Positions 1-64,000 of a DNA stretch of 64,000 nucleotides are shown piece after piece. The position numbers and the translations under genes are program-made. Source of the DNA: a virus (taxonomy: Duplodnaviria; Caudoviricetes); IMG/VR virus record IMGVR_UViG_3300037419_000894, positions 1 through 64,000 of that record; one strand, written 5' to 3'. Numbering within the stretch: the first letter of the stretch is position 1; every line of letters begins with the position of its first letter. The notes beneath the pieces were generated by a model. That model had not been told where the DNA came from. It worked only from the letters and a program-made list of their open reading frames with translations, and did not search any database.

Positions 1-262
1 TTTATTTGCAACAGGTGAATTTGCGGTCCAAGGTGGCCACTTGTGTGGATCTGTGGTATATACGCGCCCGCGGACGTTTTATTAGTTTGCATCAGGTCAG
101 AGATGGGATTTATTTTATTTTTTTTTTGGGATGGGGGTTCAACAAGACTAGAGGGGTATACCCTTTTATACTGTTGATAGTCTATCAGCGGAGGACTAGG
201 ATGATGTGCAGATTTCCACCCCGGCCCGCTGATGCACAGAATTTGGGCAGTTTACTTACGGA

Positions 263-1254
263 AACAAACGCGCACCCACGTTCCACGCACGTTCCACGCG
301 CGTATAAGCGCACGCAGCGCGCGCACGCTGTACCCCTAGCGCAAATTGTTCCACGCGCTTGTACCCACGTTCCACGCGGTTTAAACCGCATGCGCAGGGG
401 TAGCGCACCCGCATGCATAGCAGCGCGTACCACTGTCCATATCAACAGTGTTGTATCCACCCCACAAGACAAAAATATTTGCATCTACTGTATAAAAACC
501 CATTGTAATGCGCAGCGCACAGCGTACAATAAGCACTGTAGTAAGTGCAGTACGTAGTAAGGTGGTGCAGCGGTAAGCACCACTGGTAGCACCCCTGCTA
601 GCGCAACGCTACAGGTGGTACGTTCTTTAACAATGTGCAAGCGCACGTAGTAGCTACCCGTACATAGGTATCGGTAGCAGCGCAACCCCAGTAATACATA
701 CATAGCAATCGGTTCCTTACCCGCTGTGGCAGTTGCTAGCCAAAATGGTAAGTGGTGTAACAGCGCAGGGTACTCCCCTGTAACACAATGGTTGCTTCCT
801 GTATGTAACACATAGCTAGTAGCTATAGTGGGTAAAAGCTTAAACTGGTGCATTATTGCTATTTAGCAATACACTATTACATACCGTAATAGTGCACTTA
901 ACCTAAAGGGTAAACAAAATGGCTAAGCATACCAACACCAGCAACAATACCAACGCACAAGCTAACAATGCAGCTGCACTAGCAGCGCGCGTGCAAGCTA
1001 ACAACGCATACGTGCGTATGCAGCAGCGCATTGCAGCAGTGCAAGCGCAACGCGCAGCTAAGCATGCAGCACGCATTACCGCACGCAAGCAAGCAGCGTA
1101 CATGCAAGCAGTGCAACAGCTTGCTGCGCAATACGGTGTACCCGTACCTAACACCATGTCGGTGCGCGCATATAACAATGCGCAAAAGCACGCACCTAGC
1201 GCAGTACAGGGTGCATGTGCACGGGTGCACGCAATTGCTGCGCAGTACAACGGG
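263..1254. other. GA/TC-dinucleotide-depleted tract
   Basis: Manual count: 1 GA and about 15 TC in about 990 nt (about 60 each expected); none of either in 799-1158. Confidence 0.9.
280..377 (+). repeat. Four direct copies of GTTCCACGC
   Basis: Copies at 280, 291, 348, 369. Confidence 0.85.
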
Positions 1255-1380
1255 GACCGGGCTGCTACGCTTGCAGCATGCAAAGCAGAAGGTATTAACC
1301 CGGCTACCGCACAAACGCAGTATGCAAAGTACAAAAAGCTCCAGCAACAACAGCAACAGCAGCAAGAAGTAGAAGCATAA
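919..1380 (+). CDS. First early gene; Ala/Gln-rich protein with C-terminal putative DNA-binding domain (paralog family member 1)
   Basis: AAAGGG 8 nt before ATG; C-terminal GINPATAQTQYAKYK matches ORFs at 5805, 31746, 32589. Confidence 0.8.
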   Translation: MAKHTNTSNNTNAQANNAAALAARVQANNAYVRMQQRIAAVQAQRAAKHAARITARKQAAYMQAVQQLAAQYGVPVPNTMSVRAYNNAQKHAPSAVQGACARVHAIAAQYNGDRAATLAACKAEGINPATAQTQYAKYKKLQQQQQQQQEVEA

Positions 1381-1393
1381 TGCAACCGACCGC

Positions 1394-1418
1394 ACCCTGA
1401 CCCCAAGCGGGTCAGGGT
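1394..1418 (+). terminator. Hairpin after gene 919-1380, possible terminator or stabiliser
   Basis: Perfect 10-bp stem ACCCTGACCC/GGGTCAGGGT; weak U-tract. Confidence 0.45.
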
Positions 1419-1626
1419 ATTTCCACAAAGTAGCAATAATACACCAGTTTAGGCTAATCAAACACTTTGGGCCCGTAAAATGCGATACCTTACAAGTAAC
1501 GTTTCACGCACTAGGGCCCCGCATGCCCACGTGACAGGTGGCATGTGACTGCATCTTACCATAAAGGCCCTTCGGGCTATAGGGTGCAGTCACTGTACAA
1601 CATGCGTATATGATAGGAGAAATAAC

Positions 1627-1875
1627 ATGAACAAAGTCAACACCCCGGGCCATCAATTCCCAAATAACAAATACGTCAACACCTTCGCCTTGCTGCTTGG
1701 TATTACCTATGCAGCCCACGACGGTGTTAAGCGTAATGCAGTCGATGCGGAGTTGGAATTGCACGCACGCAAGCTAGTTGTGCGCGATTACATCCAAGAT
1801 AATCGCTTACCCGAAACTATCACCAAGGAACAGTCGGGCGCAATCATGCAAGCTTTTGTGTACTTCTATCTGTAA
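1627..1875 (+). CDS. Hypothetical early protein
   Basis: AGGAG RBS, 82 aa. Confidence 0.8.
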   Translation: MNKVNTPGHQFPNNKYVNTFALLLGITYAAHDGVKRNAVDAELELHARKLVVRDYIQDNRLPETITKEQSGAIMQAFVYFYL

Positions 1876-1924
1876 AGCAATTTACTAGCTATGCGTGCAT
1901 GGCTAGTGAGTGCGCTTTTGCACT
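1874..1924 (+). ncRNA. Junction pseudoknot motif copy E1
   Basis: AAAGC, 6-nt linker, hairpin 1885-1906, hairpin AGTGC-[GCTTTT]-GCACT whose loop complements AAAGC. Confidence 0.75.
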
Positions 1925-1941
1925 TGACAGGAGAAACAACT

Positions 1942-2238
1942 ATGAACACCTTTGACCCACGCACTGTAGTACCGTTCGTGAACGTAAAGCAATACATTCA
2001 CGCTGTACTGCAAGAAAACAACGTGTATGACCCTGAACTTGGGGATGACCAGTATTTCCTCGTTATGTACAATGCACGTGAAAAGCTGATTACTGACTGG
2101 CTGGACACGAACTACGGGGAGGACATCGAGGACTATGATGAGTTCTGCGTCCCTATGCACGAAATACATGATGTGTTTAACCACTACATGAAGTATGTGG
2201 AATACCTCATGTGGAACACAATTGCTAACAAGAAGTAG
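1942..2238 (+). CDS. Hypothetical acidic early protein
   Basis: GGAGA RBS before ATG 1942. Confidence 0.8.
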   Translation: MNTFDPRTVVPFVNVKQYIHAVLQENNVYDPELGDDQYFLVMYNAREKLITDWLDTNYGEDIEDYDEFCVPMHEIHDVFNHYMKYVEYLMWNTIANKK

Positions 2239-2295
2239 AGCCCTAGCTTATGACCACACTCTCACGGGTTGGTCATAGTCGAGCGCTCTTGCTCG
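2237..2295 (+). ncRNA. Junction pseudoknot motif copy E2
   Basis: AGAGC ... CGAGC-[GCTCTT]-GCTCG; first hairpin contains TGACCACAC. Confidence 0.75.
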
Positions 2296-2313
2296 GTACT
2301 ATAGGAGAATAAT

Positions 2314-2484
2314 ATGATTATGTTCCGTGGAATGGGTATCACGCATATTGTTGCAGGCGTGGTCCTGTGCGTAGCCCAAGCAATTGGCGTCAACATGGGG
2401 CCTGGTGACACGAACCTTATCATCGAGTCACAATTGTTTGGCGGCCTGTTTATGGCCGCGATTGGTTTCAAATTCAAGCTCTAA
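2314..2484 (+). CDS. Small membrane protein (56 aa, not in ORF track)
   Basis: AGGAGA RBS; MIMFRGMGITHIVAGVVLCVAQAIG...LFGGLFMAAIGFKFKL; two hydrophobic segments. Confidence 0.7.
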   Translation: MIMFRGMGITHIVAGVVLCVAQAIGVNMGPGDTNLIIESQLFGGLFMAAIGFKFKL

Positions 2485-2529
2485 GAGTTCTAGCGTTAGC
2501 CTTTGGGCTAACTCGAGCGCTCTTGCTCG
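2483..2529 (+). ncRNA. Junction pseudoknot motif copy E3
   Basis: AAGAGT ... GTTAGCC/GGCTAAC hairpin ... CGAGC-[GCTCTT]-GCTCG. Confidence 0.75.
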
Positions 2530-2556
2530 CAACCACCACATGAAAGGAGAAGCAGC

Positions 2557-2703
2557 ATGCACATTATCTGGTATCAACTCCTAAATGAAGAGACTGGTAA
2601 GCAGTACAAGATTGAATGCGAGCGGTTGGAAGAGGCTCAACTCGTCTGGGACTCGCTGGTCTACCTTCGCAATGCATACCGGGTCACCTGTAAGCGTCCG
2701 TAA
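2557..2703 (+). CDS. Small hypothetical protein (48 aa, not in ORF track)
   Basis: AAGGAG RBS; MHIIWYQLLNEETGKQY...TCKRP. Confidence 0.7.
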   Translation: MHIIWYQLLNEETGKQYKIECERLEEAQLVWDSLVYLRNAYRVTCKRP

Positions 2704-2753
2704 GAGCAATTTACAATCTCAGCTCGCTGGGATTGCGAGTGCGCTTTTGCACT
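2702..2753 (+). ncRNA. Junction pseudoknot motif copy E4
   Basis: AAGAGC ... CAATCTCAG/CTGGGATTG hairpin ... AGTGC-[GCTTTT]-GCACT. Confidence 0.75.
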
Positions 2754-2779
2754 GCATTCCACAACCAAGGAGAATCAAA

Positions 2780-2977
2780 ATGGCACAAGAGAAAGCATCC
2801 CCATTCGCATCGCTGTTCGAGGCAACTAACAAGGTCTCGAACGACGACCAAATCATCTTCAAGCTTCCCAAGGCGCATCGCGAGGCCTTCGCCGAGCTCT
2901 GCAAGAAGCACAACACCGACATGTCGACTGTGCTTCGCAAGTTCGTGGCAGCGCAAGTGACTTCGAGCGAGGAGTAA
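2780..2977 (+). CDS. Ribbon-helix-helix (CopG/Arc-like) DNA-binding protein
   Basis: IIFKLPKAHREAFAELCKKHNTDMSTVLRKFV fits the strand-helix-helix pattern; AAGGAG RBS. Confidence 0.65.
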   Translation: MAQEKASPFASLFEATNKVSNDDQIIFKLPKAHREAFAELCKKHNTDMSTVLRKFVAAQVTSSEE

Positions 2978-2981
2978 TGCC

Positions 2982-3239
2982 ATGACCACACAACAGACTT
3001 ACACTGTGGTCATCAACGAGTACCAGCGCAACATGCTGGCAGACATCCTGCAAGCTGTTTGTGCGCGCGACGATCTTAAGGATTTTCGCGACGTACTTAA
3101 GTCTCACGCTGGTGATGACAGCGTCTTTCTTGGCGAGGACAGCATGTACGAGGAAATGGAGACTTTCCTTGCGATGTTGAACGACATGCCACTCGCCGAA
3201 CGTTCTACACCGGGTTGCACTCACGGCTTCTGTTGCTAA
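2982..3239 (+). CDS. Hypothetical protein, probable paralog of 13741-14001
   Basis: GGAG RBS; shared I-x-E-x-QR-x2-L and ML-x2-[ML]P...G-x2-H patterns. Confidence 0.75.
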   Translation: MTTQQTYTVVINEYQRNMLADILQAVCARDDLKDFRDVLKSHAGDDSVFLGEDSMYEEMETFLAMLNDMPLAERSTPGCTHGFCC

Positions 3240-3242
3240 CGT

Positions 3243-3292
3243 AAAGTAATCTCCTGCCTTAGCGTGCTAGGGCAGTGGATGCACTTTGCATC
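3243..3292 (+). ncRNA. Junction pseudoknot motif copy E5
   Basis: AAAGT ... GATGC-[ACTTT]-GCATC; compensatory change relative to E1. Confidence 0.75.
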
Positions 3293-3311
3293 TCAACCTA
3301 AAGGAGCTATC

Positions 3312-3572
3312 ATGAAACTCGACGACAACCAAGTAGCAACCATTAGCCTTCAGGAACTGCACGACATCTTGGGCAACGGTGATCTTGGTATCACTGACCC
3401 AGCAACTGGCCAGCTCATGCTGCCTGCAGGATTCGAACTGGAGGTCATTGCTATGGACCCACAGACCGAAGGGAACATGAACAAGATCATGAACCGACTG
3501 AATGCTGTGCGCGACGAGCTCGCTAAACTTGACTCTGCGTTCCACGACGAGTTCGACGGCGCATACTGCTAG
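3312..3572 (+). CDS. Hypothetical acidic protein
   Basis: AAGGAG RBS before ATG 3312. Confidence 0.8.
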   Translation: MKLDDNQVATISLQELHDILGNGDLGITDPATGQLMLPAGFELEVIAMDPQTEGNMNKIMNRLNAVRDELAKLDSAFHDEFDGAYC

Positions 3573-3620
3573 AGTAATCTTACACCTCAGCGTGCTGGGG
3601 TGTTGGATGCACTTTGCATC
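3571..3620 (+). ncRNA. Junction pseudoknot motif copy E6
   Basis: AGAGT ... ACACCTCAG/CTGGGGTGT hairpin ... GATGC-[ACTTT]-GCATC. Confidence 0.75.
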
Positions 3621-3651
3621 GTCCCACCACAACAAATCCAAGAGGCTAAAA

Positions 3652-3855
3652 ATGTTAAAAATCAAAGTCTACTTCTACACCGCAGCATTCGCAGCAGTGC
3701 TCGCGGCAATTTATGGCATCAAGGCTGCGCTGAGCGGTTTGGAACGTGACCCTGTCAACGGCCCACTGTGTACAGCATTTACGATGGTTTCAATTGCTTT
3801 GTACATGATGTGCCTGGAAGCGAAGCAGCAGCTCAAACTCACTAAAGGAGAATAA
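3652..3855 (+). CDS. Small membrane protein
   Basis: GAGG RBS; two hydrophobic helices. Confidence 0.7.
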   Translation: MLKIKVYFYTAAFAAVLAAIYGIKAALSGLERDPVNGPLCTAFTMVSIALYMMCLEAKQQLKLTKGE

Positions 3856-3856
3856 T

Positions 3857-4132
3857 ATGCCTATCGCAGAACGCCAAAAATCCGCAGAAGCTAAGCCCTT
3901 GGACCAAATGACTATCCGGGAGCTTGCACTCACCATCCGCAATGCGTGGCCCAAGCCATACTTCGGCGCCAAGCCTTACATCGAGGCGATGCTGACGCTC
4001 GAGAAACTGAGCGACATGTATTTCTACGACAGCGGCCGCGACATCGTCACGTATTTCCTCGCGAACGCAGGCACATGGCGCGGCGGCATTGCTCAGATGG
4101 TCAAGGCTGAGCTCAAGCGCCGCCTGAAGTAG
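3857..4132 (+). CDS. Hypothetical phage protein
   Basis: AAGGAG RBS; 91 aa. Confidence 0.85.
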   Translation: MPIAERQKSAEAKPLDQMTIRELALTIRNAWPKPYFGAKPYIEAMLTLEKLSDMYFYDSGRDIVTYFLANAGTWRGGIAQMVKAELKRRLK

Positions 4133-4133
4133 T

Positions 4134-4192
4134 AAGAGTAATCTACAAGCTCGTGACCACACATCGCGGGCTTGTGGGTGCGCTCTTGCACC
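4134..4192 (+). ncRNA. Junction pseudoknot motif copy E7
   Basis: AAGAGT ... hairpin 4145-4175 with ACCACAC in its loop ... GGTGC-[GCTCTT]-GCACC. Confidence 0.75.
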
Positions 4193-4213
4193 TCCACCCA
4201 CAAAGGAGAAACT

Positions 4214-4432
4214 ATGACTACTCATATTATCAAATGCGACGAACACGGCGACGCCACCCTCTACGGTGAACTTCTTATTTGCCGTTACCTTGCAGGCGAC
4301 TGCGACACGATCGACTTCAAGAACCCAAATATGACGAACTTGAAGCATGCCCTGTACGATCTCCGCGAATGCAGCGATAAGATCAAGTACAGCGACAATT
4401 TCTCGATCGACGGCGTCGTCTTTACTGTTTAA
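4214..4432 (+). CDS. Hypothetical protein
   Basis: AAGGAG RBS before ATG 4214. Confidence 0.8.
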   Translation: MTTHIIKCDEHGDATLYGELLICRYLAGDCDTIDFKNPNMTNLKHALYDLRECSDKIKYSDNFSIDGVVFTV

Positions 4433-4449
4433 CAACAAGGAGAATTAAA

Positions 4450-4878
4450 ATGAGCCACACTATCGATTACAGCGCCCTTGAAGGTGACGCAAAACGCGAA
4501 GCAGCCATGAAAGATATCAAATTCTGGCTGGGCGAGGACACATTCAAGCGGATGCAAGCAAGTGTCGTGGCGGAGTACAAAGACAAGCCTTTCAGTCTTG
4601 AAACCTTCCGCTTCAGCGCATCGTTTGCAGGTGTCCAAGGTTACCCGGTCCAGGCCTGGTTCGAGACCGTTGTGGCGGAGGCTAAGATGGTTGCTATCAA
4701 GGGCGTGCGCGCCGACGGCATTGAAGTCTGGTACACCGGCAAAGCGGATGCAGAGTGGATCTCTGTATTTTCGGACGACGCCTTCATGGGCTACAACCTC
4801 GAGGGCGCCAAACGCAAGGCTGAGATCTTGAATCACTCGAGCACCATGACCGGCATCACTTTCGCGCCAGACGTGTAA
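4450..4878 (+). CDS. Hypothetical protein
   Basis: AAGGAG RBS; 142 aa. Confidence 0.85.
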   Translation: MSHTIDYSALEGDAKREAAMKDIKFWLGEDTFKRMQASVVAEYKDKPFSLETFRFSASFAGVQGYPVQAWFETVVAEAKMVAIKGVRADGIEVWYTGKADAEWISVFSDDAFMGYNLEGAKRKAEILNHSSTMTGITFAPDV

Positions 4879-4925
4879 AGCTGCAATGAAAGCCTCCACG
4901 CGGGGCTTTCGTGGCAATTTTGCCA
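4877..4925 (+). ncRNA. Junction motif copy E8 (imperfect pseudoknot pairing)
   Basis: AAAGCT ... GAAAGCC/GGCTTTC hairpin ... TGGC-[AATTTT]-GCCA; one mismatch. Confidence 0.5.
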
Positions 4926-4946
4926 GTCCCACCTAAGGAGAATCAA

Positions 4947-5144
4947 ATGGCTGTACATATCTGGATGGATGAAACATCTGGAGAAATCTCGATCAGTGCT
5001 TTTGAACCTGAAAGCACATTCTACGAAGCAAACCACATCATCTTGGTTGAAGATCGTGGCGGGAAAGTGAACAAACACCCATCGGTGCTCAACATCCTGC
5101 AGAATGTGTTGGAGCAAGCAGGCGTTCAAGTTATTCGTGATTAA
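4947..5144 (+). CDS. Hypothetical protein
   Basis: AAGGAG RBS before ATG 4947. Confidence 0.8.
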   Translation: MAVHIWMDETSGEISISAFEPESTFYEANHIILVEDRGGKVNKHPSVLNILQNVLEQAGVQVIRD

Positions 5145-5164
5145 ATTTTAACAAGGAGAATCAA

Positions 5165-5626
5165 ATGAAACAGAAACAAATCTTAGCCGTTATCGGTGGC
5201 GTCACCTTCACGAGCCTGCCTATTGGCGAGAAAGAGGCGCAGCATGTCCTAGACAGCTTCAGCCGCGCAGCCCCAAATTGCGATCCGCAAATCGTCGATG
5301 CCCAACCCGTGACCACACCCATCCGGAATGAGGATGTCGCGGCTGCTGTAAAAGCCGGACTGAAGAGTTATGATCGAGAGCTCTTAGCTCGAGGCAACAA
5401 TCTCGACGTTCTGCCAGCGAATCTGCTCAAGAACCTTGTGGATTACTACGTTGAAATGGGCGCGGCTCGCGACGAAACGGCTGCTCGTGCACTGCTGCGC
5501 ACCGCCTCCTTCGACGGTCTGCTCCGGGCATTCTGTGCATGGAACGGATACGGCGTGAATCCTGGTTCCTTGGCTAGTGCTGTGCGCCAGCTGTACAAAG
5601 CTGTTCATGGCGATAGCGATTCTTAA
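5165..5626 (+). CDS. Hypothetical protein
   Basis: AAGGAG RBS; 153 aa. Confidence 0.85.
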   Translation: MKQKQILAVIGGVTFTSLPIGEKEAQHVLDSFSRAAPNCDPQIVDAQPVTTPIRNEDVAAAVKAGLKSYDRELLARGNNLDVLPANLLKNLVDYYVEMGAARDETAARALLRTASFDGLLRAFCAWNGYGVNPGSLASAVRQLYKAVHGDSDS

Positions 5627-5706
5627 TAAAAAGCGTCCGCCCGGTTGTTAAATCGCAAGCCCACCGGGCATTTTTGCTGTACAATGGAGTTTGTGTTGTG
5701 CAAAAG

Positions 5707-5766
5707 CCGCGCTGATGAGACCTAAAAGGTCGAAACTTCCAGCCCGAAGGGGTTGGAGGTCCGCGG
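5707..5766 (+). ncRNA. Hammerhead ribozyme, type I (HHR-1)
   Basis: Stem I CCGCG/CGCGG; CTGATGA 5712-5718; stem II GACC-TAAAA-GGTC; GAAA 5732-5735; 10-bp stem III; GTC cleavage triplet 5759-5761. Confidence 0.92.
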
Positions 5767-5804
5767 ATGTCCGCGAATAACCACACCACAGGAGTATTAC
5801 CATC

Positions 5805-6509
5805 ATGGCAACTGACAAACAAGCAGCTCGCGCAGGTCGTAACGTCAAAGCAGCCGACGCAGTCGTGGCAAACGGCACGAAAGCTGCCAAAGCCCCGCGC
5901 AAAGTCCCGGCTGGCACACTGTCCGAGAAGCCGAAAATGGCTGAACCGACCAATCCTCCGGTCGAAATCACGGAAGAGCAGCGCAAGGCTGACCGTCGCG
6001 CTGACGACATCACCAAGAACGACGCAATGGCCAGGTTCGTGGCACAGCAGACTGGCGAAACCAAGCCGAAAGTCGACATAGCTGCGTTCGAGGCTGAAAT
6101 GGCTGCGCTGAAAGCTAAGTACGGCGTCACCGCTGAAGTGAAGGTCAAGGCCTCGAAAGGTGATAAAATCGTCCAGAACGGCGTGACCAGGCCTGCAGCC
6201 AGCACCCTATGCGGTAAAATCTGGGCCGCAGCCGACCGCATCAGCCAGCGCATTCACAGCGTGGCGCCGATCGCACTGCTGCGCGAGGATCCGGAGCTGA
6301 AGGGTGTGAATGACCACACTATCAAGACGCAGTACGCGAAATGGCGTGCGTTCAACAACGTCTCGGGCCGGCTCCCGCGCATCCAGGCTGTGCACCAGCC
6401 GGCGGAAGGCATCTACAACGAAGCCCTCCCGCATATCGTGCAACCGCAGGCAACTGAGCCTGCCAAAAGCGAGGAGCAGCCGGCTAGCGACGCACCAGCA
6501 GCTGAATAA
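5805..6509 (+). CDS. Ala/Lys-rich protein with putative DNA-binding C-terminal domain (paralog family member 2)
   Basis: CAGGAG RBS; GVTRP...CGKIWAAAD...GVNDHTIKTQYAKWR. Confidence 0.85.
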   Translation: MATDKQAARAGRNVKAADAVVANGTKAAKAPRKVPAGTLSEKPKMAEPTNPPVEITEEQRKADRRADDITKNDAMARFVAQQTGETKPKVDIAAFEAEMAALKAKYGVTAEVKVKASKGDKIVQNGVTRPAASTLCGKIWAAADRISQRIHSVAPIALLREDPELKGVNDHTIKTQYAKWRAFNNVSGRLPRIQAVHQPAEGIYNEALPHIVQPQATEPAKSEEQPASDAPAAE

Positions 6510-6531
6510 GCCTTCGGACTTGGTCCACACA

Positions 6532-6553
6532 GGGAGCTTCGGCTCCCTTTTTT
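6532..6553 (+). terminator. Rho-independent terminator
   Basis: GGGAGC-TTCG-GCTCCC followed by T6. Confidence 0.9.
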
Positions 6554-6583
6554 ATTGACTGTAACCACACTCAGGAGTATTAC

Positions 6584-6844
6584 ATGTTCGAATTACAAAG
6601 CATTGAAATCGTCAATAGTGCTCTGGCTGAAATTGAACCTGCAATGTTGAAAGCGTGCCTTGCCAAGGTTGCCGACCAAATCGTGAACAGCGGCCTGCGC
6701 AATCGTGCAAGGATTGTGATCTCCAAGCGCACTTCAACAGGTTGGCTGGAATACCCGATCACAATCTTCAATGAGGACCATGTGGCAATATACATTGTAG
6801 CGATACAGCGCACGGTCGATAGCGAAGTTGAGTTTCATTCGTGA
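6584..6844 (+). CDS. Hypothetical protein
   Basis: CAGGAG RBS; 86 aa. Confidence 0.8.
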   Translation: MFELQSIEIVNSALAEIEPAMLKACLAKVADQIVNSGLRNRARIVISKRTSTGWLEYPITIFNEDHVAIYIVAIQRTVDSEVEFHS

Positions 6845-7290
6845 CCACACTCCTGCGGTGCGAATAGGTGCTGTTTGACCTGCTCGCGCTGAGGTTCTGG
6901 TGTTGTGAATTGCATCAATTCATACCCTGTGACAGAGGGTATGTGTGGGAGCAATTAAATACGGGTGGCTACCCTAGTCACCATGCGTTTCACCCTACTC
7001 CGACTAGGGGGGTGCTCATTTGCCCGATTTGTAGGCATCCGACTACCCTCCCCTTACTTTGCCTAAATACCGAGCAAAAATGGTGTTCCAATAGACAGAA
7101 TATGGTATAAATAAGTAATTAAGATTTTTGGTGCTCTGTATAGGGAAAAGTAGTAGTAAATAGTAGTAATGCAATAAAAACGTTAGTCTTTGAAATAAAT
7201 ACAGGAGTAGGTAGGGTTTACTTTTACCCCTCGCACCCCCAACCCGCGCAAAACTCCTAATGCAATGGTCCTACCCCAACATTTTAAATG

Positions 7291-7299
7291 TGCTACAAT
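7291..7299 (+). promoter_or_regulatory. Extended -10 promoter element
   Basis: TGcTACAAT about 30 nt upstream of ORF 7332. Confidence 0.5.
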
Positions 7300-7331
7300 A
7301 GGGGCTCCCATACTTTATTTAAAGGTGCCAA

Positions 7332-8150
7332 ATGCTACAGCTCACTACCCACGTCTCCCAAGAGACTGCCTTTCGTTTCGATTATTTTCCATACACCTTC
7401 GGACACTATTGCCCGATTCGTGTTTGGGTGGACTCCAAGACCGGTAAGGGCCAGCGCCTAGCGTACCGCACGTTCAACCCAATTGACCGTGAGTGGACCA
7501 AACCCAAGTTGTCCGCATACTTCGATCTGGTATTCCTGTTCGAAAAACATGGGTTCGTCACCGAGCAGCTAATCAGCTTCCAAAGCATGCCTCTCGACGA
7601 CCTTCTGCACATTGTCTCGCACTACTACGTAACGTCAGAGCAAAAGCAGCGCATCCAAGCCTACCTAGCAACCGTGGCCAATGTAGGCCGCACAAACTGG
7701 GCAAGTCCTACAGAGCATGCGCAACATCCTGGAGGTTACGAGGTACAAGAGTTATCCATCACAAACAGCGACCCGCTGCTCACAACCAGCTCGCACCTCA
7801 TTGTTCCTGAACCACCTGCGATTGAGCAAAAGCAACTCGGGCGCCCGCCTAGCAAAAACTTGTGGAACGCGCCAAAGGTAGTGGAAGCCACACCAGACAC
7901 AAGTGTGGTCAACGCTCCCAAGCCTTGGTTGCGCGGTCCTCAGCAGCCTGCAATGTCTCAAGCAGCTACAACGTCCCTGCAAAAGCTCATTGATCAAATA
8001 CACGATCATACAGCACTGTTACTTAAGCGCGGAGACGAGCGTGACGAGTATTACATCAATCGAGGTCGTCAAAACCCGGACAACTTCAAGAGCGAAACAC
8101 AAGTGCGCAATTACGCCGCAGTTCTAGGCATCACACTCATCGAAGATTAA
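7332..8150 (+). CDS. Hypothetical protein with Pro-rich linker
   Basis: 272-aa ORF, AAGGT RBS. Confidence 0.8.
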   Translation: MLQLTTHVSQETAFRFDYFPYTFGHYCPIRVWVDSKTGKGQRLAYRTFNPIDREWTKPKLSAYFDLVFLFEKHGFVTEQLISFQSMPLDDLLHIVSHYYVTSEQKQRIQAYLATVANVGRTNWASPTEHAQHPGGYEVQELSITNSDPLLTTSSHLIVPEPPAIEQKQLGRPPSKNLWNAPKVVEATPDTSVVNAPKPWLRGPQQPAMSQAATTSLQKLIDQIHDHTALLLKRGDERDEYYINRGRQNPDNFKSETQVRNYAAVLGITLIED

Positions 8151-8174
8151 CCACACAACCCGAAAGGAACCATC

Positions 8175-8369
8175 ATGTACAACATCTTAGTCACAACCTT
8201 CGTACTCCGCGAGCAACAAATCGTCACCGTGGCTTCTGCCGTAATAAGCGCACCAACAACCGCCGAGGCCGACGCAATCCTTAAGAACGCCAAGAAAACT
8301 TGGTTTGCCAATGACAACCACATCATCCGCATGTTCGAACCGCTGTACAATCTCGGCAGCCCGATCTAG
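8175..8369 (+). CDS. Hypothetical protein
   Basis: AAAGGA RBS. Confidence 0.75.
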   Translation: MYNILVTTFVLREQQIVTVASAVISAPTTAEADAILKNAKKTWFANDNHIIRMFEPLYNLGSPI

Positions 8370-8377
8370 GACACCAA

Positions 8378-8623
8378 ATGACCACAATCGCAAAACGCCT
8401 CTCTAAGCACCTCGGCGGCAAGTGGGCCTACGACAATCTGTCTACTTGGTGGTGCGACGACAATAAGCGCAGCGTGTCCCGTTGCAGCGCGGGCGTCGAT
8501 GAGTTCGATAACGATCTCGGCCCTGCCCAATATTGGTTGTACGGCGACGGCAACCCCCGTCGTGCGGAGCAGTACATGTTCAAGCGACCATCACTCTTAA
8601 CACTCTTAAAGGACTCCCAATGA
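8378..8623 (+). CDS. Hypothetical protein
   Basis: AGGA RBS; 81 aa. Confidence 0.75.
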   Translation: MTTIAKRLSKHLGGKWAYDNLSTWWCDDNKRSVSRCSAGVDEFDNDLGPAQYWLYGDGNPRRAEQYMFKRPSLLTLLKDSQ

Positions 8624-8766
8624 ACCCGACCACAGTCTTCATCCACAGCAGTGGTATCCTTGCTGCCTACCTAGCTATCAGTTACACTACTCGCGGCGAG
8701 TACCTCCTAGCTTCGATTGAGGCAACCATTATGCTGTTCTTCGCCTCCCGCGAACCTAAGCCCTAA
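8620..8766 (+). CDS. Small membrane protein
   Basis: ATGA overlap with upstream stop; hydrophobic. Confidence 0.6.
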   Translation: MNPTTVFIHSSGILAAYLAISYTTRGEYLLASIEATIMLFFASREPKP

Positions 8767-8833
8767 AGCCCTAGCCAATGCCGACTAACCGCACGCCGGC
8801 ATTCCCGAGTGCTTTATCACCAAAGGAGCTACA

Positions 8834-9052
8834 ATGAAATTCAAACCATCGGAGCAAGTTGCCCACCCCCACATCCAACAATTGCGCAGTTCTGCAAGTT
8901 GGCTCGGTTCGTCCTTGCAGCACATTTATCTGAATTACGGTCTGTCCTACAAGCACCTCATGGAACGGCGCAACCAGCTGCTCAAAGGTCCAGGTCTCAC
9001 TGACAATGATCGCGAGCTGCTTAAAACGCTGGACGACATCCTTCACAGATAA
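8834..9052 (+). CDS. Hypothetical protein
   Basis: AAGGAG RBS. Confidence 0.8.
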   Translation: MKFKPSEQVAHPHIQQLRSSASWLGSSLQHIYLNYGLSYKHLMERRNQLLKGPGLTDNDRELLKTLDDILHR

Positions 9053-9070
9053 GCACAGATGGACCGCAAC

Positions 9071-9129
9071 AAGGTTCCACTGTTAGACGCTTACCACACA
9101 TGGCGGCGTCTAACGGGGCAATCTTGCCC
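9071..9129 (+). ncRNA. Junction pseudoknot motif copy E10
   Basis: AAGGTT ... GTTAGACGC/GCGTCTAAC hairpin ... GGGC-[AATCTT]-GCCC; 6-bp covaried pairing. Confidence 0.7.
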
Positions 9130-9144
9130 GACACAGGAGGTTAT

Positions 9145-10320
9145 ATGAAACGTTTCATTAGCACTCTCGCTGCGGCGATGGTTGCTGCTGGCGTCATGGC
9201 AGCTCCAAAGTCTGTAACACCCACTAAGACCGGAGCATTAACAGTCGCGTCTGGTCAAACGTGGTTTAGCGCAAACGGCATCACTTACGTTCCGGTGGGT
9301 CCGAAGTCGTATCCCGAAGGTGATTGGTATGTCCTCTGTGCTTACGATACTGTGGGCACCCTCAATTGCAAACGGCTCGTTCCAGTCTGGAGCATGAAAG
9401 GCATTTTGGTTCAGTCGCAACTTGGGGCGGATGGTACTCCAATCACAACCTACGCGCAAACTGAGATGTACAACGGCCAGGATGTCAGCGCGATGTCTCC
9501 AGTGGAAAAGGTGAATCTAGCGAAGTCTGTTCTAGACAGCCAGAGCCTAGCGATCGCCGTATTCGAAGCAAGGTTGGCTGACGCCATTACACAGTTCGAC
9601 AATGGTTGCGCCGCGGACGTCGGTTGCGAGACTTCGGCAAGTGCGATGCGCAGTGGTCGGGCGCCAAGCAGCTCGAGTGCCAAGGCAAGCAGCAGCGGTG
9701 CGAAGGCAGATTCGGAGCCTGAGCCTAGGAGCGCAAAACCTGCCGGTGGTAAACGCATGCAAACGGTGGAGGTTCCGGGGCAGATTCCCGACCCGGAATA
9801 CCCGCCCAACATGGGTGATCCTGTGCCTGATCCTGTGGCGGACCCAACTGCGCCGTCTGGTGATGGTGGCAACGACGCTGGCGGGCTGCCTGATCAGCCA
9901 GATGGTAGCGGAAGCTGGCGGAAATACAAGATGCCGAGCGAAACTTGCGTCGCGACTCCGCCGCTCCCCGGTATGCCTGTCGTCGGTGGTGGTTGCGTCG
10001 TCAGGGTTCCTGCACCGCACCCTGTTATTCCGCCGGACCCGGAGACCCAGCCGTTGCCTCCCCCGCCTACAGATTGGTGCAGGATCTTCCCGGGAGCCTG
10101 CGCCGGAGCTGATGGACTGCCTCCCAACGTCCCGAACCCGATGCGCGATATGTGCAATTCGCGGTTCTTGGTGAAGGCTATGCGTTGCTACCAGAAGCGC
10201 CTGGATGATCCAGCGCACGTGACCGACAGCGAAACGCGGGTCTGTGTTGCTGGAGCTCAGGCTCAGCTGGCGATCTGCGCCGCAGGAGCTCCGCCGGCGC
10301 TTGCTGCACCTAAGCAGTAA
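9145..10320 (+). CDS. Secreted Pro-rich, Cys-rich protein of unknown function
   Basis: AGGAGG RBS; signal peptide MKRFISTLAAAMVAAGVMA; 12 Cys; Pro-rich second half. Confidence 0.75.
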   Translation: MKRFISTLAAAMVAAGVMAAPKSVTPTKTGALTVASGQTWFSANGITYVPVGPKSYPEGDWYVLCAYDTVGTLNCKRLVPVWSMKGILVQSQLGADGTPITTYAQTEMYNGQDVSAMSPVEKVNLAKSVLDSQSLAIAVFEARLADAITQFDNGCAADVGCETSASAMRSGRAPSSSSAKASSSGAKADSEPEPRSAKPAGGKRMQTVEVPGQIPDPEYPPNMGDPVPDPVADPTAPSGDGGNDAGGLPDQPDGSGSWRKYKMPSETCVATPPLPGMPVVGGGCVVRVPAPHPVIPPDPETQPLPPPPTDWCRIFPGACAGADGLPPNVPNPMRDMCNSRFLVKAMRCYQKRLDDPAHVTDSETRVCVAGAQAQLAICAAGAPPALAAPKQ

Positions 10321-10379
10321 TCTGTAACCACGCCCGGTCGGAGATCATCCCGGCCGGGATTTTATCCACAGGAGGTACA

Positions 10380-10571
10380 ATGGACCCAAAGAAGCAACAC
10401 CGGTTACTCCGCAGTCAGGGAACCGACTGGTGGTACAGGGAACTGGCTGAACAAGCAGCTAACGCACGCATGGAGCGCGAAATTGCTGAATCGTTCAACC
10501 GTCCCCATCTGTACTTGATCGCGCACAACCCGCACATCCCATCCAAACCTAAATACAGGAGGCCAATGTGA
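10380..10571 (+). CDS. Hypothetical protein
   Basis: AGGAGG RBS. Confidence 0.75.
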   Translation: MDPKKQHRLLRSQGTDWWYRELAEQAANARMEREIAESFNRPHLYLIAHNPHIPSKPKYRRPM

Positions 10572-10945
10572 ACAAAATAACCATCTCTTGCGTACCCAAA
10601 TTCATCATGAACTTGTCGCTGGCAGAATGCCAGTTAATCCGAGCGCTAGCAAGTTGGCACTATGACGTAAAATGCAGAAATGCTGGCCACGTAGGCGGGT
10701 TCCTTTACGGTTGGATGAATCAGCTAACGCCTGCTGACGAGAACGACACCGAAGAAAGGTTCGTTAGCGCTTCGTTCGGTGAGCTCGACTTAGTCCTTAA
10801 GATCTTAGAGGTTATGCACTCTTGGCGAGATGATGCTGAGCGCAAAGCCCTTCGCAAAATAGACCTTCAAATAAGGACTGCGCTCAAAGAATCTAACCGC
10901 ATCATGCCAACTCTCAGCTTTGAAGTCGATCTGTCCCACATCTAA
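10568..10945 (+). CDS. Hypothetical protein
   Basis: Overlaps upstream stop; GGAGG RBS. Confidence 0.75.
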   Translation: MNKITISCVPKFIMNLSLAECQLIRALASWHYDVKCRNAGHVGGFLYGWMNQLTPADENDTEERFVSASFGELDLVLKILEVMHSWRDDAERKALRKIDLQIRTALKESNRIMPTLSFEVDLSHI

Positions 10946-10997
10946 AGCGAAAGCTAATGCTAGTTCCATGAGCTAGCATTGTCGAGCGCTTTGCTCG
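10944..10997 (+). ncRNA. Junction pseudoknot motif copy E11
   Basis: AAAGC ... AATGCTAG/CTAGCATT hairpin ... CGAGC-[GCTTT]-GCTCG. Confidence 0.75.
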
Positions 10998-11012
10998 TAA
11001 CAGGAGAAACAA

Positions 11013-11273
11013 ATGGAATTATCCAGAGCAGGTATGGTGTGGTCACAACAGGAGCTTGAACAACTCCGCACCAATTTCGGTTCAGGTATGGACCTTGAAG
11101 AGCTAATGCGGACGCAGGGTCGGTCTGCATACGCTATCATTGCGAAGCTTCAGGAGATGGGCTTGATTGTGCTGGTCGGCCGTAGCAGCTACCACAAGGT
11201 TGTTCCGGATGCGTGGATTACCTCCGAAGGTATCCACTTTATCAACAAGCAATCAAAGGGTGGCGCAAAATGA
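11013..11273 (+). CDS. Small Myb/SANT-like helix-turn-helix protein
   Basis: W-S-x2-E-x3-L...GRS-x2-AI-x2-KL pattern; CAGGAG RBS. Confidence 0.55.
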   Translation: MELSRAGMVWSQQELEQLRTNFGSGMDLEELMRTQGRSAYAIIAKLQEMGLIVLVGRSSYHKVVPDAWITSEGIHFINKQSKGGAK

Positions 11274-11590
11274 TCAACGCAAACCAAATACGACTCCAGC
11301 ATGTCACCGAGTTCCAACTTTGGGACGGCGAAATGACCGTGCATGCCTTTCAACATATCGGCGCCCACGGCTTCCCAAGCGCTGCAATCGTCATCACACG
11401 TATGGACGACCCAATCGAAACACGAGTGTGGTCAGGATACGGGCGTTACAAGCCTAGCGAAAAGCCAACTGAAGCTCACATGAGTCAGTGGATTGCAGAT
11501 CAACTTAATCGCTTAGCAACGGGCGCCTATGGCAGCACGTCAGCAATTGTTGAAATTCGTTCGCCTGATGTAAGGATCATCTATGGGTAA
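11270..11590 (+). CDS. Hypothetical protein
   Basis: ATGA overlap with upstream stop. Confidence 0.7.
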   Translation: MINANQIRLQHVTEFQLWDGEMTVHAFQHIGAHGFPSAAIVITRMDDPIETRVWSGYGRYKPSEKPTEAHMSQWIADQLNRLATGAYGSTSAIVEIRSPDVRIIYG

Positions 11591-11978
11591 GCACTACCGC
11601 GACCCGAAAGACAAGCCCACATTGTTGGAGCAACACTACAATGATGTGGACAAGTACCCGTCGCCTTACCACACTCTCAAAGACGTGTGCGAAGCACTGC
11701 TCAACGCTCCGGCCGACAGCGAGGGTGCACAGCGCGTGCTGTACGCTGTGCTAGTGCCTGAAAATCCGGTCCGCGACAAGCAAGCGCATTGCAGGTATTA
11801 TCTCACTTATGCAGGTGCTAAAGCTTGGATCGAAGGACATAACAGCACGCGCGTTACCAAGCAGAACGAAGGCAACAAGCGCAAGGCGAAATTGCTAGTG
11901 TACAGCCCTGATGAGATGCGTACCTACCTCATTCAACTTGCACCACAAAACAACGAGGGGAGCAATGAGTCTAGTTGA
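11583..11978 (+). CDS. Hypothetical protein
   Basis: AAGGA RBS; 131 aa. Confidence 0.75.
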   Translation: MGKHYRDPKDKPTLLEQHYNDVDKYPSPYHTLKDVCEALLNAPADSEGAQRVLYAVLVPENPVRDKQAHCRYYLTYAGAKAWIEGHNSTRVTKQNEGNKRKAKLLVYSPDEMRTYLIQLAPQNNEGSNESS

Positions 11979-12123
11979 CTTCTTATTCGAGAAACGCACC
12001 AAGCTCGAGCTAGCAAAAGAGCTTGCCAAGACGGCACACGAGAACGCAGCTCTGCGCAACCGCGTGTACGAACTTGAGCATGAGCTTTTCTGGCTCAAGG
12101 CAATCACACCACCACAGGAGTAA
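11965..12123 (+). CDS. Small coiled-coil protein
   Basis: GGGGAG RBS; heptad-like ELAKELAKTAHENAALRNRVYELE. Confidence 0.7.
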   Translation: MSLVDFLFEKRTKLELAKELAKTAHENAALRNRVYELEHELFWLKAITPPQE

Positions 12124-12233
12124 TTATGACTAATCCGACCAATCAAAAACAGCTCAAGTAGCGCCACAGCGTAAGCCCTTCAGTGGGCTTACTCGGTTGC
12201 ACTGCTGTCAATAACCACAACAGGGAGCTTACA

Positions 12234-12428
12234 ATGGAACAAGAAGAAATCTGGATTAACGGTGTGCAGTATGAAGCAAAGCGAGCAACGCTCAGCCACG
12301 GTTGCTCAGGTTGCGTAGCCTATCAACTGTTACCTAGCGGCTCGAGGTACATCAATCAGCAGTTGTGTGGTCAACTTCCGAAGTGTGTAGCACCTAATGT
12401 AGTCTTTACTCTCAAACAGGAGAAATAA
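12234..12428 (+). CDS. Small Cys-containing protein
   Basis: GGGAG RBS; CxxC plus two more Cys. Confidence 0.7.
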   Translation: MEQEEIWINGVQYEAKRATLSHGCSGCVAYQLLPSGSRYINQQLCGQLPKCVAPNVVFTLKQEK

Positions 12429-12908
12429 ATGCGTAAAGTTCAAATTCTGGCTCGTGAGCTCGATGCGGGCGACATCCTCGTCACGGACGATGCTCGCGAC
12501 GTTGTTACCCAAGTCATTGATACTGGTGAACCTCTGATCACCGTATGCGCAGCACGGTTAGGCCTGGGGAACTGCTCGGACTATCCTGTCAACTGGCATC
12601 GAGATTCGAAGGTCTTTGTCGAGCGTCCGCTGCCGAACCCAATGGATGGCTTGTATGCTATCGGTACGCCGGTGCTTGTGGACGTCGATGTGGACATGTT
12701 TCGCACTGGTGTAGTGTGCGGCGTAAGGGTGGAAACAAAGGTCGTCGCATCGCTTGTGAGCAACGTTACGCCTGAAAACGCAAGTTCAAATGTGCAATAT
12801 CAAATTATTTGGACCAAAGGGTCTGTAGGAACAAACCACCCTTGGTTCGAGCAACATCTCGTTAAGGCTACAGCATCTGAGTTTCATCAAATCAAAAAGT
12901 TCCTATAA
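12429..12908 (+). CDS. Hypothetical protein
   Basis: CAGGAG RBS; 159 aa. Confidence 0.8.
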   Translation: MRKVQILARELDAGDILVTDDARDVVTQVIDTGEPLITVCAARLGLGNCSDYPVNWHRDSKVFVERPLPNPMDGLYAIGTPVLVDVDVDMFRTGVVCGVRVETKVVASLVSNVTPENASSNVQYQIIWTKGSVGTNHPWFEQHLVKATASEFHQIKKFL

Positions 12909-12975
12909 CAGTGCTACAACGCAAGCTCCTGCCCATGCGGTGGGCTTGCTTGGTAACACTCACAAAGGAGGAAGT

Positions 12976-13263
12976 ATGAAACATACTACTGAAACAGAAG
13001 ATTTTGTCCTCGCAACCGAGGACGGCAAACAGTTCGTGCAGGTCAAGAGGGGTGCTTGGAATGATACACCGTACATCGAACTCACGACGGAGTTTGCGCG
13101 AGCTACTCCAATGAAGTCTGAGTCGGTCTTTCGGACGCACAGCATCACAATCAAAGATTATTGCGGAGCAACGCGCCGCATCCCAATTAAGATCACTCGC
13201 GTAGTCGAAGTGATGACTGAGGAGCTTAATTTTAACCTGCCTCCGGAGGACGGACATGGCTAA
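12976..13263 (+). CDS. Hypothetical protein
   Basis: AAGGAGG RBS. Confidence 0.8.
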   Translation: MKHTTETEDFVLATEDGKQFVQVKRGAWNDTPYIELTTEFARATPMKSESVFRTHSITIKDYCGATRRIPIKITRVVEVMTEELNFNLPPEDGHG

Positions 13264-13627
13264 CCCTGCGCACACTCGACGTGCTACAGCTCAGGAGGCT
13301 GTAGAATTTAATCAGATGCGGTGGCAGTCTAAAAACTGGCAGCGTCTGCATGAGTTGAGTCTGGAATTTGTTCGCACAGGTTCATTCAAGTGTAAAGAAG
13401 ACCAACAAGCTCACTCTGAAGTGACTAAGGCTTGGCATGCTGAACTTATGACTTCGAAGTTCCGCTTCGGGGCACATGGCTTGCAGGTGGTCAAAGAACG
13501 CAATGAGCGAGTTGTGCGCCCCAAGCGCACCGCAGGCAGGGCTTTTTACAGCCATTGTGAACTGTGCACAAGGCCTCTAGTTGGCGCAGAACGAAAGAGT
13601 CCTGCTTGTGCAGATTGCTCACCTTAA
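13256..13627 (+). CDS. Hypothetical protein with C-terminal zinc ribbon
   Basis: CELC...CADC; GGAGG RBS. Confidence 0.75.
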   Translation: MANPAHTRRATAQEAVEFNQMRWQSKNWQRLHELSLEFVRTGSFKCKEDQQAHSEVTKAWHAELMTSKFRFGAHGLQVVKERNERVVRPKRTAGRAFYSHCELCTRPLVGAERKSPACADCSP

Positions 13628-13681
13628 TTAACGGACCCAAATGCAGCATTGGTATCCGTGCGTGCGGGCGTATAACGCGCG

Positions 13682-13690
13682 TGTTATAAT
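13682..13690 (+). promoter_or_regulatory. Consensus extended -10 promoter element
   Basis: TGtTATAAT 50 nt upstream of ATG 13741. Confidence 0.6.
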
Positions 13691-13740
13691 GTTGTTTGCT
13701 GTACCTTTCACCTTGTAGTTCTACAATCAAAGGAACTAAG

Positions 13741-14001
13741 ATGACTAAAGTATCTGAAAAACGGCCCAACGGCCCGTTCGACCTGCGCATCAGCGAGCGG
13801 CAGCGTAAGCTGCTGGTGCGTGCGCTCACCGAAGGTTTGTCGGACGACTTCGTCCTGACACTCATGTCCGAGAACGCGCAGAGTGTGGTCATGGGCAACA
13901 ATCTCCAACAACTCCAAGAGTTGACCAGCATGCTCAGCACCCTTCCCGACAACAATGTAGCGGGCATGCTGCACGCTCTTTTGCATGCGAGCGAACGATG
14001 A
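13741..14001 (+). CDS. Hypothetical protein, probable paralog of 2982-3239
   Basis: AAGGA RBS; ISERQRKLL...MLSTLP...GMLH. Confidence 0.75.
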   Translation: MTKVSEKRPNGPFDLRISERQRKLLVRALTEGLSDDFVLTLMSENAQSVVMGNNLQQLQELTSMLSTLPDNNVAGMLHALLHASER

Positions 14002-14288
14002 CCACACAACAGCGCACAATCAAGACGGTTTACCGTTTTCAAGGCGAAGAGACCAAGGTGACCACAGCCTGCAATCCCAACCGCGCTGTCGCTAAATGCG
14101 TCGAGCACTTGCAAGTGAATGACTACGGCGCAACGGTTGCCGAGGTCTACGATCGCGAAAGCGGGGTTTTGCACGCCATTGTCAAGCGTAGCATTAACGG
14201 TAGCATTAACATTGCCTACCGTTACAACCCTGAAGACTTCAAACCCATGCGTCTGTCTCTCGGCGCACTGCTGGAGGAAAAGAAATGA
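13998..14288 (+). CDS. Hypothetical protein
   Basis: ATGA overlap; 96 aa. Confidence 0.75.
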   Translation: MTTQQRTIKTVYRFQGEETKVTTACNPNRAVAKCVEHLQVNDYGATVAEVYDRESGVLHAIVKRSINGSINIAYRYNPEDFKPMRLSLGALLEEKK

Positions 14289-14548
14289 CCACACCATCAT
14301 TCAGAACGCTCAAGGCGCTACGCATGTGGCACTGGCAGCAGATGAAGACGCACCGTGCAGAGCAAGACCGCTTGGAACGGCTTGTGGATCAATCAACTCG
14401 CGCGCACCACAAGAAAGAGTATCGCGAGGAGGCGCGTCAGCACCGCATGCTAGCAGACCTCCACCTATCTGCTGTGCAAGTGCTGAACGACAGTGTGCCT
14501 GGAACTGCTGAACAAGACTGCGCAGAGGAGGACGCTCAAAAGACTTAA
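14285..14548 (+). CDS. Hypothetical helical protein
   Basis: GGAGG RBS; ATGA overlap. Confidence 0.75.
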   Translation: MTTPSFRTLKALRMWHWQQMKTHRAEQDRLERLVDQSTRAHHKKEYREEARQHRMLADLHLSAVQVLNDSVPGTAEQDCAEEDAQKT

Positions 14549-14596
14549 AGTTCCAGCGTATGCCCTTCACCGGGCATACTCGGGCGCTTTGACCCG
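14547..14596 (+). ncRNA. Junction pseudoknot motif copy E12
   Basis: AAAGT ... GTATGCCC/GGGCATAC hairpin ... CGGGC-[GCTTT]-GACCCG (one bulge). Confidence 0.7.
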
Positions 14597-14622
14597 TAAC
14601 CTCCACAAACAAAGGAGCTTGT

Positions 14623-16077
14623 ATGTCAAGAACTTGGTCACCCTATCAACAAACCATCTTTGCTTTCGTTGCTGAAGCGAATGCTGGTAACGCAATCGTG
14701 AACGCAGTTGCTGGTTCTGGTAAATCTACAACTATTGTCGAAGCCTGTAACCACATCCCGTCCGGGCAAACGCACCTCATGCTCGCGTTCAACAAGTCGA
14801 TCGCAGAGGAGCTGAAGGAACGCGGCGTCAACGCTCGCACCTTCCACTCGCTGACGTACACGCCTGTGACGCGTGCTAAAGGCACGTCGTCGGTGGATTC
14901 GAACAAGCTGCGCACCATCTGCAAGATGAAGATGCCCAGCAAGGACGAATTCTTGTACGCCAACTTCTGCTGCCGGCTGGTTGGCATCGTGCGCCAAATG
15001 GGTATCGGGTTTCTATGCCCGGATGAGCGCTGGGTGTACGAAGACGTCATCGATCACCACATGCTCGAACTGGACAGCGAGAATGCTGAACTGGACGTGG
15101 CAATCGACTACGCCCAAAAGCTGCTCACATGGTCCAACGCTAGCCCGGTGGTCGATTTTGACGATCTGCTGTACCTCGCAGTGAAAGACAATATTGCGCT
15201 GCCGAAGTACGACTTCATCTTCGTTGACGAAGCCCAGGACACCAACGCTATCCAGCGTGAAATCCTGCGCAAGATCATGAAACCAACCTCGCGCATCATT
15301 GCAGTGGGCGACCCGGCACAAGCAATCTACGGCTTCCGCGGCGCCGACAGCAACTCGCTCAAGCGCATTGAAGACCAGTTCGGTGCAACCAACCTGCCGC
15401 TGACCGTTTCGTATCGCTGCGGCACCGAGATCGTCAAGTACGCTCAGCAGTGGGTGCAGCACATTGAACCCGCGCCGGGTGCTCCGGCAGGTGTGGTCAA
15501 CGATCTCAACAAGGACTGGAACACTGGCATGTTCCAGTCGGACGACCTTATCGTCTGCCGTACAACGAAGCCACTGGTCGCGCTGGCGTACAGGCTGCTG
15601 CGCGATCGCATCCCAGCGAAAATTATGGGGCGCGACATTGGTGCGGGTCTGATCTCACTCATCAAGCGTCAGAAAGCTACCAGCATTGATCAGCTGATCG
15701 AACGCGTTAGCAACTGGGCAGCGCGTGAAGCGGATGCAGCATTGCTGCAAGGTAAGGAGTCCAAAGCGCAGGCGCAACAGGACAAGGCTGACGCTATTAT
15801 CGTGCTGTGCGAAACCCTGCCGGAGCACGAGCGCACGGTCGAACATCTGGTGGAGGTCATCAACAACCTGTTCACCGACCGCGCGAGCAACTGCCTCACC
15901 CTTGCCACTATCCACAAGGCTAAGGGCATGGAAGCTGACCGCGTGTGGTGGCTCAACCGCCGGCAGTGCCCTGCAAAATGGGCCAAGAAAGACTGGATGC
16001 AAGAGCAGGAACGAAACCTTTGCTATGTCGCCACGACGCGAGCAAAATCTGAACTCAACCTTATTGAGGAGCGTTAA
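14623..16077 (+). CDS. UvrD/Rep-like SF1 helicase
   Basis: AVAGSGKST, FVDEAQD, VGDPAQAIYGFRG, TIHKAKGME, YVATTRAK. Confidence 0.95.
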   Translation: MSRTWSPYQQTIFAFVAEANAGNAIVNAVAGSGKSTTIVEACNHIPSGQTHLMLAFNKSIAEELKERGVNARTFHSLTYTPVTRAKGTSSVDSNKLRTICKMKMPSKDEFLYANFCCRLVGIVRQMGIGFLCPDERWVYEDVIDHHMLELDSENAELDVAIDYAQKLLTWSNASPVVDFDDLLYLAVKDNIALPKYDFIFVDEAQDTNAIQREILRKIMKPTSRIIAVGDPAQAIYGFRGADSNSLKRIEDQFGATNLPLTVSYRCGTEIVKYAQQWVQHIEPAPGAPAGVVNDLNKDWNTGMFQSDDLIVCRTTKPLVALAYRLLRDRIPAKIMGRDIGAGLISLIKRQKATSIDQLIERVSNWAAREADAALLQGKESKAQAQQDKADAIIVLCETLPEHERTVEHLVEVINNLFTDRASNCLTLATIHKAKGMEADRVWWLNRRQCPAKWAKKDWMQEQERNLCYVATTRAKSELNLIEER

Positions 16078-16078
16078 A

Positions 16079-16282
16079 ATGCAATCATTAAAGAGCCCGA
16101 CTCACGAACAACTGATTCAAGCTCACACCGACATTGTAAGCGTTGACGAGAATGTCGAAATTGTCGTGGACAAAATCGGTCACGTTGTGTGGGTGAACAT
16201 CGCGGGCGCGTGCGTCCTACGTGTTCACGGCGCAAGGAATGTGGTCATCAAGGACGAACGCAACAAAAAACCAGCCAACTGA
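16079..16282 (+). CDS. Small hypothetical protein
   Basis: GAGGAG RBS; its TGA stop lies inside the HHR-2 core. Confidence 0.75.
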   Translation: MQSLKSPTHEQLIQAHTDIVSVDENVEIVVDKIGHVVWVNIAGACVLRVHGARNVVIKDERNKKPAN

Positions 16283-16335
16283 AGAGCTCTCGGTCTAATA
16301 TGAGCGAAACGCCCAGAACATCGGGCGTCTTGGTT
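16273..16335 (+). ncRNA. Hammerhead ribozyme, type I (HHR-2)
   Basis: Stem I AGCCAA/TTGGTT; CTGAAGA 16279-16285; stem II GCTC/GAGC; GAAA 16306-16309; stem III CGCCC/GGGCG; GTC 16327-16329. Confidence 0.9.
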
Positions 16336-16359
16336 AATCCACAAACAAAGGAGAACACA

Positions 16360-16746
16360 ATGGCTGCAATCAACAATCGAGATTTGAACTTTATTCTGAC
16401 CACTGTCATTGAAGGTGGTAGCGCCTACTGGGCGAATGATAGTGATGTGTGTCAAACTGTTGAAATCAAACGTGAAGCAGACTCTGATGAAGATTTGCGC
16501 TCATTGAAGTTGGTTAGTGAGATCAAAATAACCACAGACGTCGATGGCAAAGGTTGGAAAACTCAGACCATTACTGCAACTGAAATGCGCAAGGCGCTGA
16601 AAGCAATGAAGGAAGATCAGAAATTGCCTGAGCATCTGCGCAAAATGGCTCGTAAGCTTCTGAATAATGGCGACGAAGATTACGATGCTGGCGACGCTGA
16701 CGTGATCTTTCAATACGCTCTGTTTGGTGAAATCGTGTTTGGTTAA
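16360..16746 (+). CDS. Hypothetical phage protein
   Basis: AAGGAG RBS; EGGSAYWA...DAGDADVIFQYALFGEIVFG. Confidence 0.85.
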   Translation: MAAINNRDLNFILTTVIEGGSAYWANDSDVCQTVEIKREADSDEDLRSLKLVSEIKITTDVDGKGWKTQTITATEMRKALKAMKEDQKLPEHLRKMARKLLNNGDEDYDAGDADVIFQYALFGEIVFG

Positions 16747-16903
16747 GCTAGCTGCGCACCGCAACAGCGCTAAGCACGCACGGCAAGCACCCGCCATTGC
16801 GCTCCTGCAGGGTTGCGCATACCCGCACTAGGGTGCACACTGTTAAAGCGCTTGTAGCGCGCATTTAAACGTGCTACAAGCGTGCCTCAAATTTGGAGAT
16901 TAG

Positions 16904-17155
16904 ATGGGAGCAACTGCTGAAGAGTATCAAGGGTTTCAACGAGCTGTTGCATTAGCTCTTGCAAAAGAACGACAAAAAGTAAAAGAGCAAGCGCCAACAG
17001 AAGTGGTTAGGTACATTGCTCAGTTTATGATCGCTGGCAAACCTAAGAAGGTTGAGAATACCGACTTTGACGTTTTCGAACAGATTATACTTCAGTACAG
17101 TAAGTCATTTCCGAACGTCCCGATTAATTTGTTTTCATATACGGAGTTAAAGTGA
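16904..17155 (+). CDS. Hypothetical protein
   Basis: GGAG RBS. Confidence 0.75.
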   Translation: MGATAEEYQGFQRAVALALAKERQKVKEQAPTEVVRYIAQFMIAGKPKKVENTDFDVFEQIILQYSKSFPNVPINLFSYTELK

Positions 17156-17628
17156 CCAAAACACCCAAACTCACGAAGCGAGCGCAAGAAGACTTGATTA
17201 TCTCTCAAGCGCTTGCAATCATCAACCGGCGTATGCATCGGAAGGATTACATTCTCAATCAGCCCAACGTGCTTGAAGATTACTTGCGGCTCAAGCTTGA
17301 CCACATGGACCGCGAAGTCTTTGGTGCACTGTTTCTAACAACTACGTTTCAGCTTATCGACGACGAAGTGCTATTTCAAGGCACGCTGTCGCATACACAA
17401 ATCGTACCGAGAGAGATTGTGCGCGCAGCGCTCAAGCACAACGCTGCGTTCGTGATCTTTTACCACAACCATCCACACGGGGACGACAACCCGAGCGGCC
17501 AGGACTTGATCATTACCAAGTCTCTAAAGACTAGTCTTGCAACCGTGGATGTAAAGGTAGTCGACCATATCATTGTACCGCGTGGCCGACAGAACGTATT
17601 CTCTTTCTCAACTGCCGGAGTGCTGTGA
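17152..17628 (+). CDS. RadC-like stand-alone JAB/MPN domain protein
   Basis: REVFGALFL, PREIVRAALKHNAAFVIFYHNHPHGDDNPSGQD, VDHII. Confidence 0.9.
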   Translation: MTKTPKLTKRAQEDLIISQALAIINRRMHRKDYILNQPNVLEDYLRLKLDHMDREVFGALFLTTTFQLIDDEVLFQGTLSHTQIVPREIVRAALKHNAAFVIFYHNHPHGDDNPSGQDLIITKSLKTSLATVDVKVVDHIIVPRGRQNVFSFSTAGVL

Positions 17629-17927
17629 TGCCTAACATGGGTCTGTACAGACGCGCACCTGCTCCAAAGAGGGTAGAACGTCTGTGCAAGCAGTGTGGTC
17701 AAAAGTTCTCGCCACGGGCAGTAGATGTCGCGCGTGGCTGGGGTCTGTTTTGCAACAAGGGCTGCAAAGCTGTATACCAGTCGGGTCACGCTCGACCAAG
17801 ACAACAACCCAAGCCAAACAAGCCTGCCGCTGCGCACGAAGTTGAGCATGCAGCAGTGCAGTCAAATTTCGACGAATGGGACCGTATTTGTGCTCAGGAA
17901 GATGCTTTATTAACTCAACGGAGATAA
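17628..17927 (+). CDS. Zinc-finger protein
   Basis: CKQC...FCNKGC. Confidence 0.7.
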   Translation: MPNMGLYRRAPAPKRVERLCKQCGQKFSPRAVDVARGWGLFCNKGCKAVYQSGHARPRQQPKPNKPAAAHEVEHAAVQSNFDEWDRICAQEDALLTQRR

Positions 17928-17928
17928 A

Positions 17929-18501
17929 ATGGATAATGACCATACAACCGCTGCAGAACTAGCCTATTTGCTGCAATGCGCCGTGGAGAACATGCGCAGC
18001 GCTGATCCGGAAAATGCAGAGCGAATTCGCGAAGCACGTTATCGAATCGCGTTTAAGCTCGAACAGGCTGCGAAACAATTGCTCGCTGCCCCGAGCAGCA
18101 CCGAGGTCAGCGCACAGACTGCTCCTGCATGGGATTGGGGTGTCGCTTTTACCGGCTACCAGATCGGACGATCCCAGCCCGCCGCCAGCTCCGAGAGCAT
18201 CGATACGCCGGAACTGCGGGCGTTGATGGAGGGTGACACGCTTTCTGCAGAAGCGCGTATTGCCCACATCGAATCCCTGATCGCTGCGCGGGTAGCACAG
18301 GCCGCGCCGGATGCGGTGCGCAATGCGGCGCTGGAGGAAGCGGCGCAAGCAATCGACAAATACGGCGACGCGAGCCTTGAGAGTGAGCAGCTTGAGGCGG
18401 CCATCACCTGCATGCATATTATCCGCGCCCTCAAGCGCACCCCGGCAGACGACAGCCAGCCCGCTGTGGGCGCAGCAGGTCAGGAAGGCGGTGTGTCATG
18501 A
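17929..18501 (+). CDS. Ala-rich hypothetical protein (GC-rich block)
   Basis: GGAG RBS; 190 aa. Confidence 0.75.
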   Translation: MDNDHTTAAELAYLLQCAVENMRSADPENAERIREARYRIAFKLEQAAKQLLAAPSSTEVSAQTAPAWDWGVAFTGYQIGRSQPAASSESIDTPELRALMEGDTLSAEARIAHIESLIAARVAQAAPDAVRNAALEEAAQAIDKYGDASLESEQLEAAITCMHIIRALKRTPADDSQPAVGAAGQEGGVS

Positions 18502-18797
18502 CGCGACAGGAAAAACTCTTGGCGCTGGCCGACCGCATCGACCACGAAAAGCTGTGGAGGCGGCCCGCCATGGACCGCCACAAAATGACAGACGACCAGC
18601 AAACGCGCCTTGATGCTGGCGTGATGCTGCGCCGCTACGCCGACATCCTGACCCCTGGCCGGTGGCTTTTGATTCCGCCAACCGGGTCCGTGCAGTTCAG
18701 CGCAAGCACCTTGGACAAGGTCGTGGAAATGGCGAAGCGCGATGGAGCGAGAGCATCCGCCCAGCAGGCAGATGACAGCCAGAAAGGCGACGAATGA
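18498..18797 (+). CDS. Hypothetical protein
   Basis: ATGA overlaps at both ends. Confidence 0.75.
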   Translation: MTRQEKLLALADRIDHEKLWRRPAMDRHKMTDDQQTRLDAGVMLRRYADILTPGRWLLIPPTGSVQFSASTLDKVVEMAKRDGARASAQQADDSQKGDE

Positions 18798-19069
18798 AAA
18801 GCAAGCACTTGGAAAAGCGGGAAGTCGAGTTCATCAACGACCCGCTGGAAGATGGCGTTCTGTACGTGTCGCGCCGCTTTCAACTGGCGATCCACCTGTG
18901 CGCGTGCGGCTGCCGAGAAAAGACGGTCACGCCGCTGGATGACGGGACAAGCGGCTGGAGGCTTACCGAGGAACCGAACGGCGTCACGCTCCATCCATCC
19001 ATCGGCAACCAGAATTTCAATTGCCGTTCGCACTACTGGATTACAAACGGCGAAGTCGTGCCGTGCTGA
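18794..19069 (+). CDS. DUF6527-like small Cys/His protein
   Basis: HLCACGC...TLHPSIGN...CRSHYWITNGEV. Confidence 0.75.
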   Translation: MKSKHLEKREVEFINDPLEDGVLYVSRRFQLAIHLCACGCREKTVTPLDDGTSGWRLTEEPNGVTLHPSIGNQNFNCRSHYWITNGEVVPC

Positions 19070-19084
19070 TACCAAAGGACAACC

Positions 19085-20053
19085 ATGACCGACAAGACCA
19101 CCCCCGCAGGCATCGACCTGGACCGCGATACCGTCCGCGCCGTGTTCATGAAGCACGGATTCACCATCAAGGAAGGGCAAACCGATCTCAAACCGTATGT
19201 GTATGCGGCAGCGGCAGAACTGATTGCGATCGCCCGTCAGCCGCGCGTGAGCGAACAGGCGGACGGGCGGGCGCTGCCGGCGTTGCCTGAGCCAATCCAC
19301 ACGTATGAGGCTCACATGGGGTTGCGCGTACCAGCCTTTTCCACCGAGCAGATGCATGCTTATGCCCGCGCCGCCCTCAACCTGCACGCTGCGCCCGAAG
19401 CACCAGCCACCCAGCAGGCAGGATCGGCTGTCGAGGGAACATGGGAACCAATGGGCAAGTTCGCTGAACGGTTAGTACCTGCGGCCACCACGGCAAGCGC
19501 CCTGCCCCTCATCACCGATGCCGACCTGCCAGCGACACTCGAGCCTGGCTTCTACCTTGTGGGCGTCACGGCAAGCGCGAGCGGGGAGCCCTTCATGTGG
19601 TTCGATCCGGAACAGGTCGAGCGGGCAAAGCTGACGGACTACGCTGACCACATCGGCATCTTCGGGTCGAGCGTCAAGTTTGGTAGCTTTACGGCACCAC
19701 TCTACCGCACCCCAGTACCCAGCCGTGAGGCTGCACCGCTGGACAATGGAGAAGTCGCCCGCCTACGCCGTGTGGTGCGTGCCCTCAACATGGAGTCGCA
19801 AGTTCCTGACGATGATGCGACGTTGCGGGGCTGCCTGTTCTCCGTACTCGGGATGATCGCGTACAAGCTGGAGTGCGCAGCCCGCGCCGAGCAGGGCGCA
19901 GGACAGGTAGCACAAGAAATCTCCAACGGTTTGGTCCAATTCTTTGATGAATGGGAACAAATTATCCCGCAAGATGCCCGTGCAGCACTCCAAACGATTG
20001 TGAGTAAGTGTAGGGAATCTCTCACTCCAACACCAACCAAACAGGGAGAATGA
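19085..20053 (+). CDS. Mosaic Ala-rich hypothetical protein
   Basis: AAGGA RBS; 322 aa. Confidence 0.75.
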   Translation: MTDKTTPAGIDLDRDTVRAVFMKHGFTIKEGQTDLKPYVYAAAAELIAIARQPRVSEQADGRALPALPEPIHTYEAHMGLRVPAFSTEQMHAYARAALNLHAAPEAPATQQAGSAVEGTWEPMGKFAERLVPAATTASALPLITDADLPATLEPGFYLVGVTASASGEPFMWFDPEQVERAKLTDYADHIGIFGSSVKFGSFTAPLYRTPVPSREAAPLDNGEVARLRRVVRALNMESQVPDDDATLRGCLFSVLGMIAYKLECAARAEQGAGQVAQEISNGLVQFFDEWEQIIPQDARAALQTIVSKCRESLTPTPTKQGE

Positions 20054-20054
20054 C

Positions 20055-20174
20055 ATGCCAGTCTATACAATGATCGACCAAATGTCTCGTATTGCCATTG
20101 ACATTTACATGGAATGGTGGTTCCAGTTGTGGTCACCGAACTGGCTGGTGCTACCTCCCGTGCAACCAGAGTAG
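20055..20174 (+). CDS. Small protein (39 aa, not in ORF track)
   Basis: GGGAG RBS; MPVYTMIDQMSRIAIDIYMEWWFQLWSPNWLVLPPVQPE. Confidence 0.5.
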   Translation: MPVYTMIDQMSRIAIDIYMEWWFQLWSPNWLVLPPVQPE

Positions 20175-20268
20175 ACCCTGCCTGTTGCAAATAGTTTAGT
20201 ACGAACGTTGTGATAAGCGCTGGGGGTGTGTAATAATACCCCCTCGCAACACTTTGAGCTTAAATAAG

Positions 20269-20520
20269 ATGCAAACCAGTAATAACACATCCATCCTGGA
20301 TGCTCAAAAAGAGTTTGACGACAAATACATAACGGCGTCCGAAGTGATGCAGTTGTTGGACATTGATCGGTCCGTCTTATTGTACGCCCGTAACCACAAC
20401 AAACTTCCCGCGCCTATCTCCGCGAACGGCGGGCGTGTGCTGTTGTGGGAACGCAAAGTAATCCAGCCTTATTTGGATAATTGGAAAAAGAGCCTGCAAA
20501 CTCGCCGGGGTGAGCGTTAA
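20269..20520 (+). CDS. AlpA/excisionase-like HTH DNA-binding protein
   Basis: YITASEVMQLLDIDRSVL...KLPAP...LLWER pattern; abuts the primase start. Confidence 0.7.
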   Translation: MQTSNNTSILDAQKEFDDKYITASEVMQLLDIDRSVLLYARNHNKLPAPISANGGRVLLWERKVIQPYLDNWKKSLQTRRGER

Positions 20521-23066
20521 TGCCATTTAACTACGACAACATCCCTGAAGAGCTGCGTTGGATGCGCCAGTGGTACATTGCTGGTCCTGACGAGCACGGC
20601 AACTTTAAGTCACCACACGCCAAGGGGCGTAAGGGACTCTTCCATGTTAGCCCAAAGGATGAGCAACATGGTCAGGATTTCGAAACCATTGTCGAGTTTG
20701 TGTCTGCAAATTCACCGTGTGGTCTCGGGTTCATCCTTCGTCGTGGGGACGGCTACACGGTTATCGATCTCGATGTTAAAAATGAGGTCAATTATCCAAA
20801 CAAAGTTGACCATCTTGGTAGGCCTGTAAAATGGACTACCGAGGATGAGCTTTCTAGGTTCCACAAAATCATTGAAGCTTTTGATAGCTATACTGAGCGC
20901 AGTGCGAGCGGTCAAGGTTTCCACATTTGGGTGGAGGGAACCATCCCAAGCCGCGACGGCATGGGTATTAAGCGCGACGGTGTGGAGGTCTATTGCCAAG
21001 AGCGCTTTATTGTGTGCACGGGTGACGTGTTCCTGGACCGCCCAATCCGCAGACAGCAAGATTTGCTTGATATGCTGGTGACCGAGATTGAAGCTGGGCA
21101 GAAACAGTCGCAACGTTTCGATCTGGTTGAAGAAACGGAAGTAAAGACAGACGACGAAATCTTCGCTGAAGCCTGCTCGGCTGAAAACTCGGAAAAGTTT
21201 GTAAGTCTGTGTGAGGGTAACATTGACGGGTATCCGTCACAGTCTGAAGCAGACCTTGCATTAATGTCAATGTTTGCGTTCTACTCAAAATCGAACGCAC
21301 AGTGCCGGCGCATGTTCAGGCTAACCAGACTTGGCCAGAGATCCAAAGCGAACCGCAATGATGTGCACTTGGATCGAATCCTGCGCATTATTCGGTCTAG
21401 GCAATCGCTGGAGGAGCAAGCACAGGAATATGCTGAACGGATGACTGCTGCACTGGTGGCAAACCTGCGGCCCGGTGCACCCGTAGCACCCCCGCCGGTA
21501 CGCCCGGCAGCACAGCAAAGCACACCGCACAGCGCTCCCGCACCTGTACCGCCTGTGGTAGCACCCGCACCTGTACAAACTGCACCAGTAGCACCGCAAC
21601 CGATTCCGTACACGCAACCGCTTGAAGTCTCGCACATCCCATTCCCGGATGAAGTTGAACCGGAGGGTGACACATTCGAGTACGAGGAGACTAATAGGCC
21701 TGCTGGTATCGATTGGCCGCCAGGCATGGCTGGAGCGCTAGCGCGTTACATCTACAATAGCTCGCTGCGACCCGTGCGCGAAGTGTCGATTGTGGCCACA
21801 CTGGGCCTGCTTGCCGGAGTGTGTGGTAAAGCATTCCAAATCCCGCAGTCGGGCTTGAACCTGTACATCACATTGGTCGCACGGTCAGCAGTTGGTAAAG
21901 AGGCGATGCACAGTGGTATTGCTAACGTCATGAACTTTGTGCGCGATGCAGTGCCCAATGCTATGTCGTTTGTTGACTTTGCGGAGTATGCGTCCGGTCC
22001 TGCACTAACGAAAGTCACAGCAGCTAACCCATCGTTCGTGAACGTGTCTGGTGAGTGGGGTCGCCGTCTAAAACGTCTTGCAATGGAGGATGGCAGGGAC
22101 GGTCCGATGCAAAGCCTCCGGACGGTAATGACCAACCTGTATCAAAAGTCCGCATCGACGTCCATTGTTGGCGGTATTGGCTACTCCGACCAAGAAAAGA
22201 GTGTGGCTAGTGTTTCTGGTGTAGCGTACAGTATGATTGGTGAGACAACACCAAACACTTTCTATGAGTCGCTGACAGATAATATGATGGAAGATGGCTT
22301 TTTGAGCCGTTTCACCATTATTGAATACACTGGTGAGCGTCCACCTGAGAATGAGAATCCGGTTATGAAAGCGGACCCCATCCTCATCGAAGCTGTCTGT
22401 GCCCTGATGGCACAAGCTGTCACACTTAACGAGCGCTTTACAGTGCAACAGGTTCTGAGGAGCCAAGCTGCCCACGACATGTTGCGAGCATTTAATCTGG
22501 AGTGCGACGCAGAGATTCATGAAAGTGGCGATGATGAGAGTCGTCGTCAGATGTGGAACCGTGCGAGCTTAAAGGCTAGCCGAATTGCTGCTCTACTTGC
22601 TGTTGCAGATAACCATGTCAACCCGGTCATTCAGCAGAACCACGCAGAATGGGCTCTTGATGTGATTCGCCGTGACATTGCACTTATGCGCAGGCGCATT
22701 AACTCCGGTGACGTTGGTGTCGGTGATGCAACTCGTGAAAAGAAAGCCTTGTCGCTCATCCATCGCTATTTGGTGTCATCCTTGCCGCCGAGCTACGGTA
22801 TTCCGGAGCGCATACGTCAGGACGGCATCGTGCCTCGCAAGTATTTGCAATTGACCACACAACGCATTGCGTCCTTCACGACGCACAGGAATGGTCAGAA
22901 CTTAGCGCTCGACGCGACGCTTAAATCGTTGGTTGATAGTGGCTATCTAGTTGAAGTGCAAAAAGAGAAGATGCTGACACAGTACAACTTCTCCGGTCGA
23001 GCGTTCCGTGTAGTCTCCCTTCCGCCTAATATAGGCGAGAAGAAAAGTAGTGCAAAGCGTCAATAG
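20520..23066 (+). CDS. Primase-polymerase (AEP, NrS-1-like N-terminus and helix bundle) with DUF3987-type C-terminal domain
   Basis: VIDLD, SASGQGFHIW, EVY-x3-RF, SQSEADLAL; Pro-rich linker; E-x-G...P-x3-FLSRF. Confidence 0.8.
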   Translation: MPFNYDNIPEELRWMRQWYIAGPDEHGNFKSPHAKGRKGLFHVSPKDEQHGQDFETIVEFVSANSPCGLGFILRRGDGYTVIDLDVKNEVNYPNKVDHLGRPVKWTTEDELSRFHKIIEAFDSYTERSASGQGFHIWVEGTIPSRDGMGIKRDGVEVYCQERFIVCTGDVFLDRPIRRQQDLLDMLVTEIEAGQKQSQRFDLVEETEVKTDDEIFAEACSAENSEKFVSLCEGNIDGYPSQSEADLALMSMFAFYSKSNAQCRRMFRLTRLGQRSKANRNDVHLDRILRIIRSRQSLEEQAQEYAERMTAALVANLRPGAPVAPPPVRPAAQQSTPHSAPAPVPPVVAPAPVQTAPVAPQPIPYTQPLEVSHIPFPDEVEPEGDTFEYEETNRPAGIDWPPGMAGALARYIYNSSLRPVREVSIVATLGLLAGVCGKAFQIPQSGLNLYITLVARSAVGKEAMHSGIANVMNFVRDAVPNAMSFVDFAEYASGPALTKVTAANPSFVNVSGEWGRRLKRLAMEDGRDGPMQSLRTVMTNLYQKSASTSIVGGIGYSDQEKSVASVSGVAYSMIGETTPNTFYESLTDNMMEDGFLSRFTIIEYTGERPPENENPVMKADPILIEAVCALMAQAVTLNERFTVQQVLRSQAAHDMLRAFNLECDAEIHESGDDESRRQMWNRASLKASRIAALLAVADNHVNPVIQQNHAEWALDVIRRDIALMRRRINSGDVGVGDATREKKALSLIHRYLVSSLPPSYGIPERIRQDGIVPRKYLQLTTQRIASFTTHRNGQNLALDATLKSLVDSGYLVEVQKEKMLTQYNFSGRAFRVVSLPPNIGEKKSSAKRQ

Positions 23067-23143
23067 TCCAAAGCTAGCGCCGCGCCCCTACATGCGTTAT
23101 AATGGGGTGCAGTACGTTAATAACCACACAACAAGGAGTCACA

Positions 23144-23698
23144 GTGTTGAAGAAAACCACATTTGAGCTCGTGTCTGCAATGAACGAAACTTTCGGCAAC
23201 CCAAAGGGCGATCCGAGCAATATCAACTGGGCACGAGTGCGCAACCAGTTCAAGAATGTCGGCCATGAGTTCGTGGAGCTGATGCAGGCGTTGGGACTTG
23301 ATCCGGCTTGTGTAGAGAACATTCTCGGAGCCATTGACCGCAACACCAACCCTGAGCAGTTCACCCAGCCTATCAACCTGTATAAGGTGCGTGACGCGTC
23401 CCGGGATGTGGTCGTGTTTGCAGATGGTGGACACCACTTGATGGGTATCAACGGCGACCGCGACATGCAGTCGGTAATCGACGGCGTGATGACCCGCTTC
23501 GTGAAAGACGATGCTGACATGAAAGCGACGCTGGAAAAGCATCACGCAAAGGGTATCAAGCACACTTACATCGAGGGGTCGTACCCAACTCTGATCCTGA
23601 AATCAGCAGCTGACCAGCCTGACGCTCCCTACGGTAAGTTCCTGAAATCTGCCAGCTACCGGGAACCGGTGTTCTATGACCCGACTGCGGAGGCCTGA
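23144..23698 (+). CDS. MazG/PRA-PH-like nucleotide pyrophosphohydrolase
   Basis: AAGGAG RBS with GTG start; MNETFG, EFVEL, RDASRDVVVF, GKFLKS pattern. Confidence 0.7.
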   Translation: MLKKTTFELVSAMNETFGNPKGDPSNINWARVRNQFKNVGHEFVELMQALGLDPACVENILGAIDRNTNPEQFTQPINLYKVRDASRDVVVFADGGHHLMGINGDRDMQSVIDGVMTRFVKDDADMKATLEKHHAKGIKHTYIEGSYPTLILKSAADQPDAPYGKFLKSASYREPVFYDPTAEA

Positions 23699-23699
23699 C

Positions 23700-23852
23700 A
23701 TGGACCGTGCTGTTGAATTTTCAACTAATCATCCGGAGCCCTACAACGGCGCTCCGGTGCAGGAGTTAGACCCAACTGATCCGCGTGATCACGATGCGCC
23801 CGGTTGCGTAGGCAACCTGAACCACTGGACCGACGAAGTACGTCCGCGCTAA
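23700..23852 (+). CDS. Small protein (50 aa, not in ORF track)
   Basis: GGAGG RBS; MDRAVEFSTNHPEP...DEVRPR. Confidence 0.6.
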   Translation: MDRAVEFSTNHPEPYNGAPVQELDPTDPRDHDAPGCVGNLNHWTDEVRPR

Positions 23853-23859
23853 TGCGCGT

Positions 23860-23998
23860 GCACCCGAAAGGGTGCCAACATTTGAGCCAATTGTAATGAG
23901 GTCACTTCGTTAAGACTGACGAAGCTCTCAGCGCCTAGAGCCAGTGGGTGTTGACCGAATAGATTGGCAATTAGTTTCCGCAGTTGGCTCAAATGTTG
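23860..23998 (+). ncRNA. Structured intergenic element A
   Basis: GAAA-capped hairpin 23860-23875, then perfect 15-bp stem 23876-23890/23984-23998 enclosing branched helices. Confidence 0.65.
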
Positions 23999-24035
23999 TT
24001 CCGTAGTAGTGTCCCACCACAACAGGAGTGAAATT

Positions 24036-24485
24036 ATGTCAGACGACAAAGAAGTGCCTAAGACCGCCCTGCCGGTCGTTGAAGTTGTCACGCAGGAAGA
24101 AATGAATGAGTGGTACGAGCTCACTCAGAAGATGGCGGAAATGAAGACCCGCGAATTGGTCCTCCGCAACAAAATCTTCAACAGCTACTTCCCCGATCCG
24201 GTGGAGGGCACCAACAACATCCCGCTCGAAGATGGCTTCGTGCTCAAGGCCCAGTACAAGCTGAACCGCACCGTCGACGAAGCTGTGCTCTCCGAGAAGG
24301 CTCAGGAGTTCAAGGATGCCAAGATCCCCGTGAAAGATCTGGTGGTGCTCAAACCCGAACTGTCAACCCGCGTCTACCGCGAACTGACCGAAGAACAGCG
24401 CGCCCTGTTCGACAAGGCGCTGGTTATCAGACCCGGCACCCCGCAACTGGAAATCACCAAAGCCAAGCGCGCGCTGCGCAAGTAA
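24036..24485 (+). CDS. Replication-module protein of unknown function
   Basis: CAGGAG RBS; 149 aa. Confidence 0.8.
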   Translation: MSDDKEVPKTALPVVEVVTQEEMNEWYELTQKMAEMKTRELVLRNKIFNSYFPDPVEGTNNIPLEDGFVLKAQYKLNRTVDEAVLSEKAQEFKDAKIPVKDLVVLKPELSTRVYRELTEEQRALFDKALVIRPGTPQLEITKAKRALRK

Positions 24486-24492
24486 CCACACA

Positions 24493-24530
24493 GCCGGCGG
24501 CCTGCGGGCCGTCGGTTTTTTTCTTTTTTT
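24493..24530 (+). terminator. Rho-independent terminator
   Basis: CCGGCGGCC/GGCCGTCGG stem followed by a long T-run. Confidence 0.85.
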
Positions 24531-24540
24531 AAAGGCTATC

Positions 24541-24876
24541 ATGACTGAGAATGTGAAAGGTGAGTTCACTGGTGGTAACGTGAACTACTACCTTGTCGAC
24601 ATTAAAAAACCGAAGCGGCTGCTCCCTTACACAGCGGAAGCTGAAGATATCATTGAAGCTCTTGGCATGAACTTCGCCGAGGGTTGCGCGTTCAAGGCCA
24701 TTTGGCGTAGCTGCGCTGCAAGGCAACTGGGCCTCTTCAAGGAGGGCATGGACGTTCACGGTGTGTATGACGCTGAAAAGACCGTGTACTACGGCAATCG
24801 CATGTTGGCACAGCGCACCCAAGAGCGCGACCAACAGCTCAGCTTGCCTAGCATTCCGCCGGTTCCAACCAAATAA
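24541..24876 (+). CDS. DUF3310-like protein
   Basis: VNYY...EDIIEALGMNFAEGCAFKAIWR...DAEK. Confidence 0.7.
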   Translation: MTENVKGEFTGGNVNYYLVDIKKPKRLLPYTAEAEDIIEALGMNFAEGCAFKAIWRSCAARQLGLFKEGMDVHGVYDAEKTVYYGNRMLAQRTQERDQQLSLPSIPPVPTK

Positions 24877-24881
24877 CGGGA

Positions 24882-25829
24882 GTGGTCATGGTAAAGAATT
24901 GCATGCTAGCAGATGATTTAGAAGAAGATAAGCTGAGGTTCCCGCTGGGAATGCAGATGAAGATTGACGGAGTCCGAGGCTGGTATCCGAAAGACAAGCT
25001 GCTCGCACGCAGCAACAAGGAATTCGGCAACCGCTACACACAGCGCTTTTTCAGCGACCCGATCTACCAGTACCTCGACGGTGAGTTTGCAGCTGAGCGG
25101 GAAACGCACCCTGCACTGGCCAGGCTTACCAGCAGTGCAACGCGCACGTTCGAAGGTGAACCGTACCTACTCTGGCATGTGTTCGATTATCTACATCCAG
25201 ACGTCATCGGGCTGCCTTACGAGCAACGATATGCTGCGCTCGCAGAACACGTCAAGCAATTGTGGCAACGTGGCGAAGAACACATTCGACTCGTTCCAAT
25301 GGTTGTGGTCAATAGCCTCGAAGAATACCTTGCGCAAAAGAAGGTCTGGCTTGACATGGGTTACGAGGGTGTCATTGTGCGCTGCTTGAAAGGTTTGTAC
25401 AAGCACGGACGCAGCACGGTCAAGCAGATGTGGCTCTTGCGCGGAAAGGACTTCATCGACTTCGAGTTTGTGGCCACACGCATCACCGAGGGCCGCACAA
25501 ACCTGAACGAAGCCACGACCAACGAGCGCGGGCTAACCGAGCGCAGCACGCATCAGGAGAACATGGTGCCTAACGGAATGGTGGGCAACCTTATCGGCAA
25601 CGTGTGCAAGGACGTGAAAGACCCGCAGACCAAGCAGGTTTTGCTCACCGCTGGTCAGGAAGTCACTGTCAGCCCGGGCGAAATGGACCACACAATGCGC
25701 AAGCATTATTTCGAGAACCAGCATCTGATTCTCGGGCAAATCAATAAAGCTAAGTTCTTTCCCAAGGGACATAAGGACAAGCCGCGTTTCCCGATCTGGC
25801 AGTCTTTGCGCGCAGCGGAGGACATGTGA
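24882..25829 (+). CDS. ATP-dependent DNA ligase
   Basis: KIDGVRG (KxDG), LDGEF, VFD, GYEGVIVR, PRFP. Confidence 0.93.
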   Translation: MVMVKNCMLADDLEEDKLRFPLGMQMKIDGVRGWYPKDKLLARSNKEFGNRYTQRFFSDPIYQYLDGEFAAERETHPALARLTSSATRTFEGEPYLLWHVFDYLHPDVIGLPYEQRYAALAEHVKQLWQRGEEHIRLVPMVVVNSLEEYLAQKKVWLDMGYEGVIVRCLKGLYKHGRSTVKQMWLLRGKDFIDFEFVATRITEGRTNLNEATTNERGLTERSTHQENMVPNGMVGNLIGNVCKDVKDPQTKQVLLTAGQEVTVSPGEMDHTMRKHYFENQHLILGQINKAKFFPKGHKDKPRFPIWQSLRAAEDM

Positions 25830-26059
25830 AATTTATTGACCCGAACGACTACAGTAGACAAGTATCAATCTGTCTAGAAATTGATCAAGTTATTAGACAG
25901 GAAGTTGGTGGCATGCCATGGGTCTATGGTAGCGAGATAAACTCTTTAAAAGCGCAAGTTGAGACGTTGACTAACATCTTGGTCATCATGGCGAATCATA
26001 TGCCCGAGCGCTGCAAGCAGACGATTGCACAGAGCCTCGGTTACACACCTGCAGACTAA
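25826..26059 (+). CDS. Hypothetical protein
   Basis: GGAGG RBS; GTGA overlap. Confidence 0.7.
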   Translation: MKFIDPNDYSRQVSICLEIDQVIRQEVGGMPWVYGSEINSLKAQVETLTNILVIMANHMPERCKQTIAQSLGYTPAD

Positions 26060-26080
26060 AACATCCAACGCGAATATCAC

Positions 26081-26109
26081 TTGCGTTAGCGCAAAAAGTC
26101 GCGCACAAT
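26081..26109 (+). promoter_or_regulatory. Sigma70-like promoter overlapping palindrome TTGCG-TTAG-CGCAA
   Basis: TTGCGT-N17-CACAAT; the same 15-mer recurs at 31131. Confidence 0.5.
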
Positions 26110-26189
26110 ACCTGTTACCCGCACTGCGGAGTTTATAACCGGACGCCCTGACCACACAGCAGGGCCGTTCACTAACTATTGGAGTCACA

Positions 26190-27029
26190 ATGTCGATTCT
26201 TAGCATGGTCAGCACGCAAACCGCCCGAGCTGGTGTGCGTGTGGTCATTGCGGGAACCGAGGGCATCGGTAAAACGACCCTTATGGCCAGCGCACCCCGC
26301 GTGCTGGCGGTCCCGCTCGAAAACGGCCTCGTGGGTGTCAACGTAGCGAAGACGCCACCGCTGGAGCACTATGATCACGTCATGATGCTGCTGGACGAGA
26401 TCGAAGGAAACATCAAGGCTGGGCAGTTCCCCTACATGACACTCGCTGTGGACAGCGCCACCGCACTGGAACGCCTGATTCATCAGAAGGTGCTCGAGAC
26501 CGACCCGACCTACGGCAAAGGCAATAAGAAGGCCCTGACCATGGAATCGGCGCTCGGCGGTTACGGCAAGGCGTACCAGTACGCCAACGAATTGTTCGAC
26601 AACTTCCTCAAGAAGTGTGATGTCCTGTCGCAGTGGTACGGCCTGAATATCATTCTGACCTGCCACGTTTTTTCCGCACAAGTTCTCGACCCGACCGCCG
26701 GCGAATACAACTGCTGGGATCTCCTGCTGCACTCGCCAAAGAACCAGAAGGCCTACGGTAAGCGCGAGATGCTGACGCAGTGGGCGGACATCGTTGGCTT
26801 CCTGTACGAACCCATCTTCGTCACCGAGGGTGACAACATGAACAAGGGCGTCAGCGCAGGCAAAGGTCGTCTGCTTGGCGTCACCCGTGAGCCAGGCTTC
26901 GTCGCCAAGAACCGCTTCAACGTCGGTCCGCCGATCCCCATCCCGCGTGAGCAAGGCTGGAACCAGCTTGCGCATGCGATCTACCAGGCCAGCGGTTACG
27001 ACTGCTACAACCGCGACGTTCCGCAATGA
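26190..27029 (+). CDS. Sak4-like AAA ATPase (single-strand annealing recombinase)
   Basis: GTEGIGKTT Walker A, TLAVDS, WADIVGF, AKNRF; followed by SSB and nuclease genes. Confidence 0.85.
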   Translation: MSILSMVSTQTARAGVRVVIAGTEGIGKTTLMASAPRVLAVPLENGLVGVNVAKTPPLEHYDHVMMLLDEIEGNIKAGQFPYMTLAVDSATALERLIHQKVLETDPTYGKGNKKALTMESALGGYGKAYQYANELFDNFLKKCDVLSQWYGLNIILTCHVFSAQVLDPTAGEYNCWDLLLHSPKNQKAYGKREMLTQWADIVGFLYEPIFVTEGDNMNKGVSAGKGRLLGVTREPGFVAKNRFNVGPPIPIPREQGWNQLAHAIYQASGYDCYNRDVPQ

Positions 27030-27304
27030 CCGAATTCCGTGTGAGTAAGGTTGATACAACTACGATCACCTTGACCAAGAAAGGATGCTGCATAATGCCT
27101 CGTAGCAAGATGCAGGAGCGAATCGACATATTCGCACAGGCCCGCAGATTCAGCGGTTCCCCTAATTACATGATGAAGCATCTTCCCGCTATCATCAGCA
27201 ACCTGTTTGCCCGCGGCCTACCCCACGGCTGGGGTAATTAAGATTTTTCAACCCGCATAGCCGGCCTGCGGAAAAGGTCGGCGTCCTCAATATAGGGAAT
27301 TAAA

Positions 27305-28198
27305 ATGCCAGTTATCAATTTCGACCCGCGTACCGTTGCCCCGGACGCAGGCCAACCCGATGCCCTGCCGAACGGCTGGTACGTGTTCATCGCCAAGGAA
27401 ATGGAAGTCAAGCCTGGCGACAACGGCTGGAGCCTGAGCACCATGTTCGAAGTTGTCGAGCCTGCGCAGTTCAAGGGCCGCAAAGCCTTCCACAACTTCA
27501 ACATGGAAAACACCAGCGAAAAGGCACAGAACATCGGCCGCGCGCAACTGAGCGCCCTGTGCTACGGTGTGGGCCACTTGGACATCGTTACCGATACCGC
27601 GCTGCTGTATGACCGCCCGTTCAAGGGCAAGGTCGCCTTCAAGCCTGCAGAAGGCCAATACCAAGCGAAGAACGAGTTCAAGGCCTTCAAGCCGATGTCC
27701 GAAGACGTCGTCCTCGGCCCGTCGGGTGGTGCAACCCCCGCCAAAGGTGCACAAGCGCCGACCGGTCCCGCAGGCTTCCCGCCGCCCGCGCAACCTGTCA
27801 CCCCTCCGCCGATGCAGCAACAACCGCAATGGCAGCAGCCTGCCCAACAGCCACCGATGCAACAAGCTCCGGTCCAGCAAGCCCCTGTTCAACAGCTAAT
27901 GCAACAACCGGTCCAACAGCAGCAACAGCCATGGAACAACGGCGCTCAGCAACCGTGGCAGCAACCGGCCGCGCAAGCTCCGATGCAACAGCAGGCTCCG
28001 GTCCAACAGCCCCCGATGCAACAGCCGCCGATGCAGCAACAAGCTCAGCCGGCCTGGGCAGCAGCACCTGCCTATGACCCAAACGTCGGGGCTGGTGCGG
28101 CCAACTCGGCTGCCCCGGCCCAGCAGCCGACTACTGCCCCGTCACCGGAAGCCCAAGCTGCCCAATCGGCTCCGCCGCCGTGGGCTCGTCAAGGCTAA
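27305..28198 (+). CDS. DUF669-like ssDNA-binding protein with long Gln/Pro-rich tail
   Basis: LPNGWY...GRKAFHNFN...QLSALC...KNEFKAFK; PPW C-terminus. Confidence 0.8.
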   Translation: MPVINFDPRTVAPDAGQPDALPNGWYVFIAKEMEVKPGDNGWSLSTMFEVVEPAQFKGRKAFHNFNMENTSEKAQNIGRAQLSALCYGVGHLDIVTDTALLYDRPFKGKVAFKPAEGQYQAKNEFKAFKPMSEDVVLGPSGGATPAKGAQAPTGPAGFPPPAQPVTPPPMQQQPQWQQPAQQPPMQQAPVQQAPVQQLMQQPVQQQQQPWNNGAQQPWQQPAAQAPMQQQAPVQQPPMQQPPMQQQAQPAWAAAPAYDPNVGAGAANSAAPAQQPTTAPSPEAQAAQSAPPPWARQG

Positions 28199-28210
28199 AG
28201 TGACCACACA

Positions 28211-28362
28211 GCCTGCCTTCGGGCAGGTTGTTTAAAGCTGACGATGCCGCGTAAGCGGAGCTACGGTCTGCTAATCTGCCTGGAATACACGCCACGGGAA
28301 CCGTGACACGGTAACGAAGCATTTTAGTCGCTGGATGCCTTCCAGCCGTCAGCTTTAAACAA
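28211..28362 (+). ncRNA. Structured intergenic element B
   Basis: TTCG hairpin 28212-28227, then perfect 16-bp stem 28228-28243/28347-28362 enclosing three hairpins; ends at the RBS. Confidence 0.65.
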
Positions 28363-28371
28363 GGGAGAACT

Positions 28372-29334
28372 ATGGGTATTCAGCTTGCAATCAAAACACT
28401 GGACGCGATTGCGACTCAAATTGAGTCGGACCAAGGCGCGAAGTTCCGCACTCACCTCGGTCAAGTGATCCCACACATTGGTGATGCCTACCGTGGTGAG
28501 GACAGCGGTTTCCGTTCGCACCTTGGCGCGTCCATGATTGGCAGGCCGTGTGGTCGTAGTCTGTGGTTCAATTTCCGCTGGGTCAAGAAAGCCCGGTTTT
28601 CTGGACGCATGCTGCGTCTGTTCAATAGGGGACATCTTGAAGAAGCTCGCTTCATTGCTATGTTTTTGGCGATTGGTTGCCAAGTTTATCAGCAAGATGC
28701 TAATGGTAATCAGTTTAGGATTTCTGAGCTGGGTGGTCATTTCGGGGGTAGTGGTGACGGCGTTATTGTTGGGATTCCTGATCTCCCTCCTAACACCCCC
28801 GCTCTAGCTGAATTCAAAACCCACAACCTCAAATCATTCACCAAGCTGCAAAAGTCTGGTGTGCGCGAAGCCAAGTTCGAACATTTTGTGCAGATGCAGA
28901 TGTACATGCGCAAGATGCAGCTTCCAGTAGCGATCTATGGTGCGGTATGCAAAGACAACGATGAGCTCCACTTAGAAATCGTCTACCCAGACCAATACTT
29001 TGCAGACCAGTACCTTGAACGTGGGCGCACCATTGTTATGATGCGTCAAGTCCCCGAGCCAATCAAGAACGCTTCGCCTGGCCTGTTCGACTGCAAGTAT
29101 TGCGACTACAACGGTATCTGCTATGACCGTGAGCCTCCCGAGCACAACTGCCGGACTTGCGTACATTCTGAACCGCGTGCAGATGGGACTTGGTGGTGTG
29201 GTGATAAGAAACGACACATGGCAATGTCGTTTGGTAATCTGAGTGACGATGACCACACTCCAGGCGAAACTCTCCAGCTTAGTAAGGAACGTCAGCTCAA
29301 AGGCTGCAAGACCTTCTACGCCTCGGTGATGTAA
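28372..29334 (+). CDS. Cas4/AddB-like PD-(D/E)XK exonuclease
   Basis: ASMIGRPC, GSGDGVI, EFKT, QMQMYM, CKYCDYNGIC. Confidence 0.88.
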   Translation: MGIQLAIKTLDAIATQIESDQGAKFRTHLGQVIPHIGDAYRGEDSGFRSHLGASMIGRPCGRSLWFNFRWVKKARFSGRMLRLFNRGHLEEARFIAMFLAIGCQVYQQDANGNQFRISELGGHFGGSGDGVIVGIPDLPPNTPALAEFKTHNLKSFTKLQKSGVREAKFEHFVQMQMYMRKMQLPVAIYGAVCKDNDELHLEIVYPDQYFADQYLERGRTIVMMRQVPEPIKNASPGLFDCKYCDYNGICYDREPPEHNCRTCVHSEPRADGTWWCGDKKRHMAMSFGNLSDDDHTPGETLQLSKERQLKGCKTFYASVM

Positions 29335-29335
29335 T

Positions 29336-31123
29336 ATGTCGGCGCCTCTTATCCCTCGGGACTACCAAACCGAGGCAGTCAACTCTATTTGGCACTATTT
29401 TCAGACGCATGCTACGGGTAATCCGGTTGTCGCATTGCCAACAGGCACAGGCAAGGCATTTTGCATTGCCCTATTCCTGCAACAAGTGCTGATGCAATAC
29501 CCTAACCAGCGTATTCTGATCGTCACGCACAGCAAAGAGCTTATCGGACAGAACTACGAGGAGTTCCTAGGGCTGTGGCCAACCGCACCAGCCGGCATCT
29601 TTAGTGCTGGTCTTAAGCGTAAAGACTTGTTCAACCGCATTACGTTTTGCGGCATCGCGTCTATTAACAAGCACATAGAGAAGTTTGGTCACGTTGACCT
29701 CATGCTTGTGGACGAGTGTGATCTGATCAGCGATAAAGAAACCACGATGTACCGCAAGGTCATTGCGAAGCTGACAGAAGTTAACAAGTACCTCAAGCTT
29801 GTCGGTTTCACCGCAACCCCGTGGCGCACTGGTCAGGGTATGATTACGGACGAAGGTGGTATCTTTACAGATATCTGCTTCAACGCTACGGACATGGCTT
29901 CTTTCAATTGGTTTATTGAAGAAGGCTATCTCATTCCACTTGTATCGCCTATTACCAGCACCTTTATTAATCTTGAAGGCGTGCACGTCCGCGGTGGAGA
30001 GTTTGTAGAAAAAGAACTCCAAAAAGCATCCAGCAACGACGAAGTCACATTTGCAGCAGTTCAAGAAACTGTAGCAGGTGGGTTGGCTCGGAACCGTGAA
30101 CATTGGCTCGTGTTTGCCACAGGTGTCGCAAATACAGTCAAGGTAACCGAGATGCTTCAGTATCTGGGTATCCCCGCGCGCTGTGTCCACAGCAATATGT
30201 CGGACGGCGAACGCGACCAGAACATCAAGGACTGGAAGGACGGCAAGTTCACTGCAATGGTGAACAACGGTATCTTGACCACAGGCGTCAACTACAAAAA
30301 GATTGACTTCATCATTATGTTGCGCGGCACAGCATCGTCCCGCTTGTGGGTGCAGATGCTTGGTCGTGGAACTCGACCAGACTACGCTCCCGGTTACGAC
30401 CTCACCACTAAAGCTGGACGCCTAGCTGCCATTGCTGCCAGCCAGAAGCATGATTGCTTGGTCTTTGACTTTGCACGTAACGTAGAGCGGCTTGGACCGA
30501 TTAATGACCCTGTTATTCCAAAACAGAAGGGTAAGGGAACGGGTGAATTACCCATCAAAACCTGCGATACCGAGAAGCTGCTGCAACCGGACGATAAAAA
30601 TGCACCGAAACTCAAAGGTTGTGGGATGTACAACCATCCGAGCGCGCGGTTCTGTGGAGGTCACCCTTTTAAGACAGAGTTTGGTTGTGGCGCCGAGTTC
30701 AGCTTCAAGAGCAAAATTGTGGCCGAGGCGAGCACTGGTGAGCTTATCCGTACGGTTAAAGAGGACGATGCTCCAGTCTTCAAAGAGTTTGTGGTCAAAC
30801 ACATCACTTACGATATCCACCGGAAGATTGGCAAACCTGAATGCCTGCGCGTCACTTACTGGTGTGGTAATCAGAAGTTCAACGACTTTGTGTTTTTTGA
30901 GCACGAAGGCGGGGCACAGCGAAAAGCCCGTAAGTGGTGGGCAGAGCGAACAAGTGCCGAGTTTCCATCAAGCACCGCCAAGGCTCATGAACAAATTCAC
31001 ATGCTGCTTGAGCCGAAAGCTGTCAAGGTCTGGATGAACTGCCACCCATATCCTAAAGTTCACCAAGTAAGTTTTACTGGAGCCTTCCAAAAACCAATCG
31101 TTGGGGATGAAGTTCCTTTTTAA
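29336..31123 (+). CDS. SF2 DExD helicase (RadD/YejH-like)
   Basis: LPTGTGK, DECD, TAT, QMLGRGTR; Cys cluster near the C-terminus. Confidence 0.93.
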   Translation: MSAPLIPRDYQTEAVNSIWHYFQTHATGNPVVALPTGTGKAFCIALFLQQVLMQYPNQRILIVTHSKELIGQNYEEFLGLWPTAPAGIFSAGLKRKDLFNRITFCGIASINKHIEKFGHVDLMLVDECDLISDKETTMYRKVIAKLTEVNKYLKLVGFTATPWRTGQGMITDEGGIFTDICFNATDMASFNWFIEEGYLIPLVSPITSTFINLEGVHVRGGEFVEKELQKASSNDEVTFAAVQETVAGGLARNREHWLVFATGVANTVKVTEMLQYLGIPARCVHSNMSDGERDQNIKDWKDGKFTAMVNNGILTTGVNYKKIDFIIMLRGTASSRLWVQMLGRGTRPDYAPGYDLTTKAGRLAAIAASQKHDCLVFDFARNVERLGPINDPVIPKQKGKGTGELPIKTCDTEKLLQPDDKNAPKLKGCGMYNHPSARFCGGHPFKTEFGCGAEFSFKSKIVAEASTGELIRTVKEDDAPVFKEFVVKHITYDIHRKIGKPECLRVTYWCGNQKFNDFVFFEHEGGAQRKARKWWAERTSAEFPSSTAKAHEQIHMLLEPKAVKVWMNCHPYPKVHQVSFTGAFQKPIVGDEVPF

Positions 31124-31128
31124 AATCA

Positions 31129-31157
31129 TTTTGCGTTAGCGCAAACCCGTGTATAAT
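31129..31157 (+). promoter_or_regulatory. Sigma70-like promoter overlapping palindrome TTTGCG-N4-CGCAAA
   Basis: Consensus TATAAT at 31152; second copy of TTGCGTTAGCGCAAA. Confidence 0.55.
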
Positions 31158-31200
31158 TAATTGTGCTAAAAATATTTAACTCGGCAGAAAGGAACTAACT

Positions 31201-31743
31201 GTGTTGTCCAATTCCCAAAATTACATCTGCACTGCCACAGGCGGTTTCTTCAACTTTGATGAACCTGAACAGAACGTTTTCAATATTCGTGATATTGCAC
31301 ACGCGCTGTCGCGTATCTGCCGCTTCACCGGGCATACGAGTCGCCATTACTCTGTCGCCCAGCATTCGGTGATGGTATCCCATATTGTTCCGCCCAAGTT
31401 TGCGCTGCAAGGTCTAATGCACGACGGATCGGAAGCATACCTCGGGGATGTGTCTTCGCCTCTCAAGCGTTTGCTGCCCGATTACAGGCGTATTGAAAAG
31501 CGTGTAGAAGCTGCTCTTTTCTCCGCATTTGGATTACCAGATCAACTAGACGAATCTGTCAAGAAGGCAGACATGATACTCCTTGCCACTGAGCGCCGCG
31601 ATTTCATGCCTGTAACGTGGGACAAATGGGAGTGCTTGACCGGTGTGCAACCTCTTGAAAAGAAAATCATACCGTGGTCGAACGACGGTGCGAAGCTTGC
31701 CTTCCTGACCCGGTTTGAAGAGCTTATTTCTGGTAAGGCATAA
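31201..31743 (+). CDS. HD-domain phosphohydrolase (YfbR-like)
   Basis: DIAHALSRICRFTGH, YSVAQHS, LMHDGSEAYLGD, VKKAD. Confidence 0.9.
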   Translation: MLSNSQNYICTATGGFFNFDEPEQNVFNIRDIAHALSRICRFTGHTSRHYSVAQHSVMVSHIVPPKFALQGLMHDGSEAYLGDVSSPLKRLLPDYRRIEKRVEAALFSAFGLPDQLDESVKKADMILLATERRDFMPVTWDKWECLTGVQPLEKKIIPWSNDGAKLAFLTRFEELISGKA

Positions 31744-31745
31744 CC

Positions 31746-32480
31746 ATGTTTATTCTGTTGGACCTCGAAGAGATGTGCGTGCGCTACCGACATCCAAATC
31801 AGAACGTGCTCTTTAATCTTATGACTATCGAGTTCACGAATGCGGCGGTAGCATGCCAAGCAGACGACGATCCTGCGTCGTTCACGCGTTACACGGACCT
31901 GGAGCTCAAACTCTTGTTCCAAAACCTTACCGGACAAAAGTACACGGGCTACAGCCGGGAAATTCTGGTCAAGACCATTATTGCACTCATTGCAACCATT
32001 GAACCCGTGCAAGTCAATGCGTTGGAGCTGCGTGCGCAATCTCTGCACATCAAGGATGAGGAGCAAGGCTTCTTTAAGTACGTGCCTGGGCGCGTTTCGC
32101 CTACCCCGATGCCTGATGGTTACAAACCGCAAGCGCTTACAGCGCGCGCTGGGGTTGCCCCCATAGTTACCCCTAACCCTCCCGCTTTAACGCTGCCTGC
32201 GCGCGCTACGCAAGCGGCAGCTACCCCCGCACCAGCGCCGCAGCGCACCGCTAACCACACTCCAGCGGAGGCGCCCAAAGCTGGAGGTAAGACTGCTAGG
32301 GTTTGGGAGATTGCTGACCGGCAATTGCAACTCCAGCGTGAGGCAAATGAGAAGACTGGTGCAGCGTTAGACCTGAAAGCTCTACGCAAAGCTGTTGCAG
32401 CAGCCTGCGAAGCTGAGGGAGTGAACCCAAGTACCATGAGTGTCCAATTTTCCAAGTGGAAGAGCACCAAAAATTTGTAA
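31746..32480 (+). CDS. Two-domain protein, paralog family member 3
   Basis: C-terminal TARVWEIAD...AEGVNPSTMSVQFSKWK. Confidence 0.8.
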   Translation: MFILLDLEEMCVRYRHPNQNVLFNLMTIEFTNAAVACQADDDPASFTRYTDLELKLLFQNLTGQKYTGYSREILVKTIIALIATIEPVQVNALELRAQSLHIKDEEQGFFKYVPGRVSPTPMPDGYKPQALTARAGVAPIVTPNPPALTLPARATQAAATPAPAPQRTANHTPAEAPKAGGKTARVWEIADRQLQLQREANEKTGAALDLKALRKAVAAACEAEGVNPSTMSVQFSKWKSTKNL

Positions 32481-32498
32481 GTATCCAGAAAAAATCGC

Positions 32499-32527
32499 TT
32501 GCCCCGCATTAAAGGCTTTGTTATAGT
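32499..32527 (+). promoter_or_regulatory. Sigma70-like promoter
   Basis: TTGCCC-N17-TATAGT upstream of ORF 32589. Confidence 0.6.
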
Positions 32528-32588
32528 AATCACTCGCAGCCAAATTATTCACCTGTAGTTCATCTCAAACCACAACTAGGGAGTCATC

Positions 32589-33185
32589 ATGGAAAACCAA
32601 GCCGCCCCGGTCGAAAAGACCGCCGAACAAATCGAAGCTGAAAACAAAGCTGCTGCAAAAGCTGCTGCTGACGCCGCCAAGGCTGAAGCTAAAGCCCAAA
32701 AGGAAGCTGCAAAAGCTGCCGCTGATGCTGCCAAGAAAGAAGCCAAAGAAAAGGCCGATGCTGCGCGCGCTGAAGCTAAGAAAGCCAAAGAAGAGGCTGC
32801 TGCCGCCGCCAAGAAGGCTAAGGAAGATGCCGCTGCTGCCGCTGCCAAAGCAAAGGCTGATGCTGCCGCTGCTAAGCAAGCCGAAAAGACCAAGGTCGTC
32901 ATGCCCAGCCAGAACGGCATCACCCGCCCGAAAGCAGACGGCGCCTGCGGAAAGGTCTGGGCCCTGGCCGACGCTGAATCCGCACGTCTGCAACAACCGG
33001 TGCCGATCTCGAATCTGCTGACCGCCGCCCGCGCTGCTGGCCTGAACGACGCGACTACCCGCACGCAGTACGCCCGCTGGAAGACCTTCAACGGCGTATT
33101 CGGCTCGGTGCCGAAGATTGTCGAAGTTGCGCCGGCCGCTGCTGAAACTGCATCGAACGACCAAACCAACACCGCAGCCGCCTAA
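32589..33185 (+). CDS. Histone-H1-like Ala/Lys-repeat protein, paralog family member 4
   Basis: AAKA/EAKK repeats, then GITRP...CGKVWALAD...GLNDATTRTQYARWK. Confidence 0.85.
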   Translation: MENQAAPVEKTAEQIEAENKAAAKAAADAAKAEAKAQKEAAKAAADAAKKEAKEKADAARAEAKKAKEEAAAAAKKAKEDAAAAAAKAKADAAAAKQAEKTKVVMPSQNGITRPKADGACGKVWALADAESARLQQPVPISNLLTAARAAGLNDATTRTQYARWKTFNGVFGSVPKIVEVAPAAAETASNDQTNTAAA

Positions 33186-33324
33186 TTCGGCGCCGGCCTG
33201 GTCCAAGTAGTTGTAGCAAAGAAAACGCGAGCGCCCTCCTCCACTCATAGACGCTCGCGCTTTCCCCTCCTATAAACCCGTACTCGACAAGCTAAGGGCT
33301 TGCTCGATCCTCGTGAGGTTGTCA

Positions 33325-34053
33325 ATGATTCCTATCAACACCCAAGCGCCTGAAAAACGGCGCCAAGCTGACGACGGCTCCAGCTTGGAGGTGCACTCCC
33401 TCTTCTACACAATCCAAGGCGAAGGACCGTACTGCGGTTATCCGTCCGTGTTTGTGCGGCTGGCCGGGTGCAACCTTCAATGCCCGTCCTGTGACACGGA
33501 GTACACCGAAGGTCGCGAGCATTTGCACATCCACATCCTCGGTCCCAGCGCATGCAGGCTCTTTCCCAAAGAAATGAACCACAAGCTTGTGGTCATTACC
33601 GGTGGTGAACCCTTCCGCCAAAACATTGGTCCGTTTGTAAAAGGATTGATTGCAAACGGGACGCATGTTCAGATCGAAACAAACGGCACGCTCGCACCAT
33701 CCGAAGAGTTCCTTGAGGTGATCAACAAACACCCTGACGACGTCACGATCGTTTGCAGCCCAAAGGCTGGCAAGGTCAACCCGTCTCTGTGGCCACACAT
33801 CGACGCCTACAAGTACGTGCTGGATTATAACAGCATGGACCTCGACGGCCTACCGATCCGTGCGCTTAACCACACATGCGCCCCGCGCGTCGCTCGTCCC
33901 CACGAAGGGTTCAACGGTCCGATCTATCTGCAACCAATGGACCCAAAGCATGACGCGGATTACATGCGCAACGTCCGCGCTGTCAAGCGTAGCTGTATGC
34001 AGCACGGATACATCCTCCAATTGCAGATCCACAAAATCATAGGGGTCGAATAA
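33325..34053 (+). CDS. queE: 7-carboxy-7-deazaguanine synthase (radical SAM)
   Basis: FYTIQGEG, VRLAGCNLQCPSCDT (CxxxCxxC), ITGGEP, IETNG, QIHK. Confidence 0.95.
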   Translation: MIPINTQAPEKRRQADDGSSLEVHSLFYTIQGEGPYCGYPSVFVRLAGCNLQCPSCDTEYTEGREHLHIHILGPSACRLFPKEMNHKLVVITGGEPFRQNIGPFVKGLIANGTHVQIETNGTLAPSEEFLEVINKHPDDVTIVCSPKAGKVNPSLWPHIDAYKYVLDYNSMDLDGLPIRALNHTCAPRVARPHEGFNGPIYLQPMDPKHDADYMRNVRAVKRSCMQHGYILQLQIHKIIGVE

Positions 34054-34238
34054 TGGCGGGTGCTAAATCTAACGTTATCGTCCAAAAGGCTTTTCAAATG
34101 GTCCTTACCTTGGACGAGGACGAGGTTCGTATGTTAAAGGGTATGGTGCAGAATCCTTACCATCCGGACGAAACTCAAAAAGAAGCGGACCTCCGCGCCA
34201 CAATCCACAACGCAATCTTTGCAATGGGAGTCATGTAA
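34053..34238 (+). CDS. Small hypothetical protein
   Basis: TAATG coupling at both ends. Confidence 0.7.
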   Translation: MAGAKSNVIVQKAFQMVLTLDEDEVRMLKGMVQNPYHPDETQKEADLRATIHNAIFAMGVM

Positions 34239-34459
34239 TGTCTAAGAAACAAAAGCGCGTCTTCGCGTACAGCAATCTGCCGGCTCGCCCGGGCAACGTG
34301 CTCACGCAGGCAATTGCAGTGGGCCTGCTCATGGACCGCTTGAATGCGCCGGGCTGGGTGTGGGGCGCAGTGGGCCTGTTTTACGCACTCATCTTCATTG
34401 TTGCCATTGTTGCTTCGTTCACTCAAGTCCAGATCGATTACTTCAACAACGAGAAATAA
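34238..34459 (+). CDS. Small membrane protein
   Basis: Two hydrophobic helices; TAATG coupling. Confidence 0.7.
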   Translation: MSKKQKRVFAYSNLPARPGNVLTQAIAVGLLMDRLNAPGWVWGAVGLFYALIFIVAIVASFTQVQIDYFNNEK

Positions 34460-34460
34460 C

Positions 34461-35258
34461 ATGTCCAAACAGAAAGCTCTCGTCGTGCTGAGCGGCGGCC
34501 AAGACTCCACTACCTGCCTAGCCTGGGCTATTGCCCAAGGCTTCGACGTCCACACCATCACCTTCGATTACGGTCAAAAGCACGCAATTGAAATTGCGTC
34601 AGCGTTCAAGGTTGCCAAGATTCTTGGTATCCCGCCGGCCAAAATGGAACTGGTCCAACTCGGTGAAGGCATCCTTGCGGGTACGTCGCCGCTGGTCAAC
34701 CGGGCGGTTGAGCTCGAGCAGTATGCTGATCACCACAGTCTGCCTGGCGGCCTGGAAAAGACGTTCGTGCCGATGCGCAACCAACTGTTCCTGACCGTCG
34801 CTGCGAATCGCGCCTATGTCATGGGCTGCAACGTGCTGGTGACGGGCGTCTGCCAAGAAGACTCCGGCGGCTACCCTGACTGCCGTGCGGTGTTTATCAA
34901 CGCCTTGCAAAGTACGATCAACCACGGCACGTTCACCGGCGAACCGGGCACCCTGCCGCCGCTGCGTATCCTTACCCCGCTGATGTTCCTCACCAAGGCG
35001 CAGTCGGTCAAGCTGGCTATGGAACTGCCAGGCTGCATGGAAGCGCTCGCGTATAGTCATACCAGCTACGACGGCGCCTATCCTCCGGTCGGACACGATC
35101 ACGCAACCCTGCTGCGCGCCAAGGGGTTCGAAGAGGCTGGCGTGCCTGACCCGTTGGTCGTGCGTGCGTGGAAGGAGGGCTTGATGGATTTGCCTAAAAC
35201 CCGGAATTATAATAATGTGATCCCGAATATGGAGGCTGCACAAAGGGCAGTGGAATAA
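34461..35258 (+). CDS. queC: 7-cyano-7-deazaguanine synthase (lacks the Cys4 zinc motif)
   Basis: LSGGQDST PP-loop, FDYGQ, VPMRN, YPDCR, TPLM. Confidence 0.95.
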   Translation: MSKQKALVVLSGGQDSTTCLAWAIAQGFDVHTITFDYGQKHAIEIASAFKVAKILGIPPAKMELVQLGEGILAGTSPLVNRAVELEQYADHHSLPGGLEKTFVPMRNQLFLTVAANRAYVMGCNVLVTGVCQEDSGGYPDCRAVFINALQSTINHGTFTGEPGTLPPLRILTPLMFLTKAQSVKLAMELPGCMEALAYSHTSYDGAYPPVGHDHATLLRAKGFEEAGVPDPLVVRAWKEGLMDLPKTRNYNNVIPNMEAAQRAVE

Positions 35259-35758
35259 TGACTTATCAATCAACTAAGACATTCGGTCACGAGCTCGGCC
35301 TGTCCGCATGCTTCCGGCAGCATGCAGCAACTCACTCGCATTGCTCACTTTTGCACGGCTACGCGCTGTCGTTCAAGTTTGTCTTTGAAGCGGACACTCT
35401 AGACGACCGTAATTGGGTCCAAGACTTCGGGGGTTTAAGAGAACTGAAGCGCCAGCTGCAAGCAACCTTTGACCACAAGCTTGTTGTCGCTGAAGATGAT
35501 CCAAACTTGGACGCAATCTGCTCTCTCAACGGCACAATTGCAGATGTGCTGCTATTGCCCGCTGTTGGATGCGAAGCCTTTGCAAAGCTGGCTTATGATA
35601 TGGCAGTGCAGGTCATCCAAAATGCCAATAACAGGGAGTTCGTAGCCAAGCGCGCGAAAGGTTTGGTGTGGGCAGAAAGTAATCGCGTCCGCGTTGTCTC
35701 GTGCGAGTGTGCTGAACACGGCGCCAATAGCGCCATTTATATCGGAGAAAAGAAGTAA
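35258..35758 (+). CDS. queD: 6-carboxy-5,6,7,8-tetrahydropterin synthase
   Basis: HSHCSLLHGY, DFG, FDHK, C-terminal E-H-x2-NSA. Confidence 0.9.
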   Translation: MTYQSTKTFGHELGLSACFRQHAATHSHCSLLHGYALSFKFVFEADTLDDRNWVQDFGGLRELKRQLQATFDHKLVVAEDDPNLDAICSLNGTIADVLLLPAVGCEAFAKLAYDMAVQVIQNANNREFVAKRAKGLVWAESNRVRVVSCECAEHGANSAIYIGEKK

Positions 35759-36396
35759 TGGAATACCTTCACAAAGACATGGTTGAAATCGACGGTGTGC
35801 AGTACGTCCCGGTGACCGATTTCGACAACGACCGGCAACTCGTCGAGCGCGATGAGATTGTGCGAGCACTTCTTCGCATGGTTGGTGAAGATCCACAACG
35901 CGGCGGTCTGCTGGAGACCCCGAACCGTGTGGTTAAAGCTTGGCAAGCGTGGACGTGCGGTTACAGAATGCAGCCAGCTGATATCCTGAAGGTCTTCGAG
36001 GATGGCGCCGAGAACTGCGATGAAATGGTGGTGCGCAAAGACATCCCCATCTACTCGCACTGCGAACATCACCTCGCACCGATCATCGGCCGCTGCACAA
36101 TCGCCTATATCCCGAACGGCAAGATTGTCGGCTTGTCGAAGATGGACCGCCTGGCGGACGTTTTTGCTCGACGCTTGCAAGTGCAGGAGCGCATGACCAA
36201 CCAAATCGCTGATGCAATGTACGAGCATCTGCAACCCAAGGGCGTCGGCGTGTGGATCAGCGCGCGTCACATGTGTGTCGAGTCACGCGGCGTCCGCAAC
36301 TCCAACAGCGAAACGGTGACGAGCGCTCTGCGCGGCGTCTTCAAGTCGGAAGCAGCAACGCGCGCTGAATTCCTATCGCTGGTGCAGGGGCGCTAG
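35758..36396 (+). CDS. folE: GTP cyclohydrolase I
   Basis: LLETPNRV, SHCEHHL, IVGLSK, RRLQVQER, HMCVESRG. Confidence 0.96.
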   Translation: MEYLHKDMVEIDGVQYVPVTDFDNDRQLVERDEIVRALLRMVGEDPQRGGLLETPNRVVKAWQAWTCGYRMQPADILKVFEDGAENCDEMVVRKDIPIYSHCEHHLAPIIGRCTIAYIPNGKIVGLSKMDRLADVFARRLQVQERMTNQIADAMYEHLQPKGVGVWISARHMCVESRGVRNSNSETVTSALRGVFKSEAATRAEFLSLVQGR

Positions 36397-36403
36397 TCCA
36401 GCT

Positions 36404-36661
36404 ATGACCACACTTGTCAAAGAGGAGTATCTGGTCTTTAACTATGTAGTTGAAGAGATGTTTTACTTTCACCAGAGCAACGCGAAACGCTGGCCTGCTT
36501 GCGTAGAACTGCCCGAGCCCCTCTTTGGCAAGTTGGTCAAGCAGAACTTTCCAGCGCTAGCATTCGTGTCTCACGTTGAGATCAACGCGGTTCCAGTTTT
36601 TCCTGTTAAACAGGCTTATCCGTCGTTTATCGACGAGTACGGTATTCGACACTTCATCTAG
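36404..36661 (+). CDS. Hypothetical protein
   Basis: 85 aa, in-cluster position. Confidence 0.7.
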   Translation: MTTLVKEEYLVFNYVVEEMFYFHQSNAKRWPACVELPEPLFGKLVKQNFPALAFVSHVEINAVPVFPVKQAYPSFIDEYGIRHFI

Positions 36662-36671
36662 GGAGAAAAAA

Positions 36672-37061
36672 ATGAATAAAAACGCCGTCATCACAATCCT
36701 GCTCTTTTGTGCAGCCATTATCTTAGCTCTGCTGAGCGGCTGCAATAACTCGCCAAGTGTCGCGCCACCGCCATCGGTCGTCTATCAGCAACAACCTCAA
36801 CCGCCAGCCTACCAGCAGCAACCGGTCATCATCCAGCAAGCGGCGCCACAACAGGCTCATTCGGACACCGGGGCACTGCTCACGGGCGCTGCGCTCGGCG
36901 CGCTTGCAACCCATGCAATGACCACACCCAGCCGGCAAGCGGTTGCTCCTGCACCTGTCATCAACCGCACCGTTATCAAGAAGACCGTCGTTGTGAATCG
37001 TTACGTCCCGCCGTCGCGTCCGGTGTCGAGCCCTCAGATGTCCAGCTTCCGCAAGCGTTAA
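36672..37061 (+). CDS. Lipoprotein, Gln/Pro-rich
   Basis: GGGAG RBS; lipobox LSGC; TGALLTGAALGALA segment. Confidence 0.8.
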   Translation: MNKNAVITILLFCAAIILALLSGCNNSPSVAPPPSVVYQQQPQPPAYQQQPVIIQQAAPQQAHSDTGALLTGAALGALATHAMTTPSRQAVAPAPVINRTVIKKTVVVNRYVPPSRPVSSPQMSSFRKR

Positions 37062-37175
37062 AACGCGCTGTACGCTGCGCAACTTACGGGGTACACTTGC
37101 ATACGTGCACCCCGCTTTGAACCGCTTGCCAGCGCTGTACGTGCGCGGCAGCAGTACCCTAACCGGACCAACACC

Positions 37176-37397
37176 ATGCAAGCATTAGAGTTCATTATTT
37201 CTATCAGGCCTGCTGTTCCGTTCTCAGTGGAGAAGCCATGCCAGCCTGCTAGCAATAGCGAGATTCGACGCTGGTTTAACAACAGAGCTATACGTATCAA
37301 CGGAACATTCCCAAATTGGAATGACACCGTAGTGTTACCAGTTAGTGACCTAGTATTCTTCCCTAAGTCCGTCAATCGTAGAACAACTATCTTTTGA
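37176..37397 (+). CDS. S4/alpha-L-motif-like small protein
   Basis: SNSEIRRWFNNRAIRING resembles the S4 motif S-x-S-EARR-x6-V-x-ING. Confidence 0.5.
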   Translation: MQALEFIISIRPAVPFSVEKPCQPASNSEIRRWFNNRAIRINGTFPNWNDTVVLPVSDLVFFPKSVNRRTTIF

Positions 37398-38329
37398 CCA
37401 TGAATTTGTTTTTAGCCGCGGTCTACACGAACAGCTACATGAAGACCCAAAATCGGTACTCAAAGCTTACCGAGGTTGAGCAGCGGATTATGGACCGAGT
37501 ACCTCACATTCTGGAAAGTTTTCACTATGTCAACGGACAAAAATATGTCGACGTCATGCGGCAACAAGGTGCAAAAGTTTTTCTTGACTCTGGTGCTTTC
37601 TCCGCTCATTCTTTGGGCGTTAGCATCGATATTAATGCTTATTGTGATTACATTATCCGCAATCGTGATATTCTACGGGTTGAGGATGGTGCAGTCATGG
37701 CTTCTGTACTTGACGGTATTGGTGACCCATTACAAACCTACCGCAATCAGCTCTACATGGAAGCAATGGGTGCGAAGCCGTTGCCTTGCTTTCACTTTGG
37801 AGAAGACCCCCGTTACCTCGAATACTACGTTGCGAACTATGACTACATCACCATCGGTGGCCTGGTTCGCAAAACTGCGCAAGACCAAAAAGTCTGGCTC
37901 GACCGCATCTGGCCGCTAATGCTCGACGGTAGCGGTAGACCGAAGCTTAAGGTGCACGCGTTCGGTATGACTGCGCCGTGGCTGATGGAGCGTTACCCTT
38001 GGTGGAGTGTGGACTCTTCGTCTTGGATTCAGGCTGCTGCATTCGGCAGCATCTTCACCAGCGAGCACGGCCCAATTGCTGTGTCAAAGGACTCACCTGC
38101 AAAGCATGACGCAGGTCGCCATCTTAGTACGCTTAAAGACGTGGAACGGCAGGCAATTGAAATGATGCTTGACCTTAAAGGCTTCAACTTCGAGCGTTTG
38201 TCCACAGTCTACGAGTCGCGAGCTTGTTACAACACGCTCGGCTATATGGAACTGAACGATATCATTAACGACCGAATTTCCAGAAACGGCGGTCGGTTTG
38301 AAGTAGAACAAATACAAGAACTTTTCTAG
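37394..38329 (+). CDS. dpdA: DNA 7-deazaguanine transglycosylase (TGT fold)
   Basis: FLDSGAFS, VLDGIGD, PCFHFGE, IGGLV, VHAFG, SVDSSSW; next to folE/queD/queE/queC. Confidence 0.88.
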   Translation: MTMNLFLAAVYTNSYMKTQNRYSKLTEVEQRIMDRVPHILESFHYVNGQKYVDVMRQQGAKVFLDSGAFSAHSLGVSIDINAYCDYIIRNRDILRVEDGAVMASVLDGIGDPLQTYRNQLYMEAMGAKPLPCFHFGEDPRYLEYYVANYDYITIGGLVRKTAQDQKVWLDRIWPLMLDGSGRPKLKVHAFGMTAPWLMERYPWWSVDSSSWIQAAAFGSIFTSEHGPIAVSKDSPAKHDAGRHLSTLKDVERQAIEMMLDLKGFNFERLSTVYESRACYNTLGYMELNDIINDRISRNGGRFEVEQIQELF

Positions 38330-38338
38330 GGAGTCAGT

Positions 38339-38611
38339 ATGGCAATCTATAACGACAACACGATGGACGTATTGTGTAACGGCAGGGTTGAACGTCGACC
38401 ATGTATCCTGACTGCTCGCTTACCGCTGTCCCGCCCCAAGTCCATGACCACACCTCCTGACGTACAACCTGTGCTCCAACCGGGTGAGGATGTACAATAC
38501 TTCAACGGCAGCCCAATCCCGCACATTGTCCCAATTCAATGGCCTGAGCCCGAGCGCTGCGGCACGCTGGTCGAGCGGATTAAGTGGGACGGAGTCGGAG
38601 GTGCGGAATGA
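38339..38611 (+). CDS. Hypothetical Pro-rich protein
   Basis: GGGAG RBS. Confidence 0.7.
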   Translation: MAIYNDNTMDVLCNGRVERRPCILTARLPLSRPKSMTTPPDVQPVLQPGEDVQYFNGSPIPHIVPIQWPEPERCGTLVERIKWDGVGGAE

Positions 38612-39030
38612 GTGTGGTCAACCGGTTCAGCGGGGAGTACGCATTCCTGTCGAACTTCTACCCTTCACCAGTTGTGTTCATGGGCAAGGAATACGCAAGC
38701 GTTGAACATGGGTTCCAAGCGCACAAGATGACGACACCCAAAGACCATGAGCGGGTGCGCCTTGCTACCACTTCGGGGAACGCTAAGCGTATTGCGCGCG
38801 CTTACCCGATGCGTGAGGATTGGGACTTGATTCGGGAGGACGTTATGCTTTATTTCCTGAAGCTCAAGTTTCAGATTCCCGACTTGCGCGCAGCACTCAT
38901 CAAGACAGGTGATGCTCAGCTCATTGAAGGTAACACTTGGGGCGACACCTACTGGGGCATCTGCAAAGGCGAAGGGTTGAACCGCTTGGGCATATTGCTC
39001 ATGCAAATACGTTCGGAGATTCAACAATGA
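38608..39030 (+). CDS. NADAR (YbiA-like) hydrolase
   Basis: FLSNFYPSP, SVEHGFQAHK, K-F, LIEGNTWGDTYWG, G-x-NRLGILLM. Confidence 0.92.
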   Translation: MSVVNRFSGEYAFLSNFYPSPVVFMGKEYASVEHGFQAHKMTTPKDHERVRLATTSGNAKRIARAYPMREDWDLIREDVMLYFLKLKFQIPDLRAALIKTGDAQLIEGNTWGDTYWGICKGEGLNRLGILLMQIRSEIQQ

Positions 39031-40001
39031 CCGACATCCTCACCGCACTCAAGTTCGTTCGCGGCAGTGTGGCGAAAAAGGACTTCGTGCCTGCGCTCAA
39101 GCATTTCGTCATCGAACATGGCCTGGTGCGCGGGTTCAACGGCGTGCTGGCGCTGTGCACGCCCATCCCTTTTGACATCTCCTGCAAACCACACGCTGAA
39201 ACGCTTATCAAAGCGATTGCAAACTGCAAGGATACGGTGCAGCTGAGCTTGACACCTGCAGCCAGGCTTGCGGTCAAATCCGGCACATTCAAAGTGTTCG
39301 TCGACTGCATTCAAGAGGACACACCACATGCGATGCCTGAAGGTACGCATATTGCTATCGACGGGACTGCACTGCTTGCAGGCTTACAGGTTGTCGCACC
39401 TTTCATGAGTGACGATGCTGCTAGGCGTTGGTCCAATGGCGTGCTTGTGGCTGATAACTGCCTACAAGTCACCAACAACGTGATCGCTATCCAGCGCTGG
39501 GTCGGCTTCAGCTTCCCGCAACCGGTAACCATTCCAAGCGAAGCAGTCAAAGAAATGCTGCGCATTGGCGAGCCTCCGACGCACGCGCAATTGACGGACG
39601 GCAGCATAACGTTCCATTACGAGGGGAATCGCTGGCTGCGCACCCAGCTTTACGAGTCGGACAAGTGGCCCGACTTTAACCGCATCCTGGATAACCCTGA
39701 CGCGCTCTTAACAGCAATTGACGAAGAAATCTTTGTCGCTGCTGAGTCGCTTAAACCATTTGTCGAAAAAAGCGGTGCGCTGTACTTCAACATGCAGCAG
39801 TTGGCCACCAGTGCAGCGGAAGCTGGTGGCGAAGGCGCCACCTACGACGTACCAAGCCTTATGAACGAAGGTAGCTATCACGTCGACCATCTGCTTCTAC
39901 TGCAAGGTGTGGCCACACACATTGATTGGAACCTGTACCCTAAGGCTTGCATCTTCCAAGGTGAAATGCTGCGCGGTGCAATTATCGGGAGAAAACGGTG
40001 A
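39027..40001 (+). CDS. Sliding-clamp (DNA Pol III beta-like) protein
   Basis: About 324 aa; beta-clamp-like repeat pattern ending RGAIIG; upstream of the polymerase. Confidence 0.65.
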   Translation: MTDILTALKFVRGSVAKKDFVPALKHFVIEHGLVRGFNGVLALCTPIPFDISCKPHAETLIKAIANCKDTVQLSLTPAARLAVKSGTFKVFVDCIQEDTPHAMPEGTHIAIDGTALLAGLQVVAPFMSDDAARRWSNGVLVADNCLQVTNNVIAIQRWVGFSFPQPVTIPSEAVKEMLRIGEPPTHAQLTDGSITFHYEGNRWLRTQLYESDKWPDFNRILDNPDALLTAIDEEIFVAAESLKPFVEKSGALYFNMQQLATSAAEAGGEGATYDVPSLMNEGSYHVDHLLLLQGVATHIDWNLYPKACIFQGEMLRGAIIGRKR

Positions 40002-40189
40002 AACTGTTACTTAAGCCTGGCATCAAGCCTGGTAAGGCAAAGAAGCGCAAGTTCGTGTGTACGGGTGGACCATTTGACAAAGCAGAGCTTTATCTTGAAT
40101 CTGGTTCAACAATGCACTTGAATGTAAAGGGTTTGCAGGGGCGCTATGTGAAGCATGGTGTCTCAACTCTAATATGGGAGACAAAATGA
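39998..40189 (+). CDS. Small basic protein
   Basis: GTGA overlap. Confidence 0.65.
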   Translation: MKLLLKPGIKPGKAKKRKFVCTGGPFDKAELYLESGSTMHLNVKGLQGRYVKHGVSTLIWETK

Positions 40190-40590
40190 TTACAATCGAC
40201 AAGGTGCTCATCTGTGGTGGGCGCGAGTTTGCAGATCAAGCTCTGTTTAACCACACTCTGCATTGCTTGCCCGCGCTCATTTCGGAGCACTTCAAAGGGC
40301 AGCGCAGGCTGGATAGCGAGTATTGCATCATTCAAGGTGAAGCTAAAGGCGCCGACCGCATGGCCAAAGTCTACGCCAAGTATGCTGGCCTACCTTGCAT
40401 GGGGTTCGAAGCAAATTGGCACTACTACGAGAACGCAGCCGGGCCAATCCGTAATCGCTGGATGAAGAAGTTCGGGCAACCTCAAATTGGCTTGGCGTTC
40501 CCGGGCGGTAGTGGTACGCGGGACATGATGAAAGCGCTGGTTGCAGCGGGTGTCCCGGTATTTGATGTTGAAAAAAGCTGCTGGCTCTAA
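40186..40590 (+). CDS. DUF2493/YspA-like SLOG-family protein
   Basis: VLICGGREF, IIQGEAKGAD, AAGPIRN-x2-M, AFPGGSGT. Confidence 0.88.
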   Translation: MITIDKVLICGGREFADQALFNHTLHCLPALISEHFKGQRRLDSEYCIIQGEAKGADRMAKVYAKYAGLPCMGFEANWHYYENAAGPIRNRWMKKFGQPQIGLAFPGGSGTRDMMKALVAAGVPVFDVEKSCWL

Positions 40591-40639
40591 ACCCTACAGT
40601 GTTGGCCGTCACTCAATACGGTACTTATAGAGGAATAAG

Positions 40640-42889
40640 ATGTCACGACGTTCTGACGCCATTGGCATGTTTTGGGAGGACCATGCAAAAGTCAAACCTC
40701 CCAAGGTTGAAAAGGTAAAGCGTACTCCGCCGCATCCGTTTTGGCTTGAACCTGATTACTTGCCGAACTACGAGCAGGCACTGGCGTACAAGCCTGACTT
40801 GTTCTCGGACATGGAGCTCCTAGCTGCGCAGCAGCGCGGAGAGCGCTTGTCTTACGATATTGAGATCTACCCGAACTACGCTCTGTTCAGCTTTAAGGGT
40901 ATTGATTGCGGCAAGGTGCTCATCATGGAGGTCCACCTAGACCCTCTTGAACATCACGAATATCCCTTGGACATTCCCAAGCTGACATGGGTGCTCCATA
41001 ACTTCTGCATCGTCAACTTCAATGGCCGCAAGTATGACTTCCCTGTGACCACACTCGTGCTTGCGGGGCACTACGATCCTGAGCAACTCTGGGACGCAAC
41101 GGTCATGCTCATCGCTGAGCGATTGCAGCCTAAAGAGGTCTACAAGAAGTACAAGACGCACGCGCTCAAGATTGACCAGATTGACCTTATTGAACTGACT
41201 GCACTTGCTCCCGGTTTGAAGGTGTGCGCTGGGCGCCTGCATGCACCGCGCTTGCAAGACCTGCCATTCAAACCCGGTACGTATCTAACCCAGCAACAGA
41301 TTGTTGTTCTTCGTTACTACAACATTAATGACTTGGACAACACAATCATTCTGCACAACAGTTTGATTGAACAGATTCAGTTGCGGGAAGCTGTCGGCAA
41401 GAAATACAATATTGATCTTCGCTCGCACTCAGATGCGCAGATGGCGGAAGCCATTATGTCGAGTGAGATACGCAAGCTGAAGCGGATTAAGTATCTGCCG
41501 AAGCCTGTGGTCAACCCAGCGTTCGAACACAAGTACAAACCACCAGCGTACATCCGGTTTCAGACTCCGCTCATGAACCATGTTATGAGTGTGGTCACAA
41601 ATGCGGTGTTCAAAGTGGATGGCTTTACTGGTGAGGTTATCCCGCCGAAAGAATTTGACGATCTTGTTATCCGAATGGGTAACAGCAACTACAAGGTTGG
41701 CATCGGTGGCATGCACACGCAGGAAAAGAACGTTGCGCATGTAGCAGACGACGAGTACGAAGTGATTGACACTGACGTTACGTCGTACTACCCGTTCCTT
41801 ATCCTGAATGCAGGCCTTGCACCAGCAGCCCTCGGCGTCGACTTCTTGCGCGTGTTCCGGGCAATTGTTGAAGCGCGCGTGAAGGCTAAAGCTGCCGGCG
41901 ACACGGTCACTGCTGACAGCCTTAAGATTGTTATTAACGGTACGTTCGGTAAGCTTGGAAGCAAGTGGTCGATCATGTACTCACCTGACCTGTTGTTGCA
42001 AGTGACACTTACCGGCCAGTTGTCGATTCTCATGCTTGCTGAAGCATGCGAACTCAATGGCATCGAAGTTTGCTCGGTCAACACTGACGGTATTGTGGTC
42101 AAGTGCCACAAGTCCAAACGTGAATTCTTTAATTCGCTGGTCAAGTGGTGGGAACAGGCAACTGGCCTGAACACTGAGGAGACTCGCTACTGTGGCACAT
42201 ACAGCAAGGACGTGAACAACTACATTGCTGTCTACGAGAAACCTCAGAAGGGTGAACTATTTAAAACGAAAGGTCTGTATGCGAAAACGTCGTCTAAAAA
42301 GAACGCGGTTAATGAGGTCTGCATTGACGCGGTCAAAGCGTTTATTCAAAACGGCACTGCGCCAGACGTTACAATCCGCGCATGTCGAGAGATTAAGAAG
42401 TTCACAACGATGCGCGCAGTTAGTGGTGGAGCTGTTAAGATGTCAGGTAGCATGTATGACCCAAACGCTTCAGTACAAGAAATGCTGTCAGTTGTCCAGA
42501 AAAACGGATGGGTTCCATGGCATGCGGATAAATGGATTCATCAGCCCTCCCATCAAAACTTGGACGAGGGCTGCACTCTTGCGGAGGCATACAAGTTGTG
42601 TTGCCCCGTCACCCAAGGCGAATACCTCGGGAAGCTCATACGTTGGTACTATGCTGTTGACGCGCAGGGGGAAATCATATCTGCCAAGACTGGCAATAAA
42701 GTTGCGCGAACTGACAATGCGAAACCGCTGATGAACTTGCCTAGTGAGTTCCCGACCGACATCAATTATCAGTGGTACGTAGACGAAGCTAATAAGATCC
42801 TTAAGAAAGTCGGTTACCTTAAGGATGGACCAGTTGTGCCGGATGGGTCCGAGGAAGAGGAAGAAGATGACGAGGAGGAAACCGCTTAA
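40640..42889 (+). CDS. Family B DNA polymerase with 3'-5' exonuclease domain
   Basis: YDIEIY, FNGRKYD, DVTSYYP, KIVINGTFGK, NTDGI. Confidence 0.93.
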   Translation: MSRRSDAIGMFWEDHAKVKPPKVEKVKRTPPHPFWLEPDYLPNYEQALAYKPDLFSDMELLAAQQRGERLSYDIEIYPNYALFSFKGIDCGKVLIMEVHLDPLEHHEYPLDIPKLTWVLHNFCIVNFNGRKYDFPVTTLVLAGHYDPEQLWDATVMLIAERLQPKEVYKKYKTHALKIDQIDLIELTALAPGLKVCAGRLHAPRLQDLPFKPGTYLTQQQIVVLRYYNINDLDNTIILHNSLIEQIQLREAVGKKYNIDLRSHSDAQMAEAIMSSEIRKLKRIKYLPKPVVNPAFEHKYKPPAYIRFQTPLMNHVMSVVTNAVFKVDGFTGEVIPPKEFDDLVIRMGNSNYKVGIGGMHTQEKNVAHVADDEYEVIDTDVTSYYPFLILNAGLAPAALGVDFLRVFRAIVEARVKAKAAGDTVTADSLKIVINGTFGKLGSKWSIMYSPDLLLQVTLTGQLSILMLAEACELNGIEVCSVNTDGIVVKCHKSKREFFNSLVKWWEQATGLNTEETRYCGTYSKDVNNYIAVYEKPQKGELFKTKGLYAKTSSKKNAVNEVCIDAVKAFIQNGTAPDVTIRACREIKKFTTMRAVSGGAVKMSGSMYDPNASVQEMLSVVQKNGWVPWHADKWIHQPSHQNLDEGCTLAEAYKLCCPVTQGEYLGKLIRWYYAVDAQGEIISAKTGNKVARTDNAKPLMNLPSEFPTDINYQWYVDEANKILKKVGYLKDGPVVPDGSEEEEEDDEEETA

Positions 42890-42985
42890 AACGTGCTGTA
42901 CGGTGCGCAGGGCGCGGGAGGGGGTTTGCTACGGGGTGCAGGGTTTGCGCAGCGCCTGCACCCCTTGCCGTGTGCGGCAGGGTCG

Positions 42986-43519
42986 TTACTTGCTCGTTGC
43001 TGCCGGTGCCTGCGCAAGCAGTTCGGTCTTGCGACCGCTGTCGTGGGTCGTGCCGAACCAGAAGGCCATGACCACACCCCAGCCGGTGCTCAGGGAACCA
43101 AGCATCAGTAGGAGCGCCTGGGAGTCCGACACCTTCAGCCACCCCGTCATCATGCCGACGAGGATAAAGAAATACCCGAAGGTTACAGCGATCGACAGCG
43201 CTGCCGGCACCCATGAACGAGTAGCCTTCTGCATATCCCGGGCATCTTTGCGGTCTGCCGCCGCAATGGCTTCCAGGTCGGTAACATTCTTGAAGCCGAG
43301 TTCCTGCATCTGCAGCGCAAAGGTGTTGTCAGCATTCTTCAGCGCCAGCATCTGCTCTGGGGTTGCACCGGACAGCGCCTGCTTTAGCGTGTCGGCGGTT
43401 TTCTCGGACAGTCCAAGGGCCTTGCCCGCAGCTTCAACAGCCATGCCGCCCAACGGTCCACCAATTGCGGTGCCGATCCACGGCGCGACAGTTTTCAGGA
43501 GTGCAGAGAAGTCCATCAT
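42986..43519 (-). CDS. Holin-like membrane protein (3TM holin type)
   Basis: APWIGTAIGGPLGG N-terminus; DRKDAR; C-terminal TMs ending FWFGT; adjacent to endolysin. Confidence 0.75.
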   Translation of the reverse strand: MMDFSALLKTVAPWIGTAIGGPLGGMAVEAAGKALGLSEKTADTLKQALSGATPEQMLALKNADNTFALQMQELGFKNVTDLEAIAAADRKDARDMQKATRSWVPAALSIAVTFGYFFILVGMMTGWLKVSDSQALLLMLGSLSTGWGVVMAFWFGTTHDSGRKTELLAQAPAATSK

Positions 43520-43932
43520 TTCACCTCCTTTCCAGCCTTAAGGTCAGCAATGCTTAGCCCGCCCGTGTACTGGCAGTGAGCGGTTTCCTTGAACGTCTTC
43601 CAGCGCCCAGCCCACTCCAGGCCGACACTTTCCGCGATTTGACCACACTTCAGGTACAGTGCAGCGTCGCCCCATTGCGGTTTGCTACCAACCATCGGCA
43701 CCCAATCAAAGGCGCAACGATAGTTGTGGTACGACTCACCAGCCCTGGCATTGGTGACAACCTTGCCCGGTTTGGTGCGACCCATCGCGTACAGACCTGC
43801 TTGGCACTCGTTGTCGCGATAGGTGCAATAGATCATCACTTGCACGCCCTGCTTCTCGCATGCTGCAAGAAACGCAAGAGCTTTCGTCCGGACTACCGGG
43901 AGCAGTTCTTCAAGGCTTCGACTGTCGATCAT
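43516..43932 (-). CDS. Endolysin, M15-family L-Ala-D-Glu peptidase
   Basis: YR-x3-Q-x2-LY-x2-GR, SYHNY-x2-AFD, WAG-x-W...E-x2-H. Confidence 0.93.
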   Translation of the reverse strand: MIDSRSLEELLPVVRTKALAFLAACEKQGVQVMIYCTYRDNECQAGLYAMGRTKPGKVVTNARAGESYHNYRCAFDWVPMVGSKPQWGDAALYLKCGQIAESVGLEWAGRWKTFKETAHCQYTGGLSIADLKAGKEVK

Positions 43933-44116
43933 TTTGTTTCTCCATTTGCTCAAGCTGCCTTTGTTTCAGGCGGTTGTCCAGAATGCCGCCTCGGATCCGG
44001 ATGCACATCCAAATAAACGCCGCGAGTGTGGTCAAACCGGGGACCAGGCCTAGCAAAGCGCTCACCCACGTAGTAATGGATAATACGTCAGCAAGATGCT
44101 TGAGGTCGTCGGTCAT
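43910..44116 (-). CDS. Small holin/antiholin-like membrane protein
   Basis: Hydrophobic central segment and charged C-terminal tail, upstream of endolysin. Confidence 0.6.
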   Translation of the reverse strand: MTDDLKHLADVLSITTWVSALLGLVPGLTTLAAFIWMCIRIRGGILDNRLKQRQLEQMEKQNDRQSKP

Positions 44117-44182
44117 TTTAGGGCCTGAGAAGAAGTTGCGTGTTTGCAATTGTACGCTCCTGTAGCACCCTACGCAAGGATT

Positions 44183-44683
44183 TTACACAACAGTCCTGAC
44201 CTCCAGTTTAATGGACAACTCATCCACCAATTCGCCAGGTGAAATCATACGACTGTGTTCGGACCATCCTGCCATCTCGTAGATTTGCACCGACCCGCCA
44301 GAACAGACAATGATCTTGCGCCAATGGATGAATATCTTGAGGCGTAACGCACATTTTAAACCGATGATTGGGAACGCGAGGAACCCGTAATCGATTTGTT
44401 TCGCTAACCAGTCGAACACTGCACGCTCAATGTCATCACGATTCAAACCTGAAGGCGGGTCGCACACGTCGAAATTAGACAGTTGGGACACAGCGGTCAG
44501 ATGATTGCGCCCACTGTTTAGGTCTGCTATAAATAGCCTCTCCCCTAACCACACTGCCACGCCTGTGTGGGTGTAAGGTGAATGGGTGAAGACCTGAGTG
44601 AGAGTTCCGAGGATGTTATGCACATCCCGCACAGCAATCAGGTCACCAGTTTGAATCTGAACGCGAGCAGCAGCATAATCCAT
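44183..44683 (-). CDS. Permuted papain-like NlpC/P60 (YiiX/YebB-like) protein
   Basis: TGDLI, SPYTHTG (His) preceding IVCS (Cys). Confidence 0.8.
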   Translation of the reverse strand: MDYAAARVQIQTGDLIAVRDVHNILGTLTQVFTHSPYTHTGVAVWLGERLFIADLNSGRNHLTAVSQLSNFDVCDPPSGLNRDDIERAVFDWLAKQIDYGFLAFPIIGLKCALRLKIFIHWRKIIVCSGGSVQIYEMAGWSEHSRMISPGELVDELSIKLEVRTVV

Positions 44684-44711
44684 GCGAAACTCCTATGTTT
44701 GGTTTGTTGTG

Positions 44712-45254
44712 TTAGATGCCCAGTTGAGTGCGAAGGTTTGAGATAAAGTTTGACCACACATCGACCGCAGAGGTCAGTTCTGCAGGTGTGGTAGCTGCGC
44801 GCATAGCGGACTGGCTGGCGAAACGCTGATTTCGCATCGCCAGCTTTGCGTTCGCGAATGCATCTGCTCTTTGAATGATTTGGTTAGCAGCCCATTGGTC
44901 GGTCTGCACTTCACCAGTCGGGTTATGAAGGGTGTAGCCGTGCACGTAATCGGATGCTGTACCGGTATAACCTGCCGCTGCGAAAGCACGCGCTTCCACT
45001 TCCGCATCCTTGTATTCTTCGGTGCGGTTGCCTACAGCATCCACATAAATACTGTCAACATCCGTGTAGCACTTGGCAATGGCGGCGCTCTTAAGCGCTT
45101 CGAGGTCAATTACATCCGGTACATCGACTTCATCAATCCCCATAGCAGCCCGGTTATCTGCATCATAAAACCAACCTACCGGGTACTGAACATCGTCAAT
45201 AATGTGGATGTGGTTGATGTCGAACGGCTCCCCGTTTCGTGTATATTGAATCAT
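44712..45254 (-). CDS. Tail-fibre-associated/assembly protein (DUF4376-like)
   Basis: Follows a fibre gene; helical C-terminus similar in type to 59858-60397. Confidence 0.55.
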   Translation of the reverse strand: MIQYTRNGEPFDINHIHIIDDVQYPVGWFYDADNRAAMGIDEVDVPDVIDLEALKSAAIAKCYTDVDSIYVDAVGNRTEEYKDAEVEARAFAAAGYTGTASDYVHGYTLHNPTGEVQTDQWAANQIIQRADAFANAKLAMRNQRFASQSAMRAATTPAELTSAVDVWSNFISNLRTQLGI

Positions 45255-45263
45255 TGTTATTCC

Positions 45264-46307
45264 TTAGAAGAAGGCTGCGAAATTTGGAAGAGCCTTGTAG
45301 AAGGTAATGCCCGTGTTGTTGCCAAGGTCCGTGCTAGCACGGCCAACAAACGTACTGGTGGGGGAGAAGCCAATGTCCTTGATTGAACAGTAGTCTAGGT
45401 AGACAGTACCGCCACCAGTTTTAGTCAAGAATGCTCGGTTACCTGCTGTGCCTGATTGCAGAGTGATCCCGTTCCCTGCCACCCCCGTAATGGAGAACGA
45501 TGCAGCTGTCAGCGTTCCGCCTGACATAAAGCGAACGGTACATCCGGGTTGCACTGTCACACTACTGAACGTGTTAGCATTAACAAACGTCACTCCACCT
45601 GAGCCTGTGGCTGAAATTACAATTGCTGTATTTCCAGATGTACCAGAAATCTTACCATACAGCTGCTTCGCGGTTGCACTGGTATCTGTGATATTCACAG
45701 TACACCCTGCCCCGCTGGTAACGGTCAACCAAGTATCATCAAACACTGTTCCTGAGCCTGTGAAGGTCCAAGTACCACTGCCCATGTTTACAGTGACCGT
45801 TGCGGCAGACGTATTAGTCAGCTTACCCAATGTGAAGCTGTACCCGCTGGCGTTGATTGTATAGGGTAGCTCTGTAGTGGCGTCTGTATCAAGTGCTTTA
45901 TCAAGCGTTACGTTTCCAGTTACGACAACATTAGATGCAAGGGTTAGTCCTGTCGCCACACCCAACGTACCAATAGAAACATTAGCTGCGGTTAGAGTGA
46001 CTACATTAGTATTGCCGAGCTGCTGGTCAACATTTAGTGTAGCCACACTAACCATGCCCGACAGATTGCACACAGTTCCGTAAGCACCGATAGTCCCTGA
46101 GAACGTCATTGCTGCCGCCCCGGTGGTGTTAATATTCTGAACTGAGATGTTCCCCGAGATAGTCCTTGCGGACCCGGAGTTGGCGTCAAAGATTGCCGTG
46201 TCGTTAATCGTCGGCTTCGACCCGTTGGAAGCTCCACCAGAAGTGTTAGACCATCCCCCTGTTACGTTTAGGTCAGTAAGGGATGGAAGTGCATACATTG
46301 TCGCCAT
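45264..46307 (-). CDS. Tail fibre/receptor-binding protein, beta-helix-like
   Basis: Thr/Gly/Asn-rich, WS-x-TSGG motif, tail-distal position. Confidence 0.65.
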   Translation of the reverse strand: MATMYALPSLTDLNVTGGWSNTSGGASNGSKPTINDTAIFDANSGSARTISGNISVQNINTTGAAAMTFSGTIGAYGTVCNLSGMVSVATLNVDQQLGNTNVVTLTAANVSIGTLGVATGLTLASNVVVTGNVTLDKALDTDATTELPYTINASGYSFTLGKLTNTSAATVTVNMGSGTWTFTGSGTVFDDTWLTVTSGAGCTVNITDTSATAKQLYGKISGTSGNTAIVISATGSGGVTFVNANTFSSVTVQPGCTVRFMSGGTLTAASFSITGVAGNGITLQSGTAGNRAFLTKTGGGTVYLDYCSIKDIGFSPTSTFVGRASTDLGNNTGITFYKALPNFAAFF

Positions 46308-46317
46308 TGTCCACCTC

Positions 46318-47178
46318 TTACATATTGTTGATCGCTGCGATCAAGTCCCATTTAGTGTCAGCAGCGTTGTAGATAAAGCCAAGATACAACGTCTTGCCCA
46401 CGACGGTAGTGGACGGGAAAGGTAGTTCGACTGATGCACGATAAATGGCATTATATGCGATTGTTCGTGCTACGCCGTTGTCTTTGATTCGGTACATCAA
46501 ACCTTGACCGTCAGATGGCGTCCCCGTTGGGGCTCCAATAGTCAACGAGCCTGCAAGTGCAGTAATAACGTAGAGGTCTGTTGTCGCGATATTCGGATTT
46601 GGGGCCGTGTTTGAAGCTACGCTAGTTACACGGCGAACCAATGTGCCCGGAGGGCCGATGTCACCTGTGCGCTGGAAGTACAGTAGGACAGCGTCCCCGT
46701 TAACAAAAGGGCTGGAAGAACTGCCGCCTACATTGACAACAGTAAGAGTGTGATATCCACCCGGTCTACCTACCGCTGTGACATTAAATGTCTGCCATTT
46801 TGTTGGGTCGGAAACTTTTACGATTCGCACTGCGCCTTTAACTACGCTAGACGATGCGTCCATGTTATCTAGATCGCCCGCATGGGTAGTCCCATCAGAA
46901 CCAAGATCATCCAGTACAAGCGTTGTAGCAGTGTACTGCAAGGTAGCTTGGTTCATCCTCATTTTGCCGTTACCCGGATCACTAACGGTCGTATTGATGT
47001 CGAACGTGTACGGAATCGCATACGCCCCGCCTGCTGCAATGCTATTCAAGTTAGCAGCAAGCGCATTTGCATCACTAACGAAAGTAGGCAGTGCAGCAAT
47101 CCAGGTGTTCATCGTCGCCACATAAGTGGCGGAATCCATCAGGCGGGTCGGAGCCGGAGGAAGGAGTGTGATAGCCAT
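46318..47178 (-). CDS. Minor tail protein / fibre
   Basis: MAITLLPPAP... N-terminus; position after the distal tail protein. Confidence 0.7.
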   Translation of the reverse strand: MAITLLPPAPTRLMDSATYVATMNTWIAALPTFVSDANALAANLNSIAAGGAYAIPYTFDINTTVSDPGNGKMRMNQATLQYTATTLVLDDLGSDGTTHAGDLDNMDASSSVVKGAVRIVKVSDPTKWQTFNVTAVGRPGGYHTLTVVNVGGSSSSPFVNGDAVLLYFQRTGDIGPPGTLVRRVTSVASNTAPNPNIATTDLYVITALAGSLTIGAPTGTPSDGQGLMYRIKDNGVARTIAYNAIYRASVELPFPSTTVVGKTLYLGFIYNAADTKWDLIAAINNM

Positions 47179-49007
47179 TATGTCAAACTTTCAATTTCAA
47201 TGTGGAGAGTCGCGTGCTCGACATAGTCGGCACCCATGCTGTATTCCTTGTAGAACCCGTACTGCATTGAGCCAGTTTCAGAATCGTCACCAACATACAC
47301 AACCGGGATTGCGCGATAGCTGTTAAGCAAGTCCAAGAACATCTTTACTTTAGCGCGGTCAATGAATGCTGTGAGCGTCATTGTTTTTGCAAAAGGACGT
47401 TCTTGGACATAGGTCTGACCAAAGTCATTCGTGTCTTTAACGGAGTAGTCTTGACTACTCATCGACATACCGGATTGAGTTGGTCCGAATACCTTTGACA
47501 GACCCATCAGGCAAAGACCGCAATACACGGTTTCCCCGGTACTGCTGAACAGCGCGATCGATATTATTGCGTCCGAGTATGGCGGCAGATTGAAGAACGC
47601 AACGTCCGTCAGTCGTACAATCGGCTCAAAGCAGTAAGTATATGGATCGGTTATCCCGTCTGTTGAAATCAAGCTAACCGTCTGATCATAAACTACTCCG
47701 TCTACAGGGTGCAGCATAGCCACACGCGCAGCAGTTGCGCCCGAAATGTTTTGCAGGACAATGCTGTCAACAAGACTATCCGAAGGTGTGGTCAGTCCCG
47801 CGCAGATTGCACCAACGTTGGAAGTCTGGGAGCCGACGGATTTGTCAAACATTGCCCATTTATTCGTAGAACCTGCGTCCAACCAGTAGTCGGTGTTCGG
47901 GGGTACTTTTCCGTAGTTTGTGGACGCTCTCGCTGTAGCGCTTCCAACCGACCCGCTGGTGTTGATGTTCGTTGTGCCGTTCACAGCTGCCACAAGCTGG
48001 AACGAATTGGCCAGGAGGTTAGTGCTTGACACATAGTACACAGTGTTCAGCGCCAGACCCGTCGGAACCGTCCCTGAAGTGAATTGTACAGGCGTATTTG
48101 CAGCCAGCCCGTGGCCATTCCAAGTGACCACACATGGACTTGCTGCGCTGATTGAGACTGTGGCCGTGCTACCAGTCGCAGACTCGTAGACTTTGTGTTG
48201 TCCCGTTGAGGTATCCATCACACGGTCACCAATTACGTACAGCTTGGTCACGTCGTGCAAAGGATAGTCGGTTTCCGTAAGTGTGCTGATCAATCCCAGC
48301 GTGTTGACATCGGCTGCACGGGTGACAGGGCCAGTCGTTGTAAGGATGAAAGATGTAGCAACACTTCCCACTTCGACTTGAGGACCAAACATATCAACCG
48401 TAAGCGCTGCTCCGAAGTCGTCTCGGTACAAGTGGAGAGTCCTGTTCCCGGTCGAATCAGGGATAAAGGTCACGGCAGCACGGACCCAGCCACCTCCAAC
48501 GTTAGTAAATTTGATAGTTGCGCCACCTGTTGTACTCAGTACCTGTAATGTCACAGGGTTAAAAACTGCATATTGGCTAGGCGACTCCAGTCCGAATTGC
48601 AAATTTCCCGTTCCACTTACGTAGCGAAAGAACACGCTCAGAGTGTGAACAGCCCCGTCAGTCATAACACCGGCGCCAGCCTGCCCGCTCCGCATGTAAT
48701 ACCCATCACCTATCCCGGAAAGTGCCCAACGGGCGGCCCCGGTAGCCCCTGTCGGGTCGGTACTTGGACTGGCAGAAACCACACCACCGTTAAAAAACCA
48801 TGAAGGACCGAAGCCACCAGCAAGATTGGTAGCAACAGGTTCGATCAGCAGACACGGAGGTTTAGTTAAATCCGTTGGATCATAACTAAACCGTGGGACG
48901 TCATTTGCAACCGTTATCAACGTCCCGGTTTTGTCCCACATGGTAGCAGATGAGGCCCGGCTAAAGGCCCCGCTGTCTTTTATTGCAGCTGGTCGAATAA
49001 TTTTCAT
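47178..49007 (-). CDS. Distal tail/baseplate protein with inserted carbohydrate-binding-like domains
   Basis: Directly after the tape measure gene; lectin-like N-terminal region; C-terminal SQDYS...FG...R pattern. Confidence 0.65.
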   Translation of the reverse strand: MKIIRPAAIKDSGAFSRASSATMWDKTGTLITVANDVPRFSYDPTDLTKPPCLLIEPVATNLAGGFGPSWFFNGGVVSASPSTDPTGATGAARWALSGIGDGYYMRSGQAGAGVMTDGAVHTLSVFFRYVSGTGNLQFGLESPSQYAVFNPVTLQVLSTTGGATIKFTNVGGGWVRAAVTFIPDSTGNRTLHLYRDDFGAALTVDMFGPQVEVGSVATSFILTTTGPVTRAADVNTLGLISTLTETDYPLHDVTKLYVIGDRVMDTSTGQHKVYESATGSTATVSISAASPCVVTWNGHGLAANTPVQFTSGTVPTGLALNTVYYVSSTNLLANSFQLVAAVNGTTNINTSGSVGSATARASTNYGKVPPNTDYWLDAGSTNKWAMFDKSVGSQTSNVGAICAGLTTPSDSLVDSIVLQNISGATAARVAMLHPVDGVVYDQTVSLISTDGITDPYTYCFEPIVRLTDVAFFNLPPYSDAIISIALFSSTGETVYCGLCLMGLSKVFGPTQSGMSMSSQDYSVKDTNDFGQTYVQERPFAKTMTLTAFIDRAKVKMFLDLLNSYRAIPVVYVGDDSETGSMQYGFYKEYSMGADYVEHATLHIEIESLT

Positions 49008-52000
49008 ACGCCCGAGGTCGCGTCGCGAATAAAGATACCTTGAGTTTCAAGTCGCTTCAACTTGCTTGCTGTCACTGCCGTGTCACGCTGCAATGCAACC
49101 ATACCTGCCTTGTTTTCCGCGCGGAAGCCTGCAAACTGCGCTTCCAGTCGTTGAACCGCTGAGACAAACACTGCACTATTGTCCGACCGCTTCATCCGCA
49201 GCAGCGACATCAGTTCGTTGTTATCTGCTTTAGGCATGACTCGCTCACCCTCATGGAGAAGCGCAGGCATGGTTTTCGGCACAACGTTGATACCATCTGC
49301 AAACGGATGCAACCACTTGTATTCGTTGCTCTGCATAATTGCACGACCCACATCAGCAATCGTAGCGCCACGGTTCTTAATTGCGTCCTGCCAGAAGGCT
49401 AACCCTTCTGCATCACCCGGACGACCGAGAAGCTGCTGATACAGGACGTCCAAGCCCATGCCGTTCGCACTTTCAAAGCTGCTGCCAGTTGGAGCGTTGA
49501 CCACAGCCTGCTGAGCTTGTGCAATCGTTGCAGAGTTGTTGAACGCTACCAGCGCATCGCGAACCGACAAGACTGAGCTATTGATACCCTTCAGAAGATC
49601 GTTGCGTTGCTTTGCATCGTTAAGGATTTTATCCTGTTCAGCAATGTCCGATTTGTACTTAGCATCGAGAGCAGCGAGCTGAGCGGCGGTTCCAGAGTCA
49701 ATTGCTGCAATGGTAGCATTAATGCCGTCGATTTGCAACTGGGTATAGTCTTCTTGCGTCTTGGAACTTTGTCCCAAAGTCTCCAGGATCTGCTTTGTAC
49801 GAGCTTGATCCCGCATAAAGTCAAGCTCAGTTGCAAACATCTTTGTAGACACTTGCGAAACATTTGCCAATGCATCGTCAAGACCGCCAGCTTTTGTTAG
49901 ATCTGCACCACTGCTCGACAGGTTAGTTAGATACTTCTGAGCAGCCAATCGACGCGAGTAGTCAAGCTGTGTTGAGTGAACAATGGTGCTCTTGATAGCA
50001 TTTTGGATGCTGGAGGTCACATGCTGGATGGCATTTAGATAATCCTGGGCAACCTTCAGTCGCCCCTGCGCATCCTTTTTTGCAACGTCCGCAGCACTTT
50101 GAATCGAATCCTTTTGTACGTTGTAAGCATCCTCAATAGCGGTCTTTTGCGCGCTCACTGCATCGGACAGACGGCTGTAATCGCTGTCGGCTTGTTTCAG
50201 CAGACTGTCGAGCAGGTCTTGTGACGCTTGCTTAGCCTTAGTTGCTGCGTCAGCTTCATCTTGAAGTGCCCACACACGCTCCTGCAACGGGCGCAGGCTT
50301 GCATCCATACTATCCAACTCCATCTGACGCTGCGCAGTGACCACACGCTGCTTCTCGACGCTGTTGTTAGTGAGGTCCGCGAGCTGGGACTCAAGGGCTA
50401 GGCGGTCTTTTGTGAGACCCTTCTGGAATTCCTGGACCTTAAAGAAAGCGTCCTGCACAGACATGATATCAGCCAATCGCTTGACACCGTCTTGAGTAGA
50501 CAGGTCGAGCCCAGCGACCACAGCTTTGAGCTGTGCCTCAGTTTGGATACTCGACAGACCCAACTTGTCAAGCGCATCCGATACAGCTTTTGTGAGCGGA
50601 GCAATCTTTTCTGAGTCGGTAAGATAGTTCTGCGTGTACGAGTTAATGGATGCATTAACTGCATCCAAGCCACCCATCATGCTCACAAGTTGTTCACGGA
50701 CCGAATCCGACGCCAAGCCTACTGCCCCAAACGCCGTCTTGGTATCTTTTCCAAGGGCTTGCGCCGCAAGGTCTGTCACCTTGAAGACATTGTTCAGGCG
50801 CGTCAAAGTTTGAGACGCAGTTTCATTAGCTTGGCTAAACTCAGCAATGTTCGGAATGACCTGTTTGGCCATATCGTCGCTGAGGCTAGAGAAATAGTCC
50901 GTGAGGGCTTTTTGGTTAGCAGCAGTATCGTTCGTCAACGTGATATCAAACGTTGTTTGGAACCTATCAATCGCTTCAGTAGACAGACCAAGGTCGCTCG
51001 CAGCTTGATGAGCGGTAGTCCGCAGAGCTAGGAAACTTTGATACAACGTATTGGTGAAGTCCTTTGTAAGGTCTTGACCAGCCATCCAGCTGCTATCGCT
51101 ACGGAACCAACCACCCTTCTCCTTAATATTCTGATACGAGATACCTCCCGCAGCCGAACCATCGATCCAGCCTTTAATACCTTGGCTTTGAACCTCAGCT
51201 GGACCGTGCCCAAAAGCTTTGTCCCATAGGGCAGCGGCAGCTATCACACCTCCAATCCATGGAAGAGCTGCTGCGGTGGCTGCACCGAAGGTGGCAGCAC
51301 TAGCCTCAGCTGCCATACCTGCGCTTGCGAAGGTTTCCGCAGCTCCGGTCATCATTGTAAAACCGCCAGCCATTGGTACAGTACCAGCCATACCTGCACC
51401 GAAAGCGGACAAGCCGCTTCCACCGAGAGAGCCCAAACCGAAGTAAGATCCAACAGAGCTCAATCCGTTACCGACACCAGCGATAGCAGTACCAGCCCCG
51501 CCAAACACGTTGCCTTTAAGCAGATTGTACGAGTTAGAGATAGATGACGCGGTTCCGAGCAGATTAGCCCCCGAGCCTGCAGCCGTAGCATTCGGGCTAA
51601 CCACACTTGCTACAAAGTTGCTCACAGGTTCAATGATTGGGTGCAGGATCGTTTTTGCAAACGATACCTCCATATCATGGATGAGCTTTTTCAAGCCTTT
51701 GCCGCCACCGTCGACAATTGCGCTCGCAAGGTCGTCACCAATCTTTTTATTGGTTTGTTTCCAAAGCTGGTCAGCTTCTTTTTGAGCAGCAGCAGCAGCT
51801 TCTAATTCCGCACCACGGTTAAGTGTGCCGGAGTATTCTCGACGCTTTTCGATGATTTGCTTCAGCTTGTCAAGCTCAGCCTCATACATCTTCTGAGCCT
51901 CGCTGCCCACACTCGCGTAAGTTACACCAAGCTCGGTCCAAATAACACCCTTCTCGAGCAGCAATTGTATTGCGTCTGCTTGTGCCTGAAGCTCGTTGGT

Positions 52001-54748
52001 TGCAGCGTCCTCTTGAGCCTGCTTGTACAGGTCGATCTGCTCTTTGGTCTTGCCAATCTCCCCGTTCTTTTCTTTTTGTTTATCGATCAGCTGGTTCAGG
52101 CGTTTAAGTTCATCGTCACCGGACTTATTGATCGCTTTGACGTATTTGTCAACTTGCTGCTCGTTGAACTGTTGGTCAGCCAACGCTTGGGCAGCAGCAA
52201 TCTTAGCCCTGCCTTCGTTGTATGCGTCAATGGTAGCCTGGATCTGCTTACGGACGTTAGCTGCGTCTACGTTGTTCAGCGGCTTGTACTTCTCCAAGAT
52301 TGCAAGCTTGGCCTTTTCTTCGTTTTCGAGTGCAGTGAGTTCTTCAGCACGAGCAGCCTTAGCTTGCTCGTATGCATCCTCTTGGCTCAGGCTACCTTTC
52401 TTAAACTGGTCTTGAATCAGCTTAATGCGTGCATCACCAGACTGCTTCGCCATGTTGAACAAGGCAGTCTCATGATCCAATGCACCCTGCAAGTCTTGCT
52501 TGCGTCCGTCGTTTTTGACCGCTGCAACCTTTTGCGTGTGAGTCTTAATAATATTTTCTTCACGCTCAGCAAGATATGCTGCATTGTCTTTTTTATAACC
52601 CGGTAGTCCCGCTTCAATAATATCGTTTTCTTGATGAAACTTGTCCAAAGCGTCTTTAAGCTCGCTTTGGGACTTCTTCATCAGCCGCACGTCTTCAATA
52701 GCACGTACAGTCAGTAAGTGCTTTGCATCAGCAGCCTTCTGCTCTTGGTCAGCCTGCTTTGCTGCTCGCTCATTCTCGTTGCCAATCTTTTGCTCGAGAT
52801 CATAATACTGCTGCAAAAGCAAGATGTCTGTTTTAGACATATGGGTCGTGTCAGTCTTAATCGACCCATCGTCATTCTTCGCAAGCTTGTTTATTAAAGT
52901 TTGTTCTTGGTTGGCTAGGCTGCTTTTCTTGCCAATATCAGCCATTGCCTGAATTGCACCCTTGACGGCGCCGGTTACAGCATGCCAGCCACGCTCAATC
53001 CAACCAATGTACTCGGTGGAAGCTTCAGCTTGCCGCTTAGTTTCTTCTGCATAAAGCTTGATCGCAAGTGCAGAGGCTTCCCGAGACTTACCTTCTTTCT
53101 CAAGCTGGATAATTGCTTCCATCTGCGAGACGGTAAGGAAGTGGTAATGCTCGTCAAGCTTTTCAATCGCCTTACTGACTTGGAAATAACCATTAATGCC
53201 TGAAGTGGTTCCGCGAACAACAAGCGTTTCAAATTCGGAGATCGTCTTATTGACTTCCACGCCAAAGGCGTGCGCTAGCCCGGTTGCGCTGGCAGTGATT
53301 TCGTCAATCTGGTCTTTAGTGAACTTCCCCGACGAAGTTAGCAGCGCGGCCGACTTGTATGCGTCCGTGTAAGCCCCGTGCACCTTGCCCACACTCTGCG
53401 CGAGTGCTTCAAGGCTGTCGCGGGTTTCGCCTGCAAAACCGTTAGTCCGGTTAATTGCATCGTTAAATGCGCGTGTCTGCTGCTCACCACGATTGACTTC
53501 GTAAGCAAGAACACCGAGCGCAGCAACCACCCCAAGTGTGGTCATGCTAAAACCTGTCAGCGAGATGGATGCGGAGTTGAGATACTCCATCATAACCATC
53601 AGCGATCCCGGAATACGAGTAAAGCGGCCTTGCAAAGCTTCATGGGCAATAACGATTGCTTCGGTCCGCACTCGGTTATTGCCGAAAGCTGCGCTAAGCC
53701 CGTTAGTGGCCTGTGTAGCGTCTCGTGCTCCGTGTCCTACTGATGCGAGTTGTTGCACAAGCGCATCGTAGTTCGGCAAGTCGCGAATAGCGGCTGCGCT
53801 GAACGTGTTTTCAATTGTACCTTGAGAGATCGCGGGGTTGGCTTGGTACGCCCGCAAACGGTCAAGAATCGCAACCTTTTGTTTAGCAGATGTCTCAGCC
53901 CACTTGATTTCTTCGATTGCTTGTTTTTCTGCAAGTGCAATGCCCTTAGCAACCGCTGCATCCTGCGCAGCAAGTTCACGCTCCCAAAAGGCTACATAAT
54001 CAGCCTCTTGTTTCTGGCGCATCTTCCACAGCTCCACGTCGCGTCGCTGTTGGATTTCAATCTGCTTCGCAACCGCAGCCTCTTCAGCAGCTGTCTGTTT
54101 CGCCAATGCAGCATCTTGAGCAGCCAGGGTCTTCTCCCACCAGCCCACGTATTCGACAAGTTGCTTGTTGCGCTGTTCGTTTAACCACACATCGCGCTCT
54201 TGTTCAATGCGGGTTATCTCTTGGTAGGCGCGCACCTGCTCTTGATATACCTCGATGTCGCGTTTCTGCTGAAGCGTATGCTCCATTTCTGCGCGAGTGA
54301 GACGCTCCAAGTTTGCAATGAGTGGTTCAGCGTCGTTTATAACCCCGAGTTGAGCAGCACGATAGCGATACAGCTCCTCAGTAGACATGCCAAAGGTTGC
54401 ATTGAGCTCGCGTAGCTTAGCAACAAGGTTGCTGCCAGCGTCAGCTGTCGCTCGTTGGATACGCTCAATCTCTTTCTCAGCTTCAATTTGCGCAAGGATG
54501 GACCTTTGGAGATCGTCAAAACCTTGCTTAGTGACAACCGTGCCGGTCTTGAGGTCTTCGAGCTTTTTAACAGCACGGATCGTAGCAGTGCCAATCTTGG
54601 TTCCAACCAAGTCAGCAGTATCTGCCACTTGATTGAGAGACTTCTCCAACTGTTCAACTTGCTTAATCCCGTCCCTAGTGTCCACACCAAGGGAAAGAGT
54701 TGCCGTGTCGCCGTTTCCGCCGTTGCCGCCAGTTGGAGTGCTCATCAT
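49004..54748 (-). CDS. Tail tape measure protein with C-terminal DUF4214-like domain
   Basis: 1914 aa, helical Ala/Gln/Glu-rich; LYQQLLGRPGDAEGLAFW...MQSNEY near the C-terminus. Confidence 0.93.
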   Translation of the reverse strand: MMSTPTGGNGGNGDTATLSLGVDTRDGIKQVEQLEKSLNQVADTADLVGTKIGTATIRAVKKLEDLKTGTVVTKQGFDDLQRSILAQIEAEKEIERIQRATADAGSNLVAKLRELNATFGMSTEELYRYRAAQLGVINDAEPLIANLERLTRAEMEHTLQQKRDIEVYQEQVRAYQEITRIEQERDVWLNEQRNKQLVEYVGWWEKTLAAQDAALAKQTAAEEAAVAKQIEIQQRRDVELWKMRQKQEADYVAFWERELAAQDAAVAKGIALAEKQAIEEIKWAETSAKQKVAILDRLRAYQANPAISQGTIENTFSAAAIRDLPNYDALVQQLASVGHGARDATQATNGLSAAFGNNRVRTEAIVIAHEALQGRFTRIPGSLMVMMEYLNSASISLTGFSMTTLGVVAALGVLAYEVNRGEQQTRAFNDAINRTNGFAGETRDSLEALAQSVGKVHGAYTDAYKSAALLTSSGKFTKDQIDEITASATGLAHAFGVEVNKTISEFETLVVRGTTSGINGYFQVSKAIEKLDEHYHFLTVSQMEAIIQLEKEGKSREASALAIKLYAEETKRQAEASTEYIGWIERGWHAVTGAVKGAIQAMADIGKKSSLANQEQTLINKLAKNDDGSIKTDTTHMSKTDILLLQQYYDLEQKIGNENERAAKQADQEQKAADAKHLLTVRAIEDVRLMKKSQSELKDALDKFHQENDIIEAGLPGYKKDNAAYLAEREENIIKTHTQKVAAVKNDGRKQDLQGALDHETALFNMAKQSGDARIKLIQDQFKKGSLSQEDAYEQAKAARAEELTALENEEKAKLAILEKYKPLNNVDAANVRKQIQATIDAYNEGRAKIAAAQALADQQFNEQQVDKYVKAINKSGDDELKRLNQLIDKQKEKNGEIGKTKEQIDLYKQAQEDAATNELQAQADAIQLLLEKGVIWTELGVTYASVGSEAQKMYEAELDKLKQIIEKRREYSGTLNRGAELEAAAAAQKEADQLWKQTNKKIGDDLASAIVDGGGKGLKKLIHDMEVSFAKTILHPIIEPVSNFVASVVSPNATAAGSGANLLGTASSISNSYNLLKGNVFGGAGTAIAGVGNGLSSVGSYFGLGSLGGSGLSAFGAGMAGTVPMAGGFTMMTGAAETFASAGMAAEASAATFGAATAAALPWIGGVIAAAALWDKAFGHGPAEVQSQGIKGWIDGSAAGGISYQNIKEKGGWFRSDSSWMAGQDLTKDFTNTLYQSFLALRTTAHQAASDLGLSTEAIDRFQTTFDITLTNDTAANQKALTDYFSSLSDDMAKQVIPNIAEFSQANETASQTLTRLNNVFKVTDLAAQALGKDTKTAFGAVGLASDSVREQLVSMMGGLDAVNASINSYTQNYLTDSEKIAPLTKAVSDALDKLGLSSIQTEAQLKAVVAGLDLSTQDGVKRLADIMSVQDAFFKVQEFQKGLTKDRLALESQLADLTNNSVEKQRVVTAQRQMELDSMDASLRPLQERVWALQDEADAATKAKQASQDLLDSLLKQADSDYSRLSDAVSAQKTAIEDAYNVQKDSIQSAADVAKKDAQGRLKVAQDYLNAIQHVTSSIQNAIKSTIVHSTQLDYSRRLAAQKYLTNLSSSGADLTKAGGLDDALANVSQVSTKMFATELDFMRDQARTKQILETLGQSSKTQEDYTQLQIDGINATIAAIDSGTAAQLAALDAKYKSDIAEQDKILNDAKQRNDLLKGINSSVLSVRDALVAFNNSATIAQAQQAVVNAPTGSSFESANGMGLDVLYQQLLGRPGDAEGLAFWQDAIKNRGATIADVGRAIMQSNEYKWLHPFADGINVVPKTMPALLHEGERVMPKADNNELMSLLRMKRSDNSAVFVSAVQRLEAQFAGFRAENKAGMVALQRDTAVTASKLKRLETQGIFIRDATSGV

Positions 54749-55586
54749 TGACCTTTTTCAGCTTTTTTCCGACTCTCAGAATAAGAGTGGAGGAGGAAGG
54801 CGCGATCAACTGCCATTAATGCTCTTACTTCAATCGGGAGCAATTCAATCTGAAGATTAAACGCCCAATTTCGAATCTCGGTATGGGTGATCGGCCCATG
54901 CGCCATAAAGCTTTGCCGCGTTGCGTCCAGCTCTGTAAACCATGACCACACATGCTCAAGTTCCCAAGGGCAAGGAACTTCAGGTGGTACGTCCTCGAAG
55001 GTCTGATCCGTTATGACTTGGGGAGCGAAGCAGTTCTTCTTTGCCGCATTGACATGCTCCGTCGTTGTGGCTCCGTCGTCCTGCTTGCTCCCCCAAAAGA
55101 ACTTGCACTTGGCAAACTCTACCAGCCTACGGATCAGATCTTCATAAAATTTCCGTCAGCTTCCAGACCCTGGCTGATTTTGGTGCGCCACAGCGGGTAC
55201 TGCGTCAGCAGGGTGTCGACAATCTTGCGGTCGAAGGTTGCAGCCTGGCCCTCGTCGCCGAAGCCGAACCATCCGACGGTCACTGCGACCGCCATGCCGT
55301 GCTCGCTCTGATCAACGCTGTCAGCGATGACCTTGGCGCCTTCTTCGGTGGAGCTGTCGACCTGCTGGGTGCGGGTTGCTGCGCGCATGATGCCCGTGAT
55401 GCGCTGACGAGCTTTCTCGTCTTGGTATTCTTGACTGTTCTTGCCGACGATATAGAAGCCGGCAAGCGGCTTGCCTTCAGCATCAAAGACAACTGGTACT
55501 GAATGCTGGGTCTGGTTCAGACCCGATTGGGTAAGACGGCCGATTTCGATCAGGCCGTTGACGAGGATTTGTTGCGCGTTCGACAT
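54745..55586 (-). CDS. Tail assembly chaperone, -1 frameshift fusion (gpGT-like)
   Basis: Slippery A-AAT-TTT (complement of 55146-55152); the -1 frame is open from there into ORF 54745-54951. Confidence 0.8.
55134..55586 (-). CDS. Tail assembly chaperone (gpG-like)
   Basis: Between tail tube and tape measure genes; 150 aa. Confidence 0.85.
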   Translation of the reverse strand: MSNAQQILVNGLIEIGRLTQSGLNQTQHSVPVVFDAEGKPLAGFYIVGKNSQEYQDEKARQRITGIMRAATRTQQVDSSTEEGAKVIADSVDQSEHGMAVAVTVGWFGFGDEGQAATFDRKIVDTLLTQYPLWRTKISQGLEADGNFMKI

Positions 55587-55613
55587 GTTATATTCCTTGT
55601 GTTGTTACGGTTT

Positions 55614-55642
55614 AAAAAGCCCCTCGGGAGCTACCCGAGGGG
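55614..55642 (-). terminator. Rho-independent terminator after the tail tube gene
   Basis: CCCCTCGGG/CCCGAGGGG stem plus T5 on the - strand. Confidence 0.8.
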
Positions 55643-55682
55643 AAAGCGCACAAGCCCGGGAGTCACCGCGAGCTTGTTAAGA

Positions 55683-56918
55683 TCAGACGTACTGGCTGTC
55701 CTGAATTGCCATGACGGTTTGGAAGTTAGTCTGTCCAGAACCGCCAGCAATGCATTCCAGTGCGGTGAACGGTGCGGTCAGGACCAGACCTTTCTCACCA
55801 TCGTCCTTACCAGCACCTCCCATTTTAACACGGGGCAAGGAAATTGCAACGAAATCCGCGTTTGCTGCGTTGCTGGCCGTGAAGGCAGCGTACAGCGACA
55901 CTTCCACTTCGTTGACGAAGTAGTCGCGGATCGTTGCATCGGTGAACAGCACCGTGGCCTGGCCGCTGACCTCGATGACGCCCGGCAGGATGTCCGGGTC
56001 AACGTTTGAGCCAACCACACCGCCGATGACGTTGTAGTTACCCTTGACGGTAACGTTCAACCCTGTCACCAGACCGACAGCGACGCCATTCAGGTACAGG
56101 ACGCCGTTCGATGCTGCCAGGCTGGAACCCGTGGTCACCGGAGTCGGGCTGACGAAGTAGCCTGCGGTGCTCGTGGTCATGTTAAGACCCTTCACGCCGA
56201 AGTCGACGGTCGCCATGCCGGTCGGCGGCAGCTTGATGTCAGCCTGGTCGATCACGCAGTCGGTGAACTGTTCCGCCTGCACGATGTCCTGGAAGTTGTG
56301 CTCGAAGGTGAAGTAGTCGCGGGTATGACCGGTCTGCGGGACGTAGGTATGCTTGCCAACGGACGTGATGGTAACTGCTGCGGTTTCAGTCTTCGCAACC
56401 ACAGGCTGGCCGTCCAGGCGGCAGACAGTCATAACCTTGTCGGTCAGGTTGGTGATCATCATGTTAGCTGCGTTGTTGGCGGTCGCCGTCGTGGTGAAGC
56501 CCGATGCACGAACCACCATGCCGATCTTGAACTTGTTGCCAGTCAGGAAGCTTGCAGTGGTTGCGGTGAGCGTGCCCGTATTGGTTCCGGTCGAGGCAGA
56601 GACAATATCACCAGCTGCTCCAACCACAGACACAGCGCTGACCACACGCTGACGAAGGATAGCCTCGAAGAACTGCTGATGGGTGGCTACACTCAGCTCA
56701 CCAGAGACGGTGCCGTCAACACTGCGCACGCCGTGACGGAAGTCAGCGCGTTGCTGCGACGGTCGGATCTCGCTTGACTGGTAGGTAGCCTTTTTCAGAT
56801 CCAGATTCGAAGTGGTACGGCGCAGATTCTGGCCCGTACCGGTGCCAGCTGCTTGTCCCAGGCCTGGTTGACGCTTGAACGTTACAAGCTTATTTACGCC
56901 GGAGGCGATGGTAGTCAT
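55683..56918 (-). CDS. Major tail tube protein
   Basis: 411 aa; SEIR-x-S...R-x-G-x-R-x-V-x-G pattern; position. Confidence 0.88.
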   Translation of the reverse strand: MTTIASGVNKLVTFKRQPGLGQAAGTGTGQNLRRTTSNLDLKKATYQSSEIRPSQQRADFRHGVRSVDGTVSGELSVATHQQFFEAILRQRVVSAVSVVGAAGDIVSASTGTNTGTLTATTASFLTGNKFKIGMVVRASGFTTTATANNAANMMITNLTDKVMTVCRLDGQPVVAKTETAAVTITSVGKHTYVPQTGHTRDYFTFEHNFQDIVQAEQFTDCVIDQADIKLPPTGMATVDFGVKGLNMTTSTAGYFVSPTPVTTGSSLAASNGVLYLNGVAVGLVTGLNVTVKGNYNVIGGVVGSNVDPDILPGVIEVSGQATVLFTDATIRDYFVNEVEVSLYAAFTASNAANADFVAISLPRVKMGGAGKDDGEKGLVLTAPFTALECIAGGSGQTNFQTVMAIQDSQYV

Positions 56919-56980
56919 AATTTCCTCTCTGTTTAAGAACCCGCCAAAGCGGTAATTGAGCCGCCCTCAGCGGCAGGTTA

Positions 56981-57628
56981 TCAACTATTAAAAATGTCTG
57001 CTTGGTATTCGATTACTACGGGCACAACAAAGTATTCGTCCACAGGATGCCCGCCAATGATTGCCGGGGTCTTAAGGATCTTTACATCCACACCGTCTGC
57101 ACTAAACACAGCTCCGCGCTTAAACGTAGACCGGATTAGTTCAGCGCGTGTGGTCACGGCTAATGTACCAAGGCCTGTCGGATAGTTGAGCATGATCTGG
57201 AACATGCCCGTTTCCCGAATCAAACTGTTGCCGTAACTTGGGTTCTCAGGGGTAGCTGGAAGCAGATATGCGCGCTGGTAGGCAACCCCGGCAAGCGGTT
57301 TAAAGTAAGCACCCTCCCATGCGGTAAGCTTTGCGCGCGCAACCCCGCCAGCACCCGCTGCCGTGCTTGCTATGGGGGTGTTCGTAACGGGGTGCAGCAG
57401 CGTAAAAGTGCTTGACCCCGTCACGTTCACTGTAAATGCGCCGTTCAATGCTCCAACCGAGTGACCTTGAATTTCAACAAGCAGACCGCTCTGGAGGTTG
57501 TGCGTAGCCTGTGTGGTTACAGTGACCACACTCCCGGAGGTAGAGCTCACGATCACTGCATCTGGGATGATTCCAGGCAGGCTATCGAGTGCGCTCTCCA
57601 ACGCTTGTCGGATCTTTACCAGAGACAT
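56981..57628 (-). CDS. Tail terminator (DUF4128-like) with inserted beta-rich domain
   Basis: IRQALE...AWE...GMFQI-x-L-x-YP-x-G-x-G; insert about aa 24-98. Confidence 0.7.
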   Translation of the reverse strand: MSLVKIRQALESALDSLPGIIPDAVIVSSTSGSVVTVTTQATHNLQSGLLVEIQGHSVGALNGAFTVNVTGSSTFTLLHPVTNTPIASTAAGAGGVARAKLTAWEGAYFKPLAGVAYQRAYLLPATPENPSYGNSLIRETGMFQIMLNYPTGLGTLAVTTRAELIRSTFKRGAVFSADGVDVKILKTPAIIGGHPVDEYFVVPVVIEYQADIFNS

Positions 57629-58111
57629 TTATTTACCCTCGCTAGCAATGTAGTCCAGCTCTGCTTGACGGCAAATCTGAGCAAACTCCATGCGCGTTAG
57701 ACCAACAATGCCTTGAGGCGGAACCTGCGTGCTGTGTAGACCAGTCTCAAGCAAAGCGGCGTAAGGTACATTGTTCACAAAGTAGTACACATGCCCGACA
57801 GGCCACCTAGGGATTGCCTTCCTCATGCGCTCCATTGACGCATGGCCCATCTTATCAGATCCGGGAATCTCACCAGTCGGGACTGTGTCCACTCCAAGCT
57901 GCCAGTTGTTCTTAAAGTGGCCCGGGACATACCCCTTTGGCCAGTATGGAGGATGCCACAATTCAGGATTGCCGACAACCGACCGATACACAAGCTTCCA
58001 AGAGATTTCTTCCAGCACCATTCGCGTAACTTTCTGAACGGCACCCTTACCCTTGAGCACGAAGCGGAACATGTCGTCCCGCGCTTTCATGTTAAGCTCT
58101 TTCGCGCTCAT
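57629..58111 (-). CDS. Tail completion protein (HK97 gp10-like)
   Basis: G-x-FKNNW, NNVPYA-x2-LE-x-G-x-S-x-Q-x-P-x-G. Confidence 0.8.
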   Translation of the reverse strand: MSAKELNMKARDDMFRFVLKGKGAVQKVTRMVLEEISWKLVYRSVVGNPELWHPPYWPKGYVPGHFKNNWQLGVDTVPTGEIPGSDKMGHASMERMRKAIPRWPVGHVYYFVNNVPYAALLETGLHSTQVPPQGIVGLTRMEFAQICRQAELDYIASEGK

Positions 58112-58494
58112 GCTCGTAGCACCAAAAGATAGAGCAGCGGGACCGGTCCTGGCCGTTGCTCCTGAATGTTGACGATTGTGTAGGTGAGACCGTCAAGAAT
58201 TACTTGATCCTGGAAGTTCGGTTTCGGACCCACTGCATCCATATATACCCATTTTTCTGATTTTTGTGAGAGGCTATTGGGTACAAGTGTCTGGCCGAAC
58301 TGTAGTGCAATGCGCAGGCCAGGCTGGTCCATTGTAACGACATATCGCGTGGACTCCACAGGGGCAACAGTTTCTATCATGCCTGTGGACGGATCGTAAG
58401 TTCCTGATCCTAAGGATTGCTGGCGCAATGTTGCAGCCCGTCCAAATTTTTGGATCGTTTTTGCAACGTTGGTAGCAACCCTGTTATAATCCAT
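58108..58494 (-). CDS. Head-closure protein
   Basis: KFGR-x2-TL...YDP-x-TG; position. Confidence 0.75.
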   Translation of the reverse strand: MDYNRVATNVAKTIQKFGRAATLRQQSLGSGTYDPSTGMIETVAPVESTRYVVTMDQPGLRIALQFGQTLVPNSLSQKSEKWVYMDAVGPKPNFQDQVILDGLTYTIVNIQEQRPGPVPLLYLLVLRA

Positions 58495-59022
58495 TTAAGT
58501 CCTGCTAAGCTTCATTGTAGCACCGCCAGTCCGGCCAGATAGATACGGTTTCAAAATTGCGTCAACAGCGGGGTATTGTTTTTGCCGGATGCTGTAAGGA
58601 TCATATTCCGTGGTGATTGGCCCTATGGTCTCCAGCAATACAGCCTGTGACGTGTCCTCCGTTAATTCCCCCATGCTAGCACGTAGAGCGAGCTCAATGC
58701 AAGCCCTTTTTACTTCATTGGGAACCTTGTCAAACGGGAAATAATTGAAACCGTAGACCCACTCACCGTCTACTGTGATTTGCACATTGACTCGCGGCCA
58801 GTCAAGAGCCTGCTCGATGGTGCGCCGCGCGCCAAGCCATCTACCTCGATAATTCTGAGTCATGTAGTCCGTCGCGCGACGCAAAGCTTGTTCTTTTTCA
58901 ACAACAGTTACATCACCCCAAATGGTGATGCCGCGGTTGGTGAAGTAAGTGTCGGCATCATCTACCGAAGCGTAGGACTCCGCATCGCTAATACCTTGAC
59001 CAATTTCGATAGTAAGAGCCAT
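58495..59022 (-). CDS. Head-tail adaptor (DnaT-like domain)
   Basis: ESYASVDDADTYF, QALDWPR, VPNEVKRACIELA, ETIGPITTEY. Confidence 0.85.
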   Translation of the reverse strand: MALTIEIGQGISDAESYASVDDADTYFTNRGITIWGDVTVVEKEQALRRATDYMTQNYRGRWLGARRTIEQALDWPRVNVQITVDGEWVYGFNYFPFDKVPNEVKRACIELALRASMGELTEDTSQAVLLETIGPITTEYDPYSIRQKQYPAVDAILKPYLSGRTGGATMKLSRT

Positions 59023-59023
59023 T

Positions 59024-59857
59024 TTATTTCTCCAATGGATATTTCTGACGCCGCCCCTTTAGCGGATAAGCTTGTTGGCGCCCGTACAGCGGGAAGTGCC
59101 TTGGTATCACAATACCACTCAGCAAGCTCACTGAGGGGCAAGAGTTCACTTGCCTACACAACGTTACAAGGATTTCATGCCGCTGCGTAACTAATCCGCC
59201 CAATGATTGATTTACTTGGCTACACGGGGAGGACAGAAGCCTATAATGTTGCGACACCGATCCTGCGCTACAGCTGTTTGCTTGGTCCACAGCTGCACCA
59301 GTTAATTGATAATGCTGTTGGACACTCCCGCTATCTGCGGAATTGACCTGAGTGCACTCAGCGGCAGTTAACGTAGCTCTGCCTTGAGTTGGAATTGCAC
59401 CTGTGGAGCTACTGTTCGTCTGGCTGCAATCGCTAGCTGTGAGTTCATGGTGCTGTATAACCACACTACCGCTTGAAGTGTGGTTATTGACATCGCTACC
59501 GCCAATGAGTTCGTGATGTTGCACTACCAGTGCAGACAAGCTCAAGTTCACCTGCGAGCTGTCCGCAGCTAGTAGTTTGTGACGCGATGCCACAACCCCA
59601 GAACCAGATGCATTCGCTTGTGAGCTATTTTCTGCGGTCAGCTCATGACGGACCCCTGTGACCACACCTACTGAAGAAGTATTGGTCTGGGTGCAATTCG
59701 CACCAATAAGTTCGTGGTGTTGTGTTACAACACCGGTAGCGCTGGAATTGACTTGAGCAGAACCAACTGCGGTCAAAGTGTGGCGGGTGACCGTTGTGCT
59801 GGTGCGCGCACCGAGGCCGAGCGATCGTAGGCCTAGCGGTATTAGGCCGAGCGCCAT
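59024..59857 (-). CDS. Virion protein with ten approximately 22-aa repeats
   Basis: Repeat unit (R/H)HELT-A-x2-(C/S)-x-Q-x-N-SS-x-G-x-V. Confidence 0.75.
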   Translation of the reverse strand: MALGLIPLGLRSLGLGARTSTTVTRHTLTAVGSAQVNSSATGVVTQHHELIGANCTQTNTSSVGVVTGVRHELTAENSSQANASGSGVVASRHKLLAADSSQVNLSLSALVVQHHELIGGSDVNNHTSSGSVVIQHHELTASDCSQTNSSSTGAIPTQGRATLTAAECTQVNSADSGSVQQHYQLTGAAVDQANSCSAGSVSQHYRLLSSPCSQVNQSLGGLVTQRHEILVTLCRQVNSCPSVSLLSGIVIPRHFPLYGRQQAYPLKGRRQKYPLEK

Positions 59858-60397
59858 TTACACCTCCGGCCAGCCGGTTGAGTAGTCGTAAGCAACCACA
59901 GCTTCAACAGTCTCCAGTGCCATGATAGCGTCACGGTGCTTGCCGTCAGTTCCGCCAATTGCGGATTCAGCTGCTTCGAACCGAGCCGCGTTCGCGTGCA
60001 CCTTAGCAACCAGAGCAGCTAGAGAGATGCCTCGTTTTGCAGCTTCATCGGACAGCATGGCGTATGGCGCACCAGCATCACCTTCACTATCATAACGGAT
60101 GGCACTGTCCCGTTTAATCGACCAGCTTGCCATCTCACCCTTGCTAACAAGCTCAACGACTTTGTCGCGTAGACGCTTAGAGTGCAATAGCACCTCCCGA
60201 CATTTATCCGCCTTTACGGAAGATAGGAGATCGGGGGCGGTAAAACTGTCAATAATGGCTTGCACGGCAGCAGCATCGTCCGCATACCACACATCGTTAT
60301 TGCATTCAAGGGCATAGCCGGCATCAGCTATAGCCTCGCTTAATCCAGGATAGCTTCCGGGAGCTATAGTTACCTTGTGATTGTTATCGTAGATCAT
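59858..60397 (-). CDS. Fibre-associated protein (DUF4376-like)
   Basis: Helical, ends V-x-AYDYSTGWP. Confidence 0.6.
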   Translation of the reverse strand: MIYDNNHKVTIAPGSYPGLSEAIADAGYALECNNDVWYADDAAAVQAIIDSFTAPDLLSSVKADKCREVLLHSKRLRDKVVELVSKGEMASWSIKRDSAIRYDSEGDAGAPYAMLSDEAAKRGISLAALVAKVHANAARFEAAESAIGGTDGKHRDAIMALETVEAVVAYDYSTGWPEV

Positions 60398-61311
60398 TTC
60401 ACCATCACCAAAGGTTGTCCACCAGAGCTTCGGGTCGTAGCGCCGGACATGGTTGCAAGGCTATCAGCAGATGCTGGAGCTGCGCCATAAGTTGCATCCT
60501 TGTACAGGTACATAACATCGCGTGAGTTAGTAATACCTGCGCCCATGTTCGTCGCTGGGTTAGCAAACAGCAATTGTATTGCGGCATCAGCCTGCAGCAT
60601 AAACCAGTACCAGCCACTCGGCAGGAAAAGAGGGTTTGCAGGAGTGATAGATTTAGCTCCAGTAGCAGTGTTCACAGCGATTTGCGCTGCGGATGTGAAT
60701 TCCTTGATCAGGTTTCCGGGCCCGCCGTCGCTACCCCAATCGTAGACAGAAAGACGCACATTGCCGGTAGTGGCGATGGAGGTAGCGTTCACCGCAAGCG
60801 TCGTAATTGGTTTACCGAAGATAAATTCGGAAGGAATGTACATCCGACGACCTGCGGTTAAGGCCACCCCTCCAGAATTGGAGTCAACTATGATGCGGTT
60901 GTTAAACGGGGCGTAGCTATCAGTAATGGCGCCAGACATCACTGGAACTGATGGGAGCGCAGGTCGCAGCGAGCCCGACTTTGCGTTCAGCATGATGTCG
61001 ATGTTCGCTGCGGTGCTACCAAAGTTGAGCGGAGTTGCGCCCGTCGATAGATACGTATTACCTGAGCTCACCCAAGTGGTGTGGACCTCGTCGCGGGTGA
61101 GGACACCTGTCGACAGGTTCAAAACACCTCTACCCTCCTCAGCCTGCACAACGGAGCTCCTAGCGGAGTCCCACTCTACAATATTGTATTCAACACGACG
61201 GCTTCCGGATACCCCGAGCACATCCGTCGGCAGTGGGAGCCCTCCTGCGCGAGCTGTGGTAAGCGCTCCCGTGCCGCCCGTGCTGCTAGTGCAGCTGACG
61301 AAGTTAAACAT
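60394..61311 (-). CDS. Fibre/decoration-like virion protein
   Basis: Ser/Thr/Gly-rich; RLSVYD-x4-GGPG-x-L pattern. Confidence 0.6.
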   Translation of the reverse strand: MFNFVSCTSSTGGTGALTTARAGGLPLPTDVLGVSGSRRVEYNIVEWDSARSSVVQAEEGRGVLNLSTGVLTRDEVHTTWVSSGNTYLSTGATPLNFGSTAANIDIMLNAKSGSLRPALPSVPVMSGAITDSYAPFNNRIIVDSNSGGVALTAGRRMYIPSEFIFGKPITTLAVNATSIATTGNVRLSVYDWGSDGGPGNLIKEFTSAAQIAVNTATGAKSITPANPLFLPSGWYWFMLQADAAIQLLFANPATNMGAGITNSRDVMYLYKDATYGAAPASADSLATMSGATTRSSGGQPLVMVK

Positions 61312-61313
61312 CT

Positions 61314-61700
61314 TTACACCGGCTGCGCCGAGTTATAGGTAACGACCGGGAAATCAACCGGATTACCCGAAGTAATCACCTGATTGGAAGTCTCGTCCGT
61401 CACCCACAACACTTTCGAGTTGACGGTGTCCAGGAACGCGATATGCAGATCCGGTGACGCGCCCGACGTCGCTGTGGCGTTCGCACTCTTGCTTGCAGGA
61501 GTTGCCAAGCGTCGGTCATTGACGTTGTTGGTCAGGGTGTAGTCACCCGCGACTGTGGCAACGGACGCAAGCTTTGCGGCGTTGACGGTCGCGTAACTAT
61601 CGCCAAAAGCATAACCTGAAATGAGGGCCATCAGGTTAGCGTTAGCCTTGATGTACGCAGGGCCGTTGTCCAGAACATCAGGGTGTGCGTATTTAGCCAT
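61314..61700 (-). CDS. Virion structural protein
   Basis: 128 aa in the head cluster. Confidence 0.7.
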   Translation of the reverse strand: MAKYAHPDVLDNGPAYIKANANLMALISGYAFGDSYATVNAAKLASVATVAGDYTLTNNVNDRRLATPASKSANATATSGASPDLHIAFLDTVNSKVLWVTDETSNQVITSGNPVDFPVVTYNSAQPV

Positions 61701-61718
61701 GGTATCAACCTTAAAGGC

Positions 61719-61916
61719 TTACTTGCGCAGCCACGGAGCAGCCTGCTCTTGCACAGGCGGCGCGACCGGTTGTTCCGGGGTCGGTTGCAGCGCCACTTCT
61801 TCGTCGAACAACTCATGCTGGTCCGCGTTGAAGTCAGATTTGTTGATGACGTAAAAGCCGAGGTCGTTGCCCGGGACTTTGTCGCACTTGACGCGAACGG
61901 TTTCACAGGTGTTCAT
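61719..61916 (-). CDS. Small head-associated protein
   Basis: GGAG RBS; INKSDFNADQHELF; follows capsid gene. Confidence 0.7.
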   Translation of the reverse strand: MNTCETVRVKCDKVPGNDLGFYVINKSDFNADQHELFDEEVALQPTPEQPVAPPVQEQAAPWLRK

Positions 61917-61935
61917 TTTGATCTCCAATTGGACT

Positions 61936-61964
61936 AAAAACCAACCCGATCGCTCGGGCTGGTT
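61936..61964 (-). terminator. Rho-independent terminator after the capsid gene
   Basis: AACCAGCCCGA-GCGA-TCGGGTTGGTT plus T-run on the - strand. Confidence 0.8.
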
Positions 61965-61985
61965 CTAGATTACAAAGCGCAGTGA

Positions 61986-63149
61986 TCAGCCCAGCAGCTG
62001 AGCCGCGTGCGCCGCCTTGATGCCGCCCGTGCCCCAGGCCGCCGACACCTCGTACTGCATTTGGCGGTATTGAGCGTACATCGCTACCTCGAAGGTGATG
62101 CCCGAACGCGGATCGGTGATCAGCATGCGGTCGACCGCGGAATCGCCACCGGACGGCAGCGCCGGGGCGCGAGTCGCCAGCAGCATCGACGACTTATGGA
62201 AGGCGATGTTGGCGGTTGCGTTGGCGCCGACGGTGACGGCGACTGCGGATGCTGCGATTGCTTGGACCAGGCCCGGCTTGTTGAGGGTCAGGACACCGGC
62301 GCCGTCGGTGCCGAGGTCTTTAGCTGCGACGTACTTGTTCGGGTCACCCGCGAAGGTCACGACGTCGCCGGCCAGAATGGTGCCGGTGCCGGTAATCAGC
62401 GTGATGGCGCGCGATCCGACCGCATAGCCTGCGGTATTGGTCGTGTAGCTTGCAGCAGTACCCTTGGCGATCGACTTGGGCGCCAGCGACTCGTGGAAGG
62501 ACAGACCGTTCAGGTCCAGCAGTTCGCCGGAGCGCAGGGTCAGCGTGGTGCCAGCCTCGTTCGCCTTGATCAGGTTCGGGATGGAACGCAGGTTGACGCC
62601 AGCGGTCGAGTTGATCACCAGTGCGCGTTCGCCGCCCGGGGCGCCATTGTCGTCCAGGATCTGGCGGATGTACGCGGAGTCGGCGATGCCAGCGCCAGCT
62701 GGGTTGAACGGGGTGGAGCCGGCGGTGCCGTAGGCCCGCGAGCAGGCGCGGCGCGCTGCCAGCCACATGTCCGTTTCCATTTCGTTGACCAGCGTGCGGA
62801 TTGCTTGGGTCATCTGGTCAGCTTGGATAGCGGCCGGCGCGGTGCCGGACGAGCGCAGCGCCTGTTCTTGTTCGCCGTTCCAGCGGAACGGTACGCGGCG
62901 CGATTTGGTAATGCGGAACTCGTTGGAGTCGATGGTCTGTTCACCGTCGTCCGGCGGCAGCATGCCCGGAACAATGTCGGTGGCTTGCGACGGGTTCGTC
63001 TCGAACGAGTACAGCACTTGGCCGATTGCGGCGCGTTCAGCGTTGGTGTCCAGCGTGACACATGGGATCATGCCCACCATCTCTTGTGAGACAATGTCCA
63101 GCGAGCGGTACAGCGGGCCGATCAGGTTGGTAAGGGTATTTTGTGCCAT
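61986..63149 (-). CDS. Major capsid protein (HK97 fold, P22 coat-like)
   Basis: 387 aa with strongly biased codons; follows scaffold; terminator downstream. Confidence 0.88.
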   Translation of the reverse strand: MAQNTLTNLIGPLYRSLDIVSQEMVGMIPCVTLDTNAERAAIGQVLYSFETNPSQATDIVPGMLPPDDGEQTIDSNEFRITKSRRVPFRWNGEQEQALRSSGTAPAAIQADQMTQAIRTLVNEMETDMWLAARRACSRAYGTAGSTPFNPAGAGIADSAYIRQILDDNGAPGGERALVINSTAGVNLRSIPNLIKANEAGTTLTLRSGELLDLNGLSFHESLAPKSIAKGTAASYTTNTAGYAVGSRAITLITGTGTILAGDVVTFAGDPNKYVAAKDLGTDGAGVLTLNKPGLVQAIAASAVAVTVGANATANIAFHKSSMLLATRAPALPSGGDSAVDRMLITDPRSGITFEVAMYAQYRQMQYEVSAAWGTGGIKAAHAAQLLG

Positions 63150-63162
63150 TTAAGGCTCCTTC

Positions 63163-64000
63163 TTAGTCGACGATTTGGGTGCCCGCGCTGATAACCGTAG
63201 CCTTTTCAGTCGGCTGCAGAGCATCGAACGCAGAACGTTTCATGGTCTTCCCGTTGCCACTCGCCTCACGAGCGTTACCGGAACCGCTACCCGACGTTGC
63301 TGCCGGGAACCAGTGCGGCTTTGCTTCTTTTTGCAGCTCCATCCATTCGGACGGACCGAACGGGGTTTTGCCGTCTTTGCCCAGCTCGGGTTGACCGTTC
63401 GGGCCGAGTTTCACAGCCCGGCCCTCGGCGTCGAGCGTGAAGATGTTGCGGGCCAGCATCAGGGCGTCTTCCACAGCACCCTTGTGCAGGCCACCGGTCA
63501 CGGACAGGATCTGGTTGTCCAGGACCGCACCTTGGTACTTTTTGGCCTGTTCCTGTGCAGCCTTGATCTGCTCTTGCAGGGAGTTGACCTTCGACTCGTG
63601 GTCGTTGCGCATGCGCTGCGTGTACTTGTCGATCAGTTCGCTGGTCTTGCCCTCGGAAATCAGGCGCGCGTCTTCGTCTTGGTCCAGGCGTTGCTGGTAA
63701 GCGGTCAGCTTCTCGATGTCCAGGCCTTTCAGCTTGGCAGGGTCGAGTCCCTCGAACGCCTTAGCAGCGTCCTTGAGCGTGCGGACAGTGCCCAGCAGCT
63801 CGTCGTTTTTAGCCTTCAGGCCGGAAACCTGCGTAGCAACCGCGTCCGAGATCGCCTTTTCGAAGTCCGCCTTGCTCATGGTGACGTTGCCGTCGCCGCC
63901 ATCACCACCGTCACCACCGTCACCTTCGTGGATGGACAGGATGGTCGGTTCGTACTTCGCCGTGTAGCCTGCGTTCTTCATCAGGTTTTCGAACAGTTTG
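63163..64000 (-). CDS. Capsid scaffolding protein (5' end probably beyond the window)
   Basis: Coiled coil GLKAKNDELLG; PHWFP...GSGSG; reading frame stays open to the window edge. Confidence 0.8.
   Translation of the reverse strand, partial: KLFENLMKNAGYTAKYEPTILSIHEGDGGDGGDGGDGNVTMSKADFEKAISDAVATQVSGLKAKNDELLGTVRTLKDAAKAFEGLDPAKLKGLDIEKLTAYQQRLDQDEDARLISEGKTSELIDKYTQRMRNDHESKVNSLQEQIKAAQEQAKKYQGAVLDNQILSVTGGLHKGAVEDALMLARNIFTLDAEGRAVKLGPNGQPELGKDGKTPFGPSEWMELQKEAKPHWFPAATSGSGSGNAREASGNGKTMKRSAFDALQPTEKATVISAGTQIVD

Follow-up and report, generated by a model that had tools for sequence, protein, structure and literature searches.

Precedents exist in primases that read their template through a helix-bundle domain (HBD): NrS-1 Prim-Pol recognises 5'-TTTGGTTA-3' and 5'-GTGG-3' via its HBD, pRN1 recognises 5'-GTG-3' in the same way, and in both cases priming begins just 5' of the recognition site (PMC8718748). 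The phage considered here is a soil phage with a complete genome of 74,241 bp, of which the window is a stretch of 64,000 nucleotides. Its primase is predicted to fold like the NrS-1 primase-polymerase with its HBD, and its genome carries a dispersed array of a short word whose reverse complement, 5'-TGTGGTTA-3', is identical to the NrS-1 site 5'-TTTGGTTA-3' at 7/8 positions and contains 5'-GTGG-3'; the experimental NrS-1 template sites thus nearly equal 5'-TGTGGTYA-3', the reverse complement of the phage word (the single-stranded template form would be 5'-TGTGGTCA-3'). NrS-1, however, has a homologous enzyme and a single TTTGGTTA, within an origin-like repeat cluster; a dispersed array was not found in NrS-1 or in those Gram-positive temperate phages whose N-terminal domains are homologous.

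The primase-helicase gene, its domains and the other genes that enter the argument are as follows.

20520..23066, +, primase-helicase gene, 848 aa, proposed motif reader (phrog_3022 DNA primase, E 3e-209)
20520..21113, +, AEP Prim-Pol catalytic domain, residues 1-198 (AF2 pLDDT >90; Foldseek top match NrS-1 N300, E 8e-12)
21150..21467, +, helix-bundle domain, residues 211-316, putative module for template recognition (helical throughout in the AF2 model)
22206..22664, +, DUF3987 helicase-type domain, residues 563-715 (Pfam PF13148, E 1.7e-8)
20269..20520, +, small gene, 83 aa, immediately 5' of the primase, rival candidate reader (phrog_11967; weak phrog_4745 'DNA binding protein')
24036-24485, DUF7173 protein gene, candidate binder
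28372-29334, Cas4-type exonuclease gene
29336-31123, RadD-like helicase gene
5805-6509 and 32589-33185, paralogous putative DNA-binding proteins

Besides its DUF3987 match, the primase-helicase has a weak Pfam match to the NrS-1 pol HBD; PF22763 and PF13148 are present together in most primase homologues. Its PDB sequence matches are 7ola (the best) and NrS-1 N300. The AF2 model of residues 1-400 (pLDDT 85) has its best fold matches in NrS-1 N300 (E 8e-12) and the pRN1 primase with HBD, and the helix-bundle region matches these same two proteins (3m1m and 9aam among the structures). Invariant residues are D83, D85 and H135 in the Prim-Pol domain, and Y238, Y255, R264, R267, R274, K276 and R292 in the helix bundle.

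There are 39 exact copies of TGACCACAC in the window (25 on + and 14 on -), where dinucleotide-preserving shuffles expect 0.71 (maximum 5), and 48 in the complete genome (33 on + and 15 on -). The sequence-only reading had reported this word as over-represented genome-wide on both strands, which is borne out; its fold value of ~75 becomes ~55, because the shuffles expect 0.71 copies, and its list of 38 sites, all with correct coordinates, lacked the + site at 5310. It had the word itself right but too narrow: the variant TAACCACAC is also enriched (15 copies in the window). The remaining single-base variants of TGACCACAC are near background in the window counts, and no conservation of its flanks was found past position 9. 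Selection acts on the octamer TRACCACA, most often with C next, which has 86 copies in the genome and 73 in the window (listed here with strand and with the base that follows the octamer after the plus sign).

2251..2258, +, TGACCACA+c
2983..2990, +, TGACCACA+c, gene start (ATG at 2982)
3005..3012, -, TGACCACA+g
4154..4161, +, TGACCACA+c
5310..5317, +, TGACCACA+c, newly listed
5778..5785, +, TAACCACA+c
6311..6318, +, TGACCACA+c
6562..6569, +, TAACCACA+c
6842..6849, +, TGACCACA+c, TGA is a stop codon
7904..7911, -, TGACCACA+c
8148..8155, +, TAACCACA+c
8379..8386, +, TGACCACA+a
11038..11045, -, TGACCACA+c
11427..11434, -, TGACCACA+c
12212..12219, +, TAACCACA+a
12366..12373, -, TGACCACA+c
13884..13891, -, TGACCACA+c
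13999..14006, +, TGACCACA+c, ATGA stop/start overlap
14059..14066, +, TGACCACA+g
14286..14293, +, TGACCACA+c, ATGA stop/start overlap
14748..14755, +, TAACCACA+t
15492..15499, -, TGACCACA+c
16240..16247, -, TGACCACA+t
16529..16536, +, TAACCACA+g
17298..17305, +, TGACCACA+t
17694..17701, -, TGACCACA+c
19645..19652, +, TGACCACA+t
20128..20135, -, TGACCACA+a
20391..20398, +, TAACCACA+a
22852..22859, +, TGACCACA+c, within primase gene
23121..23128, +, TAACCACA+c
24483..24490, +, TAACCACA+c
25304..25311, -, TGACCACA+a
26149..26156, +, TGACCACA+c
26240..26247, -, TGACCACA+c
28201..28208, +, TGACCACA+c
29250..29257, +, TGACCACA+c
30276..30283, +, TGACCACA+g
30790..30797, -, TGACCACA+a
32252..32259, +, TAACCACA+c
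33588..33595, -, TGACCACA+a
33867..33874, +, TAACCACA+c
35470..35477, +, TGACCACA+a, kept in G001
35928..35935, -, TAACCACA+c, kept in G001
36405..36412, +, TGACCACA+c, gene start (ATG at 36404)
36919..36926, +, TGACCACA+c, kept in G001
38445..38452, +, TGACCACA+c, kept in G001
38613..38620, -, TGACCACA+c
40248..40255, +, TAACCACA+c, kept in G001
41046..41053, +, TGACCACA+c, kept in G001
41506..41513, -, TGACCACA+g
41590..41597, -, TGACCACA+c, kept in G001
42094..42101, -, TGACCACA+a
43069..43076, +, TGACCACA+c
43640..43647, +, TGACCACA+c
44027..44034, -, TGACCACA+c
44546..44553, +, TAACCACA+c
44751..44758, +, TGACCACA+c
47787..47794, -, TGACCACA+c
48125..48132, +, TGACCACA+c
49498..49505, +, TGACCACA+g
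50338..50345, +, TGACCACA+c
51598..51605, +, TAACCACA+c
53537..53544, -, TGACCACA+c
54182..54189, +, TAACCACA+c, kept in G001
54943..54950, +, TGACCACA+c
56639..56646, +, TGACCACA+c
57149..57156, -, TGACCACA+c
57512..57519, -, TAACCACA+c, left arm of 21-bp inverted pair
57523..57530, +, TGACCACA+c, right arm of 21-bp inverted pair
59458..59465, +, TAACCACA+c, convergent pair 20 bp apart with 59479
59479..59486, -, TAACCACA+c, convergent partner of 59458
59659..59666, +, TGACCACA+c

The over-representation is confirmed, and the word is a DNA-level signal under selection. Enrichment survives the codon-preserving shuffle that had been proposed as a check (48 copies of TGACCACAC in the whole genome vs 13.1 +/- 1.6), and most of the 13 retained copies are, in our judgement, immovable sites (between genes, or at a start or stop codon). 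Gene calls place 16 copies of TGACCACAC in the window in sense and 18 in antisense, with five intergenic; the near-equal split claimed earlier is thus upheld, and with it a signal that is independent of transcription sense, unlike stoperators. Within genes the word occupies the cheapest frames, Thr-Thr or Val-Val, and the gene starts said to read ATGACCACAC are real, with four in the window (2982, 13998, 14285 and 36404). The inverted pair reported at 57511-57531 also exists, with the variant TAACCACAC rather than TGACCACAC as its left arm. The other proposed check, conservation in relatives, came out positive: in the relative G001, with proteins ~75% identical, eight out of 14 alignable sites are kept at the same position (13.6% for random octamers in the same comparison).

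Spacing is even within each strand, and the tiling of one strand does not depend on that of the other. The coefficient of variation (CV) of same-strand gaps is 0.3-0.55 in most genomes vs 1.0 for random placement (G000, at 0.70, is less even than its relatives); with 13 genomes pooled, gaps shorter than 300 bp number 11 out of 603 on the same strand (77 expected) and 65 out of 606 on opposite strands (71 expected). The majority of CCACA strands lie on the primase-sense strand in 12/12 clade-A genomes (349:229, p 7e-7), and the CCACA strand is antisense to the terminase gene in 10/10 genomes, clade B included.

TRACCACA is 15-60-fold enriched in 15 phages with hosts from at least six genera; there are 34-62 copies per genome in PaMx25, DoCa3, HD01, MiCath, 9g, Seurat, R7M, PBPA162, Salva, Vibrio R29Z, K9PH25C2 and MMDA13. 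Sister words sharing CCACA are found in phages that were picked solely for a more distant primase homologue: GCCCACA in PaMx42, RcSpartan, Kharn and phiAxp-1, TCCACAG or CCACAGR in Erebus and RHEph06, TGKCCACA in Sulfitobacter M39 and TGRCCACA in VpKK5. The array is not obligatory, because no detectable array was found in G003, which has a primase of the same family (~36-39% identical).

Word classes track the tree of the primase and not that of the polymerase, and each class sits in its own part of the former. The 13 TRACCACA phages all group together (SH-aLRT 99), as do 12 of them in a smaller, more careful tree (support 100/99); the four GCCCACA phages fall within one starred clade, and RHEph06 is the sister of Erebus. 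The primase of VpKK5 falls with the GCCCACA clade, although TGACCACA makes up half of the sites in that phage. The polymerase data reject the TRACCACA clade (delta lnL 115.5, AU p 4e-56), in a test of discordance that rests on two taxa, G003 and Erebus, and on a group named after tree inspection; the polymerase tree joins G000 and G003 (no array) as sisters, beside Erebus (a different word). The same phylogenetic pattern could arise from another protein that is inherited along with the primase.

We consider it probable that the array is a hard-wired grid of priming sites for the phage's own DNA primase, and we found no publication describing such a grid. We infer that the primase binds the word, which of the two strands is its template, and that the sites serve lagging-strand priming. 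TRACCACA(C) would be the complement of the template recognition site of the primase-helicase, 5'-(G)TGTGGTYA-3'; the helix-bundle domain would bind the octamer on the single-stranded template during replication, and the Prim-Pol domain would begin primer synthesis adjacent to it. Because an enzyme requiring ~8 specified bases would meet a chance site only every 30-60 kb, selection may have written one every ~1-2 kb per strand, mainly via silent codon choice and intergenic positions; the strand that would serve forks moving with late-gene transcription carries ~2x the sites. Bacterial Okazaki fragments are on the scale of ~1-2 kb.

A doubtful alternative is that the primase-helicase reads the word as duplex, via a C-terminal origin-binding domain, at distributed helicase-loading or replication-restart sites (mini-origins). 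The phage P4 alpha protein (with octamer iterons) and the primase-helicases of staphylococcal islands bind duplex iterons, and 7ola, the best PDB sequence match, whose chain is titled only 'DNA primase', is presumably a staphylococcal primase-helicase; the repeats of NrS-1 and Sasha are clustered and origin-like, and the co-variation with the primase tree fits equally well. But 86 dispersed single copies, even on each strand and unclustered, are unlike known iteron origins, and the word matches a single-strand template site read by the NrS-1 HBD, not a known duplex iteron. It is unlikely that the genome is coated or organised by some other DNA-binding protein that is inherited along with the primase module. 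An array for a coating protein, which the sequence-only reading had suggested, is disfavoured because spacing is even within a strand while the strands ignore each other, a pattern that a duplex binder should not give, and the word is asymmetric and single-copy. Among the candidates, the 83-aa protein, with its weak 'DNA binding protein' match, has a homologue encoded just before the primase in 10 clade-A phages, but none was found there in the array-bearing 9g, K9PH25C2, VpKK5 and clade B; the DUF7173 protein, annotated as putative DNA-binding in 9g and HD01, is encoded by all TRACCACA phages examined for gene content but was not detected in the array-bearing RcSpartan and Kharn. Salva, PaMx42, RcSpartan and Kharn lack the two paralogous putative DNA-binding proteins.

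The Cas4-type exonuclease and RadD-like helicase genes are found in every array-bearing phage, and an asymmetric octamer with conserved strand bias recalls Chi, but a Chi-like control site that switches these enzymes from end-resection to recombination-dependent replication is very unlikely: the exonuclease (53% identity) and helicase (49%) of G003 fall among those of TRACCACA phages although G003 has no array, and word classes are mixed on the helicase tree. Chi is not evenly spaced, and we know of no Chi-like site for Cas4-type phage nucleases. In T5, phiKMV-like phages and Pseudomonas phage tf, virion DNA carries single-strand nicks at specific sites, and the motifs associated with nicks are likewise short, asymmetric and phage-specific; known sets of nicks comprise few positions, irregularly placed and for the most part on a single strand, whereas there are 86 sites here on both strands, no nickase candidate follows the word, and the word 'nick' appears nowhere in a nanopore study of the relative iggy, which makes this reading highly improbable. 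We give almost no credence to a signal that is read by the host or linked to modification, whether it be for DpdA loading, a host Chi, a means of DnaA-box titration or an uptake sequence. TRACCACA resembles the DnaA box TTATCCACA at 6-7/9 positions, but the T at position 4 is replaced; the window phage does encode DpdA and preQ0 genes. Of two readings offered earlier, loading sites for DpdA are ruled out, since Salva has a TRACCACA array without DpdA or preQ0 genes, and host Chi-like sites find no support, since the word is shared across hosts and E. coli K-12 (4.6 Mb) has 58 copies vs 97 of a control word, i.e. no enrichment. Three Pseudomonas aeruginosa phages, moreover, carry three words (TGACCACA in PaMx25, TAACCACA in PBPA162, GCCCACA in PaMx42). 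Array and DpdA occur independently (the whole preQ0/DpdA cluster is absent from PaMx42, RcSpartan and Kharn, which have a sister word, while G003 has DpdA and no array), and the published DpdA targets are GA or GGC only (PMC10484667).

One detail speaks against the priming grid: if the NrS-1 rule applies, the first nucleotide of the primer would be templated by the base adjoining the site, and in G000 that base is G, so a pyrimidine start is implied. Such a start is unusual for primases.

The word TGACCACAC is found 39 times in the window (25 on the + strand and 14 on the - strand), against a mean of 0.71 and a maximum of 5 in dinucleotide-preserving shuffles, and 48 times (33 on + and 15 on -) in the complete IMG/VR genome of 74,241 bp (G000), whose first 64 kb make up the window. 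All site coordinates listed by an earlier, sequence-only reading are correct, and its list was incomplete by one + site, at 5310. Word boundaries were obtained from an unbiased k-mer screen and a single-substitution scan: TAACCACAC is likewise strongly enriched, the remaining single-base variants of TGACCACAC are at background, and about three quarters of the sites have C at position 9; no conservation was seen in the flanks beyond the nine word positions. The selected word is broader than first reported, and its core, TRACCACA, has 86 copies genome-wide, 73 of them within the window.

The enrichment survives a shuffle that keeps all protein sequences and the codon usage of each gene: 48 copies of TGACCACAC are observed versus 13.1 +/- 1.6 retained, and most of the retained copies are, in our judgement, immovable sites (intergenic or at start/stop codons). 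The great majority of copies within genes occupy one of two phases, xTG-ACC-ACA-C (Thr-Thr, sense) and xGT-GTG-GTC-A (Val-Val, antisense), which are the cheapest encodings of the word, and non-coding DNA, roughly 10% of the genome, holds about a fifth of the sites. Positions are also conserved: eight out of 14 sites in alignable DNA are at the identical position in G001, the closest relative found (its polymerase is 75% identical to that of G000), as compared with 13.6% of random octamers in the same alignment (binomial estimate, p ~2e-4). The word is a genuine DNA signal, under strong selection and present throughout the lineage. Its sites in the window are split nearly equally by transcription sense, as had been claimed (16 sense, 18 antisense and 5 intergenic), and the strand bias is uniform across the oppositely transcribed arms. 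The contrast drawn earlier with the stoperators of Cluster A mycobacteriophages thus holds: stoperators are also many, dispersed, asymmetric and found inside genes too, but they are 13-17 bp long, follow the direction of transcription and serve temperate phages as binding sites of the immunity repressor, whereas the word sites are indifferent to transcription sense.

G000 is a siphovirus (it encodes a tape measure and a major head protein), and the sequencing runs that contain its sequence are soil and rhizosphere metagenomes, available as assembled contigs; a megablast search with 20 kb found no close relative in the phage collection. Its replication and 7-deazaguanine module is of the Queuovirinae type, with a DNA polymerase, a clamp, a ligase and an 848-aa primase-helicase, and with homologues of the PaMx25 genes for an annotated queuine tRNA-ribosyltransferase (a DpdA candidate), QueC, QueD, QueE and FolE. 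Relevant genes in the window are:

14623-16077, UvrD/PcrA-like helicase
20269-20520, small gene upstream of the primase gene (83 aa)
20520-23066, + strand, primase-helicase (848 aa)
24036-24485, DUF7173 protein
26190-27029, AAA_24 protein (in the position of Sak4 in PaMx25)
28372-31123, homologue of the PaMx25 Cas4-domain exonuclease adjoining a RadD-like SF2 helicase

This recombination toolkit is sizeable, and is consistent with recombination-dependent replication.

TRACCACA is the top or near-top enriched octamer, with 34-62 copies per genome, in 12 named phages:

PaMx25, DoCa3 (Xanthomonas), HD01 (Acinetobacter), MiCath (P. putida), 9g and Seurat (E. coli)
R7M (Alteromonas), PBPA162 (Iggyvirus), Salva (Stenotrophomonas), Vibrio R29Z, Klebsiella K9PH25C2, Sphingomonas MMDA13

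The octamer is conserved across at least 15 phages, and the identical word is present in phages of Escherichia, Pseudomonas, Vibrio, Acinetobacter, Alteromonas and Sphingomonas. At position 2, G000, PaMx25, Vibrio R29Z and MMDA13 prefer G, and Seurat, PBPA162 and R7M prefer A; the octamer is followed by C in G000, G001 and MMDA13, by T in Seurat, Vibrio R29Z and K9PH25C2, by A in R7M, and by G in PaMx25 and Salva. These lineage-specific fine preferences suggest that the specificity of the primase, or the nucleotide that starts the primer, has been tuned. Word forms were re-tested in Seurat-like, PaMx42-like and phiAxp-1 genomes (TGTGGTTA, TGCCCACA, CTGTGGG and CTGTAGCG). Searches of the literature for the word itself, Queuovirinae motifs and evenly spaced priming sites did not turn up any account of the array. 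Runs of 8-10 or more C are over-represented in K9PH25C2 (L059-L062; 10 C8 words versus 0.2 expected), and could be a homopolymer assembly artefact or genuine poly-C tracts.

The array is probably a grid of sites, hard-wired into the genome, that the phage's own NrS-1-type primase-helicase recognises. Phages chosen solely for encoding more distant homologues of this protein each have a different enriched word, with the core CCACA in common:

GCCCACA: PaMx42, RcSpartan, Kharn and phiAxp-1
TCCACAG: Erebus
CCACAGR: RHEph06
TGKCCACA: Sulfitobacter M39
TGRCCACA: VpKK5

On a primase tree of 27 taxa the word classes occupy separate parts. All 13 TRACCACA phages fall in one group, named after the tree had been seen (SH-aLRT 99; 100/99 for 12 of them in a smaller, careful tree); the four GCCCACA phages are within one starred clade, which includes VpKK5, and Erebus and RHEph06 are sisters. 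MMDA13, phiAxp-1 and RHEph06, added after the first tree, each grouped with phages of their own word. The polymerase tree places G000 as sister to G003 (a phage without a detectable array), with Erebus (another word) next (100/99), and polymerase data reject a TRACCACA clade (delta lnL 115.5, AU p 4e-56), a primase/polymerase discordance that rests on two taxa. By exonuclease, helicase, clamp and polymerase, G003 is closer to G000 than PaMx25 is, but the primase of G003 is 30% identical to that of G000 (tblastn) and that of PaMx25 48%. Among the five replication proteins common to all array-bearing phages, the primase alone tracks the word. Across these sequences, site specificity shifts with the primase lineage, the exceptions being G003 (no array) and VpKK5 (half of its sites are as in the TRACCACA clade).

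G003 (L063+L064, IMGVR_UViG_3300020047_013624) has, after G001, the polymerase, clamp, helicase and exonuclease closest to those of the window phage, and its primase (34413-36677) belongs to the other primase clade; the pattern resembles a natural exchange of the primase, with no array present. A search of G003 and a further genome, G002, for enriched or evenly spaced k-mers, including degenerate 7-mers and all CCACA extensions, gave nothing convincing (the best was ACYTTGG, ~3-fold). No dispersed array was found in NrS-1, Sasha or three Gram-positive temperate phages of the outer primase clade either. As arrays are absent from G003, NrS-1 and Sasha, the array seems limited to high-specificity members of the family.

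Residues 8-267 of the primase match NrS-1 N300 and 7ola, a chain named 'DNA primase', in sequence searches. An AF2 model of residues 1-400 (pLDDT 85) shows an alpha/beta domain and, after it, a bundle of helices at 211-316; in fold comparisons it is matched best by NrS-1 N300 (E 8e-12) and by the pRN1 primase, helix-bundle domain (HBD) included. Most of the 120 listed homologues have PF22763 (NrS-1 polymerase HBD) and PF13148; the catalytic D83, D85 and H135 are invariant, as is a set of aromatic/basic residues in the HBD. These features identify the G000 protein as an AEP Prim-Pol that has the catalytic acidic residues and an HBD next to the catalytic domain.

According to PMC8718748, which cites Zhu et al. 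2017, NrS-1 Prim-Pol recognises 5'-TTTGGTTA-3' and, more efficiently, 5'-GTGG/GTGA-3'; the same paper gives 5'-GTG-3' as the pRN1 recognition motif, cites earlier work for binding of the recognition site by the HBD, and shows that the first base 5' of the site is where synthesis begins. The reverse complement of our word, 5'-TGTGGTYA-3', is 7/8 identical to 5'-TTTGGTTA-3' and includes 5'-GTGG-3' (the form 5'-TGTGGTTA-3' shows the same 7/8 identity to one NrS-1 site and likewise holds the other), and TGTGG is present in the reverse complement of every word class. The putative template strand of the word would thus carry a GTG/GTGG core. NrS-1 is the nearest precedent in that the enzyme is homologous, with Prim-Pol and HBD, the best fold match and PF22763 in the family. 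However, NrS-1 has a single TTTGGTTA and otherwise uses the frequent GTG triplet, whereas G000 has 86 full octamers, evenly spread per strand; and the NrS-1 enzyme is a replicative polymerase, whereas G000 has a separate DNA polymerase and clamp. The only TTTGGTTA of NrS-1 (L078, AB746912), at 17198-17205 and read as TAACCAAA, is inside a cluster of 11 AGTGTAAC(C) copies in both orientations within 300 bp (17061-17369), which looks like a replication origin with iterons around the experimentally mapped site. In Salmonella phage Sasha (L089-L091), CACCTGTAG occurs in tandem at 39932-40052 and 52087-52360 (periods 30 and 21 bp, 5 and 14 copies); these are iteron-like clusters, unlike the dispersed grid. 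pRN1 ORF904 shares the AEP Prim-Pol and HBD architecture and the GTG core found in every word class, and its priming starts outside the motif, as proposed for the G000 word. It needs only three bases, so no enrichment is needed, whereas 7-9 bases are specified in the G000 phage group, with the genome shaped to supply them.

The geometry of the sites points to a single-stranded template. The coefficient of variation (CV) of same-strand gaps is 0.3-0.55 in most genomes, versus 1.0 for random placement, with median gaps of 1.4-3.4 kb and p <=0.0015 for even spacing in 14 of the 17 genomes first tested; G000 is less even (CV 0.70, p < 0.0005). In the 13 TRACCACA genomes pooled, 11 of 603 same-strand next-site gaps are shorter than 300 bp (77 expected), as compared with 65 of 606 opposite-strand gaps (71 expected), an analysis checked against circular-shift controls. 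Short gaps are depleted on the same strand and at chance level between strands, so the two strands are tiled separately. This is the expectation for a signal on single-stranded template, unlike a duplex-binding coat protein; the array proposed earlier as a binding site for a DNA-coating protein is real, but the coat reading is disfavoured since each strand is tiled independently. The CCACA strand is commoner on the primase-sense strand in 12 of 12 genomes of the TRACCACA clade (pooled 349:229, p 7e-7) and antisense to the terminase gene in 10 out of 10 genomes (clade B included), and the bias is constant along the genome, with no switch. If 5'-TGTGG-3' is the template form, most sites would be on the lagging-strand template of forks moving with late-gene transcription, which would suggest that late replication is predominantly unidirectional.

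Other readers of the word were considered. The small gene upstream of the primase, or the DUF7173 protein, is a possible one, but the distribution of these two genes fits the word less well than that of the primase (the DUF7173 tree is unresolved and uninformative). Loading sites for DpdA, suggested by the sequence-only reading, are ruled out: Salva (44 sites) and PaMx42, RcSpartan and Kharn (sister arrays) are without the entire preQ0/DpdA cluster, and G003 has the cluster without the array. Published DpdA targets are GA or GGC only (PMC10484667). A tempting but wrong link of the word to 7-deazaguanine modification is thereby removed. The suggestion of host Chi-like sites is refuted as well. 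Chi, KOPS and SRS octamers are asymmetric too, and their strand bias goes with a directional DNA process, but they are host-genome signals (RecBCD/AddAB, FtsK/SpoIIIE), whereas the word follows a phage gene. In E. coli K-12 (4.64 Mb) TRACCACAC occurs 58 times versus 97 for the reversed control word; it is unenriched there, so Chi, uptake sequences and similar signals of the host genome do not account for it. A Chi site would be enriched or skewed on the host chromosome and specific to a host clade, but the word is common to phages of at least six host genera.

Three P. aeruginosa phages have three words (mostly TGACCACA in PaMx25, mostly TAACCACA in PBPA162 and GCCCACA in PaMx42), which argues against a fixed host reader such as DnaA. 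The DnaA box consensus, TTATNCACA, has T at position 4, where most word classes have A or C, and DnaA boxes were rejected. T7 gene 4 primase (5'-(G/T)GGTC-3' / 5'-GTGTC-3', DnaG-type) provides a case of phage-encoded lagging-strand starts on single-stranded template, and the reverse complement GTGTGGTCA includes TGGTC as in its sites. But it is of an unrelated family (TOPRIM and zinc finger) and its pentamers are frequent by chance; we know of no report of an evenly spaced array of them, and this reading was dropped for the wrong enzyme family. A further, unlikely reading is that of nick-site motifs as in T5, phiKMV and tf, which mark single-strand interruptions in virion DNA.

Under the primase-grid reading, the primase would bind the word on single-stranded template (candidate forms 5'-TGTGGTCA-3' and 5'-TGTGGTTA-3') and start a primer alongside it, although the sites may serve helicase loading or restart instead of Okazaki priming. 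With slightly better than even confidence we extend it to a large set of virulent phages of proteobacteria (Queuovirinae, Septimatrevirus, Titanvirus, Kleczkowskavirus-like and uncultured 70-kb soil phages), which would fix their lagging-strand starts through an NrS-1-type primase-helicase of 7-9-base specificity co-evolving with a strand-specific grid of start sites encoded by silent codon choices, any change or swap of the primase forcing turnover of the word across the genome. If this is true, Okazaki starts are a fixed genome-encoded map, not near-random picks among frequent triplets, and priming becomes directly observable and manipulable. It would also mean a DNA-level constraint on codon choice across entire phage genomes, a signature by which sequence alone predicts the specificity of the primase (and probably the direction of forks), and a natural system for the co-evolution of an enzyme with about 50-90 dispersed targets. 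Loss of the words from recoded or synthetic versions of phages relevant to therapy (Pseudomonas, Klebsiella, Acinetobacter, E. coli) may impair their replication.

Two smaller points concern the window. Hammerhead ribozymes proposed at 5707-5775 and 16273-16335 have no support at the Rfam gathering threshold, and nothing in 1-64000 attains the gathering score of any Rfam family. Opposite-strand sites form a divergent near-palindrome of 21 bp at 57511-57531 and a convergent pair at 59458-59486, both within structural-gene CDSs and with sites 12-20 bp apart; such pairs could be bidirectional start points, or chance given independent strand tiling.

Follow-up and report, generated by a model that had tools for sequence, protein, structure and literature searches.

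A type I hammerhead ribozyme with every part present was read from the sequence at positions 5707-5766 (+), upstream of a phage gene (5805-6509), and a copy of one of its own stem I strands begins 4 nt past stem I. The window analyzed here comprises bases 1-64000 of a 74,241-bp virus genome rated complete. Judged from its sequence, the element is very probably an active hammerhead. The 3' product of its predicted cleavage would begin with a hairpin, CGCGG-AUGU-CCGCG, which opens at nucleotide 1 and has a predicted free energy of -8.5 kcal/mol, in line with what the first-pass annotation of this DNA had proposed for the cleaved message.

Architecture and detection of the hammerhead

Stem I is formed by CCGCG at 5707-5711 (strand A) and CGCGG at 5762-5766 (strand B), the five nucleotides with which the predicted mRNA product begins. 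Between these strands, all in + orientation, lie the core segment C3-A9 (CUGAUGA, 5712-5718), in which C3 U4 G5 A6 N7 G8 A9 are all present; stem II (GACC/GGUC, 5719-5731), with loop UAAAA and the closing pair G10.1-C11.1 (G5719-C5731); the core residues G12 A13 A14 followed by A15.1 (GAAA, 5732-5735); and stem III (5735-5760), which includes the A15.1-U16.1 pair (A5735-U5760) and two G-U pairs and is capped by loop GAAG. The three helices measure 5 (stem I), 4-5 (stem II) and 11 bp (stem III) and show no mispair next to the core. Position 17 is the non-G residue C5761, and the hammerhead architecture places the predicted self-cleavage between 5761 and 5762. All the conserved core nucleotides and the three stems claimed earlier were recovered, with every coordinate correct. 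Cleavage by this ribozyme class generates a 2',3'-cyclic phosphate, here predicted on 5761, and a 5'-OH, here predicted on 5762. Immediately past stem I, loop AUGU (5767-5770, +) leads into CCGCG (5771-5775, +), which repeats strand A, can pair with B and is referred to below as A'. No convincing stem I partner was seen for loop II (UAAAA), and the outer helix predicted in the window is absent from the orthologous element of contig L130. A type III reading of 5686-5739 was discarded, since it overlaps the type I element and is weaker.

When the whole 74-kb genome was scanned with a descriptor, in all three circular permutations, it yielded two elements only, 5707-5766 and 16273-16335. Random Markov genomes of the same composition yielded 0.42 descriptor matches on average, a chance figure that applies to minimal 3-bp stems, those of the observed element being 5/5/11. 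Rfam searches at gathering thresholds returned nothing in the window. At relaxed thresholds, full-length alignments were obtained to RAGATH-1-hammerhead (RF03152; 35.3 bits vs a gathering score of 56.3) and to Hammerhead_HH9 (RF02275; 19.9 bits vs 52). Since the element scores below both gathering values and has the defining features, we place it in the hammerhead class, outside those two curated subfamilies; neither the upstream hairpin of RAGATH-1 nor the extended stem I of HH9 has a counterpart in 5707-5766. It does fit a group defined here by a GACC-N5-GGUC stem II, having an open stem I and closed stems II and III and lying, as the group definition asks, 10-45 nt ahead of an RBS and start codon. 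A custom covariance model (R1), built from 71 phage type I hammerheads with 5707-5766 included in the training set, scored this element at 46.1 bits and found exactly two matches in this genome, at 46 bits each, both of them training-set members. Megablast of 4000-8000 against cultured phages gave no match.

The second element (16273-16335, +) is a type I hammerhead of the form AGCCAA-CUGAAGA-GCUC..GAGC-GAAA-CGCCC..GGGCG-UC-UUGGUU, located ~30 nt ahead of an ATG at 16360; the TGA of ORF 15725-16282 sits inside its core. Contig L121 carries an ortholog at 2186-2241, located downstream of the gene for a helicase of 75% identity; this copy differs at N7 and in stem II, where the changes are compensatory. 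The refolding hairpin is missing from both 16273-16335 and this ortholog.

Conservation of the ribozyme and of its association with genes

The contigs L130-L135 carry an orthologous hammerhead cassette upstream of a 67%-identical protein. The L130 hammerhead has an identical stem I, a C3-A9 segment (CUGAAGA) whose sole change falls on the free position N7, and UUAAA as loop II. Its stem III is entirely unrelated in sequence to that of the window, yet fully paired over 8 bp, and the retention of pairing and core in so divergent a sequence is strong evidence of selection on the RNA fold. Stems I-III also covary in a 71-sequence alignment (A2). In terms of sequence conservation, the compensatory stem III changes of L130 indicate that the hammerhead is selectively maintained.

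In four other phage contigs, type I hammerheads likewise precede or bracket more distant members of the 5805 family, from which we conclude that the association between ribozyme and gene is old. Two uncultured relatives, L137 (683-1777) and L141 (566-1646), have one hammerhead on either side of the 5805-family gene, and the one that follows the gene begins 1-2 nt past the stop codon. Model R1 detected no hammerhead in the genomes of the cultured relatives PaMx25 and yong3. When IMG/VR was scanned for the core together with the stem II of 5707-5766, more than 119 loci came up, and 114 of 133 matches form complete type I hammerheads. In these 114, stem I is usually 6 bp long; several often occur per contig, and their 3' ends usually lie 10-30 nt ahead of an RBS and start codon.

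Hammerhead arrays were also observed, with up to 10 copies within 6 kb of one contig (L039, 2292-8607; also L002, L097 and L063). Nearly all arrayed copies share one stem I (e.g. GUAAUA/UAUUAC) and vary in stems II and III; with stem I common to the array, each processed mRNA of such a phage would open with the same hexamer.

Gene 5805-6509 and its flanking signals

The ORF at 5805-6509 (+) encodes a protein of 234 aa with a conserved C-terminal motif, whose only PHROG matches are 11298 and 18634, both families of unknown function, and which has no Pfam match. It has 52 homologs in a large protein collection; a single-protein search of IMG/VR returned no relatives, and those described here were found only via the protein database and an alignment. 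As to the earlier description of the gene as a paralog, a short shared C-terminal motif speaks for it and nothing beyond that motif does.

The Shine-Dalgarno (SD) sequence AGGAG (5790-5794, +) and the start codon ATG (5805-5807) are predicted to be unstructured in the cleaved product. On the upstream side, the stop of ORF 5165-5626 is followed by a terminator-like hairpin (5639-5676, +) in which GCCCGGU (5639-5645) pairs with ACCGGGC (5664-5670) across a large loop, ahead of a U-run; the terminator scan missed it because the loop exceeds 8 nt, and both hairpin and T-run are kept in L130. The -10-like box TACAAT that had been reported at 5680 is indeed present (5680-5685, +), 21 nt upstream of the hammerhead. 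It is conserved as TAATAT in L130 and TACAAT in L146, with GGA next in each. A sigma-70 scan detected no full promoter at TACAAT and no -35, and the box may act as a promoter element. Past the gene, the terminator scan and folding identified an intrinsic terminator (6531-6558, +) with a 7-bp GC-rich stem, a UUCG loop and a U-run. The terminator-like hairpin, the conserved -10-like box and this terminator suggest a single-gene unit, and within it they suggest a role of the ribozyme in 5'-end remodelling rather than in cistron separation.

The cultured relatives are Queuovirinae of Pseudomonas, Variovorax and others, with a helicase about 56% identical. In the Pseudomonas phage PaMx25 (L280) and the Hafnia phage yong3 (L281), the 5805 homolog lies immediately upstream of queE/queC, which are 7-deazaguanine DNA modification genes, and annotated terminators follow the homolog.

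Several further elements of the region were recorded. A 104-codon ORF (5767-6081, +) begins at the AUG of the hairpin loop and is out of frame with gene 5805; the equivalent loop AUG of L130 is in frame with the gene, and AUG-containing loops (AUGU, AUGUA, AUGA, AUGUG) recur in several lineages. An upstream ORF starting at this AUG was rejected, as its frame differs between the window and L130. The motif A(U/A)(A/G)ACCACAC(A/C)AC occurs at 5777-5791, 2982-2996, 8148-8160 and 13998-14012 (+), at or just upstream of several early-gene starts, and could be a leader element of the translational enhancer kind. The recurrence of another motif, TTTT-N3-GTA-N2-ATGG, in the window was not above chance. 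A repeated intergenic element of ~50 nt (1873-1924, 2705-2753, 3242-3293 and 3570-3620, +) folds into two hairpins, the second GUGCGC-UUUU-GCAC-like and the first with a stem sequence that varies by copy; it had no Rfam match at the thresholds used and may be a further signal for RNA processing or regulation in the early region.

A second partner for the stem I 3' strand

The proposal that CGCGG has a second partner in CCGCG at 5771-5775 gained support on three counts, as A' is retained in L130, covaries with stem I and is enriched across phage hammerheads. None of 200 shuffles of the downstream flank gave an equally good hairpin with the stem I 3' strand. L130 keeps the B:A' hairpin with a 5-nt loop, one base longer; since its stem I and A' sequences are those of the window, this pair alone provides no covariation. 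Matched triples of differing sequence were found in related hammerheads, namely CCACA/UGUGG followed by AUGUA-CCAC, UCCACU/AGUGGA followed by UGA-CCAC, ACCACA/UGUGGU followed by AAUCCA-ACCAC, and UUCACA/UGUGAA followed by AUUU-UUCAC. These triples sit immediately upstream of, or flank, 5805-family homologs in other phage contigs, and A' covaries with stem I in L137, L146 and L149. In a set of IMG/VR hammerheads selected by nothing but the core and a CACA/UGUG stem I, UGUGG hammerheads very often have CCAC(A) 4-7 nt downstream, set in about a dozen unrelated loop sequences, and UGUGUC hammerheads have plain AAAC tails. Other CGCG-type hammerheads also lock B in a 5'-terminal hairpin, through different partners.

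We then grouped 275 unique hammerheads into 144 similarity clusters and scored each representative by the energy gained when B is added to the next 18 nt, bearing in mind that the hammerhead sample is biased by the search patterns. A B-dependent gain of at least 4 kcal/mol was reached by 24 of the 144 representatives, compared with 9.7 +/- 2.8 upon shuffling of the flanks (maximum 17 in 300 trials) and 4.2 +/- 1.8 when flanks were swapped between stem-I types. All 24 strong hairpins start at product position +1 or +2, and in these cases A, B and A' vary in concert at positions +2 to +5. In a conservative test with one draw per stem type, p<0.05 was reached by 7 of the 63 types, a result of modest significance (binomial P=0.037). 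The excess over shuffled flanks was evident with energy-weighted criteria only and disappeared under a lax criterion (at least 4 bp, one G-U allowed). A Wilcoxon test over all stem-I types was not significant because most A/U-rich types lack the hairpin. The hairpin of the window has the largest B-dependent gain among all stem-I types and is unsurpassed in stability among simple hairpins starting at +1 and using B alone. Taken together, these data make it probable that A' is under selection.

A different arrangement was noted in some A/U-richer hammerheads (L003, L033 and L091; L016, L071, L102 and relatives), whose stem I 3' strand can pair between the SD and the AUG (UAUAGC ... GGAGG-CUAUA is one example), so that the Shine-Dalgarno comes to lie in the loop of a 5'-terminal hairpin.

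Energetics of the competing folds

Nearest-neighbor energies agree with the earlier suggestion that the hairpin could compete with ribozyme folding. For the uncleaved RNA, the hairpin fold was predicted at -32.9 kcal/mol vs -30.9 for the ribozyme fold, and in the ensemble the alternative fold reached a probability of 0.95-0.97, with stem I at about 0.03. The hairpin lies 2-5 kcal/mol below the ribozyme fold in uncleaved RNA and is likewise favored in the four to five orthologous or related elements that were folded. These figures come from nearest-neighbor models, which leave out the hammerhead core and its tertiary contacts. In a series of transcripts of increasing length from the putative start site, the ribozyme fold was the minimum-free-energy (MFE) structure for 3' ends at 5766-5773 and was replaced by the hairpin from 5774 onward, so that in these models the ribozyme fold would win only in a short co-transcriptional window. 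In the folded product, the hairpin occupies +1 to +14 and the centroid leaves SD and AUG unpaired. An outer helix between 5690-5700 and 5782-5792 that would mask the SD in the MFE structure was rejected because neither L130 nor other relatives reproduce it.

Proposed function and alternative explanations

From the observed anatomy, the compensatory changes of the hammerhead and the conservation and covariation of A', we infer the following course of events, from cleavage through the order of folding to the fate of the message. The early gene 5805-6509 would have the hammerhead in its 5' leader. During transcription, A (5707-5711) would pair with B (5762-5766), and the ribozyme would fold and cut after C5761. 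A' (5771-5775) would then take B into a 5-bp hairpin at mRNA nucleotide 1. This switch of B from A to A' would free the ribozyme fragment of roughly 70 nt and block religation, rendering cleavage irreversible. The resulting message would have a base-paired 5'-OH end, no unpaired 5' nucleotide and a free RBS. Both 5'-OH ends and 5' stem-loops slow 5'-end-dependent decay by RNase E, and the hosts of the nearest cultured relatives, Pseudomonas and Variovorax, are RNase E hosts. In a proteobacterial host, such a 5' end should therefore be a poor entry site for RNase E, with slower 5'-end-dependent decay. Overall, the element would yield a defined mRNA that does not depend on its context and probably lives longer, and it would be the natural equivalent of engineered ribozyme insulators. 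An insulator that produces a stabilized mRNA, as the first-pass annotation had it, is thus plausible, and we regard product refolding with end protection as an evenly balanced proposition. Against a refolding role, the models predict a hairpin that, short of compensating tertiary contacts, would for the most part inhibit cleavage and not follow it; moreover, a 5-bp stem I should dissociate quickly alone, so that an aid to release is not obviously needed.

These same energies are the basis of the main rival explanation, in which the hairpin acts mainly as an attenuator or switch: A' would sequester B and hold the ribozyme off, cleavage would be brief and co-transcriptional or conditional on hairpin opening, and the ratio of cleaved to uncleaved RNA would be set in this way. 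Such a role accords with the preference of both MFE and ensemble for the hairpin in uncleaved RNA (-32.9 vs -30.9 kcal/mol, alternative fold at about 0.96), with its recurrence in orthologous and related elements, and with the dominance of the ribozyme fold only at transcript ends 5766-5773; viroid-like RNAs offer known cases of hammerhead cleavage under the control of alternative folds. However, the omission of core and tertiary contacts from the nearest-neighbor models weakens the energetic argument, a hairpin that did nothing but inhibit would have no need to start exactly at +1 or +2, where all 24 strong hairpins do, and no candidate trigger is evident. The data fit the attenuating role about as well as the stabilizing one, and the two are not mutually exclusive; that the hairpin serves mainly to attenuate nonetheless appears rather unlikely to us.

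The matched A' sequences argue against the idea that the downstream CCGCG is a chance or hitch-hiking repeat and that the hammerhead alone matters, as an ordinary phage mRNA-processing site. The repeat is just 5 nt long in a G+C-rich context, it shows no covariation between the window and L130, and the lax-criterion test was not significant, all of which would fit coincidence. Yet no flank shuffle equaled it in 200 attempts, matched A' strands stand beside differing stem I sequences in related hammerheads, CCAC is kept beside highly divergent loops, and there is enrichment at the level of clusters; we thus deem a chance repeat improbable. It is even harder to credit that the element is an inactive relic, or that another feature is conserved, either a short uORF at AUG 5767 or the target-site duplication of a mobile hammerhead. 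ORF 5767-6081 does exist, AUG recurs in several of the hairpin loops, and A and A' are direct repeats. A relic, however, should not have all core positions intact and compensatory substitutions in stem III; the AUG is out of frame in the window and in frame in L130, and hence there is no conserved reading frame; and a target-site duplication would not account for an internal strand B that is always complementary to the repeat. This whole set of options is accordingly very improbable.

Returning to product refolding, we tentatively extend it, at somewhat below even confidence, to those phage type I hammerheads whose stem I contains G/C, a sizeable subset. These would be three-strand A/B/A' devices that couple cleavage to 5'-end refolding, that is, natural and evolutionarily tuned insulators that set the irreversibility of processing and the stability of early messages. 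The absence of the hairpin from 16273-16335, from its ortholog and from most A/U-rich phage hammerheads counts against the refolding reading. The conserved, covarying A/B/A' arrangement offers a mutable handle on what bacterial and phage hammerheads, which number in the thousands, do for their carriers: whether they exist to shape mRNA 5' ends, and which step, be it cleavage, release or decay, is controlled by refolding. The arrangement would, in addition, provide natural design rules and many ready-made parts for the ribozyme insulators of synthetic biology. If the hairpin proved neutral, the element would be one more phage hammerhead.

Comparison with known systems

That phage hammerheads lie before or flank genes is already known. 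In the portion of their paper considered here, Perreault et al. 2011 (PMC3088659) describe phage and prophage hammerheads flanking genes and propose that they process long transcripts to gene-length mRNAs, a picture with which the IMG/VR hammerheads above agree. The element at 5707-5766 resembles the phage and prophage type I hammerheads in that portion of the paper in its core, its three-stem layout, the presence of more than one copy per phage, and its intergenic location on the coding strand just before a gene. It differs from the common phage type I hammerhead, with its 6-bp, A/U-rich stem I, in that stem I is here 5 bp long and G+C-rich, and a copy of the hammerhead's own stem I 5' strand placed after it is not described in the same portion of Perreault et al. 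2011 (PMC3088659). A literature search of incomplete coverage, in which absence is not proof, found neither the three-strand arrangement nor the refolding hairpin in natural phage hammerheads.

The closest engineered system is RiboJ, a hammerhead joined to a hairpin, whose uncleaved mRNA is reported to decay faster (PMC7536230). As in RiboJ, a hammerhead in the 5' leader would be followed by a hairpin and then the RBS, and cleavage would standardize the 5' end; the predicted fold has the hairpin directly after the cleavage site and leaves the RBS accessible. RiboJ derives from a plant satellite ribozyme, and its 23-nt hairpin is a separate element that does not reuse a stem I strand, whereas hairpin and stem I are here mutually exclusive.

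5'-terminal stem-loops stabilize bacterial mRNAs, as exemplified by the ompA leader, and an end with no unpaired 5' nucleotide hinders RNase E. The predicted product hairpin would resemble ompA-type leaders in having no unpaired 5' nucleotide, but differs from them in that the end would be made by self-cleavage, would carry a 5'-OH and would be closed by a stem of just 5 bp. Finally, as in the hammerheads of viroid-like RNAs, the competing helix uses a strand of a hammerhead stem. Viroid-like folds serve the rolling-circle replication of circular RNAs, whereas the present element belongs to the mRNA leader of a DNA phage, and here, unlike in those folds, the competitor lies on the product side and adjoins the cleavage site.

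What the first reader, a model, noticed from the sequence alone, without database searches (positions are those of the whole stretch)
16273..16335. Hammerhead HHR-2 has the upstream stop codon inside its catalytic core
Seen: the TGA ending ORF 16079-16282 is the UGA of CUGAAGA; cleavage after 16329 would fall 30 nt before the next start codon. Inference: a terminating ribosome would cover the core, so cleavage could be coupled to translation of the upstream gene. Loop II (GGU) could pair with upstream ACC as the tertiary contact.
Basis: partly seen in the sequence, partly recalled or inferred. Interest (0 to 1): 0.75.

Follow-up and report, generated by a model that had tools for sequence, protein, structure and literature searches.

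The report
Phage hammerhead ribozyme sharing a stop codon
A self-cutting hammerhead RNA sits between two early genes of a soil phage and shares three letters of its catalytic core with the stop codon of the gene before it; this layout turns out to be common among phage hammerheads and looks like tight genome packing, not a proven control switch.

Summary
Window 16273-16335 (+) is a complete type I hammerhead: core CUGAAGA, GAAA, GUC with the cut after C16329, and stems of 6, 4 and 6 bp. The TGA at 16280-16282 that ends the 67-codon gene 16079-16282 is U4-G5-A6 of the core. The next ATG (16360) lies 30 nt after the cut.

The element is not a chance match:
- My descriptor finds 2 hits in the 74-kb phage genome against 0.017 expected.
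- A covariance model built from 28 other phage hammerheads scores it 52 bits.
- The one orthologous locus (L001) keeps the ribozyme and leader at 91% identity, while the gene before it is 62% identical. Its stem II carries three compensatory pair changes.

Rfam's own model stays below threshold (19.1 bits against 34).

The stop/core overlap is conserved in L001 but is not special. In 78 independent viral and 43 bacterial-genome hammerheads of the same class, 16-28% use the core UGA as the upstream stop, and about 70% have the stop within 6 nt of stem I or inside the ribozyme. This scan has reported the same layout several times on other DNA.

Translation-coupled cleavage is geometrically plausible but untested. 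The proposed GGU:ACC tertiary contact is at chance level and is absent from the ortholog. Verdict: a typical new member of a known kind.

The parts
14623..16077 (+). UvrD-like DNA helicase gene, first gene of the upstream mRNA segment
   Evidence: phrog_1967 DNA helicase, E 8.7e-118. Its stop TAA 16075-77 lies 1 nt before the ATG of the small ORF.
16079..16282 (+). 67-codon gene (orphan) whose last two codons form the stem I 5' strand and whose TGA stop is U4G5A6 of the ribozyme core
   Evidence: ORF listed (same frame). GAGGAG SD 10 nt upstream. The ortholog in L001 1998-2195 is 55% identical, with codon-position differences 20/17/33 and 16 synonymous codon changes. No Pfam or PHROG match.
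16273..16278 (+). Hammerhead stem I, 5' strand (AGCCAA)
   Evidence: Pairs with 16330-16335.
16279..16285 (+). Catalytic core C3-A9 (CUGAAGA), containing the stop codon 16280-16282
16286..16305 (+). Stem II (GCUC/GAGC, G10.1-C11.1 kept) with a 12-nt loop II at 16290-16301
   Evidence: Three of the four pairs change on both sides in L001 (GACU/AGUC), where loop II is only 3-5 nt.
16306..16308 (+). Core G12 A13 A14
16309..16328 (+). Stem III (ACGCCC/GGGCGU, includes A15.1-U16.1) with an 8-nt loop
   Evidence: The same stem III sequence is found in >118 viral contigs and 106 stretches of bacterial genomes.
16329..16330 (+). Predicted self-cleavage site: after C17 (16329), before U1.1 (16330)
   Evidence: Position rule of the hammerhead family applied to the alignments. 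Not tested experimentally.
16330..16335 (+). Stem I, 3' strand (UUGGUU); becomes the 5'-OH end of the downstream fragment
16336..16359 (+). Leader of the downstream gene, with SD GGAG at 16350-16353
   Evidence: The block from CGAAAC through the leader to the ATG is 53/58 identical to L001, although the gene behind it differs. A similar RBS motif sits before the helicase start at 14604-14620.
16360..16746 (+). Downstream gene (128 aa, phrog_2355, unknown function)
   Evidence: Replaced by an unrelated 100-aa gene in L001.

Best explanation
HHR-2 is a genuine type I hammerhead ribozyme of a widespread phage and prophage class. It is transcribed as part of the rightward early polycistronic mRNA of an uncultured soil siphophage related to Pseudomonas, Variovorax and Sphingomonas phages.

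Once its 63 nt are made it folds and cuts itself between C16329 and U16330. The upstream fragment (helicase plus the 67-codon gene) keeps its stop codon and a 47-nt structured tail that ends in the stem III hairpin with a 2',3'-cyclic phosphate. The downstream fragment starts with a 5'-OH, 30 nt before its start codon, with the SD exposed. The two halves of the message can then have different stabilities and translation rates.

The shared UGA is best read as maximal packing. The gene runs through the stem I 5' strand and ends on the first in-frame stop, which is the invariant core UGA. A terminating ribosome must transiently melt stem I, the core and half of stem II. Translation can therefore delay folding, or help release the cut products, but this is a side effect common to most phage hammerheads and not a dedicated switch.

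Shown here: the motif, its conservation, its covariation and its class-typical layout. Inferred: the cleavage itself, the fates of the fragments and any effect of the ribosome.
For: - Complete core and three helices; expected 0.017 hits per shuffled genome against 2 found.
- Model R1, built from 28 other phage hammerheads, gives 52.2 bits, E about 5e-14.
- The ortholog L001 keeps the CGAAAC-to-ATG block at 53/58 identity against 62% in the preceding ORF. Stem II is maintained by three double changes.
- The hammerhead fold lies within 1.2 kcal/mol of the MFE here and is the MFE in L001.
- It is on the sense strand between co-directional genes, with no promoter or terminator signal nearby.
- Class survey of 78 viral clusters: the upstream stop is the core UGA in 13-19, abuts or overlaps stem I in 16, lies 1-6 nt away in 22, and only 2 genes run deeper. 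The median distance from cut to next start is 32 nt (window: 30).
- Replicated in 43 bacterial-genome clusters: 7-12 use the core UGA.
- Reviews state that processing of polycistronic transcripts is the suggested but unproven role of bacterial and phage hammerheads (PMC6765202; PMC6155905; PMC3088659).
Against: - No experimental or RNA-end evidence of cleavage; the tools for sequencing runs and encoding contigs were unavailable.
- Rfam's Hammerhead_1 model scores it below its gathering threshold (19.1 against 34 bits).
- No convincing stem I/loop II tertiary contact could be found, and such contacts are normally needed for fast cleavage at cellular Mg2+.
- Only one ortholog exists in the collections searched, so locus-specific covariation rests on two sequences.
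- The R1 score is inflated because the seed sequences were picked by a pattern containing this element's stem III sequence.
- Genes in the UGA frame are over-represented among stops within 20 nt (32 of 61 against one third expected). Pure random placement does not predict this.
Confidence: 0.65

Rival explanations
1. Ribosome-gated ribozyme. The stop codon is placed in or against the ribozyme so that ribosomes translating the upstream gene control when stem I and the core can fold. Segmentation of the mRNA, and so the fate of the downstream message, would then depend on translation of the upstream cistron.
For: With UGA in the A site the ribosome channel covers 16273 to about 16292, which is stem I 5', the core and stem II 5' (inference from established footprint data). 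The overlap is conserved in L001 across a 6-nt in-frame indel just upstream. Class-wide, about 70% of stops lie within 6 nt of stem I or inside the ribozyme, and stops in the UGA frame are over-represented (32 of 61).
Against: Short intergenic spacers in phages predict the same adjacency. The cut-to-start distance is equally minimal (median 32 nt). About three quarters of class members do not use the core UGA. Out-of-frame genes cannot extend into the ribozyme without coding through stems II and III, which explains the frame bias. No sequence feature distinguishes the overlapping cases. Nothing was measured.
Confidence: 0.15
2. Weakly active or inactive hammerhead-like relic. The core is intact, but without a tertiary contact it behaves like a minimal hammerhead and hardly cleaves at cellular Mg2+. 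The conserved block would then be kept for another reason, such as the leader/RBS or a 3' protective hairpin.
For: No loop II/flank complementarity above chance. Loop II differs completely between the two orthologs (12 nt against 3-5 nt). The Rfam score is below threshold. The hammerhead fold is not the MFE in the window.
Against: All 13 invariant core positions and the G10.1-C11.1 and A15.1-U16.1 pairs are intact in both orthologs. Stem II is kept by three compensatory changes, which argues for selection on the fold. Many class members with 6-bp stem I and short loop II also lack an obvious pseudoknot, yet are widely conserved.
Confidence: 0.1
3. Module boundary. The ribozyme plus leader mainly serves as a conserved junction at which phages exchange gene cassettes by recombination, and RNA cleavage is secondary.
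For: The gene after HHR-2 is non-homologous in the window and L001. Both flanks are conserved non-coding blocks: HHR plus leader, and an ~85-nt element at 16755-16840.
Against: One comparison only. Conserved regulatory RNA at gene boundaries would produce the same picture passively. It does not explain the intact catalytic core or the stem II covariation.
Confidence: 0.1

Closest known systems
Type I hammerhead ribozymes of phages and prophages (Perreault et al. 2011, PMC3088659; Rfam RF00163, clan CL00010)
   Same: Identical catalytic core, three-helix junction with an open stem I, GUC cleavage triplet, and a position between co-directional genes of a phage polycistronic unit. There is more than one hammerhead in the genome (the second at 5707-5766).
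   Different: Scores below Rfam's gathering threshold. Carries a 12-nt loop II with no recognisable pseudoknot to the 3' tail. The paper's text does not mention stop-codon overlap (0 occurrences of 'stop codon' or 'overlap').
Phage hammerhead sub-class with stem III ACGCCC/GGGCGU found here in IMG/VR and GTDB genomes (L009-L126, L134 onwards)
   Same: Same stem III sequence, stem I of 4-7 bp, stop codon at or in the ribozyme, and a ~30-nt leader to the next start.
   Different: About 40% of that class has a loop II to 3'-tail pseudoknot of >=4 nt, and about a third has a product-refolding 5' hairpin. HHR-2 and its ortholog have neither above chance.
RNase III processing sites of the phage T7 early mRNA (from established knowledge)
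   Same: They work alike: a long early transcript is cut between cistrons, leaving a hairpin at the 3' end of the upstream segment.
   Different: A host protein enzyme does the cutting there, against RNA self-cleavage here, and the end chemistry differs (5'-P/3'-OH against 5'-OH/2',3'-cP). This is not a family relationship.

Membership tests
Hammerhead ribozyme, type I (RF00163 / CL00010) | Core C3 U4 G5 A6 N7 G8 A9 | tested here: met
   CUGAAGA at 16279-16285
Hammerhead ribozyme, type I (RF00163 / CL00010) | G12 A13 A14 followed by the A15.1-U16.1 pair, and the G10.1-C11.1 pair | tested here: met
   GAA at 16306-08; A16309-U16328; G16286-C16305
Hammerhead ribozyme, type I (RF00163 / CL00010) | Cleavage-site nucleotide H17 (not G) after U16.1 | tested here: met
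   C16329, in the triplet GUC
Hammerhead ribozyme, type I (RF00163 / CL00010) | Three helices at the junction, stems II and III capped by loops, stem I open | tested here: met
   6, 4 and 6 bp; 0 of 300 shuffled genomes gave such a hit
Hammerhead ribozyme, type I (RF00163 / CL00010) | Score at or above Rfam's gathering threshold | tested here: not met
   19.1 bits against 34. The ortholog L001 scores 27.1 bits, also below. The Rfam model penalises the long loops.
Hammerhead ribozyme, type I (RF00163 / CL00010) | Helices supported by compensatory changes | tested here: met
   Stem II changes on both sides in 3 of 4 pairs against L001. In the class, 121 of 126 viral pattern matches have stem I >=4 bp although the pattern did not ask for it. 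The covariation count on A2 is by construction and not independent.
Hammerhead ribozyme, type I (RF00163 / CL00010) | Tertiary contact between the stem I region and loop II | tested here: inconclusive
   Only 2-3 nt of complementarity, which is chance level (95% of shuffles), and none in L001
Hammerhead ribozyme, type I (RF00163 / CL00010) | Self-cleavage giving 2',3'-cyclic phosphate and 5'-OH ends | not testable with these tools
Phage/prophage intergenic hammerheads (Perreault 2011 type) | Sense-strand position between co-directional phage genes, matching a model built from other phage hammerheads | tested here: met
   R1 gives 52.2 bits, E about 5e-14 (the seeds share stem III by selection). 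Gene context.

The most novel reading that the evidence does not exclude
Phage hammerheads as a class are docked onto the upstream stop codon, and about one in five share its UGA. Termination by the ribosome would then gate ribozyme folding or drive release of the cut products, making segmentation of phage polycistronic mRNAs depend on translation of the preceding cistron. HHR-2, with its simple two-gene context, would be a clean test case.
Probability: 0.15. Interest if true: 0.65.

Novelty: new member of a known kind. Interest (0 to 1): 0.3.

Why it matters
The biological role of bacterial and phage hammerheads is still described as open in the reviews read here (PMC6765202, PMC6155905). This copy adds a well-supported member that Rfam's thresholds miss. 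It also adds to consistent evidence that phage hammerheads sit flush against, or share, the upstream stop codon. That regularity suggests a cheap, decisive experiment on whether translation termination and self-cleavage interact. If they do not, the layout simply shows how far phage genomes compress coding and RNA-catalytic information into the same letters.

Tried and rejected
- Rfam at gathering thresholds gave no match in the window. A whole-window E-value scan found only HHR-1. HHR-2 appears only when a 151-nt stretch is searched.
- The loop II GGU: 5' ACC contact is rejected as chance.
- A loop II to 3'-tail pseudoknot and a product-refolding 5' hairpin are both enriched in the class, but not above chance in HHR-2 or L001.
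- Searches for more orthologs found only L001's contig. These were: the small ORF and the downstream protein in viral contigs, a lineage-specific DNA pattern in viral and metagenome contigs, a protein alignment in metagenome contigs, and a protein search of 5.8 billion sequences (self hit only).
- Helicase relatives L002-L008 and the cultured phages MiCath, NP1 and VPv62 have no hammerhead after the helicase. MMDA13 gave only a 12-bit match elsewhere in its genome.
- blastn of the element against GenBank phages gave only SD-like noise.
- PHROG search of 10 ORFs that end on a core UGA: only 1 has a family, and the rest are orphans supported by length and SD only.
- I considered a -1 frameshift on the A6 run before stem I and rejected it: the heptamer is not canonical and it is absent in L001.
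- I considered pairing of the stem II 5' strand with the SD and rejected it, because it is not conserved in L001.

Full report
**What is there.** The window is the first 64 kb of a single 74,241-bp phage contig. Genes from about 900 to 43,500 run on the + strand. At 16273-16335 (+) the sequence reads as follows:
- stem I 5' strand AGCCAA;
- core CUGAAGA;
- stem II GCUC/GAGC around a 12-nt loop;
- GAA;
- stem III ACGCCC/GGGCGU around an 8-nt loop;
- C17;
- stem I 3' strand UUGGUU.

Every invariant hammerhead position is present, including G10.1-C11.1 and A15.1-U16.1. The family's position rule puts the cut between C16329 and U16330. The TGA at 16280-16282 is both U4-G5-A6 of the core and the stop of the ORF 16079-16282. 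The next ATG is at 16360, with GGAG at 16350-16353, so 30 nt separate cut and start.

**Is it more than chance?** A simple type I descriptor (core, GAAA, UH, stems >=4/3/3) finds two hits in the whole genome, both on the + strand: 5707-5766 and 16273-16335.
- 300 dinucleotide-preserving shuffles gave 0.017 hits per genome, and none with stems >=6/4/6.
- Rfam at gathering thresholds reports nothing.
- On a 151-nt stretch, RF00163 aligns end to end at exactly 16273-16335, but with 19.1 bits against a threshold of 34.
- A covariance model (R1) built from 28 phage hammerheads from other contigs scores HHR-2 at 52.2 bits (E about 5e-14), the ortholog at 58.6 bits and HHR-1 at 40.3 bits. This score is flattered, because the seeds were collected with a pattern that includes this element's stem III sequence.
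- The hammerhead fold costs -18.0 kcal/mol against an MFE of -19.2. In the ortholog it is the MFE.

**Relatives.** The flanking helicase (phrog_1967) finds eight viral contigs. Only L001 (75% identical helicase) has the small ORF and a hammerhead behind it.
- The small ORFs are 55% identical in protein, with third-position-biased differences (20/17/33) and 16 synonymous codon changes. The gene is therefore real.
- Its nucleotide identity is 62%, while the block from CGAAAC through stem III, the cut site, stem I 3' and the leader to the ATG is 53/58 identical.
- Stem II is GCUC/GAGC in the window and GACU(U)/(G)AGUC in L001, so three pairs changed on both sides. Loop II shrinks from 12 to 3-5 nt.
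- The L001 gene also ends on the core UGA (...ACC AAC UGA CGA), across a 6-nt in-frame indel just upstream.
- The gene behind the ribozyme is unrelated in the two phages.
- No further ortholog was found in viral, metagenome or protein collections. The cultured relatives MiCath, NP1 and VPv62 have no hammerhead.

**The class.** The pattern core...GAAACGCCC...GGGCGUC hits more than 118 viral contigs (the scan was truncated) and 106 stretches of bacterial genomes from many phyla. Of 126 viral matches, 121 have a stem I of >=4 bp, although the pattern did not require one.

After collapsing near-duplicates (83 viral clusters, 78 of them with an upstream open frame of >=60 codons), the upstream stop is placed as follows:

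| Position of upstream stop | Viral clusters (of 78) |
|---|---|
| The core UGA | 13 by the longest-ORF rule, 19 if any UGA-frame ORF >=60 codons is accepted |
| Abuts or overlaps stem I | 16 |
| 1-6 nt before stem I | 22 |
| Deeper in the ribozyme | 2 |

- The distance from cut to next start has a median of 32 nt and peaks at 28-30.
- The independent bacterial-genome set (47 clusters, 43 usable) gives 7-12 core-UGA cases, 10 abutting and 12 within 6 nt.
- Several of the core-UGA ORFs have clear SD sequences, and one matches a PHROG over its full length. Most are orphans.
- Among viral stops within 20 nt of the core, 32 of 61 are in the UGA frame. That exceeds one third. It is explained if out-of-frame genes cannot extend into the ribozyme without coding through stems II and III.

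HHR-2's layout is therefore the norm of its class. This scan's earlier notes on other genomes report the same (about 30% core-UGA stops, about 70% flush stops). My counts were made before reading them and agree.

**Tertiary contact.** In the class, loop II is complementary (>=4 nt WC) to the 12 nt after stem I in 33 of 83 cases against 13.7 expected. Complementarity to the 5' flank is at chance (17 against 14.7). In HHR-2 the proposed GGU:ACC match is the best available, but 95% of shuffled loops do as well, and L001 has nothing comparable. A 5'-terminal hairpin in the downstream product is also enriched in the class (30 of 83 against 11.5) but not in HHR-2 or L001. How this lineage stabilises the active fold is unknown, and this is the main argument against high activity.

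**How it most likely works.** No promoter-like or terminator-like site lies near it on the + strand, so the element is inside a polycistronic transcript. The following steps are inferred:
1. The ribozyme folds once UUGGUU has been transcribed and cuts after C16329.
2. The upstream RNA keeps an intact ORF, its stop codon and a 47-nt tail ending in the stem III hairpin with a cyclic phosphate. This end should be poor for 3' exonucleases.
3. The downstream RNA begins with a 5'-OH, 20 nt before the SD. The same RBS motif (CACAAACAAAGGAG) also precedes the helicase gene.
4. With UGA in the A site, the P-site codon is 16277-79. Established footprint and helicase positions (about +11 to +16) put 16273 to about 16292 inside the ribosome. 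A terminating ribosome therefore melts stem I, the core and the 5' half of stem II.
5. Termination can thus postpone folding of an uncut ribozyme, or help the two products part after cutting. It cannot be affected by the cut itself.

Whether any of this is used for control cannot be decided from sequence. Because nearly all class members place the stop within ribosome reach of stem I, any such coupling would be a property of the class, not of the UGA overlap.

**Comparison and novelty.** Type I hammerheads between phage and prophage genes have been known since 2011 (PMC3088659). Their function is still called open (PMC6765202, PMC6155905). The text of PMC3088659 mentions neither stop codons nor overlap. 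A 2026 preprint notes that CUGAUGA contains two UGAs, but in an origin-of-code argument and not as gene ends. I found no paper in the library describing the stop-sharing layout, but my search was limited. HHR-2 is a new member of a known kind. The stop overlap is a recurrent, probably passive feature, and the translation-coupling idea remains an untested hypothesis.

**Limits.**
- The class sample is restricted to one stem III sequence.
- Gene calls are heuristic (longest open frame of >=60 codons).
- Clusters were made by shared 8-mers.
- Locus-specific covariation rests on two sequences.
- No RNA data could be obtained.

Noticed in passing
window 16360-16850; L001 2266-2645: The gene right after HHR-2 (128 aa, phrog_2355) is replaced in the relative L001 by an unrelated 100-aa gene. 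Both borders are conserved non-coding blocks: HHR-2 plus leader on the left, and an ~85-nt GC-rich structured element (16755-16840, ~90% identical to L001 2550-2635) on the right. It looks like a gene-cassette swap bounded by conserved RNA elements.
   Followed up: partly
window 16810-16826 and 19319-19335: The core of that conserved intergenic element (GGGTTGCGCATACCCGC) has a second copy with 2 mismatches at 19319. It may belong to the repeated junction RNA family that other notes describe for 1874-14596.
   Followed up: no
window 5683-5784: The second hammerhead (HHR-1, 5707-5766) is the only Rfam near-hit of the whole window: RAGATH-1-hammerhead 35.3 bits and HH9 19.9 bits, both below threshold. 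It scores 40.3 bits with my phage model. Unlike HHR-2, it lies about 80 nt after the previous stop.
   Followed up: partly
L013, L009, L049 and many other loci: In about a third of the phage hammerheads sampled, the downstream cleavage product begins with a perfect hairpin made of the stem I 3' strand and a nearby copy of the stem I 5' strand (for example gcggg-agcca-cccgc). This is enriched over shuffles (30 of 83 against 11.5).
   Followed up: partly
L009-L126: Many class members carry an extra U between A9 and G10.1 (CUGAUGA-U-GGCC...). They also have a 7-8-nt loop II whose UGGC or UGGU pairs with GCCA or ACCA 1-2 nt after stem I.
   Followed up: partly
window 14604-14620 and 16340-16356: The same ribosome-binding leader, CACAAACAAAGGAG, precedes both the helicase gene and the gene after HHR-2.
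   Followed up: no
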